A stretch of 64,000 nucleotides of DNA from a virus. The notes beneath the pieces are model-generated. The model made no database searches, was not told the origin of the DNA, and was given only the letters and a program-made list of their open reading frames with translations. Where the stretch lies: the IMG/VR virus record IMGVR_UViG_3300025151_000016, one strand, 5' to 3'. Shown piece by piece: positions 1-64,000 of this stretch; the stretch's first letter is position 1; the number at the start of each line of letters is the position of its first letter. The position numbers and the translations under genes are program-made.

Positions 1-895
1 CAGCACTTCCAAAACTTATGCTTGTACCACTGACAGTTCCTACATGAGCTGTACCTCTATCTGAGTTACCACCATCTGCATAAAATATAACCATTTTGTT
101 ATTACTACTGTCAAAAACAAGTTCAATCATAGAAGCTGCACTTGAACTTACAACCACCTCTGAGCCAAAACTTATTGATGTTCCAGACACAGTTCCTACA
201 ACAGCAGTTGCCTGTTGACTTGCTGCTTGATCTCTATAAGCAATAACAACTTTATTTTGACTACTATCAAACTCTGCTGCAATATTACTAGTATTTCCAG
301 ACTGAATAACAACAGGTGTACCAAAGCTTATATCTGTGCCTGACACTGTGCCAACAGCAGCAGTACCGTAATCTGAATTTCCTGCATCTTTGTAAGCAAC
401 AACAAACTTATTAGCATTACTATCAAAACAAGCATTAATATGTTGAGTGTTACCTGACTCAAAAGCTGCTTTAGTGCCAAAAGATATTGAAGTACCACTT
501 ACTGTTCCAACAATAGCCGTACCAGTTCTGTCGTTTGTGCTTGGATTATTTGTGTCTGTGTAAAAAATAACAACTTTGTTTGCATTGCTATCAAAAACGC
601 AATCCATTTGATCAGCAGTAATTTCACTATTTTGAAAAACTACTTCAGAACCAAAGCTTATGGAGTTATTAGAAGAATCTACTGTCCCAACTATAGCTTT
701 ACCTTTTGATCCATCAGTGCCATCACTAAAAGCTACTACAACTTTTCCTGTGTTGGAATCAAAAGCAGCAGCAAAGCCAGTTGTAGAACCTGAGTTCATA
801 GTTACTTCTGTGCCAATAGCTTGAGTAACAGTTAAAGCTTCACTGGCCACAGCTCTGATTATGGCGTCTTTAGTTAAGTTGCCAATTGTCTTCAC
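1..895 (-). CDS. Beta-propeller-like repeat virion/tail protein (partial, runs off left edge; absent from ORF track)
   Basis: GTG at 895 with AAGGAGAG RBS (901-908); translates MKTIGNLTKDAIIRAVASE... then ~48-aa repeats FDSN.NKVV..Y......G.A.VGTVSGTSISFG. Confidence 0.75.
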   Translation of the reverse strand, partial: MKTIGNLTKDAIIRAVASEALTVTQAIGTEVTMNSGSTTGFAAAFDSNTGKVVVAFSDGTDGSKGKAIVGTVDSSNNSISFGSEVVFQNSEITADQMDCVFDSNANKVVIFYTDTNNPSTNDRTGTAIVGTVSGTSISFGTKAAFESGNTQHINACFDSNANKFVVAYKDAGNSDYGTAAVGTVSGTDISFGTPVVIQSGNTSNIAAEFDSSQNKVVIAYRDQAASQQATAVVGTVSGTSISFGSEVVVSSSAASMIELVFDSSNNKMVIFYADGGNSDRGTAHVGTVSGTSISFGSA

Positions 896-906
896 AACAA
901 CTCTCC

Positions 907-1281
907 TTATGAGATCTCTTCGTAACTCACTATTACTTCGAGATCACTTGCTGTACCCGCAGTAGCGGTAATGCTTTTATCTTCTTCTAGATATATAGCC
1001 GTGTTCTTATCTAAAACAACCAATGATGAATCAGCAGCAACAGATGCAGTAGATACTAGTGAGTACGCTGTTCCAGCTCCATCATCTGCTGAGTGAACAT
1101 CAACAGTTACATCACATGAATTTGTACCATCTACGTTAGCAACTTGAATCATGTTTATCTTAAATACTTTATTACTAGAAGCAGCGTTATTTACTAAAAC
1201 GGTTGCGTTAGTTGTTGAAAGCGCGACGGTTGCGGTTTTTCCTGTAATCGTTGCGACATTTACTATATTTGGTGCGGTCAT
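907..1281 (-). CDS. Small virion structural protein (hypothetical)
   Basis: 124 aa beta-rich ORF, GGGAGG RBS, in late tail operon. Confidence 0.6.
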   Translation of the reverse strand: MTAPNIVNVATITGKTATVALSTTNATVLVNNAASSNKVFKINMIQVANVDGTNSCDVTVDVHSADDGAGTAYSLVSTASVAADSSLVVLDKNTAIYLEEDKSITATAGTASDLEVIVSYEEIS

Positions 1282-1294
1282 AACTTAGCCTCCC

Positions 1295-1597
1295 TTACCC
1301 AAAAACAATAGCCATAGCTATGGCCTTACCAGTTGAAATTCCTGCAGCTCCGAACGTCAGTGTTCCTGAGCCATTTGTTAAAATTGCTTGGCCATTCGAA
1401 CCATCAGATGTTGGATATGATAGCCCTCCGAGCGTTGCAGAGTCAGCCGTCAAGCCAACCGCTGTTCCTAATGCTACGGTTTTACCGCCTATTGTTACGA
1501 GAGTAGTGCCTTTGGCTTGTAAACCAAGTATGCCACTGGTATCGCCCGTGACGATCGCACCGCCAGTTGCCACATCTGCATTAATTGTTGTTGCCAT
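1295..1597 (-). CDS. Small tail-fibre-associated protein
   Basis: PTSDGSNGQAILTNGSGTLTF fibre linker motif, C-terminal GKAIAMAIVFG; directly behind late promoter. Confidence 0.6.
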   Translation of the reverse strand: MATTINADVATGGAIVTGDTSGILGLQAKGTTLVTIGGKTVALGTAVGLTADSATLGGLSYPTSDGSNGQAILTNGSGTLTFGAAGISTGKAIAMAIVFG

Positions 1598-1640
1598 CTT
1601 CGTCCCCTGACTATTAGCTTTATGTTATTTATATCACTTA
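1591..1640. repeat. 50-bp perfect direct repeat, copy 1 (late promoter + RBS + ATG)
   Basis: ttgccatcttcgtcccctgactattagctttatgttatttatatcactta identical to 14143-14192. Confidence 0.95.
1626..1633 (-). promoter_or_regulatory. T4-type late promoter TATAAATA
   Basis: Exact gp55 consensus upstream of the 1597 start. Confidence 0.85.
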
Positions 1641-1650
1641 AAATCTTTTA

Positions 1651-2220
1651 TTAAGGTTTTTCTGGCCAGTCTGCTTCTTCTAAGTGTGGCCAGTTTTTAT
1701 GAGAAGATAGATCACGTAAAGCCTGACGATACGTTTTCCAAGCAGTTGAAACTGTTCCGCTTGTTTCAGTTGCTTTTACAACAACCCAATCAGTTTCTGT
1801 AAGTAAACCATCTCTCTTAGTGCGATTAGCTTCTGCTTCATTGCTATCAAGAACTTTTTGATATTCAGCCTCAGCTTCTGCTTTTGTTTGTATTACAACT
1901 TCTTTACCATCTGAGTCTTCGCCTTTTACATCAGCAAACATATCATATACTTCATAGTGAATCATCCAATTTCCAAGCTGCTCTACTCCGTCCGAGTCTT
2001 TTCCGAGAGCTTCTCTTCTTGGTTTAGATTCTTGTCTTACTTGCTGGTATTTACCAGGCACAGGTTGCGCGCCTTCAAGTACTGGAACCATATTATACTG
2101 CTGCATAATTGATTTTGTAATATTTTTAGGGAAAGATACGTTAGGATTATCTCTTCGTAAGTCTCCGACTGTGTAAGGCCAAGTTGTTACTAGACCTGTA
2201 GTAGTTATTTTAGCAAACAT
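1651..2220 (-). CDS. Phage tail (fibre) assembly chaperone
   Basis: C-terminal RDGLLTETDW...WKTYRQALRDL...WP motif; paralogue of 9811..10314; follows a fibre-like gene. Confidence 0.75.
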   Translation of the reverse strand: MFAKITTTGLVTTWPYTVGDLRRDNPNVSFPKNITKSIMQQYNMVPVLEGAQPVPGKYQQVRQESKPRREALGKDSDGVEQLGNWMIHYEVYDMFADVKGEDSDGKEVVIQTKAEAEAEYQKVLDSNEAEANRTKRDGLLTETDWVVVKATETSGTVSTAWKTYRQALRDLSSHKNWPHLEEADWPEKP

Positions 2221-2249
2221 GTTGTGTTCTCCTTATGTATTGCTTTGTG

Positions 2250-4208
2250 TTATGCGATTGCGTAGAAAATAAATTTATTACCACTACCGCCAAGTATATT
2301 GTCATGTAGAATAAATCCTGAATTATCAGGGTCTATATTATCTGAATGTGTAACTGCTGCTGTAGTGTCATTTAACTTTAAACGACTATCATTGCCAGAA
2401 ACTATACCTCGCACACTATCCCAAAGATACCATTGATCTGATGCACTTGTTTTTTTCAAAAGCACAAACCTAGCACCACTAGTAAAACCACAGTCAATTG
2501 TCATATCACTTCCAGTAGAAGTAAACGAACCAACCTTAGATACACCTGCTACGGTAGCGAAAAGGTAGGCTATGTACTTGCCACCAGATGCATTTACATC
2601 AGAATTTGTACTTATTGGGAATACCGTTGCGCTGTGGCTACTGACAGGTGTAAATTGTCCAGCACCTCCAAAGGCATTAGTAGCAGGTAAGAATGCCCCA
2701 CGTTCATAACCATCCGCTTCAAAAGTATTAGCTGATGTTCCAACAATCCAACCCAAAGTGCTTGTTGTATCTCTTCGCTTCACCCATATCATCTCAGGTG
2801 GTACACCAAGGTTATGACTTATAGTTGTTGCGCTTCCTGTGCCTGTATATGCAACCACATCGAAAAAGCCAGGTGCACGTTTCCACATCCACCAACTAAC
2901 AGTTTTGCTAGAGTTAAACAGTTGGACTCTTACTTTATCATCAAAATCAAATTGACATGGCCCTGGGCTGTTAGAATTATCAGCGCTAGTGTCATTTGTA
3001 TTAAGGTCTATTTTTGCTCCGCGCAGACGGTCATAAGCATACCAAGAACCACTATGAGATGTTTCTTTACCAAGAGCAAAATCAACAGGAAAACCAGCAG
3101 TTGCGTAACGAGTAGTCTGATAACCCCCCGCTTGATTCACAGTAGCAAAAACCTGAGTCGCATCATCGGGTGTAGCCATGGGGCCTCTGCGTATTGCCAT
3201 GTAAACGTAGGTTTGTCCATTACCATTTATTTCGTTATTGTTTTTAGTCACACGAAAACCATTCGACAATAGTGTTCCCATAGCAGTACTATCATTTTCA
3301 TCAGCTTGAGCTGAATCTGCCCTTAACACAGCATTTTGACTTTCTGCTATACCCCTCATATTATCTAATATTAACCAACTGTCTGATGTAGATGATGTTT
3401 TTATCAAAACCCATTGAGGCTCAAATCCTAAATCAATTATTTTTGTTCCATTAGTGCTTCCATCACCAGTATAACTTCCACACTTTATAATATCTTGGTC
3501 ACCAGTAGAACCAAACACACCGTCACTGTTATTGTGAGCAAATATATATAACACGTAAGTTGCGCCATTAATATTCATGCCATACGTAGAACTTGTAGAA
3601 CTTACACCAACTGTTGTTGAAGTCATACCCGCTTCATAATACGATCCATAACCTCCTTGAGCATCAGTCTGATTTAAACGTAAAAATTCATTATCAACCA
3701 TAGCTGTGTGCCAAACCATCCAGTGAGCTGAAGTGGATGTGCTTTTACCTATAATCATACCCGGAGTTGAACCTAGATTATGCGATATCGTTCTATTAGA
3801 AGTTCCATCCCCAGTATAAGTCACAATGTCAAAGAACTTAGGCGCTTGGCGAAAGGTCCATCCTACGTACCGAGAACTACTAGCGTTAACCATATCGTCT
3901 GTGCCAAGGGAAAAGCCATTAGAGTTAAATGCAGTTACTGTTTGTGCTTCTGTAGCTTCACCACTGTCACCGCTTGACCTGAGATGTTTTGTTGCACCTC
4001 TTACTGTATCTTGTAGAGTATGCTGTGCAGAACCACTACGTTTCTTTATCCAAGTTAATCCACCTTCGCCACTAAGATTAATGCCGTTAGTAATTGTTCT
4101 TGCAGATCCGGACCCATCCCACACATTTATTTTAAACAAATCATCTGAATTTGCAGGTATTCCTTGTGTATTTCCAGCCGATCCAAGAACTCTTGCTACG
4201 TTACTCAT
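2250..4208 (-). CDS. Tail-fibre/appendage protein with tandem YTGxG-WxK-DxxRG repeats (DUF7483-like)
   Basis: Repeats FFDIVTYTG, HNLG..P.MI..K, GFEPQW..IK, ends FIFYAIA; paralogue of 10342..12951. Confidence 0.7.
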   Translation of the reverse strand: MSNVARVLGSAGNTQGIPANSDDLFKINVWDGSGSARTITNGINLSGEGGLTWIKKRSGSAQHTLQDTVRGATKHLRSSGDSGEATEAQTVTAFNSNGFSLGTDDMVNASSSRYVGWTFRQAPKFFDIVTYTGDGTSNRTISHNLGSTPGMIIGKSTSTSAHWMVWHTAMVDNEFLRLNQTDAQGGYGSYYEAGMTSTTVGVSSTSSTYGMNINGATYVLYIFAHNNSDGVFGSTGDQDIIKCGSYTGDGSTNGTKIIDLGFEPQWVLIKTSSTSDSWLILDNMRGIAESQNAVLRADSAQADENDSTAMGTLLSNGFRVTKNNNEINGNGQTYVYMAIRRGPMATPDDATQVFATVNQAGGYQTTRYATAGFPVDFALGKETSHSGSWYAYDRLRGAKIDLNTNDTSADNSNSPGPCQFDFDDKVRVQLFNSSKTVSWWMWKRAPGFFDVVAYTGTGSATTISHNLGVPPEMIWVKRRDTTSTLGWIVGTSANTFEADGYERGAFLPATNAFGGAGQFTPVSSHSATVFPISTNSDVNASGGKYIAYLFATVAGVSKVGSFTSTGSDMTIDCGFTSGARFVLLKKTSASDQWYLWDSVRGIVSGNDSRLKLNDTTAAVTHSDNIDPDNSGFILHDNILGGSGNKFIFYAIA

Positions 4209-5515
4209 GCTATGCCTTCTCCTGCTAATTTACCAAAGTAAGTTGTACCACCATCTATCGTAATAAATGTATACACAGATTTTCCAGCATTTACAGTAGG
4301 TGCTGATCCTCCATGCCATTTTATTGAGCTAGGCCACGTTAATGCATAGGCTGAAGAGTTTTCTACTTCTAGAGAAAATCCAGTTGGTATGTCAGTTGCA
4401 GGTGGATTCGTAAATTCTACTATAGTTGCAGCAGTAGGCGTAAAACTAAATCTGTTTCCTGTTGATAAATCTAATATCTGTTTTGGCTCACTTTTTCGAA
4501 TAGCTACATAAACATAAGGATGACCACTACCGTTTGTTCTATCATCAGATGTCATAGGTCTGAAACCAGTAGAAGTGAATTCTACGAGATCTTGGTTTGT
4601 TACTTCAGCATTAGTTGAGTTTGGCGACACATATGGATCATTGCCGCCAGTCGCCACACCTCTTACATTATCCATTACGTGCCAGTTCTCAGAACCAAGA
4701 TCTCTATTTTTAATCAATATCCACTGTGGTTCCCATCCAAGAGTTACAGCTGCACCTTCAGCGGATCCATTACCGGTGTAACCACCACAGTATATGCTAC
4801 CAGTTGATGATGTGTCATGTCCAAAGAAGTAAGCAACATATGTTCTTCCAGATTGATTAATTGCTCCAGTATTAGCTTTTAAAGTAAACTGTGATGATGT
4901 AGGTGCCACAGGCCAATAGCCGTTGCCGCCTTCTGATCCAGTACTATTGAAAACAAGGCCATGACTACTCGATGTTAAACTATTATGGTAAACATACCAA
5001 TCGGTACCATTATTGCCTCTACATTTTACTATGACCATTCCTGGAGCTGAACCTAAACTGTGATTAATAGTTTGCTGGCTGTTTGATCCGTTGTAAGTTA
5101 CTACGTCAAAAAAGTTAGCAGCAGTTTTAAAAGTAAAGCTAACATAGTTTTGGCTATTAGCATTAACGTATGTATTATTTACTGTAAACCCATTGTTGTT
5201 AAAAGATGTAAGTGAATTAGCCTGCGTTTCTTCGGCATTTGTACTATTGTCAAGTAATACAGTTGCACCTCGTACTGTGTCATGAAAGAACCATGATTGA
5301 GTGGAAGTTCTACTTTTTGTCCAAATCATACCCTCATTACCAGCTGATAAATCAACTCCAGTAACGATGTCTGTAGAAGTCTCATTACCAGTGTAAAGTG
5401 TAGTACTGAACAAACCATCTGGGCCAACGGCTCCACTATTAGTAGTGCCCGCAAAGTCTGGAAGTTTAGTAGCTTCTAAGCTATTTTTTACTTTAAAATT
5501 TTTGTTGTTAGCCAT
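4205..5515 (-). CDS. Tail-fibre/appendage protein, repeat module N-terminal to a DLSTG...WP...APT...DGG scaffold domain
   Basis: N-term MANNKNFKVKN shared with the next two genes; same repeat family. Confidence 0.7.
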   Translation of the reverse strand: MANNKNFKVKNSLEATKLPDFAGTTNSGAVGPDGLFSTTLYTGNETSTDIVTGVDLSAGNEGMIWTKSRTSTQSWFFHDTVRGATVLLDNSTNAEETQANSLTSFNNNGFTVNNTYVNANSQNYVSFTFKTAANFFDVVTYNGSNSQQTINHSLGSAPGMVIVKCRGNNGTDWYVYHNSLTSSSHGLVFNSTGSEGGNGYWPVAPTSSQFTLKANTGAINQSGRTYVAYFFGHDTSSTGSIYCGGYTGNGSAEGAAVTLGWEPQWILIKNRDLGSENWHVMDNVRGVATGGNDPYVSPNSTNAEVTNQDLVEFTSTGFRPMTSDDRTNGSGHPYVYVAIRKSEPKQILDLSTGNRFSFTPTAATIVEFTNPPATDIPTGFSLEVENSSAYALTWPSSIKWHGGSAPTVNAGKSVYTFITIDGGTTYFGKLAGEGIA

Positions 5516-5529
5516 GTTTCACTTTCCAC

Positions 5530-6837
5530 TTAGCTAAGGTTATCGCCAGACAAATAACCATAATATGATGATCCAGAATCGTCTGTAGTAAATGTGTATA
5601 AGTCTGTTTCACCTATGGCCGGTGCCGTAGGAGTAATTCCAGCTGGCCATTTAACTGTTCCGGGCCAAGTAAGAGCAACATCAGTAGCTTCACGGATTGC
5701 TACATATATTATATTTTCACCGCTGTGATTTATTTGAGAACTATTATCTTTTATGTCAAAACCAGTGCTAGTTCGTGCAATTATAAGTGGTGATGTTGTG
5801 TCTTCGTTAGCATTGCTGTTTGCAAACAGCCCGTCTCTAGTCGCGGTTGAAGAAAAATCTCTTGCTGTATCAATTATTCTCCAATACGAAGATCTTTCTT
5901 CATTACGAATCATTAACCACTGAGGAGACCACCCTAAGTTAATAGAAGGACCAGACGCAGAGCCGTTACCTGTAAAACTACCGCACTGTATCATACTGTC
6001 TGAACCAGTTTCATGACCAAATACGTAGGCTACATAATTGTTACCGTTGTTATTTACATGAGCATCTGCTCCAATGTTTAAAACACTACTAGTTACTGGA
6101 GTAGTTTGGTCCCAGTAACCTACAGAACTTGAAGCAGAACCCATTTCATTTAACTCTAATCTTCGGTTAACCGCCATACCTCTGTGATAAACTTGCCAAC
6201 CATACGCACTAGATAGGTTTTTGTAGAGAACCATGCCTGGAACTGAGCCTAGATTATGGCTTATGGCTCTTGCAGTTCCATTTCCAGTCCATGTTACAAC
6301 ATCAAAAAAACTAGGAGCAGATTTCCATGTCCAAGCTACGAAGTTTTTACCGCTCTCTCCTGTCCAACCTGACCCACCTTCAGTAAATCCATTACTATTA
6401 AATGCACTTAAACCAGTTGATCTAGTTCCTTCGGCATCAGTATCATCTGATACTAGCCATTTAGTTGCACCTCTAACAGTATCAAATAAGTTATGATTAT
6501 AAGTACTGCCAGTTCCTCGTTTTTTAATCCAAACCAATCCTTCATTAGATCCAGATAGATCTATACCTGTGGTAACTGTATTAGAAGAACCTGTGCCGGT
6601 GTAAAGTGTAGTGCTAAATTTGTTTGCTACATCAGCGGCGGTGGCGGTTAATTCTAAATTAAACGTCTGTGCAGGACTTGGATTGCTGATTGTGTACGTA
6701 GCAACATTTGGTGAATCTTTAAAATAATTACCTGTGCTAAGATCGATATTGCTACCAGTAATAGTACCAAGAGAAGTCTTTACGCTTCCACCAATTTCTA
6801 ATGCATTTTTTACTTTAAAGGTTTTATCGTTAGCCAT
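5530..6837 (-). CDS. Tail-fibre/appendage protein, repeat module inserted inside the scaffold domain
   Basis: MANDKTFKVKN; DLSTGNYF precedes and LTWPGTVKWP follows the repeat module. Confidence 0.7.
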   Translation of the reverse strand: MANDKTFKVKNALEIGGSVKTSLGTITGSNIDLSTGNYFKDSPNVATYTISNPSPAQTFNLELTATAADVANKFSTTLYTGTGSSNTVTTGIDLSGSNEGLVWIKKRGTGSTYNHNLFDTVRGATKWLVSDDTDAEGTRSTGLSAFNSNGFTEGGSGWTGESGKNFVAWTWKSAPSFFDVVTWTGNGTARAISHNLGSVPGMVLYKNLSSAYGWQVYHRGMAVNRRLELNEMGSASSSVGYWDQTTPVTSSVLNIGADAHVNNNGNNYVAYVFGHETGSDSMIQCGSFTGNGSASGPSINLGWSPQWLMIRNEERSSYWRIIDTARDFSSTATRDGLFANSNANEDTTSPLIIARTSTGFDIKDNSSQINHSGENIIYVAIREATDVALTWPGTVKWPAGITPTAPAIGETDLYTFTTDDSGSSYYGYLSGDNLS

Positions 6838-9116
6838 TACTTAGCTCCATCAATTGCATGTACAGCTTTATATGTTGCTCCACCATCAGATGTACTAAAT
6901 GTAAGTACGTCTGTTTCACCGATTGGTGGACTAGTGGGAGCTGTGCCGCCGGGCCAATCAATTGTATTATTATATGTCGTTACAGCCGCGTTTTCTTTAG
7001 CAATCGCAACGTAAACGTATTTATCGTTAGAACCATTGAGCTCACCAGCAGATGTAGCAAGACTAAAACCAGTAGAAGTTACGTTTATTCTATCCAACCC
7101 GCTAGTCGCTTCAGCAGTTGAGGTGTTTGCATCTACATGCCTATCACCGGCGCCATCTGGTATACCTCTTACGGTGTCATAAATTTCCCAATTACCAGAA
7201 CTAGTAGATGAACTTTTTATCATTATCCACTGAGGCTCAAAGCCACAATCAACAGAAGGGCCGGAAGCGTTGCCATTACCAGTATAACCGCCACAAGAAA
7301 CAGTACTAGTATTATGTGACCACAGATAGGCAATAAATGTTTCTCCATCAGCATTCACATCTCCATTGCCGCCTACAGTAAACTCTGTTGAAGTAGGAGC
7401 AGTATCATTAAAGTTACCTGAATTATCAGACGTAGCTACAGTTGAATGTAACTTTAAAACATCAGTTTCTGGAGCAGTAGTGTTTGCTCTATGATATACC
7501 ATCCAGTCACCACCACCGCTAGTTTTCTTAATTACAATCATGCCCGGAACTGCACCTAAATTATGACTTATTGTTCTTACAGAGGCGTTACCCGTATATG
7601 TAACTATGTCAAAGAAATCAGGCGCCGATCTAAATGTAAAAGCGACATATGTAGCACCACCACCACCACTGTTATTGAAGGTAGTACCTACTCCTAATGA
7701 AAATCCATCAGATCTAAAACCGGTCATTAAATCAGCTACTGTGCCTGATGCGGCATCTCTGTCAGTTCTTAACCTAACATTAGCACCTCTAACGGTGTCA
7801 AACATGTGTGGCGTAGTGCTGCCACTTCTGCCATGAAACCAAATCATACCTTCATTGTTAACTAAATCTATACCAGTTGTAATATTTTGCTCGCCTCCAG
7901 GGTTACCATCTGCAGATCCTGTATAAAGTGTAGTTTGATACTTATCAGCTACACCTGCTGCATCTCCGCCGTTATACAATAACGTAGCCTGACTAACCGT
8001 ACCACTTGGAGCAGGATTAGTAAGTTTTATTGATGTATTACCTGTTGGAGTGAAATTAAAAACTGAACCAGTAGAAAGATCTAAGACTGATTCATTTACA
8101 GCCTTTTTCACGGCCATGTAGATGTAGGTACCACTAGAGTTATTCCACTCATTATCTGTAGTAACTATTTGAAAACCTGAAGAATTAGTTTTTACTCTGT
8201 CAGCTGTTTGTCCTGCTCCATTATCATTAGCTCTTAATACACTTACACTACCACTTGTATCAAAACCACGTTGTGAATCTACTATAGCCCAACCATCACC
8301 TGAATCTACTCTCTTTACTATTAACCATTGAGGCTCAAACCCTATATCAACAGTAGGACCGGTTGCAGAGCCGTTGCCTGAATATTCCCCACAAGAAATA
8401 GTATCAGTATTGTGAGCAAATAAGTAAGCTATGTATTCACCGCCTGCAGCATTCACGTGATTATTGCTTGCATTTACTGTAAAAACACTGGAAGTAGGCG
8501 CTGTGTTATTCATTGAGCCGGTGTCAGCATTTTCTGCACCATTAGTATTTAATCTTAATTGTTTACCAGCTCCACGAGTTCTGTGATGCACAAACCAAAA
8601 ATCACCACTATCTATTCTTCTTATCCATATCATTCCTGGAACAGAACCTAAATTATGAGATATAGTTCTTAAAGTGTTATTACCGGTATAAGTTACTACG
8701 TCAAAATAATTAGCTGCTGATTTCCAAGTCCAAGAAACAAAGTTAGTTGAATTGGCATTCGATCCACTTGCACTCCCTAAATTAAAACCAGTAGAAGTAA
8801 ATGCAGTTAATGAATTAGCGTCAGTTGTTTGTGCACTAGCAGCATCATGGCTAATGAGATATTTAGTTGCGCCTCTGACTGTATCAAATAAATAGTTAGA
8901 ACCACTAGCCCTGCTCTTTAACCAAACTAAACCCTCATTACCGCCTGATAGATCTACACCCGTAGCAATACTTTGAGTGCCACCATTTCCTGTGTAAAGT
9001 GTAGTGCTGAATGAACCACTTGGCGTTGTAACATCAGCACCAATTGTCCCAAGGCTTTCGACGATATTGGTTGCTTCAATACCGCTTTTGACTTTAAAGT
9101 CTTTGTTGTTTGCCAT
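6837..9116 (-). CDS. Tail-fibre/appendage protein with two repeat modules
   Basis: MANNKDFKVKS; two TTLYTG...Y.Y.A. modules, one before and one inside the scaffold domain. Confidence 0.7.
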   Translation of the reverse strand: MANNKDFKVKSGIEATNIVESLGTIGADVTTPSGSFSTTLYTGNGGTQSIATGVDLSGGNEGLVWLKSRASGSNYLFDTVRGATKYLISHDAASAQTTDANSLTAFTSTGFNLGSASGSNANSTNFVSWTWKSAANYFDVVTYTGNNTLRTISHNLGSVPGMIWIRRIDSGDFWFVHHRTRGAGKQLRLNTNGAENADTGSMNNTAPTSSVFTVNASNNHVNAAGGEYIAYLFAHNTDTISCGEYSGNGSATGPTVDIGFEPQWLIVKRVDSGDGWAIVDSQRGFDTSGSVSVLRANDNGAGQTADRVKTNSSGFQIVTTDNEWNNSSGTYIYMAVKKAVNESVLDLSTGSVFNFTPTGNTSIKLTNPAPSGTVSQATLLYNGGDAAGVADKYQTTLYTGSADGNPGGEQNITTGIDLVNNEGMIWFHGRSGSTTPHMFDTVRGANVRLRTDRDAASGTVADLMTGFRSDGFSLGVGTTFNNSGGGGATYVAFTFRSAPDFFDIVTYTGNASVRTISHNLGAVPGMIVIKKTSGGGDWMVYHRANTTAPETDVLKLHSTVATSDNSGNFNDTAPTSTEFTVGGNGDVNADGETFIAYLWSHNTSTVSCGGYTGNGNASGPSVDCGFEPQWIMIKSSSTSSGNWEIYDTVRGIPDGAGDRHVDANTSTAEATSGLDRINVTSTGFSLATSAGELNGSNDKYVYVAIAKENAAVTTYNNTIDWPGGTAPTSPPIGETDVLTFSTSDGGATYKAVHAIDGAK

Positions 9117-9145
9117 AGGTTCACTTTCCCCTAATGAGCGTTATT

Positions 9146-9787
9146 TTAAATTTGACTTAGATTAGCCAGTGTAACGTAAGATCTTGCAGCAGAATCAGTT
9201 GCTGTAGCAAGAATACGAACATTTGCTCCTGAAATATCTACGTCATATGCTACGTGTTCTGAATCATTTGTTGATATTGTTGCGTATTGCGTTGCCACTG
9301 CAGTTGAAGAATTGTTATGTGTAATCAGTAACTCAGTGACCATCCTAGAAGGTCTAGCGCTATCCCAGGCGGTGATAGTTGCCTTTATAGCACCATACGT
9401 AGCTTTAGCATATGATGCGATAGCAGTTTGAGTTATGTTTGTTGTAGTCGCAACTTGAGTATCTCCGCCTCCGCCGATAGCTCCCCATTCTCCGCCAGCA
9501 TAACCTTCAAATGCATTATCTTCTGAATTGTAACGAAGCATTCCATTTACGGGCGATCCATCTCTTTGTGCTTGGGTACCGGACGGAAGCTTAACTGATG
9601 TTGTTCCCGAGAAAGTAATATTACCGGTTGCAGAAAGATTACCGGTTGCAGAAAGATTGCCACCAATACTAGCAGAATCTCCAACTGTCAGTATGCCGGA
9701 AGTCGTAAGAGTTGTTGTACCGGTAGAGTCCTCAGAGGTAAGCCCCGGAGCAACTATCCCATCCGTACCATGTAATACTACTACCAT
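9146..9787 (-). CDS. Tail-fibre-associated structural protein
   Basis: KLPSGTQAQR...GMLRYNS...FEGY...WGAIGGG motif shared with 13757..14149; 18-bp tandem duplication (GNLSAT x2) at 9623-9658. Confidence 0.6.
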   Translation of the reverse strand: MVVVLHGTDGIVAPGLTSEDSTGTTTLTTSGILTVGDSASIGGNLSATGNLSATGNITFSGTTSVKLPSGTQAQRDGSPVNGMLRYNSEDNAFEGYAGGEWGAIGGGGDTQVATTTNITQTAIASYAKATYGAIKATITAWDSARPSRMVTELLITHNNSSTAVATQYATISTNDSEHVAYDVDISGANVRILATATDSAARSYVTLANLSQI

Positions 9788-9807
9788 TGTTTGTCCTCTT
9801 TAATCTT

Positions 9808-9815
9808 TATTTATA
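9808..9815 (-). promoter_or_regulatory. T4-type late promoter TATAAATA
   Basis: Exact consensus overlapping the upstream stop codon, GAGGA RBS downstream. Confidence 0.8.
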
Positions 9816-10314
9816 CGGGTTTCGTTGGCCAATCGGCCTCTTGTAAATTTGGCCAGTTATCATGTGTTGTAATATCACGAAGAGCTTTTCGATATGTTTT
9901 CATCTTAGCTGTCATTGTTACGTCTGACATTCCGGTCCAGTCTGTTTCTACAAGCAATCTATCTCGCTGTGCACGATTAGATTCAGCAGTTGCGGTGTCT
10001 AACGTTGCCTGATACGCGGCTTCTTGTTCTGCCTTACTTGTAGTCTTACCGTCTTTAGTATAGGCAGTAAACATATCTACAGCTACATGATTCTCAACCC
10101 AATTACCTTTAGAGTCTTGTTTAACTCCGTCTCGGATTGATACTTGGTATGAACCTGTAAGTTCTGCTGAAGGCATAGCAAATACTGGATCTAAGTTTAA
10201 TCCGTCTAATGTTGCTTCTTTCCAGACACGAGGTAAAGACACATTAGAAAAATGCGCTCTCCATGCGCCTTGCGATTTAACTTCGCCTGTTGTTCTTTCT
10301 CTATATTCACCCAT
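9811..10314 (-). CDS. Phage tail (fibre) assembly chaperone
   Basis: RDRLLVETDW...YRKALRDI...WP.KP motif. Confidence 0.75.
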   Translation of the reverse strand: MGEYRERTTGEVKSQGAWRAHFSNVSLPRVWKEATLDGLNLDPVFAMPSAELTGSYQVSIRDGVKQDSKGNWVENHVAVDMFTAYTKDGKTTSKAEQEAAYQATLDTATAESNRAQRDRLLVETDWTGMSDVTMTAKMKTYRKALRDITTHDNWPNLQEADWPTKPV

Positions 10315-10341
10315 TCGATTGATCCTTTCTTATGAGTTTGA

Positions 10342-12951
10342 TTATGCGATTGCGTAGAAAATGTGAGTATAACCGTTTACGTTTACATTTGCATTATTAT
10401 TTACTATAAAACCTGAACTATGAGGGTCTATCCAATCGCCAGTACCTGTAGCTGCTGATGTATTGAATCTTAAATGTGGATCACTTCCAGTAACAATCCC
10501 TCTTTCAGTATCAAATACGAACCAATCACCTGTAGTACCTAAGAGTCTAATCAATACAAATCTAGCACCACCAGTAAAGCCACAATCAACTACAAGACCG
10601 TCTGATCCATTTCCAGTATAGCTTCCCACCTTGGATACACCTGCGACTGTCGCAAAGAGGTAAGCTATGTAGTTATATGTAGTATCACCATTAACTCCAT
10701 TATGATCCCCAACAGTAAATTGAGTACTTGTAGGAGATGTGTTATTCCAAGCCCCTGAGTTTGTAATTGCGTCGTCATCAGTATTTAATTTTAAATATTT
10801 AGTATTTCCTATTGCAGAATGATAAACATACCAATCAGCATTTGAACTTCTATTTTTTACCCATATCATTTCTGGAACTACACCAAGATTATGGGTTGGT
10901 GCAAGACCTGCGATTGCTGTGCCTTTGTAAGTAACCACATCGAAAAAGCCAGGTGCACGTTTCCAATTCCAACCTACCCAATTCCTATAATCAAAAGCAG
11001 TTGACGTGTGCATACCATCCATGTGATCAAATTGATCGTTATAGTTTTGGTGTGTTTCTGCACTAGTAGTATCACCACGTATCATTTGACCTTCACCACG
11101 TAGCCTATCTAAAAAGTAAGTAAACACATTACTAGCGCTATTGGTTCCATTTTTATATATGTGCGTATCTACAGGAAAATTTGTAGGAAATGTAGATCCG
11201 TTAGTACCAGCATTTAAACCACCTGAAGGATTAAAAACCTTAGTCGCATCAGTAGGTGTAGCTAGTGGGCCTCTGCGTATTGCCATGAATATTGCATGTT
11301 TACTAGAACCCATGTTTGTAACATTAAATCCAGTTGGTGTAAGCGTAATGTAAGGAACTCCTGCTGTTTCTGCACCGTTTGCGTTAGGTTCAAGCAAAGC
11401 ATCTACTGCACCAACAGGCAACCCACGCATTACGTCAAACACCATCCAATTTGAAACCGTTGCAGTTTGTTTCCACAATATCCACTGTGGTTCAAATCCA
11501 AGAGTGACTGTAGCGTTTTCACTTCCATCAGTAGTAAAATCTCCACACTCAATAATATCTTGGTCCGCATCCGGGCCGAACTCACCGTCATTATTGTTGT
11601 GTGCAAAAAGGTAGGCTATGTAGTTATTAGATCCACTATCAGATAAATCTGTTCCTATTGTAAATTGAGTGCTTGTAGGAGCAGTATTATTCCAATAAAC
11701 AGCGCTTGTAATCTCTGCGCCAGTGGTAAATGCTAATGCTTTTGTTGCTCCTGATGATCTATGAAAAATACGCCAATTACCTGCGCTGTCGGTTCTTTTT
11801 ACCATTATCACACCAGGAGTAGAACCTAAATTATGGCTTAAAGTTTGTGCAGATCCGTTTCCAGAATATTGTACAATGTCAAAGAACTTTTCGGCTTTCC
11901 GAAATGTCCAACCAACGTATTCTTCATTGTTATCGTTATTATAAGACCAATTATATAATTGATAACCTGCTGCATTAAATGTTGCAGCATAGCTCGTTTG
12001 ATTTACTTCTTGGCCAGTTGTATTAGTGCTAATCGTGTACTGAGCAGTCCTTGCTGTATCTAATAAATAATGATGTTCATTAGAACCAGATGTTCTTTGT
12101 TTTGTCCAAACCAAACCGCCTGCACCTTCGTCGCCAGTAACATGACCAAATTCAGATGCTCGTACATCATCCGAATTATAGCTATTCTGTGAAATACTGT
12201 GCGAGTTACCTGAAGCATCAACTAAAGGAGTATCACCTGATAAGCCTAAAAAGCTAGTGCCGGATATAGAACTCAAATAAGACGTAGACGGTGTGAAATT
12301 AGAAGTATAAACCGCAGTTCCTTTTACAATGCGAAAGTCACTTATAAAACCAGTAGAGGCATTGTTTACATTGTTTTGGCCTGTGAAAAATCGAGTACCA
12401 ATATTAACTCCAGCTGTTGATGGATTTGGAAAGCTAGTGCCAGTGTAAGACATAGTAGTTTTAGCTACTCCATTGACATATAAAACAATGTCACTTCCAT
12501 TTCTTACACACGCCATGTGAACCCATTGCCCAACATAACCTGATATTGGTGTACTACTTGCTGTAGAAGTTTGAGAAGAAGAGCTTGTATTTACTAATAT
12601 TCTTGGATTAGATGAACTTTGCCAACCAAAATCCCACCTTACACCAGTACTTTCACCCCAACTACAAACAACAAAGTCACTATCTGCGGTTGGAAATACC
12701 CAGGCTTCTATTGTCCAGTTGCCAGTTCCAAACTGAAAACCAGCATGATCTGGAACAACAAGCCCGCTAGTTCCAGGAAATTTAGCTGATCCACCATCAT
12801 GAGTATTACTTAACTTAATACCGTTGTCAATGATTTGTGAACCGGAATTTCCTGTCCATAAATTAGTAGCAAATACATCATCTACGTCAGTCGTTGCGCC
12901 GCCCGCAGCTGCCCCCGCGGCTGAAAGAAATAATTTCTTTTTAGTTGCCAT
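10342..12951 (-). CDS. Tail-fibre/appendage protein with concanavalin A/LamG-like lectin domain plus DUF7483-like repeats
   Basis: FGTGNWTIEAWV...WVHMACVRNG...LYVNG...GFISDFRIVKGTAVY LamG signature inserted in the first repeat module. Confidence 0.75.
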   Translation of the reverse strand: MATKKKLFLSAAGAAAGGATTDVDDVFATNLWTGNSGSQIIDNGIKLSNTHDGGSAKFPGTSGLVVPDHAGFQFGTGNWTIEAWVFPTADSDFVVCSWGESTGVRWDFGWQSSSNPRILVNTSSSSQTSTASSTPISGYVGQWVHMACVRNGSDIVLYVNGVAKTTMSYTGTSFPNPSTAGVNIGTRFFTGQNNVNNASTGFISDFRIVKGTAVYTSNFTPSTSYLSSISGTSFLGLSGDTPLVDASGNSHSISQNSYNSDDVRASEFGHVTGDEGAGGLVWTKQRTSGSNEHHYLLDTARTAQYTISTNTTGQEVNQTSYAATFNAAGYQLYNWSYNNDNNEEYVGWTFRKAEKFFDIVQYSGNGSAQTLSHNLGSTPGVIMVKRTDSAGNWRIFHRSSGATKALAFTTGAEITSAVYWNNTAPTSTQFTIGTDLSDSGSNNYIAYLFAHNNNDGEFGPDADQDIIECGDFTTDGSENATVTLGFEPQWILWKQTATVSNWMVFDVMRGLPVGAVDALLEPNANGAETAGVPYITLTPTGFNVTNMGSSKHAIFMAIRRGPLATPTDATKVFNPSGGLNAGTNGSTFPTNFPVDTHIYKNGTNSASNVFTYFLDRLRGEGQMIRGDTTSAETHQNYNDQFDHMDGMHTSTAFDYRNWVGWNWKRAPGFFDVVTYKGTAIAGLAPTHNLGVVPEMIWVKNRSSNADWYVYHSAIGNTKYLKLNTDDDAITNSGAWNNTSPTSTQFTVGDHNGVNGDTTYNYIAYLFATVAGVSKVGSYTGNGSDGLVVDCGFTGGARFVLIRLLGTTGDWFVFDTERGIVTGSDPHLRFNTSAATGTGDWIDPHSSGFIVNNNANVNVNGYTHIFYAIA

Positions 12952-12957
12952 TATATA

Positions 12958-13746
12958 TTATCCTAATGCTTGGCCTGCTGTAAATCCATACCAGTTCGTA
13001 CCGCCGTCTCTTGTATAGAACACAAAGACGTCTTTAGCGCTTGCTGTTGCTGTAAGGGTTGGTGCTGTAGCTGCAGGCCAGTCTACAGTTCCTGGCCATG
13101 CTACAGTGTAACCACTTGCTGATCCGTCTTGTATAATCTCAAGGCTGAAGCTGAATGCCGTACCTGATGAAGGCGGGTTACTAAAAGTAAACGTAGTGTT
13201 CTCTGTAAGAGTGTGACTAAAAGCGTTTCCAGCGTGACAGTCCACTGCAACTGCGTTTGAACTTGATGTAACTGCTACATAAGTTTCATTATAACTATCT
13301 GCAATAAATTCACCCGTTATATCAGCACCAACTGAGGTTGTAGCAATTCTTGCAGTGTTATCGTAGTAAAGTGTTGCTGCACCATCAGTAGTAGCAGCAA
13401 TCTTTGTTTCATTACCAGCTGCATTCATTACATTGAATTGATCTGCTTTAATATTTAAATTGCCTGTTCCATTGTCTAAAATTACAGAGTTTGAACCATC
13501 GTGAAAGATTTGCAAATCTGAACTATCACCTAGTACAATCTTATCGTTGTCACCAAACGATGTTGTTGTACCCGCAACTGTAAGATTACCTGTAACTGTA
13601 ACACCACCTGCAAATGTTGCATCCTGTGCGCTATCAATTGTTAAAGCTGTTGTTGAACCATTCGTTTTAATTATAAGACGACCTGTGTTGTCAGCCGTAT
13701 GGACGAGTGCGTCTGTTACTGTTGTTCCTGCTGAAATAATACTCAT
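12958..13746 (-). CDS. Tail-fibre protein carrying the uninterrupted scaffold domain
   Basis: GDSSDLQIFHDGSNS fibre motif; C-term GNAFSHTL...FSNPP...WPGTVDWP..APT...D.FVFYTRDGGTNWYG. Confidence 0.65.
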   Translation of the reverse strand: MSIISAGTTVTDALVHTADNTGRLIIKTNGSTTALTIDSAQDATFAGGVTVTGNLTVAGTTTSFGDNDKIVLGDSSDLQIFHDGSNSVILDNGTGNLNIKADQFNVMNAAGNETKIAATTDGAATLYYDNTARIATTSVGADITGEFIADSYNETYVAVTSSSNAVAVDCHAGNAFSHTLTENTTFTFSNPPSSGTAFSFSLEIIQDGSASGYTVAWPGTVDWPAATAPTLTATASAKDVFVFYTRDGGTNWYGFTAGQALG

Positions 13747-13756
13747 TGAGTTCTCC

Positions 13757-14149
13757 TTAGATTACTACCCACCGCTGACCAGCAGCAACAGTTACACTTA
13801 CACCGTTATTGACAGTAATTGGTCCTACGCTAAATCCGTTTGTTCCTGCAGGAAATACATATGTCTCTGAAGCTGTGCCAGTGTTAGTGTGTATCGCGCC
13901 ACCGGCTTCCTGTCCACCGCCACCAATTGATCCCCATTCGTTGGTGTATCCTTCGAACGCTCCAGCTGTTGAGTTGTAACGAAACATACCAGCTGCTGGA
14001 GAACCGGTTCGTTGAGCTTCAGTACCAACTGGAACTTTAATATGTCCTGTGCTTGAGAGTGTTACGTCTCCAGCTGCTCCTACTGTACCTATGTTTGTGA
14101 GGTTACGGCTATCGTCAATAACCGTAGTATTTGAAACTTTAATTGCCAT
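13757..14149 (-). CDS. Small tail-fibre-associated protein
   Basis: MAIKV..TTVIDDSRN start, PVGTEAQR...GMFRYN motif, ends GPITV..GVSVTV..GQRWVVI. Confidence 0.6.
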   Translation of the reverse strand: MAIKVSNTTVIDDSRNLTNIGTVGAAGDVTLSSTGHIKVPVGTEAQRTGSPAAGMFRYNSTAGAFEGYTNEWGSIGGGGQEAGGAIHTNTGTASETYVFPAGTNGFSVGPITVNNGVSVTVAAGQRWVVI

Positions 14150-14192
14150 CTTCGTCCCCTGACTATTAGCTTTATGTTATTTATATCACTTA
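14143..14192. repeat. 50-bp perfect direct repeat, copy 2 (contains late promoter TATAAATA at 14178-14185, minus strand)
   Basis: Identical to 1591-1640. Confidence 0.95.
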
Positions 14193-14995
14193 GATTTTAA
14201 ATCTTCAATTTCTTGTTTGAGTTCTTTGATTGATTCTATAAGCAATCCAATTAAACCATCATAGTTAACTGCTTTGTATCCATCTATTTCAGATACAACT
14301 TCTGGTGCTATTTCTTCCACCTCTTGAGCTATAACACCCATAGATGCTTTACCATTATTTTTCCAGTTAAATGTAACTCCACGAATCGAATCAACTTTAT
14401 CGAGTGCACTATTAATTTGTTTAATATTATCTTTTAATTGAGAATCTGATGTTGAGTTGAAGTTTGGTGCAGATACGTCGCCTGTAAATGTGGCTCCTGA
14501 AATATTAGCAAGTTTTATCCAGTTACCGCCATGAGCAAAATATCCGTGACCTGTAGCATGAACATGCGCAAACATGCCATGATACGTACTTGCACTTGGT
14601 AAATCACCTTCATTTGAATAAACGTTAGCGAATAAAATCTTTCCTGTCGTAGTGATCTGGTTTGAACCCATATCAAGTGGTTTATTAAAGTTCCACTTGT
14701 CACCACTTGAAGTATACGTTAACGTTGCGCTAGCGCCATTAATTGTAATACCAGCGCCGTCCGCTGCTGCGGCATCACCGGCTGAATCAGCTAAAACAAT
14801 ATTTTTATCGTTTACAGAAAGCGTAGTTGAGTTAATGGTTGTGGTTGTACCATTAACTGTTAAGTCACCAGTGATTATAACATCACCACTAGAATCTTTC
14901 TCCACTTTAAAATTATTCAAATTCGAAAAGTTATTGTCAACTTCCGTATTCGTAAGTGGAGAGCCTTTGACAGCTCGCAGCGTTAGATTAGTCAT
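14186..14995 (-). CDS. Tail fibre with C-terminal peptidase S74 intramolecular chaperone
   Basis: KGSPLTNTEVDNNF N-term; TSDSQLKDNI...GVTFNWK...GVIAQEVE...V.Y.GLIGLLIESIKEL. Confidence 0.85.
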   Translation of the reverse strand: MTNLTLRAVKGSPLTNTEVDNNFSNLNNFKVEKDSSGDVIITGDLTVNGTTTTINSTTLSVNDKNIVLADSAGDAAAADGAGITINGASATLTYTSSGDKWNFNKPLDMGSNQITTTGKILFANVYSNEGDLPSASTYHGMFAHVHATGHGYFAHGGNWIKLANISGATFTGDVSAPNFNSTSDSQLKDNIKQINSALDKVDSIRGVTFNWKNNGKASMGVIAQEVEEIAPEVVSEIDGYKAVNYDGLIGLLIESIKELKQEIEDLKSK

Positions 14996-15023
14996 GACAG
15001 GATACTACCTTTCGGATGTTAGA

Positions 15024-15473
15024 TTAGCTAATTGTAACAGTCCAAGTAATAGTTACTGAGTCGTCAGCTCCTTTGTTAACAGTGCTAAAAACAGTCCTAC
15101 ATAGCATAGTGCCGCTTGATGAAGCATTTAAAACTGCTGCTTCCGTAAGAGCACCTGTACCAGTTCCTGCTGGGAATGATGCGGTGTAAACTATTGTATT
15201 TGTTGAGGGTGCGCCTTCTCCGCCTGTAAGAGCAACTCGTGCTACCTCAGTGCCTAATGCTGTGTTACCAGCTGCAGCTGCAGTATTGTTGGTACCAACT
15301 GCCATGTGCGACATATCTGTAGGTGAGCCAGAATCTGTCATTCTTGCTGCGATATAGACAAGCCCAGTAGTCACGACAAGATTCTTTTCTGTTCGTTCTT
15401 CCTTGACTTTTCCATTCTTATCCGTGACAACTATTTTTAGTTCTCCGGTTGGTTTTAGTGTTTCACTAATCAT
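15024..15473 (-). CDS. Virion structural protein (tail-fibre N-terminal/attachment-like)
   Basis: NLVVTTG...MAVGT...LG.E...GTGALTEAAVLNA..G.MLCRTVF..VNK motif; late promoter at 15514-15521. Confidence 0.55.
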   Translation of the reverse strand: MISETLKPTGELKIVVTDKNGKVKEERTEKNLVVTTGLVYIAARMTDSGSPTDMSHMAVGTNNTAAAAGNTALGTEVARVALTGGEGAPSTNTIVYTASFPAGTGTGALTEAAVLNASSSGTMLCRTVFSTVNKGADDSVTITWTVTIS

Positions 15474-15513
15474 CGGTATCTCCTGTTTATTCTAGTGACT
15501 CAATTATAGTATC

Positions 15514-15521
15514 TATTTATA
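15514..15521 (-). promoter_or_regulatory. T4-type late promoter TATAAATA
   Basis: Exact consensus in intergenic gap. Confidence 0.8.
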
Positions 15522-15533
15522 TATTTATTTTAA

Positions 15534-16853
15534 TTAAAAAGTTCTTGCTACTTTAGCATTATAAGCATTATCTCCACTTAACACAACAAAATCAGCTGCA
15601 AAGTAATCTGTACTTGCAATACCACCGGCTTGTGATATGGCTGCTGAATCAGTAAGTGTTTGTGCAATAGCAAAAACTGGAGATTCTGTCATATTAACAG
15701 TATCTGATGGGCCTTTATTTGTTAATGTAACGAGTGACTCAGCCGCGCTTACGCTATCACTTCTAGCTTTATTAAATGCCAATACATGCGCTTCTGAAAT
15801 TGTAAGTGAATCTGAGAAAGATGTGCCACTGGTTATTACTGGAGAATCAGTTGCAGATACACTGTCTGATACATCTCTTCCTACAGCTAGATCTAGATCT
15901 TCAATAGCTGATGCTGAATCTGCAAAAGTTGGAAGTGATATAGCAAGAGCAGGTGTATCTGATGTAGTACCAGTATCGCCTATAACTTTGCCGATAGCGA
16001 ATGGACCTAAAGATTCTGTTACAGTTTGAGTATCTGAAGGATTTTTACCAAAGCTTATAATATCATTGTCGCTTACAGATGCCGAATCAGCAGCGGGTCT
16101 AGATGTTGCCAGTGCAGGTGTATCTGATGTAGTACCAGTATCAGCAAGTACTTGTGCTAATGAATAGTTAAGTGATTCTGTTATTGTCGCGGTGTCGCTT
16201 GGATTAACACCAATAGCAAATACTAAGCCTTCTGTAGCCTGTGCTGAATCTTGAGGATTAACACCAATGATATATAAAACATCAATGCTTTCAGTAGCCT
16301 GTGCTGAATCAGCTTGTGGAGTACTAAATCCAATAGAAGGAGAATCAACTGCCCTGATTACTATCTCATCAGGAATTTGTGAAAGACTATATGCTAATGA
16401 TTCATTTGCAGAAGCAGTATCCGCCGAGGCTTTGACGAACTGATAAGTAAGACCATCTGGCACTCCAACAAGGTCTTCTGCGTTTGCCGTATCAGCAAAA
16501 ACCTTTTGAGTATTAATATTAGTAACTAAGTCAGAAGCAGTGCTTGAATCACCAAAAATCTTTCCTATGCTTAAGACATGATTCTCGCTGACGCCAGTAA
16601 TATCTGTTATTGCTTTGTTAACAGCAAAAACAAATTGCGCATCAGCTAGTGTAAGATTATCTGCAAAGTATATTTCTAAAACAACGTCAATAAGTTCTGA
16701 CGCTGTAGCAGAATCTGCATATTGCTGTACAACGTAATTAAGATCTCGAAAACTAACATACCGAGATTCTTTAATATTAAATGGCTTTGATTTATTAGAG
16801 GATTTAGTCTTGCCGAATATTGATTGTATTTTGCCGCTGGAGATTATATCCAT
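15534..16853 (-). CDS. Acidic repeat-rich virion protein (~19-aa D-S/T repeats)
   Basis: Recurrent (A/S)D(S/T)xxxxE/D units; exact 29-bp internal repeat 15949-15977 / 16114-16142. Confidence 0.6.
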   Translation of the reverse strand: MDIISSGKIQSIFGKTKSSNKSKPFNIKESRYVSFRDLNYVVQQYADSATASELIDVVLEIYFADNLTLADAQFVFAVNKAITDITGVSENHVLSIGKIFGDSSTASDLVTNINTQKVFADTANAEDLVGVPDGLTYQFVKASADTASANESLAYSLSQIPDEIVIRAVDSPSIGFSTPQADSAQATESIDVLYIIGVNPQDSAQATEGLVFAIGVNPSDTATITESLNYSLAQVLADTGTTSDTPALATSRPAADSASVSDNDIISFGKNPSDTQTVTESLGPFAIGKVIGDTGTTSDTPALAISLPTFADSASAIEDLDLAVGRDVSDSVSATDSPVITSGTSFSDSLTISEAHVLAFNKARSDSVSAAESLVTLTNKGPSDTVNMTESPVFAIAQTLTDSAAISQAGGIASTDYFAADFVVLSGDNAYNAKVARTF

Positions 16854-16857
16854 TTGA

Positions 16858-17193
16858 CTACATACTTGTAACTGCTGGCGATACCGTTACAATTCCTTCA
16901 ATGACTCTATATTTTTCACCAGCATCATTTTGAATTAAAACATCAAAAACATACCTGCCGGCTTTAATTAAAGCTGTTTGCTCGTCTGTAAGACTAAGTC
17001 TAATTTGTCCTGCGTTTGTAGTTGTTTCAGCTGTGAAAGTTGCGGACACTGAAGAAGACGCGTAGTTCTTTTTCACCTGTGCAGCAAACGTATGTCCGGA
17101 TAAGTCATAAGTTGACCCGTCATTAGATGTTAGATTTACTAAATATCTAAAGGTTGAACCTTGCTCAATTTCAATGTCTTCGTAAAGGGCCAT
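16858..17193 (-). CDS. Small baseplate/tail adaptor-like protein
   Basis: IEQGSTF...DLSG....AQ.KK...G.I.LSLT..QT..IKAGRYVFDV...RVIEG.VTV.P.VT, a family typical of T4-like structural regions. Confidence 0.6.
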   Translation of the reverse strand: MALYEDIEIEQGSTFRYLVNLTSNDGSTYDLSGHTFAAQVKKNYASSSVSATFTAETTTNAGQIRLSLTDEQTALIKAGRYVFDVLIQNDAGEKYRVIEGIVTVSPAVTSM

Positions 17194-17207
17194 ATCGTCA
17201 CTCTTTC

Positions 17208-17861
17208 TTAATCTAAGTCAACAACTGCTTTTATCTTTTGTATTTCTTTATGCTGTTCCTGGATAACCTGGATGAGGAAAGGAATGATTTGTGTATAAGA
17301 AACAGATTTAACGCCTTCGTCATTTGTTGAAACAATATCTGGTAATATTTCTTCTACATCTTGAGCAATAACACCATAAGCTTTATTTCCATTATCTTTC
17401 CATGTAAAGCTTACCGGTACAATTTTATTAATAACGTTAATTGCATCAACTAAAGATTCAATATTATCTTTCTTGTTTTTATCTGATAAAGAATTATAGT
17501 CAGTTGAATTTAGTTGACCCGTTGACGGATTAAAGAATAGCTTCGTACTCGAAACATTTAACGCGTTATCTGAACCAGATGTAATATTTGTAAGTGTAGG
17601 GTAGAAAGAAGCATTAGTTGCTGAGTCGTCTGCAATACTTGTATTCGCAGCGAATCCACCTGTACTTATTGTTAAGCTTAAATAATCTGAATCAATGATT
17701 CCTTTTACATAATCCGAATCAATTGAGTTGAGGGCTGAAACTAGATTACTTTTGGTCGGTGTTGTAAGTTGAATAATGTCACCGACGTCGGATCCGACTT
17801 TATTAAAGTCAGTTACCCACGCTCCAAAAGTATCTAATAGACCAATGCTTGTGACTGCCAT
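17208..17861 (-). CDS. Short fibre protein with peptidase S74 chaperone domain
   Basis: DTFGAW...N N-term; LSDKNKKDNI...PVSFTWK...YGVIAQDVE. Confidence 0.8.
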   Translation of the reverse strand: MAVTSIGLLDTFGAWVTDFNKVGSDVGDIIQLTTPTKSNLVSALNSIDSDYVKGIIDSDYLSLTISTGGFAANTSIADDSATNASFYPTLTNITSGSDNALNVSSTKLFFNPSTGQLNSTDYNSLSDKNKKDNIESLVDAINVINKIVPVSFTWKDNGNKAYGVIAQDVEEILPDIVSTNDEGVKSVSYTQIIPFLIQVIQEQHKEIQKIKAVVDLD

Positions 17862-18085
17862 TATCGTTTCTCTACTAGTTGATGAAGTAGTTGTTTAATT
17901 TCACTCATATCATTCTTTAGAGAAGCAACTTCTTCTTTTATAATTTCTGTTTCATCATCTTTTCTTTTCCTCGCAGCCTTTACAGCACGAGCTTGTTCAA
18001 TTTCATTACTATTTATATTCACGATAGCACCGGACCTTGCGTCTCTAGCTAATGACCGGTGCCCTTCTACTGGTATAAATTTCAT
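17861..18085 (-). CDS. Conserved small coiled-coil protein
   Basis: VEGH..L.RD..SGAI.N...LK.DM.EIK.LL; overlapping start/stop coupling on both sides; internal TATAAATA at 18010-18017. Confidence 0.6.
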   Translation of the reverse strand: MKFIPVEGHRSLARDARSGAIVNINSNEIEQARAVKAARKRKDDETEIIKEEVASLKNDMSEIKQLLHQLVEKR

Positions 18086-21000
18086 TATGTAGCCAGTGCA
18101 ATTACTCTTAAGTCTTGAATGACAGGAACTTTTGCACTACTTGTTGATCTAAATACAATCTTCAATTGATATGTTGTAAATGGTGTAAGTGTACCATTTA
18201 ATCCACCGACTAAGTAACGATACTCTCTGAAAATGTTTGGATTCTCGTCGGACGGTACTGAGTTTTCAGGATTAACTAAAGTGTAGTTTACATCACGAAT
18301 GTTTGTACCTTCATCAGCAGTTCTAAAATAAACTTGGAAGTCAGCAACAGAAGGTTTATTTGCAGCAATTAAGATACGTAAACCAACTGCAGTTTCTGCA
18401 AGTGAGATTGGAGTTGTAATGTGTTTAGCTAAATGCGAACCACCATCTGCATCAGTTTCATTTACAAAGATGAGAGGTGTGTTAAATCCAACCGTAGCTC
18501 TATCAGAATCTTGTTTATCAATTAAGTTATTAAATAAGCTAAGTGATGTACGTTGCATGTCTATAACCGGAGACACATTAACATTATTCGTGGAGAGACG
18601 AAGATTTATAGTTGCTGATTTAGCACTGATGTTTGCGGTTTCAACTACTGAATGACCAATCATTTTTGGTGCAGTTGCTATATTATTCGTATTGATAGCC
18701 AGTGAAGAGAACGCAGTATCTTTTACAAATCTAGTCTCAGTGCCAGCAGGTGATCTACCAGAAGTAAATTTACCAAATGCATTAAGTCTTGTTCCAGCCG
18801 AAGGAATCAAAGTTTGTACGTTTGGACTTACTACATCCCATAATACGTTACGAGTAGCTTCTACACCTGATCCACCAGCAACTATTGATGACGTGGCTGA
18901 GGAGTCGGCATACACTTTATATCCAAACTGATCTGGATGTGCAACTATTCTATTGCCCGTTATTGAAGAACCTAACATACCCGCAAAGGAACCAGCAGAA
19001 TCTATACCACTAAAGTTAACTGTATCACCTGAATCAAAACCATGATACGGATGACTTACTGTAAATATATTTGATCCTGAGTCAAAGTTAAACGGATCTG
19101 CAACTAATTCTCTTCTTGGTACTTGAGTATTTTCAAGAATTACTTCAGCTTCTTGATGCGAGAATCTTGCTTTAAATAATCTGAATGTCATATCTTTTGT
19201 TTGATCGGCTGACCATGTTCTACCATTTTGAGATTTAAACAAAGATCCTAATAATGGCTGGCGTGTAATACGTTTTTCGGTTGAACCAATAATGAATTCA
19301 CCAGGTTCAGCAACATAAACTGTGTAGTCAATTGTATCTGAAAGTAAACATAATGCATATTCCTCACCACCAGCGAGATACACTGGTTCTTCAAATACAA
19401 AGTCTGTACCATTTGCTAACATTGAAGCTTCTGTATTGCTTGGAACAACTGTAACTTGGTTCGGTGTTAATACTCTTAATCCACCAGGAACTGCTGTGTT
19501 TGCAGATGGGTGACCGTTAACCATTGGTCTTATTTCCAAAGCAACTGGAGCCGGGTTAGCACCACCAGAAACATCTGGTTTCGATGCAAAGTATACTCTT
19601 GCTTTTGTTAAGAATATCCCAGTAGTTTCTGCTACAAAGAATGATTGCGCAAGTGGATCTTTACCACCGGTACCACCACGATTTGTGACAGGTTCTGATG
19701 ATCCGCCACCATCATCTGGATCATCAGGCACTGTAACTACAGGAGTGTTAGTAACCACAGTCGATGTGTCTACAACGACTGGATCTGGTCTAGGTGGTGG
19801 AGGTGGAGGAGTAGTGTCTACTACTGATCTTTCGCCACGTACCGTAATTACTCGAGTACTTTGAATTGTTTGTTCAACTGTTTCAATTACACCATTTGCT
19901 TCATAAAATCCAGATGCCAAGGATGTAGAGTTTGCTGCTCTAGCTGAGTTAGCATTTGAAAGTCTAAACTCTCTACGTCCAGTTCTAAATCGAAGAGCAT
20001 TCGTGTTAGGAATAAAGAACGAACCTTCAATTACACCATTTGCATCAGATGTTAAAGATGTAGCACCGTCTGGGTGTGCTGTTGTATTTTGAAATCTATT
20101 ACCGAAATCTTCAGGATCATCTGACATACGAACGAATGTTTCTTCGCGAACAAAGTTATTAACATCTGTTTCGTCAAAGAAAGCAAAGTATTGCTGATTA
20201 GGTGTAAGACCAAACGCTCTAAAATGAATCATTCTAGATCTCATAAATGGTATGATAGCAACATCAACCACTCTTTCACCTACTACTTCACGAATCGTCT
20301 CATCACTCACAACTCTATCAGTTGTAGTGGTTTGAATAAATCCTTGAGAAGTTGTTTCGGTTGCAAACGTTGTTCCAGTTAGATCTTCTGAAGCTTCAGC
20401 TTGACCTTGCCAGTTCCATTGCCATTCGTTAAATAAGAGTGCGTTATCAGCAGCAAGTCTGTTTCCGCCATCAACTGCTCGTGGTGCAGTGAGTTCTGTT
20501 TCTCTCCACTCGTCTGATGCAGGTGAAAGTTCAATAACACCTTCGTTAATTGATACTGCAAATGGATTAATATTTTCTACGCCAGATGCTTCATCTTGAA
20601 AGATAAATTCAGCATCAGTATGAGCGATGTAGATATTATCACCCTTCTTAACTGCTTGAGTACTTAAATCTGAATCGTAAATTAAACGTACATTAGATTG
20701 AATAGCTTGAGGTCTTAATACTTTTGCTCTTGGATCAATAGCAGCAGAGTATACAGGATCTCTAATATCTGAGAATCTATGGTCTGCAAAGTTATCTGCT
20801 AAGAAACCTGCTTTAGTTCTTGGCAGTCCCGAAGAGTCAAACACTTGAAGGGTGTTTGTGTTAATCTCAAGTAGGTTCAGTGCAGTAACTTCTTCAAGGG
20901 TATTGATTCGCTTATCTAGCTGACCAATGTCTTTCATAGTGTATCGTTTATTATCAATAAGTTGAGTACCTAAGTCAGAATCATTTAATGTATTTGCATT

Positions 21001-23289
21001 TAAAGTAACTTTATATAGTTCTATAGCATTTGATGGTGTCTGTGGAAACTGTGGAGTAAAGTCTGCCGCACCTTGAATTAATTTAAGGTTTGCTTCCGTA
21101 TCAACTACTAGTTTATCTTTACGACCTAAGTAGTATGTTGCATCAAGCGTAATTAAATCTGTGTTCTTTGGAAGTGAATTAACTTTAGCAGTAGCACCAG
21201 AGAATCCAGTTCCAGCATCATTAACTCTTGGACGGAAGTCTAATACATCTCTGAGTTGTACAATATCACCATTAGCAAGAGTATGTGATGGAATATCTGC
21301 ATAGTTAATTGAATATGAGTTGACAGAAAAGAAGTCACCAGCACCATGTGCAAAGTGTCTAAATCTTGCAAACACATTTCCTGAAGGTACACCACGTCCA
21401 CTCTTAACTATAAGTTTACCTAAATCATAAAAGTTATCTCTTTGACCGTTATCAAACCTAAACGTAGATGTTAGATCATCACCATTTGAATCTATAGCAC
21501 GGATTCTTGAAACATCGAAGATGTCTGCTTTACCAAGATTTAAGAATTTAAGGCCAGCTCCATCTGAGTCTATTGTGCCTGTTACTGTAGTTTCGGTAAG
21601 TGTTTTTGCTCTTGATGTAGCAGCTGATTTATTTACAAACGCTAGAACTTCAAGGTTTGAGCTCGCTGCTCCTGTACCAGTAATTGTTGCTGTAGTTGTA
21701 CCAGCACCAGATATTGTAACTGCACTTGAAATATTTTGACCCGATGAGTCAATAGCAACTACCCAATCAGAAAGTCCTGCCCAGGTTTCTCCACCAGCTA
21801 ATAATCCTGAACCAAGAGAAGCGTTACCGGCACCGTCAGTTGTGATAGTAAATCTTTTTTGTGCTTCGTATGAAATGTCGGCAAGTGTTTTAGGTCTTGT
21901 ATTTGGAAGAGCAAAGAATAAATCATTGTTCGAAGCATCATTCAATACTGCAACATTGTTTGAAAGAACAAGGTTACCATAGTTAGCTGAGTCTGCAGCA
22001 ATACTTTTTACTGATCGGAAAGAGTTATTACCAGACATTTGTATATCGAATAAAGATAATTTATAAAGTACACCATCTTCTTCTACATTTCTAATTTTTG
22101 CAGTACCGATTGTAGTACCCTGGTTTGCAGCAGAATCTCTAAGATTCCATTGCTCCATTACATTTACATTTGGAGCACCTACTAATGAATCTACTTCAAT
22201 AAAGTTTCCATAGTTAGCCGCAACTACTTCATTATTAATTGTAGATGATGCCGTAGGTTTTTGAAAACGTATCTTTGTATGCTTATTGATAGCTGCTCTG
22301 TAACCATTAATATATGCAGTACCTTCACTTACATCAGCAATTAAATGTGTTGTAGCAGAATCTTCATCAAACTTAAGTTTAAAAGGGCGAACGATATAGT
22401 TACCTGATTCTTCTTTAGTACGAAGAGCCATGACTTCATTTATCTCATTATAACCAGAAGTTGCAGTAGCTTCATCGACAATCACAGAATTTTTAATCTC
22501 AGCAAGATAAACAAACATCTCATCCGAATCAACATTTGCTTCATCAATGAGTGTTAAACGAATTCTATATCTATCTGCACCAGGCGCTGAAGTGTTTGGT
22601 ACATCACCCTGGTTATCAAATAAAGCATTATCGTCAGTAGAAGTTACAACATCTTCAACTGCTTTAAATCCAATTGTGCCAGTAAAAGACGGAGAATACT
22701 TTTGTATGATTAATGATTGAGCATCCGCGAATACAAAATGGCCTTTTGCAAAGAAATCTCCACCAGCAATAGAGAAGCGTGTACCTCTACCAATTGCAGG
22801 ATTTGATGATGTGTTTGTTGTTTGAACTGTAAGTGTATTCGTTCCATCTGTTATGTTTTCACCGGGTGTCAGTCTCAACACTGCAGATGCAGATGACGCA
22901 TCACCAAGATATTGTACATATAAAGTTGCAGGATCAGATCCTGAAATTGCAACAGTTTCAAGAACCTTTACTCTTACGTTTGAAGATGCGCCAGTAAATA
23001 TATTTCCAACTATGGAACCTGATGGAAGAGCATTTGAAGTTGTGTTTAATTTTACAAATTCATAGTTTGTATTTAAAAGTGGTCCGCCTGGATTAACAGC
23101 AGCGCCTTCATTAAAGATGTTACGACCAAAACGCGCAATCTCTCTTTGGATGATAGTTTGCATCTGTGTTAATTCACGAGCCTGTAATGCTTTACCGCTG
23201 TTAAATAGAATTCTATGATAGTTATCACTATCTGCAAAATCATCTTTGTACGTGGTTGCGAATATATTTTGTGTTACTTTGCTGACCAT
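18085..23289 (-). CDS. Large baseplate/tail structural protein (VrlC / DUF4815-like)
   Basis: Y.DDF....YHRILF..G.ALQARELTQMQ N-term, RYTMKDIG.L..RI..LE, GFLADNF, DPLAQSF, GSLFKSQNG.TW...Q..D; follows gp8. Confidence 0.8.
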   Translation of the reverse strand: MVSKVTQNIFATTYKDDFADSDNYHRILFNSGKALQARELTQMQTIIQREIARFGRNIFNEGAAVNPGGPLLNTNYEFVKLNTTSNALPSGSIVGNIFTGASSNVRVKVLETVAISGSDPATLYVQYLGDASSASAVLRLTPGENITDGTNTLTVQTTNTSSNPAIGRGTRFSIAGGDFFAKGHFVFADAQSLIIQKYSPSFTGTIGFKAVEDVVTSTDDNALFDNQGDVPNTSAPGADRYRIRLTLIDEANVDSDEMFVYLAEIKNSVIVDEATATSGYNEINEVMALRTKEESGNYIVRPFKLKFDEDSATTHLIADVSEGTAYINGYRAAINKHTKIRFQKPTASSTINNEVVAANYGNFIEVDSLVGAPNVNVMEQWNLRDSAANQGTTIGTAKIRNVEEDGVLYKLSLFDIQMSGNNSFRSVKSIAADSANYGNLVLSNNVAVLNDASNNDLFFALPNTRPKTLADISYEAQKRFTITTDGAGNASLGSGLLAGGETWAGLSDWVVAIDSSGQNISSAVTISGAGTTTATITGTGAASSNLEVLAFVNKSAATSRAKTLTETTVTGTIDSDGAGLKFLNLGKADIFDVSRIRAIDSNGDDLTSTFRFDNGQRDNFYDLGKLIVKSGRGVPSGNVFARFRHFAHGAGDFFSVNSYSINYADIPSHTLANGDIVQLRDVLDFRPRVNDAGTGFSGATAKVNSLPKNTDLITLDATYYLGRKDKLVVDTEANLKLIQGAADFTPQFPQTPSNAIELYKVTLNANTLNDSDLGTQLIDNKRYTMKDIGQLDKRINTLEEVTALNLLEINTNTLQVFDSSGLPRTKAGFLADNFADHRFSDIRDPVYSAAIDPRAKVLRPQAIQSNVRLIYDSDLSTQAVKKGDNIYIAHTDAEFIFQDEASGVENINPFAVSINEGVIELSPASDEWRETELTAPRAVDGGNRLAADNALLFNEWQWNWQGQAEASEDLTGTTFATETTSQGFIQTTTTDRVVSDETIREVVGERVVDVAIIPFMRSRMIHFRAFGLTPNQQYFAFFDETDVNNFVREETFVRMSDDPEDFGNRFQNTTAHPDGATSLTSDANGVIEGSFFIPNTNALRFRTGRREFRLSNANSARAANSTSLASGFYEANGVIETVEQTIQSTRVITVRGERSVVDTTPPPPPPRPDPVVVDTSTVVTNTPVVTVPDDPDDGGGSSEPVTNRGGTGGKDPLAQSFFVAETTGIFLTKARVYFASKPDVSGGANPAPVALEIRPMVNGHPSANTAVPGGLRVLTPNQVTVVPSNTEASMLANGTDFVFEEPVYLAGGEEYALCLLSDTIDYTVYVAEPGEFIIGSTEKRITRQPLLGSLFKSQNGRTWSADQTKDMTFRLFKARFSHQEAEVILENTQVPRRELVADPFNFDSGSNIFTVSHPYHGFDSGDTVNFSGIDSAGSFAGMLGSSITGNRIVAHPDQFGYKVYADSSATSSIVAGGSGVEATRNVLWDVVSPNVQTLIPSAGTRLNAFGKFTSGRSPAGTETRFVKDTAFSSLAINTNNIATAPKMIGHSVVETANISAKSATINLRLSTNNVNVSPVIDMQRTSLSLFNNLIDKQDSDRATVGFNTPLIFVNETDADGGSHLAKHITTPISLAETAVGLRILIAANKPSVADFQVYFRTADEGTNIRDVNYTLVNPENSVPSDENPNIFREYRYLVGGLNGTLTPFTTYQLKIVFRSTSSAKVPVIQDLRVIALAT

Positions 23290-23302
23290 GTTTTAATAAC
23301 TC

Positions 23303-24625
23303 TTATAGTTGTACAATAATTTTAATGTCTTGTAGTTCTCCAGCTGATCTTGTAACCGCCGAGCGATTATCAACATAAAGAACCTCACCACTGTATCTAT
23401 TTATTGTCGCAGGTTGATCTGAATCGAGTGTGGCAGAACCTGTAACCGTAGCTCCTAATGCGTTCTGAGCAGTTAATGATTCTCCAGCTTGGAATGTTTT
23501 AAATCCTGATGTTTCTGTTTGATGATAAAATACTCCGGCTGCTGAATCAGCAGAAGTTACATAAGCTTTTGCTCCAGATGTGGCACCAACCACAAACGTA
23601 TCATTTGTAAATGCTGTTGCACCACCTTGGAATGTTAATTTACGAAGTGTTGAACCAGCGTTACCAGTAAAGTCTGAGTCGGTGGCTTTTATCTTTGGAT
23701 CACGTATTAATCCCACTTGTCTAAAATCTTGATCAAGTAATAATGCACCATTCTCATCAGCATCTGGTCTACCGTTAAACATAAGTGCACTTGATCTTAA
23801 ATCATTACGAGGATCTTTACCAATACCACCTGGAGTAGATAATATTGCTCTTGCTGAAGCTGCACCTGTTGAGAAGCTTACGTCAGCAAAACTATATCCA
23901 GATCCACGATTTGTCATTTCAAGCTTTACGACTTGACCGCCTGATATTGTAGCAGTCGCTTGTGCGGAATCTCCATCTCCAGTAATTGTAACTGTAGGTG
24001 TACCAGAATATCCTGATCCACCACCAGTCACAGCTAATCCTACAATCTCACCAGCAACTGCAGCATTTTGAACGTTTAACTGTAAAGTTTCAAGAGGATT
24101 TGACGCAGAGTCTAATAATTCTACTGGTTGAAAGTTGGCAGACAAGAATCGATTTGCTTTTAGAGCAGTGATTGAATACAAGTATTTCCATACATATCCA
24201 TCAGCAGTTGTAAAAGGTGTAGTTAAAGTGCCAGTTGGTTCAATCGTAGAAGTTACAGCAGCACCAGCTGAGTTTTTACCCTGTTGCAAGCAAATATAAA
24301 TTTGATTGGCATCTGTTTTTACATAGTAAGCATTTGACGGATAACTTGAAAAGTTATCGTCATAAGCGCTATATATTGAACCAGATGACCAATTGTAACG
24401 GGGAACAATATAAGAAACATCTTGTATTTTTTTAACGCCCTGTAATGATCGTCTAAATAAATCGATTGTTCTTGCTGATTGAACAGGTGTTACAACGTTA
24501 TCTGAATCATCCCATAGTTCGGAACGACCAAGACCAACGTAGTATTCGCTACCTGCGCTATCAAAGTCAGATTTTATTTCTGCAAGAAGATCTCTTTTAA
24601 GTGTATCAGTAATAATTGCTGGCAT
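23303..24625 (-). CDS. gp8: Baseplate wedge subunit gp8
   Basis: VPRYNW..G..Y..YDD, Y.CL, EPT, DGYVWKYLY, FRQVGLI.DP, SGEVLY.DNR..VTR....DIKIIVQL. Confidence 0.85.
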   Translation of the reverse strand: MPAIITDTLKRDLLAEIKSDFDSAGSEYYVGLGRSELWDDSDNVVTPVQSARTIDLFRRSLQGVKKIQDVSYIVPRYNWSSGSIYSAYDDNFSSYPSNAYYVKTDANQIYICLQQGKNSAGAAVTSTIEPTGTLTTPFTTADGYVWKYLYSITALKANRFLSANFQPVELLDSASNPLETLQLNVQNAAVAGEIVGLAVTGGGSGYSGTPTVTITGDGDSAQATATISGGQVVKLEMTNRGSGYSFADVSFSTGAASARAILSTPGGIGKDPRNDLRSSALMFNGRPDADENGALLLDQDFRQVGLIRDPKIKATDSDFTGNAGSTLRKLTFQGGATAFTNDTFVVGATSGAKAYVTSADSAAGVFYHQTETSGFKTFQAGESLTAQNALGATVTGSATLDSDQPATINRYSGEVLYVDNRSAVTRSAGELQDIKIIVQL

Positions 24626-24635
24626 ATTGTATCTC

Positions 24636-25571
24636 TTACGTAATTGTTAAGAAGTTGTCTGAATCACCAAATAAGTGCCAATTGGAACCAGTCCAAATGC
24701 ATTCAGCAGCTCCATTTTGGCTGAGTGTGAATGATGTACCTTGACCAAAGCTTGTAGGTGTAACTGTCGCTGCACCAGTATTAATATTTACAAACCTTTT
24801 AGATTCACCTACAACTACACCATTTGCCATTGTCATGGTCAAAGAACCAGTTGAGTTGAATAAAGTCAAAGGAACTAACAAAGAAACTGCACCAGAAGAT
24901 GTTTTTGTTTCTGATGAGTAAGCAACTTTACGTGTATGGCGAATAGCACCAGTACCTTTAGCTGCAAGATCTAAATTTATATTTGGATCATCACCTACTG
25001 CTGCTATGATTGGTGATCCTGTCGTAGCGGCATTTGTGATTGAAATATCATTAACTGCTGATGATGTGGCTGTAAAGCGAATTATCTCTGCGCCATTAGC
25101 ATCATTGATACCAGTATTAACGACTGGTGTACTTAATGTAGGTGATGTCAAAGTTTTATTTGTAAGTGTATCGGCTGTGGCTCTACCTACAAGTGTATCA
25201 GTTGATGTTGGTAATGTCAAAACTCCAGTATTTGATATGGTTGAAATAACTGGTGCAGTCAAAGTTTTATTTGTAAGTGTTTGAATTGCTGTAGTTAATA
25301 TTACATCTCCTGATGAATCTGGAAGAGTAATGGTATTATCTTTTGTTGGATTTGTAACACCTAATGTTGTTTCATGAGCATTAGCGCTATCGCCTTCAAA
25401 TATAATTCCAGCGGCTGTAAAACCTACGTTAGTAGATAAAGTAGCACTGTCTCCACCTAACTTTTCGTAAACTTCTATAAAGTTTTGATTAATCTTTTGA
25501 GCTGCATCGCGGAGCGTATCACCATCTCTGGCGTTTGCCGATGTGCCTCTACTAATCGCTTGTCTTGTCAT
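24636..25571 (-). CDS. Baseplate wedge/tail-fibre connector, gp9/gp10-like N-terminus
   Basis: GTSAN..DGDTLRDAAQKINQNF.EVY motif; TLTNKTLT repeats. Confidence 0.65.
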   Translation of the reverse strand: MTRQAISRGTSANARDGDTLRDAAQKINQNFIEVYEKLGGDSATLSTNVGFTAAGIIFEGDSANAHETTLGVTNPTKDNTITLPDSSGDVILTTAIQTLTNKTLTAPVISTISNTGVLTLPTSTDTLVGRATADTLTNKTLTSPTLSTPVVNTGINDANGAEIIRFTATSSAVNDISITNAATTGSPIIAAVGDDPNINLDLAAKGTGAIRHTRKVAYSSETKTSSGAVSLLVPLTLFNSTGSLTMTMANGVVVGESKRFVNINTGAATVTPTSFGQGTSFTLSQNGAAECIWTGSNWHLFGDSDNFLTIT

Positions 25572-25595
25572 GTTAGAATCCGTTTTTCTTTACAT

Positions 25596-25603
25596 TATTT
25601 ATA
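25596..25603 (-). promoter_or_regulatory. T4-type late promoter TATAAATA
   Basis: Exact consensus in intergenic gap. Confidence 0.8.
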
Positions 25604-25611
25604 ATAGATTT

Positions 25612-26574
25612 TTATGATATTTGAAGGGCATAGCCATCAGAATCACTATCCCAGAATTCATTTCTTGCTTGGTCTGTTGTTTCAACTGTATTAGACATTC
25701 TCATTGCAGCTGGTACAGTTGCTGCACTGTCTTCATCGAATGTAAATCCATCAGTAATCATAGTATCTTTAATGTTATTGTACATCGCAGCTGCTTGTTC
25801 GATTGACATAGTCTGATAAGAAGCAATCTGTTCGCCTATTGTAAATTTAACTTCTGAATCTGCAATTATTCCAATACCCGCCATTTCAGCATCAGCAGTT
25901 AGTGAAGCTAAACCAGTAGCACTAAACAATGGATCAGCAGAATCAGCAAAATTATCAGGCATGGCATTTACATCAAGATCACCAACACCAACTATTAGTG
26001 TTTGTGCACCGAGAAAAAATCCAGCAGGATGTACAAATGCTTTATATAGTTCTCTCCAAGTTGCAATTGGTATTTCCGATTTTACAAGAATAGAAAGAAT
26101 CTGATTTAGTGCGCCATCTTGAATAACTTTTTGATTTTCAAAACCAATTTCAGATTCACCTACAATAAATAAGTCTCGTTTCGGAAATGAAATTTCAACC
26201 TGTGAGTTAAAAAAAGCTCGAAAGAAACCTTCCGATGAATATAAAGAACCTTTGACTCGATAAAACTGTGATATAAGTGATGCTGCAAATCTTGGTTCTA
26301 AAAAGAAATTCTGATTTAAGATTCCTTGACCGAGTTCTTTTAAAATATTATCAAGAAAACTAATACTAGTGTCTTGAACATCACGAACATCATACATAGC
26401 ATGAATTGCTGATGCAAAATTAAATGTTGCGTCTGAATCCATAAATTCATAATATTTATCAAGAAACGTGATAAGTGTCGGATACTCTGATAGATAGTGT
26501 TCAGGTAAGACTTCGCTTACTTTACTTTCTCTAAAATTAAGAGGCTTTCTATCAAAGTCCGTTAAAGTTTTCAT
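25612..26574 (-). CDS. gp7: Baseplate wedge initiator gp7-like (short form)
   Basis: LP....EYP....FL..YYEFM, FYRVKGS, W...YK..VHPAGF; lies between gp6 and gp9/gp8. Confidence 0.65.
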   Translation of the reverse strand: MKTLTDFDRKPLNFRESKVSEVLPEHYLSEYPTLITFLDKYYEFMDSDATFNFASAIHAMYDVRDVQDTSISFLDNILKELGQGILNQNFFLEPRFAASLISQFYRVKGSLYSSEGFFRAFFNSQVEISFPKRDLFIVGESEIGFENQKVIQDGALNQILSILVKSEIPIATWRELYKAFVHPAGFFLGAQTLIVGVGDLDVNAMPDNFADSADPLFSATGLASLTADAEMAGIGIIADSEVKFTIGEQIASYQTMSIEQAAAMYNNIKDTMITDGFTFDEDSAATVPAAMRMSNTVETTDQARNEFWDSDSDGYALQIS

Positions 26575-28403
26575 GATAGAGCCGTCACCGTAGTTTCATA
26601 ATCCAATACACCACGAGCTGATGTTCTATTCGGATCTAAGTCTAAGATATAATTTCTTAGCGGTTTAACGGTTGATTGATTTGCTGGAACTGTTGTAAGT
26701 AAAATATCTGATCCAACTGAAATAGCAGTAGGAGCAAATCCAACTAGGTTTATTCTTCCTGTGTCTGGAAAGTACTGACCAATATTATCTACTTCAACAT
26801 TACCGTCAATATCAAGAATTTGTAATTTAGTTGAACTTAATTCGTTTTGTATTGTACACAACTTTCCGTTGAATGTAAAGGTGTTTGTTGTTATTTTTGC
26901 TGTTGCAGAATCTGGACTAGCTATTGGCATCGGAAGATAAATGTCATACGTACGAACAGTGCTTAGCGCTGGTGTAAACGATTGTCTTACTGTTACATCC
27001 ACTCTGCTGTTCAATACAGCTTCATCTAACTCATCAATGGTTGTAAGCAAGCTTGATCTTCTAAATATTCCACCGAATACTTTTAGATTTGTTGTAAAGA
27101 AATTTTGTACAGCAGTAATAACCTGAGATTCAACGATATTAACAGGTGTTGTTGATAAATTAGGGTTATAATTAAATGTTACGCTACAACCAATAAAAGC
27201 AGTAGTCGGATCCACAAACTTAGTATCAATTGACATGATTGATAAATTGTTTGTCAAATCATTTACAATATCATCTTTTACAATTTGTTGAGCTGCGGCG
27301 TCTACACCATCAGCAAATCTTAAAGCAACGAATGCTTTACCGTATTCTGGTGGCTCGTTATCTTCACCGCCCCAAGCAGATACGTCTGTTACAGATGAAA
27401 AGTTTTGTTTAATTAATCCTACATAGTCATTTGCAGTAACAAGTCTTTGTTGAGCTGCATATGCAATAGGTGCATTTTGACGAATAGATTCTATACTTTC
27501 TTTTGCCGCTCCACCTGTAGCAACAACTGCTGTGGATGCATTAAGAGTAAATGGACTTCCATCCATAGAAATAGTATTTTGTGGTGAGAAAGCTGTAGCA
27601 GTATTTGCCAGTTCACCGTTTGAACTAAGATAAGTTACGACAACTTTATTACCCGCTGTTGGAGCAAGACCAGTAGTTCTACCATCACCAAAATGTAGTT
27701 CAAAGAAACCGTTTGGAGCTTCGTGTATATCCCAATAAGTTGAGCTAGAAGTAACAGCAGTTGCTAAGTCTATATCAGTATATTGCGTAAATAGACTTGA
27801 ATTTGCACTTTCAAAAACTTTGACATCAAGAGTTGACGTGTCTGCATTAACGTCAGGAATTACGTGTATCTGTCTTTCTGTAGATTCAGCTATGTAGAAT
27901 GTTTTAGTAGTTGATACACCTTCAACAACAGGAATATTTAAAGATCCAGCTGTTGTTTTGAATTGATACACACCGTTGCCATCATCTGTAGCAGTGTGTG
28001 GAACTAATGTTTGAAACGTATATGAAACACCATCAACTGTTGCAGTAAACTGCGTGCCAGTTGGTAAAGTGGCAGTACCACTCCTACCGCCATTTGTATT
28101 TGTAATTTGTAAATTTAAAAATGCAGTGGCAGATGTTCTAGATCTTGGAGTATAACCAAGTGATTCTGCATGAGAAAGAACAGAGGATCTTAACTGCGCG
28201 GTAGTAAGGAAAGATTCATTTAAAGCAAAGTTTGCTATCAATCCATTGAAGTGTGTGTTATATGCCATAACATCGAGCAAGTTAGAAAGACCAGCTGCTT
28301 CGAAATCATAATCCGCAAACTCTGACTGTTGAGCAAAAAACGTTTTTAATTTATTTTTGATACTATCAAAGTCGAGTTGGGTAGATGTAATGTTTGTTGC
28401 CAT
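26571..28403 (-). CDS. gp6: Baseplate wedge subunit gp6
   Basis: LDFDSIK..LK, DYDFE..GL..LLD.MAYNTH, ESFL.TAQLRSSV, FGDG, Q.R.VT..DY, WGGEDN.PP.YGK.F. Confidence 0.92.
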   Translation of the reverse strand: MATNITSTQLDFDSIKNKLKTFFAQQSEFADYDFEAAGLSNLLDVMAYNTHFNGLIANFALNESFLTTAQLRSSVLSHAESLGYTPRSRTSATAFLNLQITNTNGGRSGTATLPTGTQFTATVDGVSYTFQTLVPHTATDDGNGVYQFKTTAGSLNIPVVEGVSTTKTFYIAESTERQIHVIPDVNADTSTLDVKVFESANSSLFTQYTDIDLATAVTSSSTYWDIHEAPNGFFELHFGDGRTTGLAPTAGNKVVVTYLSSNGELANTATAFSPQNTISMDGSPFTLNASTAVVATGGAAKESIESIRQNAPIAYAAQQRLVTANDYVGLIKQNFSSVTDVSAWGGEDNEPPEYGKAFVALRFADGVDAAAQQIVKDDIVNDLTNNLSIMSIDTKFVDPTTAFIGCSVTFNYNPNLSTTPVNIVESQVITAVQNFFTTNLKVFGGIFRRSSLLTTIDELDEAVLNSRVDVTVRQSFTPALSTVRTYDIYLPMPIASPDSATAKITTNTFTFNGKLCTIQNELSSTKLQILDIDGNVEVDNIGQYFPDTGRINLVGFAPTAISVGSDILLTTVPANQSTVKPLRNYILDLDPNRTSARGVLDYETTVTALS

Positions 28404-28404
28404 G

Positions 28405-28848
28405 TTATCTTAACCTTGTTATTGTTGTTTCGAATACAACAATTTCTTCTGTATTGATTACTTGAAATTCAAGAGTAATCTGAACATTATTATTATCCAA
28501 GTATGATTGAACTTTTAAACTACGTACTGTCGCTCTAGGTTCATAATTTTCAATTGCTTGCCTGATTCTAATATTAATATCTTCCGCAGTTTCATCATCA
28601 GCCAGTTCAAACAAGAGTCCTTGAACACCTGCACCGAATCTAGGTGCAAATGGTTTTTCATTAAAGTCAGTAAGAATTAAATTTTTAATTGCTTGTTTTA
28701 CTGCCGCAGCTTCAGTCTTTTTATATACATCACCACTTGGACGATTTGCAAACGTCAGGTCGATATCTTTATAAATTTTATTTCTTGTCGTAACGAGTGC
28801 CTTTGCTGCAAGGTTACCGTCTTCGACTGAAAATGCTCTACTGACCAT
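28405..28848 (-). CDS. gp25: Baseplate wedge subunit gp25
   Basis: YKDIDL.F...AVKQAIKNL.LT...EKPF.P.FG...LFE...I...I.NYEPR. Confidence 0.9.
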   Translation of the reverse strand: MVSRAFSVEDGNLAAKALVTTRNKIYKDIDLTFANRPSGDVYKKTEAAAVKQAIKNLILTDFNEKPFAPRFGAGVQGLLFELADDETAEDINIRIRQAIENYEPRATVRSLKVQSYLDNNNVQITLEFQVINTEEIVVFETTITRLR

Positions 28849-28871
28849 AAGATTCTCTTATTCTTTCGTAT

Positions 28872-28879
28872 TATTTATA
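28872..28879 (-). promoter_or_regulatory. T4-type late promoter TATAAATA
   Basis: Exact consensus upstream of gp25. Confidence 0.8.
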
Positions 28880-28884
28880 ATGAT

Positions 28885-30846
28885 TTAGACAGCTTTAACT
28901 TCAATGAAATCACTGTTACTTTGCACAGCATTATTAAATCGTGTTTCTATTTGCCTATCAAAGGTTGCTGAATACGCCTCATTAATTTCTGGAACAGTAA
29001 TAATGAGTTGTGCGCTAATAGATCCACTAGGAGAATAGTTATCATAATCAAGAATCATCTTATCATATTGAACAAGATCTTTTAAATACACTGCAAGTTC
29101 AAATGTTTTTCTGTCATCTACCACACCGCTGCTATTATGAATTAACTCATATACAACAGCTCTTCCTTTTGTCGCTAAGTCTTTTATATCATCGCTTTCT
29201 AAGCTTTCTGTTAGAGCTGGTTCATAATAGCCTTCAACAACATTTAATGTGTAATCAGAAAATGCTCCAGAAGTTCTGTTGTTGTTTATCCATCTCATAA
29301 TATAAGCATTTGCCTGTAAATTACGAGCAATCTTAGCTTTATCTAATTTCTTCGTCGTATTAAAATTACTAGTTTCACCACTACCAGACAAGAAAGTAGC
29401 TACAGTTATACCTTCGGCTAATTTAGTTGCACTTGTTACGTTGTCAGTATTTGAAATGATAGTGCTTAAATTAGGTAAAAACCTTTTTATTGTAGAAATA
29501 CTTGTTGGGGTAAAGTCTGAGAAAGTATTCGTTCCTCTATTTCCAATTTTAGTTTGACCTCTAAACTGTGTGCCAGATTTAGCAGCAATACGACCAACAC
29601 CGGGTGGCGCAGCGTTTGAATATTCTGAATTTAATTTTCCAGTAGCAACGGCGTTTGATACAAATTCATCGTTTGCTCGATTATTTGCATCTCTAAATTT
29701 AGATCTAATTTCATTTGTTGTCATTTCTAAGTCAGACAATCCGCCTGTAAATCTTGCTTTATTAAATGCATTTATTAGTTCTGTTTCATCTATTGAAACA
29801 TCCACGACACCTTTACTGCCTTGATTCAAGTAATCGGATAGAATAGTTGATGTTGGTGTAACAGTTGTAGGAGTAGATACAGACGTATGAGATCCAGCTG
29901 ATCCTCCGCCTCCAAGTCCAGCTGTGCCAGCTCTTCCTGCTTGTGTAGCTGTTAACGCATTTCCGTTAAGCGAACCAGTAAATGTTGGTGCTGTTACGCC
30001 TTCGCCAAACGTAGCGCCTTTGCCGTATATCACTACGCCTTGACCACCTATAGTTCCGATTGAACCCATAACTAATAAATTATCGGCTGCAATGTTTGCA
30101 TTCGGAGAAGATATGTCTGTTGAAACTTTTCCAGACATGCGAAGAATATCTCCACTGTGTAATGAAACTGCACCTTCACCTACAAGTTTTAATTCACCTT
30201 TTGTAATATTTGTATTGTTACCAAGAGTTGTAATTGAATTTGACTTAATTATAGTTTCAGATTTATTCTCTAGAACAACTGTGCCTTTGTTCTTTGTAAC
30301 AGTTTCTCTATGGTTTCCTTTAATAGTTTCTGTAAGGTTACCTTTTAGATTCACATTCATATTTAAAGCTGATACGTTAAAATCACCAGCCACTTTAAAA
30401 TCAACGTCACCTTTAAAATCATATGAAGCATTACCACTTACAACAATCGTCATATCATCTTTGATTGTCATAATGTGGCTTTTACCAACACTGATACCAA
30501 TTGATCCGTCTGGTAAAATATCAATACCAGCACCGGTTTTATGTTTAATTAGGATACGTTCACCGCCTGGTGTGTCATTAAATTCTATTACATGACCAGA
30601 TGGTGTAGTATTAATATCATTTTTAGTAGCTTCAGTAGGTAATTCTGGAGATGTGATCTTTAGATTTTTGCCGGCTGCGCCAAAATAACCTAGCTGTTTA
30701 TTGTCAGCTCCTCTCCATCCTTTGTTTAAAGATGATTGATACCAATAGCTCTTTGGTGGAAAACTTCCACTTGGATCATCAAACGTACCTGGCGAAGCTT
30801 CACCTGGCTCATCGCCAATTAATTCATCATCTTTTTCTTCAGCCAT
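28885..30846 (-). CDS. gp5 C-terminal part (beta-helix spike) with C-terminal peptidase-M15-like domain
   Basis: TPSGHVIEFNDTPGGERI.I.H.TG followed by V.G/I.GN beta-helix repeats. Confidence 0.75.
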   Translation of the reverse strand: MAEEKDDELIGDEPGEASPGTFDDPSGSFPPKSYWYQSSLNKGWRGADNKQLGYFGAAGKNLKITSPELPTEATKNDINTTPSGHVIEFNDTPGGERILIKHKTGAGIDILPDGSIGISVGKSHIMTIKDDMTIVVSGNASYDFKGDVDFKVAGDFNVSALNMNVNLKGNLTETIKGNHRETVTKNKGTVVLENKSETIIKSNSITTLGNNTNITKGELKLVGEGAVSLHSGDILRMSGKVSTDISSPNANIAADNLLVMGSIGTIGGQGVVIYGKGATFGEGVTAPTFTGSLNGNALTATQAGRAGTAGLGGGGSAGSHTSVSTPTTVTPTSTILSDYLNQGSKGVVDVSIDETELINAFNKARFTGGLSDLEMTTNEIRSKFRDANNRANDEFVSNAVATGKLNSEYSNAAPPGVGRIAAKSGTQFRGQTKIGNRGTNTFSDFTPTSISTIKRFLPNLSTIISNTDNVTSATKLAEGITVATFLSGSGETSNFNTTKKLDKAKIARNLQANAYIMRWINNNRTSGAFSDYTLNVVEGYYEPALTESLESDDIKDLATKGRAVVYELIHNSSGVVDDRKTFELAVYLKDLVQYDKMILDYDNYSPSGSISAQLIITVPEINEAYSATFDRQIETRFNNAVQSNSDFIEVKAV

Positions 30847-31469
30847 TATGCAGTTCCTTTTTGTCTTACAGCTTCAGCAAGAAGTTCTGCTACACTTAAT
30901 GATTGATCAGGATGCGGTGTAACGAATATATGTGCATCAAATTTATTATTGCAGTATTCAACCACGTCAAATCCTGGATCTATTTTGTTATTTGGATCTG
31001 TGTCATTATGACCAAATGCCTGTCCATATGGAAAAGCTTTGAAAAAAGAATCCATGAACGTATCAAATGTTTTAAACTGTGCATCTGTCAAGCTATCAGC
31101 AGAAGCATGTCTTGAATTCAAAGCAACAGCTTGATAGCCACCGAGTCTTGATGCTTCTTCTGATGTTAAATTAATACCACCAACAAACGCTATACCAATT
31201 GAATGTTGATTTCTTCTAAGCGCATGAGCTCCTTGTTTATTAATGTCTCTTCCTCGTTGTAACGAACCATCTCGTAAAATAATAAAATGATAACCTATTT
31301 CATTGAATCCACGATTTACATGTGCACGATTTATCTGCTCTGAATTTATATCTTGATCTATAAAGTTTGCAGTCCAATGTACAACAACTTCTGTGATCTC
31401 ACGTGTAGCTGAAACAAGTGTAGAATCAAGTTCTTCTTGTGTTTCAATATAACTAAATTGATCTGCCAT
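30846..31469 (-). CDS. N-acetylmuramoyl-L-alanine amidase (T7-lysozyme/Amidase_2 type)
   Basis: VVVHWTA, H..RGF..IGYHF.I.RDG..Q.GR....GAH....N..SIGI.FVGG, GHND...K.DPGFDV. Confidence 0.88.
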   Translation of the reverse strand: MADQFSYIETQEELDSTLVSATREITEVVVHWTANFIDQDINSEQINRAHVNRGFNEIGYHFIILRDGSLQRGRDINKQGAHALRRNQHSIGIAFVGGINLTSEEASRLGGYQAVALNSRHASADSLTDAQFKTFDTFMDSFFKAFPYGQAFGHNDTDPNNKIDPGFDVVEYCNNKFDAHIFVTPHPDQSLSVAELLAEAVRQKGTA

Positions 31470-31478
31470 AGTATCCTC

Positions 31479-32366
31479 TTATAAAATAGTGCCACTTGTA
31501 GTTTTAGATGAAAGCGGTTTATCTTTAGCTACTTTATCTGCCATTGTTACTGGAATTGTATCAAGTAAATTTTCAATCTCAGTAAGAGATTTTGAAGAAA
31601 AAGGTTTAAGCTTTTCTGCAGCTTCAGCTCTTTTATTTTGTTCTAATAGTTGAGCAACATCTGGTTTCATGTTAGGAGGTAACTTACTACCTTCTGCAAT
31701 ATTATTTAAAACAGGACCAAGTTGGCCATTAAATTGTTCCGTAAGATTCTTTAGTTGACCTGTATATCCATTTGTGTTGTTACCAATCTCTGCTTCAAGG
31801 CCAGCAGAAAATTTAGTTACTTCTTTCAGAAAACTATCTGCAACAGGTTTACCTTTACCTACAACTGTTTTTAATGCAGTAGATAAATCTGAAGAGCTTT
31901 GATTTGTTACAGGGTTCAATGCTGAAGATACTTTATCTAACGATTCTCCAGTTAATTCTTCAAGTGCTTTACTCATGGCCTCTGTAGTAGGAGAAGTTAC
32001 TTTGAAATTAAGTAAACCTCCTCCGATTGTTGTACCAGAAAGTGTTTCTAAATCTGAATTACTTGAAGGAGAATCTTTAACTATATTTTTCAAACCAGAT
32101 GCATTCCCTTTGAGAACGACTACACCTTTTGATGCAACTTTATCTGCTTCTTCCAATCCTTCAAGATCGTCTAACTCTGTTGTAATAGATTCAAAACCAG
32201 CGCCTTCATTGCCAACTGCTGTGGCAAGTTTGCTTTCCCTTAAGGCTCTATGCTGTTTTACTATTTCTTGTGCTCGAGGAGATAAACCATCAATGTTTAC
32301 TCTTCGAACCACACCGTCTAGTTCTCTGTTTAATGCATCATTACTTATTTCAGGTGTCTTAGCCAT
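31479..32366 (-). CDS. Hypothetical protein within the gp5 locus
   Basis: 295-aa helical ORF coupled (TAATG) to the gp5 N-terminal gene. Confidence 0.55.
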   Translation of the reverse strand: MAKTPEISNDALNRELDGVVRRVNIDGLSPRAQEIVKQHRALRESKLATAVGNEGAGFESITTELDDLEGLEEADKVASKGVVVLKGNASGLKNIVKDSPSSNSDLETLSGTTIGGGLLNFKVTSPTTEAMSKALEELTGESLDKVSSALNPVTNQSSSDLSTALKTVVGKGKPVADSFLKEVTKFSAGLEAEIGNNTNGYTGQLKNLTEQFNGQLGPVLNNIAEGSKLPPNMKPDVAQLLEQNKRAEAAEKLKPFSSKSLTEIENLLDTIPVTMADKVAKDKPLSSKTTSGTIL

Positions 32367-33343
32367 TAAGAACCTCCAACCAATGCGTATGTATCAAATA
32401 CATTTAATGCATTTGCGACTCTTTCATTTTCACCGGTTCTTTCCTTTACAACTCGTCCTGTTAAATCTGTAGGTGGATCTCTGTACCCACTAAAGTCAGC
32501 ATCTGAAAATCCAGGTCTTTCATATTTTCTCATAAATGCAATTGCAGCATGATCTGCTCTCTTTGTAGCTTGCAGCGCGGTTTTAGCACTACTTTCGGTA
32601 GTTTCAAGTTCAGTTGTAACCCAAAATAGTTGAGACTTCAAAGTGTACGGATCTAGATTTGAACGATAACATAGATCAAGGAAAGGTTGCCATCGAGGAG
32701 GATGCCACTGCGCAATGCCATGAGCCTTGCCTCCATCACCTCTTCTTTGAGTGTTAATTACATCATCAGCAAAATTAGCGCATTCAACAATTAGGTTTCC
32801 AATAATACCAGCTGATTGTTCTGGTGTATATCCTCCACCTATGTCAGAAAGGAACCAATTAAAAGCTTGTTCAACTTTGCTGTTACCAGCTGGTGTAGGT
32901 ATGTCTCTAAGATATTCAGAAGAACCAGTTGTACCTGGTGGACCTTCTTCTTTTACATTTGCATAATTATCTTCAAACGAACCACCTCGTTGTTCGCTTT
33001 GCCGAGTTTGTGTTTCGGTTGGTGTAAGTGTATAAGGAATTGATCCAATAACAAGAGGTTGCTGTGACTGCGGACCATCTAAAAATATTCCAACAACTTG
33101 AGCACCTACGCCAATCCTTGGACCTCGACCATGTATAACACCAACTTCAGTTGTAGGAATAACAACGGAAGCCCAGGGTAAATCAGCATCTGTTATTTCT
33201 GGATGATCGTGGACTCCAACTATACGTACCTTAAGTCTGCCGAGACTTAAAGGATCACCGGTGTTACGAATAACAGTACCTATAAACCACCGCGTAGTAT
33301 CGCCGTAGAATCCAGTAGTTTGTATTGTTTTCATACCTTGCAT
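32366..33343 (-). CDS. gp5: gp5 N-terminal OB-fold fused to phage tail lysozyme (lysozyme-2 type)
   Basis: WFIGTV....DPL.LGRLKVRIVG.H...DLPWA...VVG.FLDG...QQP.V.GS; AGIIGNL..E...GIAQW..PR...F...YERP. Confidence 0.85.
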   Translation of the reverse strand: MQGMKTIQTTGFYGDTTRWFIGTVIRNTGDPLSLGRLKVRIVGVHDHPEITDADLPWASVVIPTTEVGVIHGRGPRIGVGAQVVGIFLDGPQSQQPLVIGSIPYTLTPTETQTRQSEQRGGSFEDNYANVKEEGPPGTTGSSEYLRDIPTPAGNSKVEQAFNWFLSDIGGGYTPEQSAGIIGNLIVECANFADDVINTQRRGDGGKAHGIAQWHPPRWQPFLDLCYRSNLDPYTLKSQLFWVTTELETTESSAKTALQATKRADHAAIAFMRKYERPGFSDADFSGYRDPPTDLTGRVVKERTGENERVANALNVFDTYALVGGS

Positions 33344-33352
33344 GTTATAATC

Positions 33353-34819
33353 CTAATATGGTCCTGATGCATCAACATTATAAGCGTAGTTGTCTTGAGT
33401 ATGTATTGTGTCTATTAGTTTTACGCCTGTTAGATGAGCCATGTATCCTTCTCGAGTAAAAGAGTGTCTAGCAGCATATATTAAATAGTCACCAGATTTT
33501 TTAGTATCTTCTTGAGTAGCGTTTTGCCCTTGAGTAGATGGTGCTAAGAATTGCAACTTATATTTATTTCCAATTGTCATATTAGCAAGCCCGGAAATAA
33601 AGTTTCTACCTGGTACAGAAAAGTTTAGTGAATAGTTAACTACCCAGTGTCTCAATCCTTTTGAATCCAATCTTTCTACAAACTCACCAACTGATCTACT
33701 TTCTCCTATGGAATATATGTTTGCATCATATAAGTCTGATGAATATATATTTGAAACAAGATGAGATGAATTACGCTGGTGGATTTGTACTTCTTGAGCA
33801 TCTCCACCCTTTTCTTTTAAAGCAGCATTAATAGGATATGCATCTTGTAGATTAATAGGTTTTTCTCCTAAAGCTCTTCCAATCTGAGCTCTTGTTTCAA
33901 ACATATCATAGGCTGTCCAACGGTTCTTGTCTTTATTGTTTCCAGATTGTCTATGACCTGGATATATTACTTTGTTTCTCGTAACATCATGAAATGCAAA
34001 TTGGCTATTTAAAAAACCATTTGAATTAATCTTTAAAAGTTCATCGTTACTGGGGTTACTATATTTTTCAATGTTATACGCATCTCTATCTATCGATGGA
34101 TTTTCTGCATTTGTAAAAGCTTGAGAATATTTGTATGGTGAGGTTCTTGCGTTTACTGGTTCTCCTGATAACATTTTAGATAAAGGCAAAAGGTGAAGTT
34201 TATCATTAGTAAGAGTAGAAAAGAAATAAAAAGGAGAAGCGTCTTCGGTAGTAATTCTATCCTTTATCCAATCTGCCGCTTTAAGTGGTCTCATGTCTGG
34301 AATAACTACACCAAACTGGCCTTGTGCATCTTGACTTGTTTCATATTCAGGACCAGCATCTCTTGGTTGAGAAAGCTCTTTCCCTAAAAATTCTTTAACA
34401 ATTGTTGAAATTATTTCATAACCCTTACCAAAGTAAGACTTATTAACGTTTTGCATTTCAGAAAGATAACCGATGTCTTCAAGGAGATGAATAGTAATAA
34501 CGCTTTGGCTATCATTTGTTCGAATACTCTTTACCACTTTTGATATGAAAAAGCTTTTTTCTATTGATAAAGCTGCACTTTCTGGAAGTTTCACTCTTAA
34601 ATCAAACTTTTCAACACCGTAAAAGTTTATTCGTTCATCTAAACTTTCTGGATCTAAGAAAGTAGCTACTCCTGTAATGTATGGCTTATCTAAATGCTCA
34701 TATACATCGATGTCAGTAATAACATCGGTAATAACAAATTCTTCTCCATTAGAAGCCGTTATCACTGCTTCTTCAAATACAATATCCGTTGCGGATGTTG
34801 ACTGGACTTTTTTTTCCAT
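33353..34819 (-). CDS. Baseplate hub protein (gp27-like)
   Basis: Between gp53 and gp5; IDVYE....PYITG, PFYFF.T, VPG...M.IG, SG.YLI...RH.F. Confidence 0.6.
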   Translation of the reverse strand: MEKKVQSTSATDIVFEEAVITASNGEEFVITDVITDIDVYEHLDKPYITGVATFLDPESLDERINFYGVEKFDLRVKLPESAALSIEKSFFISKVVKSIRTNDSQSVITIHLLEDIGYLSEMQNVNKSYFGKGYEIISTIVKEFLGKELSQPRDAGPEYETSQDAQGQFGVVIPDMRPLKAADWIKDRITTEDASPFYFFSTLTNDKLHLLPLSKMLSGEPVNARTSPYKYSQAFTNAENPSIDRDAYNIEKYSNPSNDELLKINSNGFLNSQFAFHDVTRNKVIYPGHRQSGNNKDKNRWTAYDMFETRAQIGRALGEKPINLQDAYPINAALKEKGGDAQEVQIHQRNSSHLVSNIYSSDLYDANIYSIGESRSVGEFVERLDSKGLRHWVVNYSLNFSVPGRNFISGLANMTIGNKYKLQFLAPSTQGQNATQEDTKKSGDYLIYAARHSFTREGYMAHLTGVKLIDTIHTQDNYAYNVDASGPY

Positions 34820-34820
34820 A

Positions 34821-35543
34821 TTATGATCTCAATGCTTGATTGAATGCATTTACCACATCGCTTAAAGCTCTCGGTTTAATTACTTTAATAGATCTTAATG
34901 CATCGTTTGATGCTATGTGTCTATCTAAATGAGTTATTTCTGCAAGAGATGACGCATTACCTACAGCCGGATCAATGTCTACATACTGACCCGATGAATT
35001 CTCATAATGATGAACAGCATTATATTCTCGTGATGCTGCTGAAAGAGTTACCGATTGAACTGTATCGCCGACAGTTGACGTAATTACTTCGGTTGATGTA
35101 AATGTATGCGCACCTTCAACAATGATTTGCCCAAACTCAAGTCTGCGTTTTATAATAGTACCAGTTGCACCAGACGATGAACCGGATACTGTTTGTCCTG
35201 GTAAAAATATTCCAGTTAGAACATTAGTGGTTGTAAGAGTAGTATTCGGAAAATGTTCTTGCGCCATTTCTTCAATCTTTATATTTCCTAGTGGCCAACC
35301 CTGATCTTTCAAAGTATCGTTTAGAAGATAAAAAGTCCAATGGTAGTGAGGTGATCCGTATAACTTAAATGATACGGTGTCTGGTCTATCGCCATCTAAA
35401 ACGTTATAAAACTGGTAAAAGTTAACGTCATCTTTTATCTGATCAATAATATCTACATATGCAGAAATATCTTGGAAAGCAGTTGCACTTTCTTCATTAC
35501 CAAACTTATATGTTACATTAGGAAAGTTATAAAAGTATGCCAT
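34821..35543 (-). CDS. gp53: Baseplate wedge subunit gp53
   Basis: YF..FP...Y, Y.V.DGDRPD.VS.KLYG....HW...L.N, GWP, N...R.IKVIKP. Confidence 0.88.
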   Translation of the reverse strand: MAYFYNFPNVTYKFGNEESATAFQDISAYVDIIDQIKDDVNFYQFYNVLDGDRPDTVSFKLYGSPHYHWTFYLLNDTLKDQGWPLGNIKIEEMAQEHFPNTTLTTTNVLTGIFLPGQTVSGSSSGATGTIIKRRLEFGQIIVEGAHTFTSTEVITSTVGDTVQSVTLSAASREYNAVHHYENSSGQYVDIDPAVGNASSLAEITHLDRHIASNDALRSIKVIKPRALSDVVNAFNQALRS

Positions 35544-36457
35544 TAGAAACCCTCCACAATATCTTGTTTATTAAGCGTTCTTTCTTCTACGAATGCAAGT
35601 GTAATATCTACCTCTGAAGGTTTACCATCAACATGGAAACCCATATTCCCAGGGTTATATGTCGTACTTATATCTTTAAGATAAACAGGTTTAATTTTTG
35701 TTGCCACTTGTTGATTATTATATGACATTTCAATATCAAATAAGTTAGGAAAGTTATATCCAATAATTTCAGTACCGCCACCAGTTACTGAAGGATAAAG
35801 TTCAGTTCTAAAGAACTTAATAATTTTATCAATCTCTTCTGCTTCATCTGCGGAATTTGCAATCATTTTAAATTGAAACGCAAAGTTACGAATACCTACG
35901 GCTGTAAACAACGTACGTTTATTTGGATTAATTGTAGTTCTTAATGTAGACTGCGCCACCTGTCCACCAGTTTCCCCAGCGAATCTTCGAGCAACTCTTG
36001 TCGCAGCCAGTCGTGCAGCTTCTTGATCGAGGCCTGTATTTCCAAGCATCAAATCATTAAAAGTTGATAAACTTTGACGACCAGCAGCTGCTATTGTTTG
36101 TCCAATATTGTCTCCTTGATTAATACTAGCTTCAGCTGTACCACCTATAACACCGAGTGATGCGTCTGTGTATTCAGCATTGTCTCTAAATGAAATTGCT
36201 TGTGGCAAATATAAAGACACTCTCTGTCCTGAATAGTTTCTTTTATTTGATTGTACACCGTACTTATAGTTATGTCTATCTCCAATTTCAACACCATCGT
36301 TTTGATTGGGATTTTCTGCATTAAACTCTTCAATAGTACTATTAACTAGCTTTTTAAAACCTACAAGGCTAACTTCAGGAACAGGTGGAGCAAAAGCACG
36401 AAATGTAATTCGTCCTTGATAATCTCGTTGATCGTCTTTTGGGAATCTTAGTGCCAT
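35543..36457 (-). CDS. gp48: Baseplate tail-tube cap gp48 (start re-assigned to ATG 36457)
   Basis: MALRFP; LYLP, NP....F.....R.F.F.FKM...S..EA..I..IIKFFR, FP..F.I, L......YNP, ITL.F.E; late promoter at 36493-36500. Confidence 0.8.
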   Translation of the reverse strand: MALRFPKDDQRDYQGRITFRAFAPPVPEVSLVGFKKLVNSTIEEFNAENPNQNDGVEIGDRHNYKYGVQSNKRNYSGQRVSLYLPQAISFRDNAEYTDASLGVIGGTAEASINQGDNIGQTIAAAGRQSLSTFNDLMLGNTGLDQEAARLAATRVARRFAGETGGQVAQSTLRTTINPNKRTLFTAVGIRNFAFQFKMIANSADEAEEIDKIIKFFRTELYPSVTGGGTEIIGYNFPNLFDIEMSYNNQQVATKIKPVYLKDISTTYNPGNMGFHVDGKPSEVDITLAFVEERTLNKQDIVEGF

Positions 36458-36465
36458 ATTGTACC

Positions 36466-36500
36466 TAATAAATAGTATGAAATCTTTAACATTATTTATA
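36466..36500. promoter_or_regulatory. Late promoter pair serving the divergent gp48 and gp4 genes: TAATAAATA (+, 36466-36474, for gp4) and TATAAATA (-, 36493-36500, for gp48)
   Basis: One exact and one variant gp55 consensus in the 53-bp gap. Confidence 0.7.
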
Positions 36501-36510
36501 AGGAAACTCG

Positions 36511-36999
36511 GTGGCTTATTCTGGTCGTTATAAAGTAAAAAATCGCAAGAAGTATAATGGTAATCCAGACAGTGTAGTTTTTCGATCAATGTGGGAAAGA
36601 CACTGCTTCAAGTGGTGTGATGAGAACTCAGAAATAAAAGCGTGGTCCAGCGAAGAGGTTGTGATACCATATTTCTATGAAGTGGATAAAAAGTATCATA
36701 GGTACTTTATGGATTTAAAGATTACATTTAAAACAGGTAAAACTATTCTTGTTGAAATCAAACCAGAAAAAGAAACACAACCACCAAAAAGACCTGACAA
36801 GTCAAAGCGTTATATTAGTGAGGCAATGACTTATGTTAAGAATAGAAATAAATGGGAAGCGGCAAGTAAATATGCAAAAGATAATAACTGGGGATTCCAG
36901 ATCTGGACTGAAAAGACTCTTACAAAGATGGGAATCATGCCAAAACAAATAAAGCCATTGAAGCCACTTAAGCCTTACCGAAAGAAAAAGAAACAATGA
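36511..36999 (+). CDS. gp4: Head completion nuclease gp4 (TnsA-like PD-(D/E)xK)
   Basis: YSGRY...N..KY.G.P...VFRS.WE....WCD.N..I..WSSEE.VIPY...D.K.HRYF.D...EIKP...N..KW.AA. Confidence 0.92.
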   Translation: MAYSGRYKVKNRKKYNGNPDSVVFRSMWERHCFKWCDENSEIKAWSSEEVVIPYFYEVDKKYHRYFMDLKITFKTGKTILVEIKPEKETQPPKRPDKSKRYISEAMTYVKNRNKWEAASKYAKDNNWGFQIWTEKTLTKMGIMPKQIKPLKPLKPYRKKKKQ

Positions 37000-37008
37000 T
37001 AAATCGGG

Positions 37009-37016
37009 TATAAATA
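37009..37016 (+). promoter_or_regulatory. T4-type late promoter TATAAATA, 5 nt before the gp2 ATG
   Basis: Exact consensus; no SD between promoter and ATG. Confidence 0.8.
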
Positions 37017-37021
37017 CTGGT

Positions 37022-37606
37022 ATGAGTAACTTATTCCAAACATTAGAATTCGAAGCTTTTAGAGCTGGAATTACGCCAAGAACACAGGAATCTCGAGATT
37101 GGTTTCGTAAGAAAGCCCAAACAATGAGGCGTGTCAATCGTAATCAGTTAATGAAAGAAGATCCAATTGAACTATCGAATCGTCAAGTCGTTGGTTCAAT
37201 GTATATGTTTTTCTATGATCCTAAGCTTAAGAAAGAACTTCCATACTATGATTCATTCCCGTTGGTGATTGTAATAGGACCAGCCGAAGGTGGATTCCTC
37301 GGCATGAATTTGCACTATCTACCTCCAATATTAAGAGCAAAGTTTTTGGATAGCTTGCTTGATGTTGCGAGTAATAATAAGTATGATGATACGACTAGGT
37401 TTAGAGTTTCATATTCAATATTAAAAAAAGCAGCAAAGTTTAAATACTTCAAGCCATGTGTTAAACATTACCTTTCAAACAATGTTAAAAGTAGGCTTGC
37501 CCGTGTACCCGCGCCTGAGTGGGAGATCGCTACATTCTTACCAACAGCAGATTTTCAAAAATCAGGTAAATCTTCTGTATATAGAGATTCAAGGAAAATG
37601 ATCTGA
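37022..37606 (+). CDS. gp2: DNA end protector protein gp2
   Basis: G.MY.F.YDPK.K..LPYYD.FPL...GF.G.NLHYLP...R...L, PC.KHYL, EW..A.FLP. Confidence 0.92.
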   Translation: MSNLFQTLEFEAFRAGITPRTQESRDWFRKKAQTMRRVNRNQLMKEDPIELSNRQVVGSMYMFFYDPKLKKELPYYDSFPLVIVIGPAEGGFLGMNLHYLPPILRAKFLDSLLDVASNNKYDDTTRFRVSYSILKKAAKFKYFKPCVKHYLSNNVKSRLARVPAPEWEIATFLPTADFQKSGKSSVYRDSRKMI

Positions 37607-38316
37607 TGTCAATTAACATAGAACAATTCAAAGGTGAAATATCTGCAAAGAATGGACCAGCAAGATCCAATCTTTTTATGATTGAACTACCAGCTTTTCC
37701 AGGAGCCACGACTCGAGCAGTTAACTTACTATGTAGAGATGTAAACTTGCCAGGAAGACAGGTAGCTACATATGATAAAGAGATCGGAACAAAGAGAGAA
37801 AAAGTTGCTTACGGCGCGGTTAGCGATGATGTAAGCTTATCTTTTCTTTTATTGAATGATTATGGGATAAAAGAATACTTTGAAAAGTGGCAACAAGCTG
37901 CATATAATCCGCACACATATCAAATCGGATATAAAAATGATTACGTTCGTAATGTTAGAATACACCAACTTAAAAAGGGAGTGGGCTTACCGGTTTACTC
38001 AACGCCTCTAGGAATACCTAGATTGCCAGAAATCATACAGCAACGGTTACCTCGAATAGGACCATTTGATTTTGCTCAAGGTGAGTTCAATCTGGATTTC
38101 TTGCTTGGTGACAATAAAATTTATTCATGTCAACTCGAAAAAGCTTTCCCTGTAACTATGGAAGCAATACCACTTAACAACGAATTAGACGGATTAGTAG
38201 AACTTAGAATTCAACTAGCATACACAAGATGGACTTCAAACTTTACTGATCAAAACCCACTTGAAAACTTTGTACAAACTGCAATAGGAACAGTACTGAC
38301 ACGAATTTTTAACTAA
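37606..38316 (+). CDS. Tail-tube-like baseplate protein (gp54/gp19-like)
   Basis: G.AR.N.F.I, LC..V.LPG, F..WQ, Y..DY, L..AFP; synteny gp2-x-gp26. Confidence 0.6.
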   Translation: MSINIEQFKGEISAKNGPARSNLFMIELPAFPGATTRAVNLLCRDVNLPGRQVATYDKEIGTKREKVAYGAVSDDVSLSFLLLNDYGIKEYFEKWQQAAYNPHTYQIGYKNDYVRNVRIHQLKKGVGLPVYSTPLGIPRLPEIIQQRLPRIGPFDFAQGEFNLDFLLGDNKIYSCQLEKAFPVTMEAIPLNNELDGLVELRIQLAYTRWTSNFTDQNPLENFVQTAIGTVLTRIFN

Positions 38317-38330
38317 AGGATGATATAGTT

Positions 38331-39044
38331 ATGGCACTACCTAAGATTAATGATACGCCAAATTATGAGATGACGATTCCATCTACTGGAAAAGGTGTTT
38401 CATTTAGACCGTTCTTAACAAAAGAACAAAAAATATTATTGATTGCACTTGAAACACAAGATCAAAGAAAGATACTTTCAGCGATTACTGACACGATTAA
38501 AGCATGTGCACCTGATATTGATGTAAATAGATTGACTACGTTTGATGTTGAATACGCATTCACACAGATGAGAGCGAAATCAGTTGGAGAGAAATCACAT
38601 GTTGGTTTGAAATGTAAAGAGTGTGAACACCAAAACGAAGTAACAATTGATCTGGAAGAAATAAAAGTAGATATTCCAGATAAAAAGAATATGATGATTG
38701 AGTTAAATGATACTTGGACTTTGAAGATGAAATATCCGAATTACGTTTCGGTATTAAATAACGATGCTATGATTAACAGTGACTCGCCAACTAATACAAT
38801 TATGAATATGATTGCTAGTTGCTTGGATTCATTAATGAGTGAAGAAGACAATATCAAGTTTGCTGATGAAAGCAAAAAGACGGTGAATGACTTTATTGAT
38901 AATCTAAACGCTGAACAGTTTGAAAAGATTATGAATTTTGTTCAAGATATGCCACAGTTAAAACACGAAGTTAAATATGTTTGTGAAAAGTGCGAGACTG
39001 AAAATAATTTTACATTACAAGGAATGAATGATTTTTTCGCGTAA
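38331..39044 (+). CDS. gp26: Baseplate hub assembly protein gp26
   Basis: MALPK...P.Y...IPSTG..V.FRPFL.KE.K.LL.A, L..FD.EY.F..R.KSVGE, two CxxC motifs, ends G..DFF. Confidence 0.88.
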   Translation: MALPKINDTPNYEMTIPSTGKGVSFRPFLTKEQKILLIALETQDQRKILSAITDTIKACAPDIDVNRLTTFDVEYAFTQMRAKSVGEKSHVGLKCKECEHQNEVTIDLEEIKVDIPDKKNMMIELNDTWTLKMKYPNYVSVLNNDAMINSDSPTNTIMNMIASCLDSLMSEEDNIKFADESKKTVNDFIDNLNAEQFEKIMNFVQDMPQLKHEVKYVCEKCETENNFTLQGMNDFFA

Positions 39045-39226
39045 ACCTCTCACATGATTCGTTAGTGAATTACTATCAAGTGAATTTTAGATTGATGTAC
39101 TCATTTAAATTATCACTAACGGAACTTGAAAATATGATGCCTTGGGAGAGGGAGGTGTACCTTACATTATTAACACAAGAACTAGAACAAGAAAGACAAG
39201 CTGCTCAACAGCAACAATTTCGCTAA
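39032..39226 (+). CDS. gp51: gp51-like hub assembly protein, probably made as a -1 frameshift extension of gp26 (absent from ORF track)
   Basis: -1 frame reads FFRVNLSHDSLVNYYQVNFRLMYSFKLSLTELENMMPWEREVYLTLL...; opens at T TTT TTC (39032-39038); first in-frame GTG (39065) lacks an SD. Confidence 0.75.
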   Translation, partial: FFRVNLSHDSLVNYYQVNFRLMYSFKLSLTELENMMPWEREVYLTLLTQELEQERQAAQQQQFR

Positions 39227-39238
39227 GGATAAAGAAAA

Positions 39239-40969
39239 ATGGCTTCATTAGACGCAGTCGTAGATCAGTTAAAGATACAGAATAAAATAACACTAGATCT
39301 AAGGAAATCTCTTGCAGGAAAATCTTCGGCTGATAGTCTTCAGGCGCTAGAAGATAAAAGTGAAGTATTGCCTGGCTCTGCTGCAATGCAAAACTTTGAG
39401 GCTGGACAAAAAGTAGGAGAGAAATTTGATCTAGGATTTTTAATGAATCCTATGATATTACTTAAACCTTTATTAGTGGCAGCTGCAGGTGTTGCAGCGG
39501 CATTCGCCGGCCTTAGAGGTTGGGAAGTAAAAGTTCTTAAAAATATTGATACGATAGGTGATGTTCTTAAAACAGCGTTTACTCCAATTACAAATATTGC
39601 TAATAAACTTACAACAAGTTTTACTAGTTTTGTTGATGATTTAACTCGTGGAACATTGGCTCGGTTTGGCATTGATCCAGAGACTGGTAAAATGGCAAGG
39701 GGCGCAAAAGGCCAATTTACTGGTAAAGAAGTAAAGACCACAGCGCAAATGATACAAGAATCAATGCAGGCTTTAAAGACTAGAGCATTTGGTTTCTTTG
39801 GTCTAGGTCCAGCTGGTGGATTAGCAGATGATGCTTTAAAAGCAGCTGACGGCACACCTTCAGCTATATCAAGAGTGACTGCAGCGTTTGGTAAGATTAT
39901 GACTCCATTTAGAGCGATATACAGCGGAGTTGAAAATTTTATAACTGGACCCGGTGCAAAACTTTTTGGATTTCTTGATGGTGTCTTAGGTATCACTAAG
40001 ATCGGTAGTGCGGCAGGCGGATTAGTAAAAGTTCTTGGTAAAGTTCTTTGGCCTATTGGTATTATAATGTCATTGTTTGACGGTGTAGAAGCATGGAGGA
40101 GCGAAAATGGATCACAATACGACAAAATCACTGCTGGTATTGCTGCGACTGTTGGTGATTTTATTGGTGCTCCTTTGGATCTTTTAAAAGGATTACTAAG
40201 TTGGGTTCTTAGTAAGTTTGGGTTTGATGAAACTGCTAAGGCAATTCAAGACTTTAGCTTTGAAGAAAAGATTACCAACTTAATAAATGGCATCTTTGAT
40301 TTTCCAGCAAAAGCAATAGAATGGGTTAAAACACTGTTTACTGATCCATCTGCAGCGTTAGGTGAGTTATGGACAAAACTAGTTGGTGAAGGTGGAATAA
40401 TCGATATCTTATTTGCTCCAGCACGACTTGCAATTGATTGGATTACCAAGACACTTGGATTTAGAGAAGAAGATGCTCCAACATTCTCATTTGGTGCATT
40501 AATCCAAGAAGGTATTGATGGGGTAGTTGGAATGTTTAGAAAAGCGTTTGCTGCTCTTCCATCTTTTCAAGATATAAAAAATGCTATTGTTAACGCACTT
40601 CCAGCCTTCATGGTTCCAGATAGTTTTAAATCTGATGAGATGCGTATTCAAGAAAGAAAAGATGAAATAGATGAGCATAGAGCTCAAATTGCTGAAGGTG
40701 ATAACCGCTTTGGCCCTGGCAATTTATACTCAAGGGAAAAACGTATAGCTGCTTTACAAGCAGAAATACAAGATTTACAACCTGTGTTACAAGTTGGCGG
40801 TGGACTTACTGCTGATGAGATTGCTGCTGGTGTAAGAGAAAGACGAGCGCAAGTTGTTAATGTATACAATAATATGAATGCAACTGGCGGAGGCGGAAAT
40901 GGCGGAGGAACCGCAATGATTCTCCCCGCCACACCAACACTGGATCTTATGGATCCAGTTGCTCAGTAG
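39239..40969 (+). CDS. Tape-measure-like / baseplate hub gp29-like protein
   Basis: 576 aa, Gly/Ala-rich amphipathic helices (GKVLWPIGIIMSLFDG), follows gp26/gp51. Confidence 0.6.
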   Translation: MASLDAVVDQLKIQNKITLDLRKSLAGKSSADSLQALEDKSEVLPGSAAMQNFEAGQKVGEKFDLGFLMNPMILLKPLLVAAAGVAAAFAGLRGWEVKVLKNIDTIGDVLKTAFTPITNIANKLTTSFTSFVDDLTRGTLARFGIDPETGKMARGAKGQFTGKEVKTTAQMIQESMQALKTRAFGFFGLGPAGGLADDALKAADGTPSAISRVTAAFGKIMTPFRAIYSGVENFITGPGAKLFGFLDGVLGITKIGSAAGGLVKVLGKVLWPIGIIMSLFDGVEAWRSENGSQYDKITAGIAATVGDFIGAPLDLLKGLLSWVLSKFGFDETAKAIQDFSFEEKITNLINGIFDFPAKAIEWVKTLFTDPSAALGELWTKLVGEGGIIDILFAPARLAIDWITKTLGFREEDAPTFSFGALIQEGIDGVVGMFRKAFAALPSFQDIKNAIVNALPAFMVPDSFKSDEMRIQERKDEIDEHRAQIAEGDNRFGPGNLYSREKRIAALQAEIQDLQPVLQVGGGLTADEIAAGVRERRAQVVNVYNNMNATGGGGNGGGTAMILPATPTLDLMDPVAQ

Positions 40970-40973
40970 TTAA

Positions 40974-41891
40974 TTAATCTTCGTTAGCTAATCGAGCAAA
41001 GTAGCTCATGGTATCTTCTTCATCAGTAGAAGATGCTGTTTCCATTACAGCCTCAGCTGTAGGCATAGCTGCTGGAGCTTCTGCCTTCTTTGGAAACTCA
41101 GGGATCTCATCATCTAATACGATTTCTTCTTTTACAGTACGAGGTGCTTGTTCACCTAACACTTGAGCTAACTTAACTTTGAGTTCATCATAAGACTTAT
41201 AGTTCTTAGGATCAGAGAACTCGGATAGATCATATGCTTTGTTGTATACTGTTTCAAGCTTTTCTTCATCACCGTCATATAGAGGGCTAGGACCACGGAA
41301 CTCTGATTTATCATAGTTACGATAACCTTCAACCTGGCGAATCTTTAGTACAAAGTCTGCACCTTCCCAAAAGTTAAAAGGATCAACTGGTTTCTCATCT
41401 GGAAACTCGGGTTGTAGTTGGTCCATGATTTTATCAAAGATCTTTTTACCGAACTGATACATCATTACTTTACCTTCATTGTCAGGAGCAGAAGGATCAG
41501 ATACAACTAAGACATTGGCTACATAATGTAGACGGCGCTTACGTTGTCTTACTGTTTCCTTATCAGACTCGACACCTGAGTTCCAAAGGCGTGTATTCAT
41601 TTCAGATACTGGATCTTGTTGACCAATAGATGTAAGTGATCTTTCAATGTACCACTGACCTGTTGGTCCTTTGAAACCATGATCCCAATACCGAACCCAA
41701 GGTAACTCATTACCTTCAGTTGCTGGAAGGAACCTTAGGATAGCATAGCCATTGCCGGCTTTATCCACTGTTGGTTTCCAAATACGATCATCGCCGTATT
41801 TCTTTTTCTGTTGTTCTCCACCTGCAGATTGTGCTGCTGCGACTAGTTTCGAAAAGTCGGTACGTGTACGTTTTAAATTTGCAAAAGACAT
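40974..41891 (-). CDS. gp32: Single-stranded DNA-binding protein gp32
   Basis: DDRIWKP..DK.GNG.A..RFLP, PWV..W.H.F.GP.G.WYIE...T, FGKKIFDK, GA.F.LK...V.GY.NYD.S.F, acidic tail SYF..LA. Confidence 0.95.
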   Translation of the reverse strand: MSFANLKRTRTDFSKLVAAAQSAGGEQQKKKYGDDRIWKPTVDKAGNGYAILRFLPATEGNELPWVRYWDHGFKGPTGQWYIERSLTSIGQQDPVSEMNTRLWNSGVESDKETVRQRKRRLHYVANVLVVSDPSAPDNEGKVMMYQFGKKIFDKIMDQLQPEFPDEKPVDPFNFWEGADFVLKIRQVEGYRNYDKSEFRGPSPLYDGDEEKLETVYNKAYDLSEFSDPKNYKSYDELKVKLAQVLGEQAPRTVKEEIVLDDEIPEFPKKAEAPAAMPTAEAVMETASSTDEEDTMSYFARLANED

Positions 41892-41963
41892 TTATATTCT
41901 CCATATGTTTTTATATTTGCTGAATTATCCACATTATTCATGATATGATTATTATATACTAGT

Positions 41964-42197
41964 TTACTCAATTGGTAAACTGTTTTGTCGAGGTAAAAAG
42001 TTTAATCGCATTGCCTCGGCTTCAATTTTATTTTTTATAATTGGTGAAATGAATCTCTTCACTTCTTCGAGTTCCACCTCATGCTTTTCGCAGAGGTGGA
42101 TGACTGCATCCATATAGGATGACTTATGGCTTTGGACGGTAGTTTCTATTTCCTTTGCGAAGTCGCTTTTGGTTAGAAAGGTTTTTTCTTGCTGCAT
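41964..42197 (-). CDS. gp33: Late-transcription coactivator gp33 (start re-assigned to ATG 42197)
   Basis: F..EIE..V.....SYMDA...CE...E.E.V...IS...K.KIEAEA..LNFL; GAGGA RBS. Confidence 0.85.
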   Translation of the reverse strand: MQQEKTFLTKSDFAKEIETTVQSHKSSYMDAVIHLCEKHEVELEEVKRFISPIIKNKIEAEAMRLNFLPRQNSLPIE

Positions 42198-42714
42198 AAT
42201 CCTCATTTTCCATTTCCTGAGTATATTCTTCTCCGATGTCTGGATAGAATACACCAACTGTTCTTTTAGGTGTACCATCTGAATGGTATGCCATTGCTAC
42301 ACTACGATAACGAATACGGTTCTGTTTTTCTTCGCCGTAACGAAAATCTCGATACACACCGTCACCTAAGTATCTTTGTAAGTTAAAGATATAAGCCTCA
42401 GTATCAAAATAAGCTTGGCGCTCATTCTTATCCTTACTGTCTTTGAAACCTTTCATAGACTTAAGAATATCTTTTTGATATTTTAGCCAGTCTTTTACTT
42501 TACTGGCATTTAGAGGATGATCAATTGGCAAGTCACGAATAGACTCGTCAATGGATAAGTTTTTAGCAGGACCACGTGCTTCACGAGCTTTTTTCATTCG
42601 CTCGACAAGAACAGCTTTCTGCTCATCGGTAAGCTTACGCTTCTTACGTTGCTTCTTTACTTCACCCATAACGGTGCCTTTAACATCTTCTCTAAATTTA
42701 TCACGCTTTGACAT
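42124..42714 (-). CDS. Conserved hypothetical basic protein
   Basis: 196 aa, ERM.KAREAR...LP.DHPL...VK.W; GAAGGAG RBS behind an early promoter. Confidence 0.65.
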   Translation of the reverse strand: MSKRDKFREDVKGTVMGEVKKQRKKRKLTDEQKAVLVERMKKAREARGPAKNLSIDESIRDLPIDHPLNASKVKDWLKYQKDILKSMKGFKDSKDKNERQAYFDTEAYIFNLQRYLGDGVYRDFRYGEEKQNRIRYRSVAMAYHSDGTPKRTVGVFYPDIGEEYTQEMENEDYAARKNLSNQKRLRKGNRNYRPKP

Positions 42715-42742
42715 ATATGTAACTCCTTCAGTTTACTATTCT

Positions 42743-42804
42743 ATTCTACCACAGTCGTGAGAAAAAGTAAACCTTTTTGTTTCGTTTAGAAACAATCACT
42801 TACG
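42743..42804 (-). promoter_or_regulatory. Early sigma70 promoter (TTTACT-17-TAGAAT, TGn extension) with upstream IHF-like element
   Basis: -10 42743-42748, -35 42766-42771; upstream element is a degenerate copy of 45279-45317. Confidence 0.8.
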
Positions 42805-42811
42805 TTTTTTT

Positions 42812-43024
42812 TCAATTATGAATTTCTTCGTCAAGAGGAATGAGTTCAATTTCACCGTCACGTCTTTGATAACGAACGAATCCACCTTCAACTAAATAGT
42901 CAATGGTATGCTTTATCGTATCGTCCTTATCACCTTCACCGTAGTATCTTCCAATCATGAAAGCACAACCAGCAGCAGCGGCTAATAAGATCCACAATAC
43001 AGTTTGTACTGAGATATAAAACAT
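42812..43024 (-). CDS. Small membrane protein
   Basis: N-terminal hydrophobic helix; GGAGG RBS. Confidence 0.6.
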   Translation of the reverse strand: MFYISVQTVLWILLAAAAGCAFMIGRYYGEGDKDDTIKHTIDYLVEGGFVRYQRRDGEIELIPLDEEIHN

Positions 43025-43053
43025 ACATTCCTCCTATAGCGTAGTACTATTTA

Positions 43054-43314
43054 TTATGTAAATGTACAATCAAATGAGATAACACTATCGACTCGAAAAG
43101 ATCGCCATTGCTCTGATGCTACATCAATTACACGAATGACATCATTGTTAAAGCTCTTGCTTTCTTTGTCGGTGTTTTCATCTTTGGATGTTGTAGGTAT
43201 CCACTCTTCATGCAGAGTGCACAGCATATCACGCTCTTCGCCATTTGCTTTTTTAAAGATTACACGGCATTTACGTTTCCGCAACTCAGTAATCATTTCT
43301 TCACGATTCATCAT
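43054..43314 (-). CDS. SH3-fold WYL_2/DUF2693-like protein
   Basis: V.FKK.NGE.R.M.CTL...VIRV.D.....WRSFR.D.V; start taken at MMNREE after GGAGG. Confidence 0.7.
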   Translation of the reverse strand: MMNREEMITELRKRKCRVIFKKANGEERDMLCTLHEEWIPTTSKDENTDKESKSFNNDVIRVIDVASEQWRSFRVDSVISFDCTFT

Positions 43315-43445
43315 TAGATGATCCTCCATTAGAACGTCTTTCATTATCTGCAATTATCCTTTCCAATAATTTTTCAGCACGACCTAAGCGATGATTGATC
43401 TTAGAGATCTTTTCGTTTAGATCATGCATTTTCATTTCTAATTGA

Positions 43446-43721
43446 TTAGTCCCAGTCATTATCAAACCTTGTAGTTTCATACATGACTTCGCCATAATAT
43501 TCTTTAGCGTACTTCGAAGCATCAGTCCATGCATACATGTTTTCACCTTCTTTAGGTATTTGCATGAAGTCACGCTTAGCTTTTTTAGCTTTCTTTTTTA
43601 CAACAGACGATTGAGCACGAACCTTAGCCATACGCTGTTTACGTGCTTCGTTTTGTTTTTTCGTTTCAGCGATTCTTTTGATTAGCGCCATACGATCGTC
43701 ATAATTAGTTGCAACAGTCAT
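43446..43721 (-). CDS. Hypothetical basic early protein (start re-assigned)
   Basis: GAAGGAGAATATAATG leader; promoter TGTACA-17-TAGAAA at 43748-43776. Confidence 0.6.
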   Translation of the reverse strand: MTVATNYDDRMALIKRIAETKKQNEARKQRMAKVRAQSSVVKKKAKKAKRDFMQIPKEGENMYAWTDASKYAKEYYGEVMYETTRFDNDWD

Positions 43722-43809
43722 TATATTCTCCTTCAATTTCTATAACCTTTCTACCATAGTTAAAAACAAATGTACACCATTATTTTTCATTTATATAATA
43801 CTGTATCAT

Positions 43810-44049
43810 TTATGTTACACCTCTCTTCTTATCTAAAACAAACGTTCCTTCGGATAAGTAAAAAGATTTCATAAGTTTAAAATATGTTTCTGGTTTGAAA
43901 GTTACTACATCAAACTGTTTCATCTTTTCATTCCACTGGCGAATATGGCAATAGTCATCGTATAGCAATGCTTGCACATCCTCGAGCTCACCAGTGTCAT
44001 CCATCACTGTGATGGTGGTTTCATCCATATCAAATTCTACGGTAATCAT
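43810..44049 (-). CDS. Hypothetical protein
   Basis: M.TVEFD.DET.IT..D..G..EDV....YIRQW-type acidic ORF, ATGA-coupled. Confidence 0.55.
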   Translation of the reverse strand: MITVEFDMDETTITVMDDTGELEDVQALLYDDYCHIRQWNEKMKQFDVVTFKPETYFKLMKSFYLSEGTFVLDKKRGVT

Positions 44050-44261
44050 TCTTTTACATTCAGATTGTATGGATCGTACTGTTCTCCGTTATATTGAGAT
44101 CCAGTCTTATTCTTGCCAGTTTCAACACCGCTGTCGCAACCAACGACAACAATGCCTAGAAAAATTACGCTGTACATTACAACTCTTTTAGTCCACAGCA
44201 TAAATTGATCAAAGGTTTTCTCAGCTTCTACTTGCGCAGATTCTTTAGGTGTCTGATTCAT
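44046..44261 (-). CDS. aa3-type cytochrome c oxidase subunit IV-like membrane peptide
   Basis: EAEKTFDQFMLWTKRVVMYSVIFLGIVVVG resembles the alphaproteobacterial CoxIV/CtaH EKTF..F + TM helix; start taken at MNQTP. Confidence 0.5.
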   Translation of the reverse strand: MNQTPKESAQVEAEKTFDQFMLWTKRVVMYSVIFLGIVVVGCDSGVETGKNKTGSQYNGEQYDPYNLNVKE

Positions 44262-44472
44262 TTGGTGTTCCTGCATAATAGCAGTTCAATTGAATTTTAT
44301 AATATTCATTGTCTTCAAATTTAAGCCAATTTTCCGGAGCAATAAATTCACTGCATTCAGTTAATGTCATTGGTTCTTGATGGACGTATTGGTTACCAAT
44401 ATATGCCCATTCTCCTGTTGCGGTTTTACCCCACAATGTGATAACAAAGATCACCATATCTGTCATATTCAT
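44245..44472 (-). CDS. Small exported Cys-pair protein
   Basis: Hydrophobic N-term, MTLTEC...LNC. Confidence 0.5.
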   Translation of the reverse strand: MNMTDMVIFVITLWGKTATGEWAYIGNQYVHQEPMTLTECSEFIAPENWLKFEDNEYYKIQLNCYYAGTPNESDT

Positions 44473-44627
44473 TATTCAGCCTCCACCCATGGATAACATG
44501 GTACTAAGATTGCTTGTTTACAATACTTGGCATTGTCCACTAATAAAAGTGGAACACCAAATATCAAGAAAGCTACAATAAGAAATGCCCAACCAAGACC
44601 TCTTGTAGTACAATAGTTTTCACTCAT
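44472..44627 (-). CDS. 51-aa membrane peptide (absent from ORF track)
   Basis: MSENYCTTRGLGWAFLIVAFLIFGVPLLLVDNAKYCKQAILVPCYPWVEAE; exactly fills the gap between neighbours. Confidence 0.6.
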   Translation of the reverse strand: MSENYCTTRGLGWAFLIVAFLIFGVPLLLVDNAKYCKQAILVPCYPWVEAE

Positions 44628-44843
44628 TTACCATTCCTTCCTATCGGTCTCATTATTATAACCATAAGTGTATTCTGTGATTTGGTCAGCAGACATGTCA
44701 GCTAACTCAACTCTTTTACCAATATAGGTACCTTCTGGCCAATAATGAGGATCGTAAGAACGACCATAGTAACGATCAGAGGAGCCCCTGTCCATAGGGC
44801 CCCCATGTTTAGCATCGAAAATCATATCATAGAAATCTGGCAT
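44628..44843 (-). CDS. Hypothetical protein
   Basis: HGGP.DRG..D.YYGR...PHY....Y..GY; TAATG coupling. Confidence 0.6.
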   Translation of the reverse strand: MPDFYDMIFDAKHGGPMDRGSSDRYYGRSYDPHYWPEGTYIGKRVELADMSADQITEYTYGYNNETDRKEW

Positions 44844-45226
44844 TACGAACCTCTAAAAAGCTTACGGATATTATTAATGTCTTCGAATCCAATATCCATT
44901 TTCCACAAAGCATGCTCAAAGTCCTGATCGCATTCAGGATCGCAACGCTCGTTTACAATAAGGAGACGAAGAGCTAGCTTCCAGTTACATTTAAGAGAAT
45001 TCATTTTTAAATGAATGTTGTGACGAAGAGTTGCAAGAGCTTCTGCTTCTTTTTCTTTTGCTACTTCGATACCTTCATCAAGTATATCGCAAAGCTCATC
45101 CCATAAAAGTTGCTTTTGAACTCGATTCATGCCGTTCCATTTTTCCATGAAACCTTGACGAGGACGAAAACCATAAGCATCTTTGTGCAAGTCAGAAATT
45201 AAATTATCGTCAAAACAAAAAGCCAT
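44843..45226 (-). CDS. Hypothetical early protein
   Basis: SDLHKDAYGFRPR motif; first gene after the promoter at 45256-45284. Confidence 0.65.
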   Translation of the reverse strand: MAFCFDDNLISDLHKDAYGFRPRQGFMEKWNGMNRVQKQLLWDELCDILDEGIEVAKEKEAEALATLRHNIHLKMNSLKCNWKLALRLLIVNERCDPECDQDFEHALWKMDIGFEDINNIRKLFRGS

Positions 45227-45255
45227 ATCATATCTCCTTCATAACTTCTGGTACT

Positions 45256-45317
45256 ATTCTACCACAAGTAAATTAGAATGTACACCTTTTTGTTTCATTT
45301 AAAATCAACTACTTACG
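45256..45317 (-). promoter_or_regulatory. Early sigma70 promoter (TGTACA-17-TAGAAT) with 39-bp upstream element containing an IHF consensus site
   Basis: -10 45256-45261, -35 45279-45284; 45279-45317 identical to 52451-52489; AATCAActacTTA fits WATCAAnnnnTTR. Confidence 0.85.
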
Positions 45318-45535
45318 TTTTTTTCTTCTGGCTCTTCTTCTTTAGCGTTCTTGAGTTCAACAATAATTTTATTTAATTCAATAACGTCTTGTTCAAGATG
45401 GCGTATCTTTTTCTTGAGATCAGTTGTGTTTTGCCACACCATTTTATCTACATGCTGGAGGTCGCTCCATACGGTGAAAACTACACCACCGATGAATAAA
45501 ACTCCAAGTGCAAGTAAGATAGCCAACACATCCAT
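45305..45535 (-). CDS. Small membrane-anchored coiled-coil protein
   Basis: N-terminal TM helix then heptads. Confidence 0.55.
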   Translation of the reverse strand: MDVLAILLALGVLFIGGVVFTVWSDLQHVDKMVWQNTTDLKKKIRHLEQDVIELNKIIVELKNAKEEEPEEKNVSS

Positions 45536-46098
45536 TATGCGGCTACCTCAAACCATTCAGGTACATCACGCTTTGACCATATCATATTAAAACGATCTTG
45601 CTTAGTTTGATAGTATTCTTGATAAGAACGAACAGGATCACCTTTATGTATACACTGTGGTTCATGAGTCATAGCAAGTGCAAAGTCTGTATACAGATTA
45701 GACCACTTAATATTGCTAGGAGGTTTAATTAATACATCACGCAACTTAGTATCTGTGCCATGAACTTTTCCGTAACGATATGTGTATTCATCGCACAATG
45801 CTACAAAGTGTTTGTAATGCCATTCGTAATTAGCATTTGTTTGCATAGTCCATACTGTACATGGATGACCATGATGCACGGCTTTGTAAAGTATGTCTTC
45901 CATTTCTGGATTAGGATGCACCCAATAATTAATCATACGTTTGCCAGATTTTGACGGACGTTTTTCCGTGTAACCATCAAGCATACGATGAGCAGTGGAT
46001 AACATTTGTGCAGACTCAACAATCATCTTGACAACATGCTTGTCGCATTGCAGTTGAGCTGCAGTTATTGGATCACGATCTAAGACAAAAATATTCAT
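45535..46098 (-). CDS. Pyrimidine-dimer DNA glycosylase-like protein (endonuclease V family)
   Basis: MNIFVLD.DP..AA...CDKHVVKM..ESAQMLSTAH, HPCT.W, L..EYT.RYGK.H, SYQ.YY. Confidence 0.8.
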   Translation of the reverse strand: MNIFVLDRDPITAAQLQCDKHVVKMIVESAQMLSTAHRMLDGYTEKRPSKSGKRMINYWVHPNPEMEDILYKAVHHGHPCTVWTMQTNANYEWHYKHFVALCDEYTYRYGKVHGTDTKLRDVLIKPPSNIKWSNLYTDFALAMTHEPQCIHKGDPVRSYQEYYQTKQDRFNMIWSKRDVPEWFEVAA

Positions 46099-46319
46099 TT
46101 GTTTAGCTTCTTTCTCATTTTAAAATGCATATCACAGTATTTTTCTGTGTTGCTAATTGACCAATCAAACTTTTTTGAGATACTCTCTACAAAACTTTCG
46201 TAGTTCTTCCCGTTCCAGTTCGATATCAACTCCCACAGGATCGCGTCTATCTGTATCCAGTTCATATTTTTCTCGATCTTCGGCGTATTTCCTTTTGATG
46301 AACGCATGATAAGATTCAT
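46095..46319 (-). CDS. Hypothetical protein
   Basis: ORF with GGGAG RBS, ATGA-coupled to next gene. Confidence 0.45.
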   Translation of the reverse strand: MNLIMRSSKGNTPKIEKNMNWIQIDAILWELISNWNGKNYESFVESISKKFDWSISNTEKYCDMHFKMRKKLNK

Positions 46320-46333
46320 ACTCCCTTTCTTTC

Positions 46334-46486
46334 TTAACCATTGATTCGGTTCCTTACTCTATCTTCATATATTCTATAACAAAACACACTAATTGTAAAC
46401 CCCAAAATGTCAATATTTAGTAAAGTAACCGCAAAAAAATTAGCGAAGAATAAACACGCCACATAATCATACCATCTTAACTCCAT
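46334..46486 (-). CDS. 50-aa membrane peptide (start re-assigned to MELRWYD)
   Basis: Long hydrophobic stretch; overlaps upstream stop. Confidence 0.5.
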   Translation of the reverse strand: MELRWYDYVACLFFANFFAVTLLNIDILGFTISVFCYRIYEDRVRNRING

Positions 46487-46623
46487 ATCAACGCAGGCAA
46501 AACAAAAATCAATAAGAATACTGCAACAACATACAAAGCCCATTTCTCTGGACCATCAATCCAAGGTTGCTTTTTAGATTCTTCCCATCCTGTTTTTAAA
46601 GCCTCTTTCCAATTCTTCTTCAT
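46477..46623 (-). CDS. 48-aa membrane peptide (absent from ORF track)
   Basis: MKKNWKEALKTGWEESKKQPWIDGPEKWALYVVAVFLLIFVLPALIWS; ATGA overlap with the lipase stop. Confidence 0.55.
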   Translation of the reverse strand: MKKNWKEALKTGWEESKKQPWIDGPEKWALYVVAVFLLIFVLPALIWS

Positions 46624-47420
46624 TTCGGTTGTGCTGTCTCCATATCATTATTCCATTTCTCTAGATTTGCAACATAGTTAACCATGCTGTGATCTGAAAA
46701 GTTATCTACTCCACCTTTTTTCAATCCCATCCACATACCACGCCAACGATCTTTAACTCGTTGCCATGAGGTAAGTTTACGTACATTACCATAAGCATTC
46801 ATATAATGTTCCGTTCCATCATGGCGATATCCCATAGAAGCAAACGGAACTCTTGTCACGATGTCATTGTTATTTACCCAACGATGATGTGTAACATTAA
46901 GATCTCTTACATATTTTTTCCATCCAGCTCTTGGTGATCCATAGGTATAAACCTCAACTGGATCTTGTAGATCCGGATCATGCATACAACGACCAGCCAT
47001 AATTGTTGTCATTGCAGCGCCAAGAGAATGACCAGTAAACCATAAGTGTCTATTACCAAGTTTTGGATTTGCAAGAATATCTTCCTTGACCATAGGCCAA
47101 AGATCGTCAACCTCCTGCTTGAATCCCTGATGCACTCTTGATACAGTCTCTGACTTGACAGGGAAAGCTTTTAAGTCTGCTTTCAAATCATTAAACTCTT
47201 TTGGTTCAGTGCCTCTGCAAACAATAACTACATCATCTTTATTCCAGATACGATAAGCCTGTGCTCCATCTCTATCATAATATTCTACTTCAGTAAATCC
47301 AAGAGGCTTGATTTGTTGTGCCACTTTTCTCTTATCATTATAAGCAATTTGACTCAACTTAGCAAAAAGCAAACTTTTTTGCTTTAAGCTCATTTTTTCT
47401 ATTGCAACTCTTGTTATCAT
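46620..47420 (-). CDS. Class 3 lipase (alpha/beta hydrolase)
   Basis: RGT, VH.GF, TGHSLGAA nucleophile elbow, YTYGSPR, VNNNDIVTRVP, DH: full Ser-Asp-His triad. Confidence 0.9.
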   Translation of the reverse strand: MITRVAIEKMSLKQKSLLFAKLSQIAYNDKRKVAQQIKPLGFTEVEYYDRDGAQAYRIWNKDDVVIVCRGTEPKEFNDLKADLKAFPVKSETVSRVHQGFKQEVDDLWPMVKEDILANPKLGNRHLWFTGHSLGAAMTTIMAGRCMHDPDLQDPVEVYTYGSPRAGWKKYVRDLNVTHHRWVNNNDIVTRVPFASMGYRHDGTEHYMNAYGNVRKLTSWQRVKDRWRGMWMGLKKGGVDNFSDHSMVNYVANLEKWNNDMETAQPK

Positions 47421-47423
47421 AGT

Positions 47424-47582
47424 TTATCCTGCTTTCCACAATGTCCAAGCGCCATAAACAATTGCAACACCAGCAGCAATCTTTGCCAACGGTGCCATGA
47501 ATAGTACAAGAAAGCCAAGCGCCATAAGTGCTACACCGTCAAGACTCGTTCTTTCTTTTAATCTATTTTTTAGCCAGTTCAT
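47424..47582 (-). CDS. 52-aa two-TM holin-like protein (absent from ORF track)
   Basis: MNWLKNRLKERTSLDGVALMALGFLVLFMAPLAKIAAGVAIVYGAWTLWKAG; AAGGAG RBS. Confidence 0.65.
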   Translation of the reverse strand: MNWLKNRLKERTSLDGVALMALGFLVLFMAPLAKIAAGVAIVYGAWTLWKAG

Positions 47583-47850
47583 TTTCCAACTCCTTTAATC
47601 GTTGTTCTATGTTATCTATTTTCTTTGTCACTTTGGGGTATCTTTTTCTCCAAGCTTCAGGATCATCCTGTAACCAGTCCCAACCAAAGCGATCTACTAA
47701 ATAATCTAAGTACGCGTCAAACTTTGCCATAAGATATAGCGCAGCATGTGTATTTCTAAACCACGCTAGAAAAGCTGCACCTACAATGGAACCTGCAATA
47801 GCTGTATATATCCATAAAGTATCACCAAACATTCTTGCAAATAAATCCAT
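47563..47850 (-). CDS. Membrane-anchored protein with C-terminal coiled coil
   Basis: TM WIYTAIAGSIVGAAFLAWF; AGGAG RBS. Confidence 0.6.
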   Translation of the reverse strand: MDLFARMFGDTLWIYTAIAGSIVGAAFLAWFRNTHAALYLMAKFDAYLDYLVDRFGWDWLQDDPEAWRKRYPKVTKKIDNIEQRLKELENELAKK

Positions 47851-47859
47851 CGTAGTCTC

Positions 47860-48072
47860 CTAGTATATTTTCTTAACAAAGTAATCAAAGGGAACAGATG
47901 TTCTAAACTCAACCTTGTGGCCTAAATCATCTATGCCTTTTAAATAATTATTGGTAATCTTTTTAATTTCTCTTAAACGAATTTCTCTAGAAGAACCCTC
48001 ATGATTTATTGTAACTACAAATAAGTCATTGAAAAGTCTGTATATGAATCCTCGTTCTTTATTCTTACTCAT
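47860..48072 (-). CDS. Hypothetical late protein
   Basis: First gene left of the bidirectional late promoter. Confidence 0.55.
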   Translation of the reverse strand: MSKNKERGFIYRLFNDLFVVTINHEGSSREIRLREIKKITNNYLKGIDDLGHKVEFRTSVPFDYFVKKIY

Positions 48073-48106
48073 TTTAAATTCCCTTCAAGAGCTTTCCATA
48101 CATCAT

Positions 48107-48118
48107 TATTTATAAATA
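48107..48118. promoter_or_regulatory. Palindromic bidirectional late promoter TATTTATAAATA
   Basis: TATAAATA on minus (48107-48114) and plus (48111-48118) strands between divergent genes. Confidence 0.85.
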
Positions 48119-48145
48119 TTCAATAAGGACATAAGGGAAATAAAA

Positions 48146-48517
48146 ATGGCTGCAGCGAAAACACTACAACCGGATTCAATCTTTGCTGAATTAGATACAG
48201 ATGGTGATGGAGTCATTACTGACGAAGAAATGGCTCGTGCAAAAGAGATTGCCGAGTATGAACACAAACGTAAGATGCAAGAAAATGAAGATAAGAAAGA
48301 AGATCAAATACGCGCTATGGCTTGGTTTGCTCTCTGGGGCATGCTTCTATATCCAATTACAATCATTATAACTTCTATGATGGGGAAAGATACAGCTGCG
48401 CAGTTAGTAAGTGACATTGCTCCGACTTACTTTGTCGCTATCGCTGGCTTAGTAGCAGCGTTCTTTGGTGCACAGGCTTACACTAAAGGTAAGGCAACAC
48501 CTGAAAAGAAAACTTAA
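48146..48517 (+). CDS. EF-hand plus two-TM membrane protein (holin/antiholin-like)
   Basis: Canonical 12-residue loop DTDGDGVITDEE; TMs MAWFALWGMLLYPITIII and YFVAIAGLVAAFFGA; basic C-tail. Confidence 0.75.
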   Translation: MAAAKTLQPDSIFAELDTDGDGVITDEEMARAKEIAEYEHKRKMQENEDKKEDQIRAMAWFALWGMLLYPITIIITSMMGKDTAAQLVSDIAPTYFVAIAGLVAAFFGAQAYTKGKATPEKKT

Positions 48518-48714
48518 ACAGATATATCAAGATCTTTAGTTTTCCAATCTAAACAAGTGTAATTTATTATAGTCCAACCATTTGTTTCAGCTGCAATAAT
48601 TCCTTCACTTAACGATTCCAGGCATGCGTCCAAAGTCAGATATACATCTGGATTTGCTAAGTTTTTGCATGTGTCAAATTCTATACTACACGCCAGTACT
48701 ATTGCAGCCCACAT
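48514..48714 (-). CDS. Small exported Cys-rich protein (start re-assigned to MWAAIVLAC)
   Basis: Hydrophobic N-term, Y.TLDAC...C. Confidence 0.5.
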   Translation of the reverse strand: MWAAIVLACSIEFDTCKNLANPDVYLTLDACLESLSEGIIAAETNGWTIINYTCLDWKTKDLDISV

Positions 48715-48715
48715 A

Positions 48716-48979
48716 TTATTTTCCTTTATATATTGTTTGTAGATGAGTTTCAAACTGCTCTACTTTTGCAAGTCTATTTGGCCAAAGAATATATTCTTTT
48801 TCAGGATTCTTTTTTAAATTGTTTAGCAGTGGCACAATAGCATTGTAAAGATTATCTAATCTTTCTTGCGTTGTAGTAGCAAGTTGTTCAGCATCACTGG
48901 CAAGTGCAGCTGTTTGCTGCACCGCCGAAAGTTCATCTTCATCGACTGCTGTAAAACCAAAGTCGAATAACTCAGACAT
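48716..48979 (-). CDS. Conserved hypothetical protein
   Basis: FDFGFTAVDE.EL...I.PLL.NL..NPEK.YI.WPNR. Confidence 0.65.
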   Translation of the reverse strand: MSELFDFGFTAVDEDELSAVQQTAALASDAEQLATTTQERLDNLYNAIVPLLNNLKKNPEKEYILWPNRLAKVEQFETHLQTIYKGK

Positions 48980-49121
48980 GTTGTTTCCTTTTTTGCGACT
49001 TTCTTCGGAGGTTTCGAAGTTTGGTATAAAGTCGTTCGGTCTTTCCTAGTAATATTTCTTTTCTTTCTCTACGTTTTAATCTTGCGGCTTTAGAGCGCGC
49101 CATACGTTCAGATCTAATCAT
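48972..49121 (-). CDS. Small highly basic protein (start re-assigned to MIRSER)
   Basis: GGAGG RBS just downstream of the tRNA; Arg/Lys-rich. Confidence 0.5.
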   Translation of the reverse strand: MIRSERMARSKAARLKRRERKEILLGKTERLYTKLRNLRRKSQKRKQHV

Positions 49122-49143
49122 TACTTTACCTCCGTTTGTTAAT

Positions 49144-49220
49144 TGGTCTCGATGGCTGGATTTGAACCAACGACCTCTTGTACCCAAAACAAGCGCACTA
49201 CCAAACTGTGCTACACCGAG
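49144..49220 (-). tRNA. tRNA-Pro (anticodon UGG), CCA encoded
   Basis: CTCGGTG/CATCGAG acceptor stem, anticodon arm CTTGT-TTTGGGT-ACAAG, GGTTCAAATCC T-arm, ACCA end; 77 nt. Confidence 0.95.
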
Positions 49221-49229
49221 TTAAGTATT

Positions 49230-49258
49230 ATTCTATACTAAAGTTGGATAAATGTAAA
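49230..49258 (-). promoter_or_regulatory. sigma70 promoter for tRNA-Pro (TTTACA-17-TAGAAT)
   Basis: -35 49253-49258, -10 49230-49235. Confidence 0.8.
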
Positions 49259-49756
49259 CTACTTTTTTTCCTCCATTAGTTTTATCGCAGCGTTGTGCGC
49301 AGTGCGAGAGATGACACCTTCACGTAATAGCTTCTCTCTATTTGCCATATGCTTCATATGGATCTCTTCTTTGTTTCCACCAAAATATGCTACAGCATGA
49401 CCTTCTTCAATAAGTACATCAGTAAGCTTTTCTTTCTTACCTTCTTGTCGTTCAATCCAAAAGTCTCCAAGAACACGACCAAACTTGCCTTTCATATCTT
49501 CACCATGTCTATCTTCAGTGGTGATAAGTCTTATGCTTCCAGTCATGAGTTCTATTACTCTTGCCTTAGCAGCTTCTCCAAATAAATCTTCGACTTTGTC
49601 AGAAGTACGTGATTCAGGTGTATCAATACCTATGATACGTACACGTTCATCTCTTAACATGATACCAAAACCAAGATTGATGTCTACGTCTACTGTATCG
49701 CCATCAATAACTTTTAGTACTTCTACGTCGTATTCGTTGTGATTAGTCATTTTCAT
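49259..49756 (-). CDS. Thermonuclease (staphylococcal nuclease family)
   Basis: VIDGDTVDVDI.LGF...RVRI.GIDTPESRT...GKFGRVLG...L..EGHA. Confidence 0.88.
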   Translation of the reverse strand: MKMTNHNEYDVEVLKVIDGDTVDVDINLGFGIMLRDERVRIIGIDTPESRTSDKVEDLFGEAAKARVIELMTGSIRLITTEDRHGEDMKGKFGRVLGDFWIERQEGKKEKLTDVLIEEGHAVAYFGGNKEEIHMKHMANREKLLREGVISRTAHNAAIKLMEEKK

Positions 49757-49789
49757 ACCCTTATTAGTTTATAAGAGTATTTATTATGC

Positions 49790-50029
49790 CTATGAAAAAT
49801 CTTTATGATCTAGTGAAAAGTATTTATCGATCATTTCTAATCGTTCATGCGCAGCACCCATAGTAGATAATTCTTTTTGTATTGCTTCTACAATATCACT
49901 ATGTTCACCGATTCCTGCTGAATTATTCATATAAACCATAATGTTAGTTTTAGCTCGTTCCAACTCGCCCTCGGCATGCATTCGAGCTGCTTTAATTAAT
50001 TGTGCTGATAGACTCATTTGTTTCTCCAC
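49790..50029 (-). CDS. Conserved hypothetical protein
   Basis: H..G....A..N..VY..N..GIGEHSDI.EAI..EL. Confidence 0.6.
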   Translation of the reverse strand: MEKQMSLSAQLIKAARMHAEGELERAKTNIMVYMNNSAGIGEHSDIVEAIQKELSTMGAAHERLEMIDKYFSLDHKDFS

Positions 50030-50632
50030 TTATAAAGGTTTCAATTTTACATTCTCGTCGTAGATGCCATAACACCATCCGTCTTTTTTCATTGAACTGA
50101 AACCAACTCTTTTTGCAAAAGCTTCTCTATTCTTTGCGCCATCTTTCCAAGATGTAAGACTAGGACCAGCATCTACCTTTGATCCTTTTGGTTCACATGT
50201 CAATACGTAATTAGACTTAGGTATATATCCAAACATTCCATTATGAATGTTATCATAGCAAGCACGATTAAATTGAATCATTAGCTTTGCTCGTTCACGT
50301 TTATCTAGTTGTGATGGATGTGTTTGATACTTTACTTCCCATCCGACTTCTGCCATGACGGTATCGTTTTCATAATCAATGTTTTCTGCAAAGCCTTTTA
50401 TCAAGCTATCTTTTGGTGAGGCACCAGCATCGATATATCGATAGTATAAGTAGCTTGCTTTGTTTTGATAAGGGACAATATATGTAATGAACCAGAAAGG
50501 ATGTGGTCCTACATGTGTTGCTCGCTTTTCAATATGCTTATCTGCAAGAATTAATGGTGTCTTGATTTTATAACCAAGACGCTCCATTGTGTTTTCAAAC
50601 ATCAAACGTTTGAGAGCATCAGTTGCTTTCAT
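50030..50632 (-). CDS. Hypothetical protein
   Basis: 200-aa ORF in the gene-dense minus-strand run. Confidence 0.55.
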   Translation of the reverse strand: MKATDALKRLMFENTMERLGYKIKTPLILADKHIEKRATHVGPHPFWFITYIVPYQNKASYLYYRYIDAGASPKDSLIKGFAENIDYENDTVMAEVGWEVKYQTHPSQLDKRERAKLMIQFNRACYDNIHNGMFGYIPKSNYVLTCEPKGSKVDAGPSLTSWKDGAKNREAFAKRVGFSSMKKDGWCYGIYDENVKLKPL

Positions 50633-50903
50633 CGTCAGATGTAAACGCGTCTGCTATTGTATCGATAAGTAGATCAATATTATTTTTATTGTTCTCAATC
50701 AAACCATCATGTTCTTCATCGATGAATTCAGAACGAGCTGCGTGTGCAGAATGTGCTCCAATTAGTTTCATCAAATCAAAATCTATATTTTCTACTTTAT
50801 GATGTATTTCAACAATGTGCTGTTCCAAAAGACCAATTCTTGCGTCTTTGTCTTTTATATCTTCAGCCATTGAGTAAAACATTATCGCTGCGATTATTTC
50901 CAT
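50619..50903 (-). CDS. Hypothetical coiled-coil protein
   Basis: GAGGAG RBS; hydrophobic N-term then heptads. Confidence 0.5.
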   Translation of the reverse strand: MEIIAAIMFYSMAEDIKDKDARIGLLEQHIVEIHHKVENIDFDLMKLIGAHSAHAARSEFIDEEHDGLIENNKNNIDLLIDTIADAFTSDDESN

Positions 50904-50906
50904 AAC

Positions 50907-51107
50907 TTACTCCTCAGTTTCAATTTGCATGCAGATAGCCTGCATATTCAATGGGAAGTGGCCTTGTTGACCACCCACATCATAACTTAACATTTCTCTT
51001 GCATAAAAACAATGATGCATTTTTTCAAATGTATGACCTGGACCATATGCGTTTACTGCATGTACATCTGTACCTTCTACCATAATATATATCAGCATCC
51101 AAGCCAT
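50907..51107 (-). CDS. Small exported Cys-pair protein
   Basis: WMLIYIM N-term, F..M..C...RE...AIC; AAGGA RBS. Confidence 0.5.
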   Translation of the reverse strand: MAWMLIYIMVEGTDVHAVNAYGPGHTFEKMHHCFYAREMLSYDVGGQQGHFPLNMQAICMQIETEE

Positions 51108-51129
51108 AATAAATTCCTTTTTATAATCA

Positions 51130-51243
51130 GTGGGGAGTCCTTCCTAGGTGACCCCCCACCTATCTGCATTTAACGTATGCAGCAACCGACTGGGTTATTC
51201 GGTACCAGTACGTCCACCGACCTATATAGAGAGCGCAACTCTA
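51130..51243 (-). ncRNA. Candidate structured RNA (four hairpins, up to three pseudoknots)
   Basis: ~53% GC island in an intergenic gap; stems TAGAG/CTCTA, ACTGG/CCAGT, CTGCAT/ATGCAG, GTGGGG/CCCCAC; strand inferred from flanking genes. Confidence 0.6.
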
Positions 51244-51253
51244 CTTAGGATTT

Positions 51254-51709
51254 TTACTTTGTAAATGCTGTCTGATAAGTTATACCATTGACAACCCAAG
51301 TGATAACAGAATAGTCATACACTTTTTTATTTACATCTCTATACTCAGTGACATCTTGGCACTGTCTTTCATAATTATAACCAGTGATAACTCGTTTAGA
51401 CTTTTTCTTGTCTGCAGCTATCACTCCACCTATTACAGCACCAGCAGCGGCGCCGTTATCTTTATCAGTAATACCTTTACCGAGTAAAGCTCCAAGAATC
51501 ATGCCGCCAAGCACGTCACCGCCCGAGGCTCCTTCGCCTTGCACTGTACCGTATATAGGCACTTGCACTTGTTGACAAACCTGTTTTGTGTAAGGCGTCC
51601 TTTCAATTACCGATGTGTAGAAATCTTCTACACTAGCAGTTACCTGCTCTGCAGCAGCAACAGGCGCAGCGAATGCTACTATGGTTGCTGCTGTGATTAA
51701 TGTTTTCAT
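51254..51709 (-). CDS. Glycine-zipper 2TM exported protein
   Basis: Signal peptide MKTLITAA...AAA; GGMILGALLG...AAAGAVIGGVIA; Cys pair. Confidence 0.75.
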   Translation of the reverse strand: MKTLITAATIVAFAAPVAAAEQVTASVEDFYTSVIERTPYTKQVCQQVQVPIYGTVQGEGASGGDVLGGMILGALLGKGITDKDNGAAAGAVIGGVIAADKKKSKRVITGYNYERQCQDVTEYRDVNKKVYDYSVITWVVNGITYQTAFTK

Positions 51710-52068
51710 TCCTTTATTCCTTGTTCTTTAGCCGCAGCTATTATAAGTGGCGTGAATACTTCTTCTATATCGTCTTCCCACTGACTCCAACTTATTCTAC
51801 TAAAAGAATCAAAGTCTCTTACAGTAGGAACATCCCGACGTAAATGTGGACCAAACATCTGCTTGAACAAACCTCTGTTGTTCATAAGTCCATTGTTAAA
51901 AAAATCGAAAACAGCGTTCTGAGCTCGACGAAACTTGTCAAGATTCTTGTTAGTAGTCCTTGGATTTTTACAAGGACCGTCCAATGGGATCAGCTCATTG
52001 AGCTTTTCTCTTAGACCTTCGAAACCAGAGTTTACACCCCACTCATTAGTAAATAATTTCTCTTGCAT
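51706..52068 (-). CDS. Hypothetical early protein
   Basis: L..LIP..G.C......L..FRRA.N...D.FNNGL.N motif. Confidence 0.6.
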   Translation of the reverse strand: MQEKLFTNEWGVNSGFEGLREKLNELIPLDGPCKNPRTTNKNLDKFRRAQNAVFDFFNNGLMNNRGLFKQMFGPHLRRDVPTVRDFDSFSRISWSQWEDDIEEVFTPLIIAAAKEQGIKE

Positions 52069-52400
52069 TACGCAGCCTCCTCAACTGGAAGTACTTCTTC
52101 AAAACCTATCATTGCACAATCATAAACAGAACCACTACTGATATAGAAACGATCGCCCATCATAGAAGATCTAAGACCATATGTTTTGCCACCAACTACT
52201 GGAAGCTCGCCAACGACTTCAACGTTTTCGTTCTTATCGTAATTCCCTTCAGGGTGGCTCCAGCTATCACAAATATTCTGAGTCCAACGATAAGCATACT
52301 CACATGCTTCTTTTTCGGTAAGTTTTATTGGAGCATCAACTACAGCAACTCTTGTGTAACCTTTTCCTTCAAACTCTTTATGATAAACTGTGACTTTCAT
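52068..52400 (-). CDS. Hypothetical early protein
   Basis: AY..TQNI..SW...RSSMMGD...GF; GAAGGAG RBS after promoter. Confidence 0.6.
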   Translation of the reverse strand: MKVTVYHKEFEGKGYTRVAVVDAPIKLTEKEACEYAYRWTQNICDSWSHPEGNYDKNENVEVVGELPVVGGKTYGLRSSMMGDRFYISSGSVYDCAMIGFEEVLPVEEAA

Positions 52401-52427
52401 ATGTATTCTCCTTCATTTGATATAACT

Positions 52428-52489
52428 ATACTACACCATTATGAGCCGATTGTACACCTTTTTGTTTCATTTAAAATCAACTACTTACG
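52428..52489 (-). promoter_or_regulatory. Early sigma70 promoter (TGTACA-17-TAGTAT) with the 39-bp IHF-site element
   Basis: -10 52428-52433, -35 52451-52456; 52451-52489 identical to 45279-45317. Confidence 0.8.
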
Positions 52490-52594
52490 CTTTTTTTATG
52501 TAAGTTGTTGAAAACAAACGAAACCTTTTTTTCATCACTGTCACTTTTTGTCCAGCCTTCTAGAGTACTTATATCTATTTTATCAAAAGGATCG

Positions 52595-52888
52595 TTATCT
52601 GTAAGTTTCCCTGACACTTCGCAAAGCTCCTTCTATTTGAGACGGATATTTTCCTGTGTAAGTTCCTGCCTTCAACATGTCTTTAGTTAAATAATCCTTA
52701 TGTCTATGATCTATATTGTCCCAATCTTTCAAAATTTTTCTAGCCAGCTTATCGAACTCACTATCTTCTAAGATAGGATCGTCTTGTTCGTAATATGCGT
52801 ATGCTGCCATAATGTACCAAGGGACGCTCATATTGATGTTGCCGTCGACTATGTCGATACAAGCATCTTCAATACCTTTTTTGTCCAT
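52595..52888 (-). CDS. Stand-alone NAD-dependent DNA ligase subdomain Ia-like protein
   Basis: AYAYYEQDDPILEDSEFDKL matches LigA YY..D.P..SD.EYD.L. Confidence 0.65.
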   Translation of the reverse strand: MDKKGIEDACIDIVDGNINMSVPWYIMAAYAYYEQDDPILEDSEFDKLARKILKDWDNIDHRHKDYLTKDMLKAGTYTGKYPSQIEGALRSVRETYR

Positions 52889-53303
52889 AGTACTTTACCT
52901 TTAATTCCTTCTCTTTATTATGAGCTTCGATCTCCCATGGTCTAGAATCGTAATCCATTTCTGCTTCAAATACTTTTTTTTCAAATATGATTTCGTCGCC
53001 CCATTTTTGTTTCATTCTCCCCGTGAGATACTGATGCACGTGCACCATTTCATGTAGCACTGTTGAAATCATGTCTTCGAGGGGGATAGATACATCGATG
53101 CGGATCGTAAACTCACGATCACCTTCATCCAAAACGTCGCCGTAAACTCCTTGCTTTTCGGTTAACTTTCGTATCGTTCTAATATTTATATAAACAGGCT
53201 TCTTGATACGAGGCATGAGTTCTTTCGCAGCAAACATTACTGAGTCAATAATTGCTTTTCTACGATAGCGGGCTGTTTTATTTTCAAAATCAATAACAAT
53301 CAT
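52869..53303 (-). CDS. SprT-like zinc metallopeptidase
   Basis: T.LHEMVH..QY...G and Y...PWEIEA; promoter TTTACA-17-TAAAAT (53310-53338) only 6 nt before ATG. Confidence 0.75.
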   Translation of the reverse strand: MIVIDFENKTARYRRKAIIDSVMFAAKELMPRIKKPVYINIRTIRKLTEKQGVYGDVLDEGDREFTIRIDVSIPLEDMISTVLHEMVHVHQYLTGRMKQKWGDEIIFEKKVFEAEMDYDSRPWEIEAHNKEKELKVKYYGQKRY

Positions 53304-53338
53304 AATAGTATTTTATACTATTTTCTTGTAAATGTAAA

Positions 53339-53935
53339 CTAGTTTTTTGTTCTAATTTCAACATTTTTTGGCACCGGAAACTTTATGTTTGGGTGCTTAT
53401 GATATAAAATAAACTGTGTATCTGGAAACTCATTAAACATGTTTTGCCAGACTGGTCTCCAGTTGTTTATTAGTCGATTGTTATTCATATTTGATCTATC
53501 TGAATTAAGAAAGAAGTCACTATTACTTAATAGATTAAAATCAAACATAGAGTCGAATCCATACATATGGATTTCAGTTGCTTCCATTTTACTTGCTACA
53601 CAGTGCACTGCCATGTGACCGCAGTTAAAGTCTGTGTAATTTTGTACATATTTCGGTAGAGTTAAGTAGAACCCTTTAATTTGAGATGCAAACTTCATGT
53701 AAAAGTCTGGTCTCATCTCCATCCATTTCTTAGGTCGAGCACCAAGAGTCCATTCACCTGGAACTATTACAGATCCTTCATCAATTGCTTTCATCATCTT
53801 AAAGTCAACCATAAAGGTTGTGTAAACATTATGAACTTCAAGAGGCGGTAAGTTGCATGTTACTTTAAGTCCCTTTGCGGGTTTATACATTTGTGCACAA
53901 TCGCCGTTACCAATTACATGAGCAACTTTACTCAT
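53339..53935 (-). CDS. Glycosyltransferase-like protein (GT29/Maf-type Rossmann-like motifs)
   Basis: HVIGNG, CN, VD..M, N.GH.A, EIHMYGFD; end of glycan cluster. Confidence 0.45.
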   Translation of the reverse strand: MSKVAHVIGNGDCAQMYKPAKGLKVTCNLPPLEVHNVYTTFMVDFKMMKAIDEGSVIVPGEWTLGARPKKWMEMRPDFYMKFASQIKGFYLTLPKYVQNYTDFNCGHMAVHCVASKMEATEIHMYGFDSMFDFNLLSNSDFFLNSDRSNMNNNRLINNWRPVWQNMFNEFPDTQFILYHKHPNIKFPVPKNVEIRTKN

Positions 53936-54591
53936 TTATCATACTCCAAAAATTTGTTGCTTTCTCTTATCATTTTTTCAATTTTAAGCTTGCCTTTTCT
54001 ACCAGTCCAATGCATAATAACGTGGTCCTTTGGCATAGAAGAATCTACTATATCCAGACGTAATGTATTATATTTTCTTGGAAGATCTGTTATATGTATG
54101 TGTCTTCTCATTCCATCTTTTACAAGTTCATGAAGGACTTCTTGGTCACCGTCCTTAGGCTTTGCTTTGACTGCAGCGTACCATTCATCAAGAATATTCG
54201 GCCTATGTTGAAACGCAACTACACCAGAGTTGTGCCATGTTTCCTGTCTTCGTCTAGACCAAGGAACATCTTCTGCCATTGCAAGTTTATTGGGTTGTAT
54301 GTAATCAAATATATCATCTATTGGACCAAGCACTTGGCAGTCGGTATCTAACCAACATACCTGTTCTGCGAGCCTTGATGCTTCAATCATTGCCTTTGGC
54401 TTTTTAAACCAGCCTCGTTCATTGCTTTCCATAGGTTGAGCTGCAAACACACGTTTCATCTCTTCGGACATACCAAAGTCATATACGACTAATTTAGTTT
54501 TACTAAATCTTTTTAAATTATCAAAGAACCAAGGAAGCTGCCACTGTGTTTTATGATCGCAGCCAGTAATGAATATTTTAGATAATTTCAT
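53932..54591 (-). CDS. GT-A glycosyltransferase (GT8-like); start re-assigned to MKLSKIF
   Basis: FITGCD, WFKKP, WLDTD (DxD), NSGVV, GDQEVL, YN..R, HWTG..GK. Confidence 0.75.
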   Translation of the reverse strand: MKLSKIFITGCDHKTQWQLPWFFDNLKRFSKTKLVVYDFGMSEEMKRVFAAQPMESNERGWFKKPKAMIEASRLAEQVCWLDTDCQVLGPIDDIFDYIQPNKLAMAEDVPWSRRRQETWHNSGVVAFQHRPNILDEWYAAVKAKPKDGDQEVLHELVKDGMRRHIHITDLPRKYNTLRLDIVDSSMPKDHVIMHWTGRKGKLKIEKMIRESNKFLEYDK

Positions 54592-55222
54592 AAGTTTCTC
54601 CAAAGGAGTGCTTTGCATAACAACCAATAGGATTTTGAATAGTAGAAAACGAGTCTCTTGCTTCTACTGGCCAAGGATAGTATTCTTGTAAGAAAGGAAA
54701 CGATTCTTTGTTTAAAAATACATCGGTGGGCTGAGCATGCAGTTTAGCCTGCTTTACCAGTGCACGAGCTCCGGCAGGAGTGAGGCGATATGCGTGTGCA
54801 CCAGGGAAATACCTTTTAGATGTTAACAATCCAACCCCTAAAGCTGGAGTATGATATTTTCCATAGGAAGGTTTGCCTAATGAAATTACTTTGTCAAAGA
54901 GAAGTGATTCACTTATTGGTTGTACGATAAATGCATCGTGCTCAAAGATTGTGTAGGTAACTTTATCTTGTATACATTTTTTCCATAAGCTATAATGAGA
55001 TAAGAAAGCTGCAATACAATTTTCAAGTCTTGAATATTCTTCAATAAATCCATGTGTATCGAGTTCTTCAGCTTCCATCATACGATATACATTTGTGTTT
55101 CGAGGAGTAACTGCATCATACATATCAATCTTCATGCCGTGTTTTACGCCAGACTTAATACACCGTTTTGCAGTTTGCATTGATCTTTCAATATCTGTTA
55201 TAGTAATAATCAAATTTTTCAT
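54578..55222 (-). CDS. Glycosyltransferase family 25
   Basis: DAV, FLSHY.LW..C, IFEHDA, GAHAY.L.P.GA..L, P.D. Confidence 0.75.
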   Translation of the reverse strand: MKNLIITITDIERSMQTAKRCIKSGVKHGMKIDMYDAVTPRNTNVYRMMEAEELDTHGFIEEYSRLENCIAAFLSHYSLWKKCIQDKVTYTIFEHDAFIVQPISESLLFDKVISLGKPSYGKYHTPALGVGLLTSKRYFPGAHAYRLTPAGARALVKQAKLHAQPTDVFLNKESFPFLQEYYPWPVEARDSFSTIQNPIGCYAKHSFGETYEII

Positions 55223-55911
55223 TGTGTTGTAGTGCTCTTTAGATTTTGAACGCTGGTATAGAATTTACGAGTTACACCAAGTTTAGGAACTAACTGATAA
55301 CACATGATTGCATCATTAGGCCAGAGACCGAATTCCTTTACGAGACTAATAAGTTTATTAGCACCTTCTGGTTTAATTATATATGCTGAGTTTCCGGCTA
55401 GACCTTGTGGAATATTTGCTGGCGCCAGGCGTGGAACTGATTGTTGTTTTTTATCATCATTTATAATAGTCTGATAATAGTCACGTGATTTAAATGTACA
55501 GCCTATTGGATTATTAATTCCAAGAATATTAAACTTTGAATCATTCATATTGAAATCAAGTTTTGCTGTAAACATTGCATCATGTTCGAGAATAAGTATT
55601 GGCTTATTTGAATTGGAACACATGTTCCATAATCTATAATGACTCAAAGCACAAGCAACTCTTGCTTTCGGACTTCTTGTTTGATATGCTCGTTTAGTAA
55701 GTCCAGAACTAAAGTCAGTAACTGAACCTTCCCAAGGATAGTTCCATTGTAGTTTATGAGCCAACAGAACTTCTTTCACGTCATCTGGTGTAACAGCTTT
55801 GAACTTTTCTATTTCAAAATCATTACCAACTTTTTTCGAAGATTCAATTAAATTATTAAATCCAGTTTCAGATATTTTATTATCATTTATAACAATACTA
55901 TAAGCAATCAT
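55219..55911 (-). CDS. Glycosyltransferase family 25
   Basis: F.AV, ACALSHY.LW..C, LILEHDA, GNSAYII.P.GA.KL, PNDA. Confidence 0.78.
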   Translation of the reverse strand: MIAYSIVINDNKISETGFNNLIESSKKVGNDFEIEKFKAVTPDDVKEVLLAHKLQWNYPWEGSVTDFSSGLTKRAYQTRSPKARVACALSHYRLWNMCSNSNKPILILEHDAMFTAKLDFNMNDSKFNILGINNPIGCTFKSRDYYQTIINDDKKQQSVPRLAPANIPQGLAGNSAYIIKPEGANKLISLVKEFGLWPNDAIMCYQLVPKLGVTRKFYTSVQNLKSTTTQ

Positions 55912-56486
55912 TACTTCTTACCGATGACTGTGTACCCTACATTTTTTGTAACGCGTTCTAGAACTTTCCATTGATTCTTTGCAGCCCAAGCATTTAAAAC
56001 TTGAAATAAGCTATCATTCATTTTACCATGAAGAATACTCGTATCATGAGCTATAATATACTTCTTAACGTTTCTACCATGCATATCTAATTCTTTTTGT
56101 AAATGATTAGGGTGGTGGTAACTATCAATGACTAACATATCAGTCATGTTAATAGCACCGAAACCAGTAGAGTCAGTTTGATTAACAATTAATTCTATAT
56201 TATTTGTATCACACCATTTCTCTGCAAGTGGTTTGAGGAACTTATTATATTTTGTAAAGTCAATATCCACAAGGTAAACTCTGCTTGGTTTACACAGCAT
56301 CGCCACAGAAGCTGTACCACCTTGGTGTGTACCGAGTTCCATGTAGCTCTTACAGTCTTTCATATATTTCGTAATAGCATCATGGATAGCACAATAGTCT
56401 TTACCGTGTGCTTCTTCTTGTTGTTCTCTAATAGATTTATTAAATGTTTTTATGGTCTTGCAATGACCTAGTTCGCTGTTAATCAT
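55911..56486 (-). CDS. Class I SAM-dependent methyltransferase
   Basis: YMELGT..GGT, VDID, D.LVIDS.H, IIAHDT. Confidence 0.75.
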   Translation of the reverse strand: MINSELGHCKTIKTFNKSIREQQEEAHGKDYCAIHDAITKYMKDCKSYMELGTHQGGTASVAMLCKPSRVYLVDIDFTKYNKFLKPLAEKWCDTNNIELIVNQTDSTGFGAINMTDMLVIDSYHHPNHLQKELDMHGRNVKKYIIAHDTSILHGKMNDSLFQVLNAWAAKNQWKVLERVTKNVGYTVIGKK

Positions 56487-57280
56487 TTTTCTATTGCTTC
56501 TTTTATCATTAAGATATTTTCTTTTAGTTTATCGTTAAACTGGCTTTCAGCTTGGCCATGGTTTAAACCTTCGCTCAATCCTCTGGAAAAACTAGCACTC
56601 ATACCAGATTGACAAGCCAAACGTCTGCACGCTTCTTTTGTCGTATATCCACCACTGAGTCCAACAATACACATGACTTTATCGTGTGTCATGATGTCGC
56701 TATAAAAATTATCCATGTCTGGTAATGTAAGTTTAAGTATACACTTTCCTTTAAATGCATCTAGTCGTTCAGCCAACTCGTCTCGAAGCTTACACTCATA
56801 TATTGATTTCATAGGATGATCAATTGGAATCTCTGGTTCTACGATTGGCATGAGGCCTCCTTTATATACTGTCTCTGCAATAGCAAATTGCTGAGATAAT
56901 ATCATGTCAATATCCTTTACGTCTTTGAGAATACTGCGCATCTTTGTACCAGTACAACCATGTTCTTGAGCGTAGTCAACCATGTCATCCCATCTAAAAT
57001 ATTTTAGATAACCATTTTCTTCCACACCACTGTCAATTTTTAAATAAGCTTGAATTCCTTTTTGTTTTAATATTGGCACCATACCACGTTCAACTGTATC
57101 TTTGTACAGGATTGCTGCCCATATATTATCAGAATTAAACATAGGACTATTCACCATACGCATTCTCATGGCATGAATCTTATCCATCTTATCATTTTCT
57201 GTATATTTTTGACCATAACGTTCAAGTACACCACCGGTACTTCCACCACTATGATCCATTGCAGCTATAAATCTATTCAT
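56483..57280 (-). CDS. fda: Class I fructose-1,6-bisphosphate aldolase (bacterial Fda type); start re-assigned to MNRFIAAM
   Basis: FIAAMDHSGGST, AILY, LKID.G, GTKMRS, PIVEPEI, LKLTLP (Schiff-base Lys), LSGGY, ASFSR.L. Confidence 0.9.
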   Translation of the reverse strand: MNRFIAAMDHSGGSTGGVLERYGQKYTENDKMDKIHAMRMRMVNSPMFNSDNIWAAILYKDTVERGMVPILKQKGIQAYLKIDSGVEENGYLKYFRWDDMVDYAQEHGCTGTKMRSILKDVKDIDMILSQQFAIAETVYKGGLMPIVEPEIPIDHPMKSIYECKLRDELAERLDAFKGKCILKLTLPDMDNFYSDIMTHDKVMCIVGLSGGYTTKEACRRLACQSGMSASFSRGLSEGLNHGQAESQFNDKLKENILMIKEAIEK

Positions 57281-57605
57281 AGGTTTCGCCCGTTTCTCTA
57301 AAAAAGTTTTCACTCCAAAAAGCTTTATCATCTATCCATACATCATAGTGTTCTTTTTTACCAACACTTAATTCGTGAAACTTTGCACCCCATTTAATTA
57401 ATTGATTGTTTGTCAGGTTATAATAGTCCACACCACTTACAGCGCCACGAGCTGTCATGTATTTAATTGTATGTCCAGCATCGTATAATTTATTAATCTT
57501 AGCAATGCGTTCTGGCATTGGTTCATGTAATGCGTAATCCTTTGTGCCGTCTGGCTTCATTACTTCATTACAAATTGTTCCGTCAATATCTATAACGTAC
57601 TTCAC
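57273..57605 (-). CDS. HAD-superfamily phosphatase (capsule-biosynthesis phosphatase-like)
   Basis: DIDGTIC, TARG, T..QL..WG, K...D.WIDDKA. Confidence 0.8.
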   Translation of the reverse strand: MKYVIDIDGTICNEVMKPDGTKDYALHEPMPERIAKINKLYDAGHTIKYMTARGAVSGVDYYNLTNNQLIKWGAKFHELSVGKKEHYDVWIDDKAFWSENFFRETGETYE

Positions 57606-57781
57606 TTAGTCACCTCTTCTTTCCTTGCATACTTTATATCGCAATATCCGCAAATAACATAATGTCCATCATGCGGTATTTTAAGATAAACTTTTGGATG
57701 ATCCATGTTATCTCCGCTACACGCTACGCTATCGCCATCTATGTAAACGATGCGTTCTTCAAAGCCTTCGATCTTATCCAT
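57602..57781 (-). CDS. zf-CHCC zinc-finger protein (NDUFS6/NUMM-like; absent from ORF track)
   Basis: MDKIEGFEERIVYIDGDSVACSGDNMDHPKVYLKIPHDGHYVICGYCDIKYARKEEVTK: C-x6-HPxVY-x10-CGYC; overlaps both neighbours. Confidence 0.8.
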   Translation of the reverse strand: MDKIEGFEERIVYIDGDSVACSGDNMDHPKVYLKIPHDGHYVICGYCDIKYARKEEVTK

Positions 57782-58592
57782 CGTTCGGCCAGTTTTTATT
57801 AACTGGTAAGTTCCATTCGCTTATTGGTTTATTTGTTATTTGCCATAATGCTTCTTCAGGCCAATCATCTGCAGTTCGAAACATTATATGAACTAACTTA
57901 GGATTCTCTCCTCTATTGTCACCAATCTTAGCGTTAGGATGCGAACCAACTTTATGCATGTAACAATTCCACTCGTTTGGCATTCTCATTAGTTTAAAAT
58001 TTGGTAAATGAATAAACGCTGAAAAGTAATCTTGAAACAATCTATAAAAGTTAGGAAACCCATGTACTGTGTTTACATACTCTTGAAAGGAAGGCCATTC
58101 CGTTTTCATCTTTTGTAAACCTTTTTTAGATATAACTACAACACCGGTGTTAAATACTTCTGGTCTATCTTTGTCGTCTGTAGGATACTTGATACCCCAT
58201 GTTTTTTCACAGAGCCATGCCCATCGTTTATCAATAACACTATTGATTCCACCAGAGTTATATATTGTCCTGAAATAAGGTTGCTTTGGTTCTGTACAAA
58301 TACCAGCATCTTCTCCATTTAACATAAACAGATCGTCGGTAAGTCCTTCTGTTGGAAAGACGTCTATGTCAACTAAAGCCACGTTATCATACTTATCAAA
58401 AGATTTATCAACTAAAGGATTAGCCGGTTCGTAGTAAATAGGAACATTCACAGTTTTACTTGCAATCTCAATGTTATGATCAAATCTATATTCAGCACCA
58501 ATACGATCCGCGTATTCTTTCATTAGTCTTGTAGAAGCTACAACACCAGGCTTCATAGGACCTTTCCAATATTGATATATTATGTTACCCAT
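57774..58592 (-). CDS. GT-A glycosyltransferase (GT8-like)
   Basis: IIYQY, YA..IGA.Y, YD.V..VDID, FNTGVV, QDY, WN, H. Confidence 0.65.
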   Translation of the reverse strand: MGNIIYQYWKGPMKPGVVASTRLMKEYADRIGAEYRFDHNIEIASKTVNVPIYYEPANPLVDKSFDKYDNVALVDIDVFPTEGLTDDLFMLNGEDAGICTEPKQPYFRTIYNSGGINSVIDKRWAWLCEKTWGIKYPTDDKDRPEVFNTGVVVISKKGLQKMKTEWPSFQEYVNTVHGFPNFYRLFQDYFSAFIHLPNFKLMRMPNEWNCYMHKVGSHPNAKIGDNRGENPKLVHIMFRTADDWPEEALWQITNKPISEWNLPVNKNWPNDG

Positions 58593-59605
58593 TTGTTTCT
58601 CCTGATAAATTTCTTTGCTGTTTGCAAAGATGAGTTAATAGCCTGATGCATATCAATGTACACATACATTCCACATCTTCCAATAAAAGTCATCTTAGGA
58701 TTGTTATATTGCTTGGCTGCATATTTTCTATATATGCCCGCATTAACGCCAGTATTATCTTTGACCGGATAAAACCTTTCATAATTATTTTCTTTATAGT
58801 CACACGGCTCTTCTGCAGTAAGCGTAGTCATACTAGAGTTGGTACCATGAAAAGGATAGTTCTTCCATTCTGTAATTCTGGTGTAAGGACCATCATGTGT
58901 AAAGTTTACGGTGGGTACAGGTAAAACTTTATTCAACGGTAAATGTGTATGATGAAACTTTATAGATCTATATGGCAGTTCACCGTATTCATAATCATAA
59001 TAAACATCAATTGGCATTGAGTTAAATACATGATCATAAAGTTCTTCCATCTTCTTATCGAATGGTGTGTTCAAATGTACAATTATATTTTGGTGGTTTA
59101 AAATACTATTGAACAAAGTTGTATAACCATACAGTGGCATTACTTGATATTCATCATCTGGAAAGTACAATTCGTTATCATCATCACGTATAGGTATTCT
59201 TTTTGAAATACTACTATCTAAATCTTCTAGTTCCATTCCCCACATCTTTTTAGTGTAAGGTTTGTAAAAAGTATCTATGACATTTTCTTCGCCAACAATT
59301 TCTTTTGTTTCATTATTGACTGGTAAAGTAACATACCGACCATCAGAAAGTTGTGCCTTTACTTTATGCTTGTATTCACCGAACTTACCATACAATGTTA
59401 TCCAGTCATATACTCTTTTATTATTTGTATGAAATATATGTGGTCCGTACTTGTGAACTCTTATACCGTGTTCGTTTTCATAATCATATGCATTACCACC
59501 TACATGATCTCTTTGATCTATTACACATATCTTGTGGCCAGCTTCTGCTAACTCACGAGCAATCGTAGCTCCAGCAAAACCCGCACCTACAACTAATATA
59601 TTCAA
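58580..59605 (-). CDS. glf: UDP-galactopyranose mutase
   Basis: VVGAGFAG, R.HVGGNAYD, VHKYGPHIFHT, YT.KMWG, LPYRS, TRITEWK, FYP, F.GR...Y.Y.DM.QAI. Confidence 0.93.
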   Translation of the reverse strand: MNILVVGAGFAGATIARELAEAGHKICVIDQRDHVGGNAYDYENEHGIRVHKYGPHIFHTNNKRVYDWITLYGKFGEYKHKVKAQLSDGRYVTLPVNNETKEIVGEENVIDTFYKPYTKKMWGMELEDLDSSISKRIPIRDDDNELYFPDDEYQVMPLYGYTTLFNSILNHQNIIVHLNTPFDKKMEELYDHVFNSMPIDVYYDYEYGELPYRSIKFHHTHLPLNKVLPVPTVNFTHDGPYTRITEWKNYPFHGTNSSMTTLTAEEPCDYKENNYERFYPVKDNTGVNAGIYRKYAAKQYNNPKMTFIGRCGMYVYIDMHQAINSSLQTAKKFIRRNKWVT

Positions 59606-60273
59606 AGTACACCTTCGTCTACTAACTGTTGATAGTTTTCCATCTTATCACGCTTTGGTCCTTGAGGAGTAATCTTAGTACGTATATGAATAAAGCCAGC
59701 TTTTTCTGGATTAGGAAGAAAACTACACTGGCACCATTTCGGATCCAAGTGAGTTTTTCTCCAGTTAATACCTGCTCTTAGAGCTAACACATGAAAGATA
59801 CCTTCATCTTCAAAGTGATATGGCAAATTAAAGTTTTCCATCCATGTGTTTGGAGGAGTGTTTGCTTCTCTTAAAGCTACTCTTAATTTCTTATTCATTT
59901 TATATATTGCACCTCCCCAATAAGGAGATCGAGAAGATGAGATTAAAGGATACTGCTGTACTATCTTTTTATGTAACATCTTCTGTACAGTATGATACAT
60001 CCCAACACCTTGTTCTTCAAAGATATTAATAGTCATACCTTTGGGTGCAAACATATCAATGTCTACCATTAGTACATCATCGTACTCGTCAAACTCTTTT
60101 GAGATCATCTGTACTTTTTGGCACGGTGCTGTTAGTCTTCGATTGAAAGGTTTGCCAGTAATAAGTTTATATTCAGCTCCAATCATATCAGCATACTCTT
60201 GCATGTTCGCCATCGAGAGTTTATCTAACGGCCGCAGCTCGCCATCAAAGTGTTGTAGTACAATATTTACCAA
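59602..60273 (-). CDS. GT-A glycosyltransferase-like protein
   Basis: YA.MIGAEY, QK..M....FD.YD.VLMVDIDMF, DEG, FIH; paralogous to 57774 and 60863 genes. Confidence 0.6.
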   Translation of the reverse strand: MVNIVLQHFDGELRPLDKLSMANMQEYADMIGAEYKLITGKPFNRRLTAPCQKVQMISKEFDEYDDVLMVDIDMFAPKGMTINIFEEQGVGMYHTVQKMLHKKIVQQYPLISSSRSPYWGGAIYKMNKKLRVALREANTPPNTWMENFNLPYHFEDEGIFHVLALRAGINWRKTHLDPKWCQCSFLPNPEKAGFIHIRTKITPQGPKRDKMENYQQLVDEGVL

Positions 60274-60866
60274 GGTTTACTTGCCTCTATAACAGCAGAG
60301 TGTAACTTACGTATCAAGCCTGGAGTATCAATGCCATTGAAGTCTCTTACTCCAGATTTTCCATAAGGCATTTCTTGTACGTTTTTAAAACCAAGTTCGG
60401 TAAGTGTTTCTAACATTTCTTTCTTATACCAAAGATGTTTATGTTCACCGCCTTGATATAAAAGTCCTTCAGCACACTGAAGTTGTTTGGACAAGTGTTC
60501 AGTTCCAGCTGGAGCAAACTTATGTTTCAAGATATAGAACTGATAGTAATGCTGTACAAAAGGATGCTCATCTAAGTTTTGATCTTGTCTAAGAAAGTCT
60601 ACAAAATCCATAGGAGGCCACACGGTACGAATGATACCGCCCGGCTTCATTACTCTATACATCTCTTTAAAGAAACTTATGCCTTCATCTTTTTCAAGGT
60701 GCTCAATAAAGTGTTCGCTATAGACTGCATTATACTGTGCATCCATAACTCCCTTCATTGGAAGCTTACGCATGTCATATACCATACAGCCAGGAGTAGG
60801 TACATCTCGTACACTATCCCAATTCAATCCTCTGTTTTCGTTTGGGGCGATTTCTAAATATCTCAT
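60267..60866 (-). CDS. SAM-dependent methyltransferase
   Basis: YLEI, D....LP, VYSEHFIEHL, E.YRV.KPGG.IR...P. Confidence 0.8.
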   Translation of the reverse strand: MRYLEIAPNENRGLNWDSVRDVPTPGCMVYDMRKLPMKGVMDAQYNAVYSEHFIEHLEKDEGISFFKEMYRVMKPGGIIRTVWPPMDFVDFLRQDQNLDEHPFVQHYYQFYILKHKFAPAGTEHLSKQLQCAEGLLYQGGEHKHLWYKKEMLETLTELGFKNVQEMPYGKSGVRDFNGIDTPGLIRKLHSAVIEASKPW

Positions 60867-61648
60867 ACTACCAATTCCATTAGTCGCTCAATGTCTTCTC
60901 CTTCATTAGGAATTAAATCTTTATGAAAGAAATGTAAGAAGTGAGCTTGTTGCATCTTCTCATGTGGTATAGCATTGAATAAGCCATTCCACTTCCAATG
61001 AAGATGTTTTTGTTTCATCTTTTCTTCTTTTACCCAAGTATTTAAAAGTGTTTGGTCCGTAGACCATTTCCACGCGCCTAGTCCATCAATGAATCCTTTA
61101 AACTTTGCACGCATCAAGAACTCTCGTGGAGTTTGACCACGTAAATACTTTGCAATGTTTTTACTCATTAACATCATGCCCATATTATAAAACTCAGCAC
61201 CATGTTGATTCCACTTCCAATCAACGTGCTTTAATGATCCATATTGCATATGGGAATAGTTTGTAATTTTGTCGAAGTATCTTGGAGTTAGTGGCATCTG
61301 TCTTTCTATAACACCAGCAAATTCAGTGTCTTCATCTAACTCGTCAAACAGGTTAGGACTGTTTGGTCTAATCCATATATCACCATCTACAATTGCAATC
61401 TGATCATAACGATCAAAGTATGCAAATGCATTTTCTTTTTCATATATCGGTAGAAAGCCACCATGTTTACCATAGGACTCTTTACTACGATTAGTAGCAA
61501 ATACATCTGGTTTGATTCTTAGGATAGGTTCTCTTTGTATAACATGATCAATGCCATGTTCTTTACAGTAAGTAGCGACAGATTTTGTGCAGTGGTCGTA
61601 TAATCTTTTACGAGGTCCTGTGTATACCTGATAAATTAGTCTCTTCAT
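60863..61648 (-). CDS. GT-A glycosyltransferase (GT8/GT34-like)
   Basis: LIYQ, EK, YDQIAIVDGDI, YN.G.M, DQTLLN, KWN, FLHFF. Confidence 0.7.
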   Translation of the reverse strand: MKRLIYQVYTGPRKRLYDHCTKSVATYCKEHGIDHVIQREPILRIKPDVFATNRSKESYGKHGGFLPIYEKENAFAYFDRYDQIAIVDGDIWIRPNSPNLFDELDEDTEFAGVIERQMPLTPRYFDKITNYSHMQYGSLKHVDWKWNQHGAEFYNMGMMLMSKNIAKYLRGQTPREFLMRAKFKGFIDGLGAWKWSTDQTLLNTWVKEEKMKQKHLHWKWNGLFNAIPHEKMQQAHFLHFFHKDLIPNEGEDIERLMELVV

Positions 61649-61844
61649 AGTAACTCACGATTTTATTTGCGATAATCAATGCATTCTCAAAGTTCTTTCG
61701 AAAACGATTCTTTTTGGCTCCGGTTTCAATGAATGCATATAGATTATCTATAGTACCATTATAATGGCTTAATTCGTAAGACTTACGATACCTTACGATC
61801 TCTTCCCATTGACTACGCAGTGTAAGTACTTCACTCAGCGACAT
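61608..61844 (-). CDS. Hypothetical protein
   Basis: Likely start MSLSEVL overlapping upstream stop; G.K.NRFR.NF. Confidence 0.5.
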   Translation of the reverse strand: MSLSEVLTLRSQWEEIVRYRKSYELSHYNGTIDNLYAFIETGAKKNRFRKNFENALIIANKIVSYYEETNLSGIHRTS

Positions 61845-62418
61845 ATTCATAGATGTCCTTCCATGTTGCAAATGTTGGGAACTCGTCATTATCCATATTA
61901 TGAGCATGTTCTACCATAATACTTTCGAGTCCTAGTCTATCACCTGTTTGTGCATTTAATAATTTATCTTCAATCCAAAGAAGACCAGAATCACGATAAG
62001 GTTCTAGTACTTCATCTTTATCTTCACCGGTATCACAAAAGATAAATTTAGTAAAAGCAGTTTCACCAAATAATTTTTTACAGTTTTGAATACGAAGCAG
62101 CTGAGCGTGTTCGTTATTTGAAAGAGCAGTTATCATATGAAATGTATAACCATGTTTGCGATGTAAGAGATCCACGTAGTACATAGCATCACGAAGAGGA
62201 GGTAAGAATCCCATAGCAGCAGATTGATTAAACTGTCGAACTAATCGTTTACTTACAGATGATGGAAGATTATATCGATCTTTCATATCATAATATTGTT
62301 GACCGTCTTCAACGATCTTGTAACCTTGTGTTTGCATCCAGACATTCATGGCGTATTCCCAGTTCATGAGAACACCGTCACAGTCAGTAAGTATCACTCG
62401 GTTTAAATTGTCTATCAT
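61831..62418 (-). CDS. HAD-family 5'(3')-nucleotidase-like phosphatase (start re-assigned)
   Basis: ILTDCDGVL.NW, FN.S, L.P.RDA, IT, WIED; GAAGGAGAATATAATG leader. Confidence 0.75.
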   Translation of the reverse strand: MIDNLNRVILTDCDGVLMNWEYAMNVWMQTQGYKIVEDGQQYYDMKDRYNLPSSVSKRLVRQFNQSAAMGFLPPLRDAMYYVDLLHRKHGYTFHMITALSNNEHAQLLRIQNCKKLFGETAFTKFIFCDTGEDKDEVLEPYRDSGLLWIEDKLLNAQTGDRLGLESIMVEHAHNMDNDEFPTFATWKDIYEYVAE

Positions 62419-62584
62419 TATATTCTCCTTCATTATAGTAGTATTCTACCATATTTTCAGAAGAATGTAAATAGTTTTTTTCGTTTTTAATATAATTTTT
62501 TATTCTAAAATCTTTATGAATAGATTGTTTCTTATGTTTTCCACGTTTTTTATTACGAGAATCAAAGCGACTGAACTTAGCCAT
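62384..62584 (-). CDS. Small basic hypothetical protein
   Basis: MAKFSRFD.RNKK; TAATG-coupled to glutaredoxin. Confidence 0.5.
   Translation of the reverse strand: MAKFSRFDSRNKKRGKHKKQSIHKDFRIKNYIKNEKNYLHSSENMVEYYYNEGEYNDRQFKPSDTY
62443..62471 (-). promoter_or_regulatory. Early sigma70 promoter (TTTACA-17-TAGAAT) upstream of the HAD gene and glycan cluster
   Basis: -10 62443-62448 with TGG extension, -35 62466-62471. Confidence 0.8.
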
Positions 62585-62832
62585 TAGATTTTTTCCTGTC
62601 CGAAGTTGCGAGTGTTTTCAATTTCAGAAGCGAATTGATCGTATCCGCCTATGTGTCTATCATTCCAAAATATTTGAGGAACCGTTCGTGCTCCTGGAAC
62701 TAATGCACTTAGTTCCTGCATTTTTTCTGGTCCATCAATTAGAATGTATTCGTATTTGAGTTCATGCTTTTCTGCAAGTGACTTTGCTCTGTCACACCAT
62801 GAGCATCTTGGTCCACCCCAAATTGTTATCAT
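62584..62832 (-). CDS. Glutaredoxin (start re-assigned to MITIWG)
   Basis: CSWC active site, TVPQIF, IGGY. Confidence 0.9.
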   Translation of the reverse strand: MITIWGGPRCSWCDRAKSLAEKHELKYEYILIDGPEKMQELSALVPGARTVPQIFWNDRHIGGYDQFASEIENTRNFGQEKI

Positions 62833-63530
62833 TAATCGTATCCTAACATTTCTTTTGTCATAATATAATCTCTCACCATTCCTGATCTTACAATATCGTC
62901 CCAACCAAACTGTATGATTGAAAAGTTTTTCATTTGTTCTAAGATAGCCATAAACTTAAATAAGCCATCCTTTTCATCTTGAAACTTAAAGTCAGATTGT
63001 TTATAATCACCGCAAAATATAATCTTACTGTTACGTCCTACTCGTGTAATAACTGTATCAAGTTCATGGAACGTAAGGTTCTGCATCTCATCAACAATAA
63101 TAATAGAATCATCAAACGTGGATCCACGAATAAATGATGTGGATTCAAATTCAATTTGTCGAGCTGTTGTGAGTTTGTTATAAGCTCCTACATCACCAAA
63201 GAGTTCAGCACAAATATTCTTGTACGGAATATTGTACATGTCCTTTTTTTCTTCTGCAGTACCTGGAAGAAATCCAATGTCTCTTGTTGGTACAACAGAT
63301 CTAATTATTACAATACGACGGAAAAAAGAATCTGAATCAAGAAGTTCTTCTAACGCCATATAAAGAGCTATAAAGGTTTTACCTGTGCCTGCAGTTCCAG
63401 CTAAGACCAAATTATCGTCATCTTCCCACGATTCAAAAGCAATCTTTTGATTCTCAGTAATAGGTTCATACTCTAACAAATCATCAATGCGAACTGTAAG
63501 AGAGTTGTTCTTACTTAAACGTTTACTCAT
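62832..63530 (-). CDS. phoH: PhoH-family ATPase
   Basis: GTAGTGKT, RS.V, IGFLPG, FIRGSTF, DEMQN, TRVG...K..FCGD..QSD, DIVRS. Confidence 0.95.
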   Translation of the reverse strand: MSKRLSKNNSLTVRIDDLLEYEPITENQKIAFESWEDDDNLVLAGTAGTGKTFIALYMALEELLDSDSFFRRIVIIRSVVPTRDIGFLPGTAEEKKDMYNIPYKNICAELFGDVGAYNKLTTARQIEFESTSFIRGSTFDDSIIIVDEMQNLTFHELDTVITRVGRNSKIIFCGDYKQSDFKFQDEKDGLFKFMAILEQMKNFSIIQFGWDDIVRSGMVRDYIMTKEMLGYD

Positions 63531-63531
63531 A

Positions 63532-63765
63532 CTATGTTTTTATTGTATTGCTACGACCTGATCCGGATTTCACTTTATTCAAAACTTCTTTCCATCCATC
63601 ATCTGTTTTGCTCAAAGTACTTCCTACTCCTGATACAATCTTTGGTGTACTTGGTACTTGAATTACGTCTGGCATAGCGTCTAATATATCTTGTAATTCA
63701 TTCCAAGTACATATAGTGTCCCAGGTTTCTTGAGTCTTAGTATCTTTCAATGTATATGAGGGCAT
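63532..63765 (-). CDS. FmdB-like small regulatory protein
   Basis: MP.Y...D..T.E, P.IVSG, GWKEVL..VK; directly upstream of phoH as in other T4-like phages. Confidence 0.6.
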   Translation of the reverse strand: MPSYTLKDTKTQETWDTICTWNELQDILDAMPDVIQVPSTPKIVSGVGSTLSKTDDGWKEVLNKVKSGSGRSNTIKT

Positions 63766-63783
63766 AATATTCTTTCTGTAAAT

Positions 63784-63810
63784 CGGCCGACTAGTCGTGC
63801 TAGCCGACCG
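63784..63810 (-). terminator. GC-rich stem-loop (terminator-like or stabilising)
   Basis: CGGUCGGCUAG-CACGA-CUAGUCGGCCG, 11 bp with two G-U pairs on the minus strand; only a weak U tail. Confidence 0.45.
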
Positions 63811-63818
63811 TCTACCTC

Positions 63819-63980
63819 CTATTGCAATGCTTCTTGTTTCTCAGTGATAAAGTCTTTGAGATATTCTCTCTTTCGACTTATTTTAGTAGCTAAATCAATT
63901 TTGCCTTTCTGTTGAAGCTTAGTGATATAGTTTTCTAATTCAATAACATCTTGTTTAAGTCTATCAAACTGAGTAGTCAA
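63819..63980 (-). CDS. 53-aa coiled-coil hypothetical protein (absent from ORF track)
   Basis: TTG start with AGGAG RBS; MTTQFDRLKQDVIELENYITKLQQKG... Confidence 0.55.
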   Translation of the reverse strand: MTTQFDRLKQDVIELENYITKLQQKGKIDLATKISRKREYLKDFITEKQEALQ

Positions 63981-64000
63981 TGCAATCTCCTATTGTTTTA

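Follow-up and report, generated by a model that had tools for sequence, protein, structure and literature searches.

An Asp-Ser-(Ala/Asp) motif in outer virion proteins of a marine T4-like phage clade: a lineage trait and a candidate tag for protein modification

Introduction

Maf enzymes are soluble and cytoplasmic, and they glycosylate many Ser and Thr residues of a surface-exposed structural protein before its assembly; we know of no defined sequon for these enzymes. The GT9-like heptosyltransferases TibC and Aah also act in the cytoplasm, where they hyper-glycosylate serine residues in the turns of the β-helix repeats of AIDA-I and TibA. Among phages, Freeman et al. 2023 (cited in PMC11256854) are said to have found that mycobacteriophage virions are glycosylated by phage-encoded glycosyltransferases; the transferase genes reportedly form part of the late structural operon and act on capsid and tail-tube termini. 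To our knowledge, phage virion glycosylation has not been tied to any short sequon that is enriched and avoided across a genome. The baseplate and fibre proteins of T4-type phages assemble in the cytoplasm. In staphylococci, SdgB is a soluble transferase for which DSD is the shortest peptide that it glycosylates (PMC8561734). Bacteroidota use the sequon D-(S/T)-(L,I,V,T,A,S,M), which is modified in non-cytoplasmic proteins only, after their export, and is enriched proteome-wide in target proteins (PMC12871550).

Here we analyzed a 64,000-nucleotide stretch of viral DNA (IMG/VR virus record IMGVR_UViG_3300025151_000016; denoted the window). A preliminary description of this sequence had noted frequent Asp-Ser (DS) pairs in peripheral virion proteins and had proposed that they form a sequon comparable to that of Bacteroidota, written by a phage-encoded cluster of glycosyltransferase (GT), glf and methyltransferase genes to give a glycan coat.

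Results

Recurrence of the motif across non-homologous outer proteins is supported by seven gene products, all encoded on the minus strand. A fibre-related protein of 213 residues (9146–9787) has DS at 5 of its 11 Asp residues (1.2 DS expected), three of them as DSA. In the 439-residue product of 15534–16853, a repeat of the type DSxSAxE/DxL recurs about 12 times (DS 12 versus 5.5 expected, six of them as DSA); the protein matched no family in Pfam or PHROG, and its DS repeats matched neither pentapeptide-repeat nor other Pfam families. A 217-residue fibre protein with a C-terminal S74 intramolecular chaperone (17208–17861; PF13884) has three DS pairs, with IDSDY occurring twice in its N-terminal part. 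In the VrlC-like structural protein of 1734 residues (18085–23289; phrog_358), 17 DS pairs were found versus 9.7 expected, 10 of them as DS[AD]. The baseplate wedge protein encoded at 23303–24625 belongs to the T4 gp8 family (phrog_438, E 3.7e-84; PF09215 is precomputed on most of 120 homologues) and has DS at 7 of its 32 Asp residues (3.3 DS expected), all seven in the form DS[AD]. The remaining two are a protein with a gp9/10-like N-terminal domain (24636–25571; weak match to PF07880), in which 4 of 17 Asp residues are followed by Ser (1.6 DS expected), and the wedge subunit that occupies the gp7 position of the baseplate (25612–26574; PF23786), with six DS pairs (2.3 expected) and one loop that reads WDSDSDG. 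Each DS count of the preliminary description proved exact, and two DSDG loops are indeed present in the chaperone encoded at 1651–2220 and missing from its paralogue (9811–10314).

Pooled over the seven proteins, DS occurs 54 times versus 26.0 expected from within-protein shuffles (observed/expected 2.07, z 6.2), ranking first among all 400 dipeptides. By the same procedure, SD reached 38 versus 25.9, ES and DT were at expectation (DT 24 versus 26), and the turn-forming pairs DG, NS and DD were not enriched. With SD, DT and ES alongside and shuffled controls, the excess of DS that had been noted from raw counts therefore holds after correction for composition. Shuffling in blocks of 8–40 residues gave an expectation of 26–29, and none of 1000 shuffles attained 54; together with the lack of excess in other residue orders, this rules out local clumping of composition. 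DSA (22 versus 2.7 expected) and DSD (15 versus 1.8) head the ranking of tripeptides in these proteins and amount to 37 DS[AD] versus about 4.5–4.7 expected, roughly eight times chance, whereas reordered versions of the same residues occur 1–4 times each, save ADS with 10. The motif is directional, and is really DS[A/D] rather than plain DS. Omitting the repeat protein (15534–16853) leaves DS at 42 versus 20.5 and DS[AD] at 31 versus 3.4. The Ser codons that follow Asp, and the choice of both Asp and Ser codons within DS pairs, correspond to overall usage, and the signal therefore lies at the protein level. A DNA-level cause such as GANTC sites is ruled out by this ordinary codon choice and by ES not being enriched. 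In a selection-aware scan of 400 dipeptides over runs of 1–15 adjacent genes, with shuffled contigs as control, a DS block at 12958–26574 (59 versus 29.8) had a score that 0.3% of shuffled contigs attained. The blocks that scored higher, of GT, FD, GK and IS, do so because of repeats in fibre paralogues.

The inner baseplate and hub block (26571–36589, minus strand) encodes gp6, gp25, a gp5C-like protein, an amidase, a gp5N-like protein, gp53, gp48 and others. Within the window, DS occurs here 9 times versus 16.4 expected (z −2.0), with two pairs in gp6 and none in gp25 or the 653-residue protein, as had been described. The earlier statement that the inner hub is devoid of DS is thus weak in the window alone, although it becomes strong across the lineage (see below). 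No clear enrichment was seen in capsid, sheath or portal proteins or among the distal fibre paralogues, and therefore the pattern does not extend to the whole virion; the enriched proteins are found at the places of fibre attachment, namely the baseplate rim, the neck and the proximal fibres. A glycan coat over the entire particle is not indicated, given that capsid and sheath are without enrichment.

The DS pattern is a lineage trait. In one marine T4-like clade, the gp7-like, gp8 and gp9/10-like proteins contain 1332 DS pairs versus 567 expected, the strongest enrichment among 373 dipeptides, and the inner baseplate and hub proteins of the same clade contain 222 versus 448, the strongest depletion among 378 dipeptides. 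The corresponding observed/expected ratios in sister lineages are 1.03 for outer and 0.91 for inner proteins. HTVC008M, Melnitz-3, Syn9, T4 and Aeromonas phage 25 likewise display neither the enrichment nor the depletion. Their orthologues have no excess of DS, so the pair is not required by the folds themselves; these five outgroup phages rule out DS as a general trait of gp7, gp8 or VrlC folds. The pattern recurs in more than 200 orthologues at 32–60% identity and in 120 database gp8 proteins. It is lost on two long branches nested within the clade, namely in lineage L148 (genome G020) and partly in C48C1. In L148 enrichment and avoidance are both gone, a joint disappearance that points to one shared cause; a replacement sequon was sought in this lineage and none was found. 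The partly DS-rich C48C1 keeps DS[AD] in two outer proteins and has no GT25 gene; a literature search on C48C1 yielded no relevant paper. The nearest cultured relatives of the phage have Pelagibacter and Methylophilales as hosts.

In the AF2 model of the gp8-like protein, the DS sites are mostly located at strand ends, hairpin turns and loops. Among 88 homologues, five of the seven gp8 loops have a DS within four columns in 50–88% of members, and the exact column is conserved at site 360 only (74%) and partly at site 172 (47%). The alignment has 76 columns with DS in some member and about eight DS pairs per homologue. Gly and Asn alternate with Ser in many of the DS columns. The residue after DS in relatives is Asp, Ala, Asn, Gly or Ser, DSN and DSG being common, and in 120 gp8 homologues DT occurs about 0.5 times as often as expected. 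The motif is preserved loop by loop while its exact position drifts, and it evolves like a tag read in trans.

A variable glycan-gene cluster (53932–62433, minus strand) comprises several glycosyltransferase and methyltransferase genes and unknowns: a weakly matching GT-A (53932–54627), two GT25 genes (54578–55911), a weakly matching sugar O-methyltransferase (55911–56486), a class I aldolase-like gene (56483–57331), a GT8-like gene with DxD (57774–58592), the UDP-galactopyranose mutase gene glf (58580–59605) and a methyltransferase (60267–60866). GT8 and GT25 are families typical of lipo-oligosaccharide synthesis. The cluster is about 27 kb away from the structural genes and is preceded by a sigma-70-like promoter of early type (62443–62471, minus strand; TTTACA, 17 nt, TAGAAT with TG). 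It contains no T4-type late promoter, all 12 exact TATAAATA matches being located outside 53.3–62.4 kb. As in mycobacteriophages, structural proteins would be modified in the cytoplasm by transferases of the phage itself; in contrast to mycobacteriophages, the transferase genes (53.3–62.4 kb) are not part of a late structural operon, and capsid and sheath are not enriched.

The GT and glf content varies from genome to genome. As a marker of the motif, glf is missing in the DS-rich genomes G008, G009, G010 and G012 and present in the DS-poor Aeromonas phage 25; phage glf has been linked to DNA glycosylation (2026 paper, PMC13326640). The methyltransferase (60267–60866) is missing in G008, G009 and the complete genome G026, and GT25 is missing in C48C1. 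As markers, the GT8-like and GT-A genes and the genes at 55911–56486 and 59602–60273 are each contradicted by one or more informative genomes, and radical-SAM enzymes, considered as writers, are absent from the window's contig. The proposal that the GT, glf and methyltransferase genes write the motif is thus not supported across genomes, in which the motif is not tracked by glf, 60267–60866 or GT25. The predicted co-occurrence of DS with the cluster survives to the extent that the motif-bearing clade also carries the cluster and that the motif is confined to this clade, an association with essentially one origin on the gp8 tree. Against it stand the variability of the named genes and the motif-losing G020, in which the Maf-like gene is intact and retains its conserved motifs, alongside two GT25 genes and one GT-A; possession of these genes is therefore not enough for the motif, and they may have some other function.

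The best-tracking gene of the cluster encodes a Maf/sialyltransferase-like protein of 198 residues (53339–53935, minus strand). It is the sole cluster gene that is present in all DS-rich genomes tested (the window, G001, G003, G004, G008, G009, G010, G012, G024, G025, complete G026 and G031) and missing from DS-poor outgroups. It is also found in the partly DS-rich C48C1, and was not found in G014, HTVC008M, Melnitz-3, Syn9 or any other GenBank phage searched. In IMG/VR, the best 80 matches listed all share at least 61% identity. The best fold match of its AF2 model (pLDDT 86.5) in VIA-align is the Maf flagellin glycosyltransferase 5MU5; superposition onto residues 271–507 of this Magnetospirillum Maf (5MU5_A) gave a Z score of 11.0 and an rmsd of 3.6 over 165 of the 198 residues. 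The predicted model has the MptE-like/MAF_flag10 catalytic fold, whereas sialyltransferase (CstI) and SteA folds score almost as high, within about 1.4 Z of the Maf match; Foldseek yielded weak CstII matches only. The phage protein resembles Maf in its core fold and differs in consisting of the core domain only and in having sequence similarity below threshold. The match to PF01973 (E 0.038) has 14.2 bits versus a cut-off of 34.6, a profile search against PDB sequences gave nothing significant, and the flanking N- and C-terminal Maf domains are missing in all 11 aligned homologues (198–235 residues versus about 600–630 in Maf). None of the 10 related or outgroup genomes searched contained a CMP-sugar synthetase (PF02348, kdsB-type cytidylyltransferase); a donor CMP-sugar could come from the host.

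Discussion

Judged from sequence comparison, the pattern resembles a tag for recognition by an enzyme, perhaps one that marks where a sugar is attached. Recurrence in outer proteins, retention at the level of loops, avoidance in inner proteins and a clade that carries the glycan-gene cluster are as expected of a modification site read in trans. Selection would keep DS with a following small or acidic residue, mostly Ala or Asp, in predicted outward-facing loops and in repeats of the enriched proteins (outer baseplate, neck, proximal fibres), and would remove it from proteins of the hub and inner baseplate. The most likely reader would be a soluble enzyme in the infected cell that acts on the Ser hydroxyl. 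The clade-specific Maf-like transferase (53339–53935) may start an O-glycan, and a variable phage set (GT25, GT8-like, Galf supply, methyltransferases) may extend it. Our best candidate, held with somewhat less than even confidence, is that DS[A/D] is a lineage tag for Maf-like-initiated O-glycosylation with extension of the glycan by phage transferases. A fuller version, by which an Asp-Ser-(Ala/Asp) sequon directs cytoplasmic O-glycosylation of these outer proteins in a large uncultured marine clade, started by a mini Maf-like enzyme, extended by a fast-changing set of other transferases, purged from inner proteins and abandoned in some lineages, is tentative and rather doubtful. The statistics of the motif, its spread over lineages, the pairing of enrichment with avoidance and the predicted fold of the candidate enzyme are observations, whereas the attachment of any group, its nature and the responsible gene are inferred. 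The modification site proposed at the outset is thus supported in part, and its Bacteroidota analogy, its named writer genes and its whole coat are not; the early-type promoter and the L148 transferases without the motif count further against it.

O-GlcNAcylation of staphylococcal Ser-Asp adhesins by SdgB and SdgA likewise involves an Asp-flanked Ser at many sites of a surface fibre-like protein, and the minimal SdgB acceptor DSD is itself enriched in the seven proteins (15 versus 1.8). However, SdgB targets are long, pure SD repeats of a disordered stalk, whereas the phage has single DS[A/D] motifs in folded loops or repeats of 5–10 residues, and DSA is as common as DSD. SdgB is moreover of the GT-B type and carries a DUF1975 insert, a domain not seen in Pfam scans of the phage cluster. 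As a working comparison, the tandem DSAxI repeats in the fibres of relatives may be likened to the repeats on which TibC and Aah, enzymes of a different family, act.

It is also possible, though we consider it somewhat less likely, that the motif is purely structural, D-S-(small) being a lineage-preferred turn or capping element in β-hairpins and in a fibre repeat of 5 or 10 residues; the cluster would then serve, for example, the remodelling of host lipo-oligosaccharide. The strand ends, hairpin turns and loops of the gp8 model fit this explanation, as do the exchange of Ser with Gly and Asn and the range of following residues (Asp, Ala, Asn, Gly, Ser), both as in type I turns. In fibres of relatives the motif lies inside tandem repeats of the type IDSAYIDSAKI with a period of 5 or 10, the 439-residue window protein is itself a DS-containing repeat, and lineage L148 has transferases and no motif. 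A structural role leaves the depletion in inner proteins, and its joint loss with the enrichment, unexplained; in addition, the orthologous folds of the five outgroup phages need no DS, and the turn pairs DG, NS and DD show no enrichment.

An unlikely alternative is a tag read by some other factor, such as a host cytoplasmic modifying enzyme (kinase, glycosyltransferase or acyltransferase), a clade-specific assembly or decoration protein that docks on the loops, or calcium bound in them; the pattern would then have disappeared where a lineage switched host or no longer had the partner. The joint loss of enrichment and avoidance in L148, where transferases remain, and partly in C48C1, would agree with this, and so would the position of the enriched proteins where fibres attach; no candidate kinase or partner emerged, however. 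WDSDSDG and IDSDG are textbook DxDxDG calcium loops, but DSA, the commonest form, cannot bind metal via its third residue, and calcium provides no cause for avoidance inside the baseplate.

Modification of the virion by a general O-glycosylation system of a Bacteroidota-type host is very improbable. Its sequon is alike in having three residues, Asp and Ser in the first two positions and Ala allowed in the third, and DSA (22 of 54 sites) fits it. However, that system transfers its glycan en bloc in the periplasm, whereas the cytoplasm is where virion proteins assemble. The system accepts Thr, whereas DT is not enriched in the window proteins and is halved in gp8 relatives; it does not accept the Asp (DSD 15), Asn or Gly that commonly follow Ser here or in relatives; and the nearest cultured relatives infect Proteobacteria. 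Chance, or the post hoc choice of the seven proteins, has a negligible probability even though GT, FD, GK and IS also form strong blocks, given the 0.3% of shuffled contigs that score as high, the 37 DS[AD] versus 4.7 expected and the recurrence in orthologues and database gp8 proteins.

If Ser residues in the DS tag are truly modified, phages that abound in the ocean would decorate the parts that contact the host with glycans of their own making at predictable positions, with consequences for adsorption, host range, protease resistance and particle persistence, and the target sites would be readable directly from metagenomic sequence. As a sequon, it would have no predecessor among phages as a code for virion glycosylation, and among the O-glycosylation sequons defined in the bacterial world it would be just the second. 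Should the motif be only structural, it would still be a clean and unusually strong lineage-specific dipeptide bias in need of explanation. Outer enrichment combined with inner avoidance offers a general, purely computational route to as yet unrecognised protein-modification codes in viruses.

Asp-Ser is enriched in the outer virion proteins of the window

The window is part of a 99.6-kb viral contig of a marine T4-like phage, whose nearest GenBank phage is C48C1 (gp6 42% identical), followed by Pelagibacter phage HTVC008M and the Methylophilales Melnitz phages. The late structural genes occupy bases 1 to ~41,900, mostly on the minus strand, in the order fibre paralogues, then VrlC-like, gp8, gp9/10-like and gp7-position wedge genes, then gp6, gp25, the split gp5 parts, gp53 and gp48.

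The preliminary description had counted Asp-Ser (DS) dipeptides in virion proteins, among them seven encoded at 9146-9787, 15534-16853, 17208-17861, 18085-23289 (VrlC-like), 23303-24625 (gp8-like), 24636-25571 (gp9/10-like) and 25612-26574 (gp7 position), and had remarked on two DSDG loops of the chaperone at 1651-2220 that its paralogue lacks; on recount, all counts and this remark were exact. Within-protein shuffles of the seven proteins gave 26.0 expected DS versus 54 observed, which ranks first among the 400 dipeptides. In the same shuffles SD was mildly up (38 versus 25.9), and DT, TD, ES, DG and NS were at or under expectation. Shuffling inside 8- to 40-residue blocks, which preserves local composition, yielded 26-29 DS and so did not remove the excess. 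Because the proteins had been picked post hoc, with the motif already seen in them, we scanned all 400 dipeptides over all runs of 1-15 adjacent contig genes. The top DS block, at 12958-26574, contained 59 DS versus 29.8 expected, and 0.3% of the shuffled contigs scored as high; four other dipeptides gave stronger blocks because the fibre paralogues contain repeats.

The two most over-represented tripeptides were DSA (22 versus 2.7 expected) and DSD (15 versus 1.8), and DAS, SDA, SAD, ASD, DDS and SDD occurred just 1-4 times each. The excess of DSA or DSD (denoted DS[AD]) persisted without the internally repetitive 439-aa protein (31 versus 3.4). Ser codons following Asp matched overall Ser codon usage, and a nucleotide motif therefore cannot account for the signal. 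Along the contig, DS[AD] was concentrated in the block at 15.5-26.6 kb together with 9146-9787 (37 versus 4.7 expected) and in three proteins encoded immediately upstream of the window and assigned to the neck from gene order (5 versus 0.4). The corresponding values were 12 versus 7.1 for the distal fibre paralogues, 5 versus 3.1 for the head, sheath and portal block, 1 versus 3.1 for the inner baseplate and tube block, and 2 versus 4.5 for non-structural genes. The DS observation is genuine and strong, and its definition is sharper than first reported.

The 439-aa protein (15534-16853) contains ~12 DSxSAxE/DxL repeats and matches neither a Pfam nor a PHROG family; a protein of 384 aa in contig G004 is the sole distant relative seen (24% identity; DS 14 versus 6.0).

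Outer enrichment and inner avoidance define a lineage trait

In a comparison set of IMG/VR relatives and 120 database gp8 proteins, the same DS excess was seen in relatives at 32-98% identity. Individual gp8 proteins contained 5-10 DS versus ~3 expected, and DS[AD] in gp8 homologues was about ten-fold above expectation. Asp-Thr occurred at about half its expected frequency across the gp8 proteins of the clade (P0001-P0120), a drop that exceeds what the DS excess alone would give. Orthologous gp7, gp8, VrlC and fibre proteins of HTVC008M, Melnitz-3, Syn9, T4 and Aeromonas phage 25 showed no DS excess. In a tree of 118 gp8 sequences (FastTree, midpoint root, which does not fix the direction of change), the DS-rich sequences formed essentially one clade (94/97 rows), with HTVC008M, Melnitz and contig G014 on the DS-poor sister side.

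Pooled over the clade, the outer proteins (gp7-like, gp8 and gp9/10-like) contained 1332 DS versus 567 expected (observed/expected 2.35), the most enriched of 373 dipeptides. The inner proteins (gp6, gp25, gp5 parts, gp53, gp48 and neighbours) contained 222 versus 448 (0.50), the most depleted of 378. On the sister side the ratios were 1.03 for outer and 0.91 for inner proteins, with middling ranks. Sequence kinship inflates the z-scores of these comparisons and leaves the ranks and the sister-group contrast unaffected. The DS pattern is thus a lineage trait with two faces, outer enrichment and inner avoidance. Since the outgroups have no DS excess and the inner proteins avoid the dipeptide, a requirement of the fold is a poor explanation. 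Moreover, inner proteins have no exposure outside the cell at any stage, and their avoidance must therefore arise in the cell or during assembly.

Five of the seven gp8 sites of the window are retained at the level of the loop: among 88 homologues sharing less than 55% identity, 50-88% have a DS at most 4 alignment columns away. Conservation of the precise column is good only at site 360 (74%) and partial at site 172 (47%); altogether, DS turns up at 76 gp8 columns in at least one member. Most of the sites map to the ends of strands, to hairpin turns and to loops in the gp8 AF2 model (pLDDT 85.5). The fibres of relatives contain the motif in tandem arrays of the type IDSAYIDSAKI, repeating every 5 or 10 residues; a 599-aa protein has 32 DS and a 1440-aa protein has 37 DS[AD].

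Candidate writer genes

The preliminary description had proposed that the motif is written by a glycan-gene cluster, which lies at 53.3-62.4 kb (53339-62433, minus strand) and encodes, besides weaker matches, two GT25 proteins, a UDP-galactopyranose mutase (glf), a methyltransferase, a GT8-like protein with DxD and a class I aldolase-like protein. A sigma-70-like promoter lies in front of the cluster. The exact T4-type late promoter TATAAATA occurs at 12 sites (1626, 9808, 14178, 15514, 18010, 25596, 28872, 36493, 37009, 48107/48111 and 53183), all of them elsewhere: nine lie on the coding strand ahead of structural genes, and the others are a palindromic pair at 48.1 kb and one site within gene 52869-53303. 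The promoter type weighs against the proposed link between motif and cluster. GT8 and GT25 belong to the classic lipo-oligosaccharide families, which also counts against the cluster as writer. The same applies to phage glf, which has been tied to DNA glycosylation (PMC13326640). Directly upstream of the cluster promoter, at 62832-63530, is a PhoH-like ATPase gene (PF02562, E 5.6e-47), whose position is kept in many relatives.

Candidate genes were checked genome by genome on contigs of 45-156 kb. As a marker of DS enrichment, glf failed, because the DS-rich contigs G008 (87% complete), G009, G010 and G012 lack it and DS-poor Aeromonas phage 25 has it. G008 and G009 also lack the GT8-like gene, and the complete DS-rich genome G026 lacks the methyltransferase gene 60267-60866 and the gene 59602-60273. 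The GT-A-like gene 53932-54627 has a homologue in DS-poor HTVC008M (36% identical; L047, record 124379-125002), and parts of the cluster therefore predate the DS trait. GT25 was found in all DS-rich long contigs and not in G014, HTVC008M, Melnitz-3 or Syn9, but it is lacking in C48C1 despite a DS[AD] excess in two outer proteins of this phage (15 versus 3.2; 5 versus 0.8). The attribution of the motif to the GT, glf and methyltransferase genes is mostly unsupported. Co-occurrence with DS enrichment holds for one gene, 53339-53935, the only cluster gene present in every DS-rich genome tested and C48C1 and in no DS-poor outgroup.

This gene, which encodes a 198-aa protein, had no homologue other than that of C48C1 among 50,697 GenBank phage records. 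The predicted model of the protein (pLDDT 86.5) most resembles the catalytic domain of the Maf flagellin glycosyltransferase (5MU5; Z 11.0, rmsd 3.6, 165/198 residues), followed by SteA, a Campylobacter sialyltransferase and archaeal MptE; at the sequence level, the link to Maf is under threshold. We consider the Maf-like gene the best candidate writer, with one clear counter-example described below.

Compared with loci L059-L092, the cluster is modular: glf, GT8-like and methyltransferase genes come and go, and the Maf-like gene alone is constant. The aldolase-like gene 56483-57331 and the gene 57273-57605 are confined to the closest relatives. The two GT25 proteins (54578-55911) weakly match the phage profile phrog_61 (689 positions), whose annotation is 2OG-Fe(II) oxygenase, which hints that some phages fuse GT25 and oxygenase (compare collagen hydroxylysine glycosylation). 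The relative G003 (IMGVR_UViG_3300017748_000002) contains a thymidylate-synthase-family gene. It also has an island of ~26 genes (L098:10130 to L099:15411, about 52.9-79.4 kb), flanked by its VrlC-like genes on one side and by the gene of a DS-rich fibre of 1097 aa on the other. The island encodes a carbamoyltransferase and at least 13 proteins of the radical-SAM type, one of them with SPASM, and has no counterpart on the window's contig.

A nested lineage without the motif pattern

The counter-example is formed by L148 and its relatives (72-100% gp8 identity), which are nested inside the DS-rich clade. Both outer enrichment and inner avoidance are gone: gp8 contains 0-1 DS versus 2.9 expected and gp6 contains 6 versus 4.2. 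DS-rich proteins are likewise missing from the rest of the locus, and the outer proteins of the lineage look slightly DS-poor (L194-L206, L273; fibres 0 versus 3.1). Relatives at 55-59% identity are intermediate. A search of the lineage for a replacement motif found none. Its longest contig, G020 (IMGVR_UViG_3300020182_000062, 44.8 kb), still has a Maf-like gene (211 aa), intact and with its conserved motifs, along with two GT25 genes and the GT-A gene. As G020 combines these genes with loss of the tag, the candidate enzymes are not sufficient; at most, they are necessary. Either another factor, of phage or host, was lost in this lineage, or the cluster mainly serves another job.

Possible function of the Asp-Ser motif

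The simplest reading of the pattern is a trans-acting reader of Asp-Ser on late proteins. Such a factor would recognise the dipeptide on any late protein, to the benefit of the phage on loops that face outwards and to its detriment at buried interfaces. The pattern is best matched by a putative modification of the Ser hydroxyl; equally consistent would be a host enzyme or a docking partner that reads DS.

For such a modification, the preliminary description had drawn on Bacteroidota O-glycosylation, which has the only defined bacterial O-glycosylation sequon (PMC12871550). Asp-Ser is common to both, and Ala is tolerated there. The analogy nevertheless does not fit, as that sequon allows Thr, favours hydrophobic residues, excludes Gly and is used on exported proteins only (PMC12871550), and DT is not enriched here. 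SdgB, a soluble enzyme with DSD as minimal acceptor, may serve as a working analogy. So may Maf, which is cytoplasmic and modifies many Ser/Thr residues on a surface filament protein, and the autotransporter heptosyltransferases, which act on beta-helix repeats. Mycobacteriophages demonstrate that phages are able to glycosylate their own particles; their transferase genes lie within the late structural operon, and no sequon is known for this system.

Among the explanations available, DS as a putative modification site is the best; we regard it as possible rather than probable. Under this reading, a conserved initiating enzyme, the Maf-like protein, may act together with variable extending transferases, an arrangement that would explain the differences in the glycan cluster between genomes.

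Follow-up and report, generated by a model that had tools for sequence, protein, structure and literature searches.

A pseudoknotted RNA with palindromic hairpin tips beside tRNA genes or gene 32 in marine T4-like phages

What kind of element is a G+C-rich intergenic stretch of little more than a hundred nucleotides in an otherwise AT-rich phage genome? The question is raised by a site in the window analysed here, a piece of 64 kb (64,000 nt) from a 99.6-kb IMG/VR record (IMGVR_UViG_3300025151_000016) that belongs to a T4-like myovirus encoding wedge and hub proteins of the baseplate as well as tail fibres, and whose closest cultured relatives, judged by the gp6-like wedge protein, are Phage C48C1 (42 % identity) and Pelagibacter phage HTVC008M (36 % identity). 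An earlier note, made from the sequence alone, had placed a compact RNA of four hairpins on the minus strand at 51130–51243 and had offered an unrecognised ncRNA with several pseudoknots, a riboswitch-like leader, a ribozyme, or a nuclease-resistant sRNA as explanations. All four hairpins are indeed present where it had located them, and the GC content of about 53 % that had drawn attention to the site was reproduced (52.6 % in 51130–51243 as compared to 36–41 % in the flanks and 37.5 % in the whole window). The element reaches further on both sides than proposed, up to about 51253 at its 5' end and to a GAUU tail at 51125 at its 3' end, which gives a structured RNA of about 125 nt (minus strand, about 51253–51125). 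On its 5' side it is bordered by the stop codon (51254–51256) of one ORF, of 151 aa, and on its 3' side by the start (51107) of another, of 66 aa, both on the minus strand. As the note had also remarked, its last stem ends (51129/51130) shortly before a ribosome-binding site: an AAAGGA follows at a distance of about 10 nt and the ATG (51107) at 22 nt.

Folded as a single sequence, the minus strand reaches a minimum free energy of −45.5 kcal/mol (z = −2.56, with 2 of 200 shuffles equally good), and the plus strand gives a similar z. Since this fold only modestly beats its shuffles and the opposite strand behaves alike, one sequence proves little, and the proof has to come from relatives. IMG/VR was scanned with proteins and sequence patterns as anchors and JGI metagenomes were scanned once, which, with five DNA patterns in all, yielded 98 distinct homologous sequences on marine viral and metagenome contigs. 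All share a single architecture, which reads from 5' to 3' as an A-rich leader, a long hairpin P1, a compact H-type pseudoknot of stems S1 and S2, a hairpin P3, an AGAUAG junction, an 11-bp hairpin P4 with a loop of about 10 nt, and a GAUU tail. Members measure about 120–140 nt and stem from an uncultured clade of marine T4-like myoviruses. The inner modules exist in several sequence versions, and P1, the unit of pseudoknot and P3, and P4 are reshuffled among phages. A covariance model built from B-type sequences only (R1), and thus not from the type found in the window, recovered the window element over its full length with 50.8 bits (E = 2e-12).

The helices are 96–98 % paired across the sets of sequences, as compared to 35–52 % in slid controls in which the partner was shifted by 1–3 columns (36–52 % in the B-type set). 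In particular, pairing amounts to 97.5 % in the B-type set (n = 24), where 18 pairs are changed on both sides, to 96.4 % in window-type sequences (n = 20), and to 98.0 % in window-type cores (n = 59), where 17 pairs differ in both partners. Each of the helices finds compensatory support in at least part of the family, and the search for homologues and covariation that had been recommended for this site has thus, with 98 sequences and by counts of pairs, borne out a conserved RNA structure.

Starting at the 5' end, the window element opens with AAAU (51250–51253, minus strand), an A-rich, single-stranded leader that abuts the UAA stop of the 151-aa ORF and is the counterpart of AAAAU in the AAAAUCC with which conservation begins in the family. 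The flanks 5' of this point differ between members, being the 3' end of a tRNA, the gp32 stop, or the stop of the 151-aa ORF. The P1 hairpin (51221–51249, minus strand) is built from a base, CCUA:UAGG (51249–51246 with 51224–51221), a small internal loop, and an apical stem, UAGAG:CUCUA (51243–51239 with 51231–51227), that carries the 7-nt loop UUGCGCU (51238–51232). Its base covaries, being CCUA:UAGG here and CCAU:AUGG in other members; within the window's own subgroup, no compensatory change was found in the apical stem. That the P1 loop (GAUC) forms a pseudoknot with GGUC was considered and set aside, as a longer P1 stem accounts for these sequences. Likewise, it was considered whether the leader (AAAU) and the tail (GAUUU) join in a closing helix, but in the tRNA-linked subgroup such pairing, judged by eye, is not kept.

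Downstream of P1 follows the pseudoknot (all on the minus strand), in which the 5' strand of S1 (UCGGUG, 51215–51220) is paired with 51204–51199. It is succeeded by the loop L1 (GACGU, 51210–51214), which varies in sequence and length among relatives, and by the 5' strand of S2 (ACUGG, 51205–51209), whose partner is 51193–51189. The 3' strand of S1 (UACCGA, 51199–51204) is located inside the S2 hairpin loop and is followed by the loop L3 (AUAAC, 51194–51198; 5–12 nt among relatives) and the 3' strand of S2 (CCAGU, 51189–51193), which pairs with ACUGG. In B-type sequences S1 is 100 % paired, with G-C replaced by A-U in 5 and U-A replaced by A-U in 11 of them; in window-type cores, C-G is replaced by U-A in 8 of 59. 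S2 is 99–100 % paired, with three covarying pairs in the window-type set and, at 100 % pairing, two compensatory pairs in the B-type set, a number that S1 reaches there as well. With the 3' strand of S1 lying within the S2 loop and both stems covarying, the element contains an H-type pseudoknot.

This is the only one of three proposed loop pairings that withstood comparison. The pairing of UCGGU with ACCGA corresponds to S1 and is backed by compensatory changes in both sets. The UAGGU supposed to pair with ACCUA in the P4 loop, on the other hand, contains the 3' strand of the P1 base (UAGG), whose pairing with CCUA is retained where the P4 loop reads CUGCAG, and the ACGU of the linker, assigned to an ACGU in another loop, is part of the variable L1 and reads UAACC in the closest relative. 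A switch in which second, downstream copies of these sequences offer alternative partners also found no backing: where the 3' strand of S1 changes, the upstream UCGGU copy compensates and the downstream CGGU copy never does, its pairs being broken in the 8 sequences with a changed S1 and in 7 more. The idea of an unrecognised ncRNA with several pseudoknots therefore stands as regards the ncRNA, given covarying helices and no Rfam 15 family at gathering score, but with one pseudoknot instead of three.

Behind the pseudoknot, a conserved joining segment (CGGUUG, 51183–51188, minus strand) leads to P3 (51164–51182, minus strand), in which CUGCAU pairs with AUGCAG around the loop ACGUUAA. P3 shows covariation as well: its four outer pairs are 100 % paired in window-type cores, with C-G exchanged for U-A in 7 of 59, and compensatory changes were seen by eye in the B-type P3 of one locus (L388). 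The AUA of the following AGAUAG junction (51161–51163, minus strand) is invariant in 98 of 98 members, a figure to be read with the fact that AGATAG formed part of most search patterns. P4 (51129–51160, minus strand) joins 51160–51150 with 51139–51129 in 11 bp and carries the 10-nt loop ACCUAGGAAG (51149–51140), in which a palindromic CCUAGG (51143–51148), a putative kissing site, is preceded by A and followed by AAG. This helix is 99.7–100 % paired, 9–10 of its 11 pairs covary, and its closing G.U pair is kept in 58 of 59 window-type cores. Such invariant G.U pairs fix the structure to the minus strand. The conserved GAUU tail (51125–51128, minus strand) completes the element.

Natural variation lends this structure independent support. 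Among DNA contigs from four other marine samples, seven variant sites fall within the window element, all of which are either unpaired positions or exchanges between Watson–Crick and wobble pairs. The unpaired sites are located in apical loops (51140 and 51237) and in the P1 internal loop (51225), while the remaining four change G51241-C51229 to G.U in the P1 apical stem, G.U to A-U in S1 (51215), A-U to G.U in S2 (51209), and U-A to U.G in P4 (51138). Between 51141 and 51208, no variant site was found in the four marine samples; the adjoining 200-nt ORF contains about 21.

Is this RNA already known? The comparison with Rfam that had been suggested, including the marine-phage motifs wcaG and manA and small ribozymes, returned no family at gathering score for the element; in the window and eight related loci, Rfam 15 reports only tRNAs at this level, namely a tRNA-Pro in the window, with which ARAGORN agrees. 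Relaxing the cut-off to E ≤ 10 brought up neither a ribozyme nor wcaG or manA, and the cores of HDV-like double pseudoknots, hammerhead, twister, and pistol ribozymes were found neither by eye nor by Rfam. A degenerate tRNA, considered as the slot holds a tRNA-Arg in relatives, was dismissed with negative results of both ARAGORN and the Rfam tRNA model in the element. By blastn, the element, its flanks, and a B-type member gave no true match among 50,697 phage records, and the models R1 and R2 gave none on the closest cultured phages (Phage C48C1, Pelagibacter phage HTVC008M, and Methylophilales phage Melnitz-3), although an empty answer is uninformative here. The sole true match of a pattern scan of 185,579 prokaryote genomes lies on a contig of 3.6 kb that was assigned to a 'Bacteroidetes' MAG from Tara. 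In the literature, the loop and stem sequences occur in no paper with relevant context, and a keyword search gave no description. Taken together, the stretch belongs to a phage RNA family that is real, not catalogued so far, and contains a single pseudoknot.

What the RNA is attached to is instructive as regards its role. Out of 44 viral members, 22 lie 1–47 nt 3' of a same-strand tRNA (Arg-UCU, Pro-UGG, Met, or Thr), some inside tRNA arrays and many only 1–5 nt past the tRNA 3' end; in one case (L016) the element is itself followed by a tRNA. About 20 members occupy a second slot directly 3' of the stop codon of a gp32-like SSB gene (phrog_224, 2e-110), the gene itself being present at 17 of these loci and cut off upstream at the others. 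In this gene-32 slot, the end of a convergent, large and hypervariable ORF is found at about +125, and P4 is followed by a U-tract and resembles a bidirectional terminator. Both slots have the same direction of transcription and lie 2–10 kb apart. According to model searches, a genome or locus as a rule carries a single copy, in either slot, the exceptions being two loci (L432 and L461) with a second, weaker tandem match. One phage (L007 and L359) has an empty tRNA slot and a filled gp32 slot, and the window shows the reverse: the slot behind its gp32-like SSB gene (40974–41891, minus strand) is empty, with the end of a convergent ORF only 4 nt away, and the RNA is found 9 kb upstream. The window copy has no tRNA within 1.5 kb upstream and a tRNA-Pro 1.9 kb downstream. 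The 151-aa ORF that precedes it (51254–51709, minus strand) has only weak PHROG matches; a homologue precedes the element in one slot, with or without intervening tRNAs. Other than this ORF and the gp32-like gene, which define the slots, no protein family recurs beside the RNA.

The close spacing behind tRNA 3' ends, together with the compact pseudoknotted fold, could be accounted for by a self-cleaving ribozyme that aids the processing of tRNA-containing transcripts. We consider this to be very improbable, as about 20 members follow a protein gene and not a tRNA, ribozyme families are missing from the matches even at E ≤ 10, contrary to what the earlier note had entertained, and the invariant nucleotides are mostly found in apical loops and the AGAUAG junction rather than in an internal core.

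A second explanation starts from the gene downstream. In the window this is a 66-aa ORF beginning with MAWML (50907–51107, minus strand) without a Pfam or PHROG match, which is found downstream of the element in the window's clade alone, there without exception, its ribosome-binding site being spaced about 10 nt from P4. The RNA might thus be a cis-regulatory leader of this gene, either riboswitch-like or as an operator bound by a protein, a notion that gains from a resemblance to the DUF2815 RNA (RF03084). The latter is the best sub-threshold Rfam match (29.4 bits, E = 0.0015; gathering score 41.2) and, like the window element, presents a hairpin with an A-rich ribosome-binding site and an AUG behind it in a phage motif tied to an SSB-type gene. 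However, the match spans only P4, the ribosome-binding site, and the AUG (51105–51166) and is lost in members without a downstream ribosome-binding site and start codon (L201 and L406). Membership in the DUF2815 family was therefore rejected: the score is below the gathering score, the 66-aa ORF is not DUF2815, and the match is driven by ribosome-binding site and AUG. Furthermore, no conserved pairing sequesters the ribosome-binding site, the downstream genes differ among members, about 20 of 44 face the end of a convergent ORF, and one precedes a tRNA; roughly half of the members have no same-strand downstream gene at all, which speaks against the riboswitch-like leader originally envisaged. 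Conversely, one locus (L003) has a homologue of the 66-aa ORF directly after a tRNA-Arg and no element. The identity of the element is independent of the downstream content. The distribution over the slots and this latter locus argue against a leader or riboswitch, which we regard as improbable, and favour an independent RNA unit on highly expressed transcripts. With no U-tract behind P4 in the window and a start codon 22 nt further on, the element may here still act locally in cis on the 66-aa gene.

The gene-32 slot suggests yet another role, that of a cis-acting 3'-end module in which P4 would be a (bidirectional) intrinsic terminator and the folded domain upstream of it would shield the tRNA or gene-32 transcript from 3' exonucleases, with no function in trans. 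In fact, P4 is followed there by UUUUGAUUUAU and preceded by AGAAA, the element sits exactly between convergent genes, and the P4 stems are G+C-rich and freely covarying as terminator stems are. In the window and in tRNA arrays, however, P4 has no U-tract and a gene or tRNA comes next; the tail in the window is CUGAUUAUAAAAAGG, and a terminator scan of the minus strand was empty here. Moreover, a terminator has no need for a covarying pseudoknot, an invariant junction, or hexamers that remain palindromic through change. As an account of the element, this reading appears unlikely.

These hexamers are located at two hairpin tips. In P4, all 98 members carry a palindromic one, namely CCUAGG (56), CUGCAG (33), CCGCGG (7), or CUCGAG (2), as compared to 4.9 % expected in random 10-mers of the same composition; the four kinds occur in members that are related by descent and thus reflect few independent events. 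Scored as pairs of the hexamer with itself, 100 % are kept in the 59 cores, with the inner two positions changed on both sides in 28 of them. A scan that left the centre dinucleotide free returned true members only with UA or GC, the latter on two stem backgrounds, and the CUGCAG and CUCGAG versions emerged from a P3-anchored scan that was blind to the P4 loop. Inspected by eye, no other column of the family tracks UA versus GC at the P4 centre as a partner in cis would. The tip of P1 is more diverse: as read from the tabulation, all 13 classes hold a palindrome of at least 4 nt, for example, U-CUGCAG, AGCGCU, GGCC, GGAUCC, GGUACC, UACGUA, UUCGAA, CUCGAG, and UGUACA. In the window it is just GCGC (51233–51236, minus strand) within UUGCGCU, and close relatives have AGCGCU or, in one case, GGCGCU, which is self-complementary as RNA only, via G.U. 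Within one molecule, P1 tip and P4 loop never share their hexamer; four apparent coincidences are due to CCUAGG in the paired P1 base. Several P1 tips would form 4-nt loops on G+C-rich stems and thus have poor kissing geometry.

Palindromes in RNA are palindromes in DNA, too, and here it is the G.U evidence that favours RNA. The hexamers are perfect palindromes of the restriction-site type, and one may picture them as sites for a dimeric protein that binds or cuts DNA, with the element as a mobile or recombination cassette that moves between slots, which would be compatible with the occupation of alternative slots and the reshuffling of modules among phages. Against this stand the strand specificity of the pairing, with invariant or frequent G.U pairs that would be A.C on the opposite strand, the restriction of natural variants in the helices to Watson–Crick and wobble exchanges, and the covarying pseudoknot. 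In addition, the GGCGCU tips are self-complementary only with G.U, and a nuclease or recombinase gene does not recur in the neighbourhood. Consequently, we assign only a very small chance to an element that acts at the level of DNA.

Self-complementary words at two hairpin tips instead suggest that the RNA molecules pair with each other. What is expected of a kissing loop, namely that it stays self-complementary through change, was found in 98 of 98 P4 loops with four kinds of hexamer. The reading that we favour, somewhat better than evenly balanced in our estimate, is that of a stable phage RNA that acts in trans and self-associates via two orthogonal kissing loops. It would be transcribed within the highly expressed tRNA or gene-32 transcripts, from which a discrete, stable RNA would be released, its 5' end presumably generated where the A/U-rich leader is processed downstream of the tRNA or stop codon, and its 3' end supplied by the P4 hairpin, with a U-tract after P4 in the gene-32 slot and none in the window. 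Acting in trans, two or more copies may then kiss through these palindromes, each tip with its own kind (P1–P1 and P4–P4), to give a dimer or a larger assembly, which could serve as a scaffold, or as a decoy or sponge that targets a factor of the host or the phage. More tentatively, and with a probability that we place somewhat below even, it can be proposed that homo-dimers or rings made of RNA only are assembled from a minimal phage RNA of about 125 nt by means of two orthogonal, lineage-specific palindromic loops, whereby the hexamers may act as a 'code' that separates the RNAs of different phages.

There is precedent for assemblies of this type in phages. ROOL and GOLLD are large, pseudoknotted RNAs of phages and prophages that are often found beside tRNA islands and form RNA-only homo-oligomers held together partly by kissing loops, with covarying intermolecular pairs (PMC12286853). 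The present RNA resembles them in being phage-encoded, often tRNA-adjacent, pseudoknotted, and, by prediction, oligomeric. It differs in that ROOL and GOLLD are 5–7 times larger and are not among the sub-threshold Rfam matches around the element, and also in that it doubles as a 3' element of gene 32.

A further comparison concerns the small stable RNAs of T4 known as species 1 and 2 (rnaC and rnaD; 119–139 nt), which directly follow tRNA-Arg(UCU) in the tRNA cluster and for which, to our knowledge, no function has been described. Many members of the present family also follow tRNA-Arg(UCU), though not the window copy. The likeness is positional only: in the T4 tRNA region, model R2 with filters off gave as its best hit 5.9 bits (E = 1.1) on a tRNA, the T4 RNAs have tRNA-like ends (a T-arm-like GGUUCGAAUCC, or CCA) that are absent here, and rnaD folds no better than its shuffles.

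Homodimer kissing through palindromes is known from the retroviral dimerisation initiation hairpin (HIV-1 DIS), the 9-nt loop of which contains a 6-nt palindrome (GCGCGC or GUGCAC) flanked by unpaired purines, and in the pRNA of phi29, loop–loop pairs that covary between phages build a ring. Both are unrelated to the present RNA in sequence and biology, as the latter has two different palindromic tips and nothing indicates a role in packaging. A pseudoknot is furthermore known from the T4 gene 32 mRNA leader, where it is likewise of the H-type, lies 5' of gene 32, and nucleates binding of gp32 over the ribosome-binding site. The RNA described here, in contrast, is found 3' of gene 32 or kilobases away from it and has three more helices.

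Natural quaternary assemblies made of RNA only are rare, and those of phages (ROOL and GOLLD) are huge and hard to dissect. If the proposed self-association is true, the present family would provide a small counterpart of these assemblies beside phage tRNA genes, and an RNA of 125 nt with a covarying pseudoknot and palindromic tips would be a tractable model for self-associating RNAs next to phage tRNAs. Even without oligomerisation, it constitutes a well-supported class of RNA that is absent from Rfam and occurs in a major group of ocean viruses, being abundant in marine T4-like phages and tied to their tRNA genes or gene 32. Part of the 'intergenic' DNA of these viruses is thus under strong structural selection.

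The tRNA-Pro(UGG) gene of the window (49144-49220, minus) lies on the same strand as the structured RNA and 1.9 kb downstream of it, and is the very tRNA that directly precedes the RNA on its 5' side in several relatives. Among the small early-type ORFs surrounding the RNA in the window are a staphylococcal-nuclease-like ORF (49259-49756, minus; PF00565, 9e-12) and a 97-aa ORF (52595-52888, minus; PF22745, 1e-7) whose match to DNA ligase is confined to the N-terminal NAD+-binding domain. The second genomic slot of the family is empty in the window: the gene for a T4 gp32-like SSB (40974-41891, minus; phrog_224, 3e-115) and a convergent ORF of 576 aa whose tape-measure-like matches are weak (39239-40969, plus) end with a gap of 4 nt between them, at a junction where about 20 related phages carry the RNA.

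At least 15 distinct members carry, abutting the RNA on its 5' side, another conserved motif some 46 nt long (consensus approximately UAGGCGCACGGGGAAAGCCUGACAAUNNCGUCGAANGUACCCAA), for example at L181:4260-4305 (minus) and further at the viral or metagenomic loci L035, L230, L237, L321, L338, L363, L418, L427, L432, and L445. Its small hairpin covaries among members (GAC:GUC to GGC:GCC), and its GGGG...CCC may form another pseudoknot. The motif found no match in an Rfam search and is not present in the window.

Partial second copies of the RNA (46.3 bits with the family covariance model R2) stand in tandem upstream of the full element at L432:1790-1909 (plus) and L461:254-373 (minus), where the body of pseudoknot and P3 hairpin is kept without P4. 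In their pseudoknot stem S1 the pairing is UAGGUG:UACCUA, which is one more compensatory variant of UCGGUG:UACCGA. Palindromes (ACGU or UACGUA, UUCGAA, UGUACA or GUAUAC) are also frequent in the P3 loops of the window (51164-51182, minus) and its relatives; since five B-type members lack one, the P3 tip is not consistently self-complementary.

A sigma-70-like match (TTTACA, 16 nt, TAGAGT; 51238-51265, minus) overlaps the end of the upstream 151-aa ORF and the 5' half of hairpin P1. It is probably due to chance, because transcription starting there would cut P1 short and the match is missing from related members.

In the prokaryote genome collection the RNA has a sole match, the short contig L373 (CAJXBI010000052.1, 3.6 kb), which was assigned to an 'uncultured Bacteroidetes' MAG from Tara Oceans. 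Either this is phage DNA placed in the wrong bin, or it points weakly to the host.
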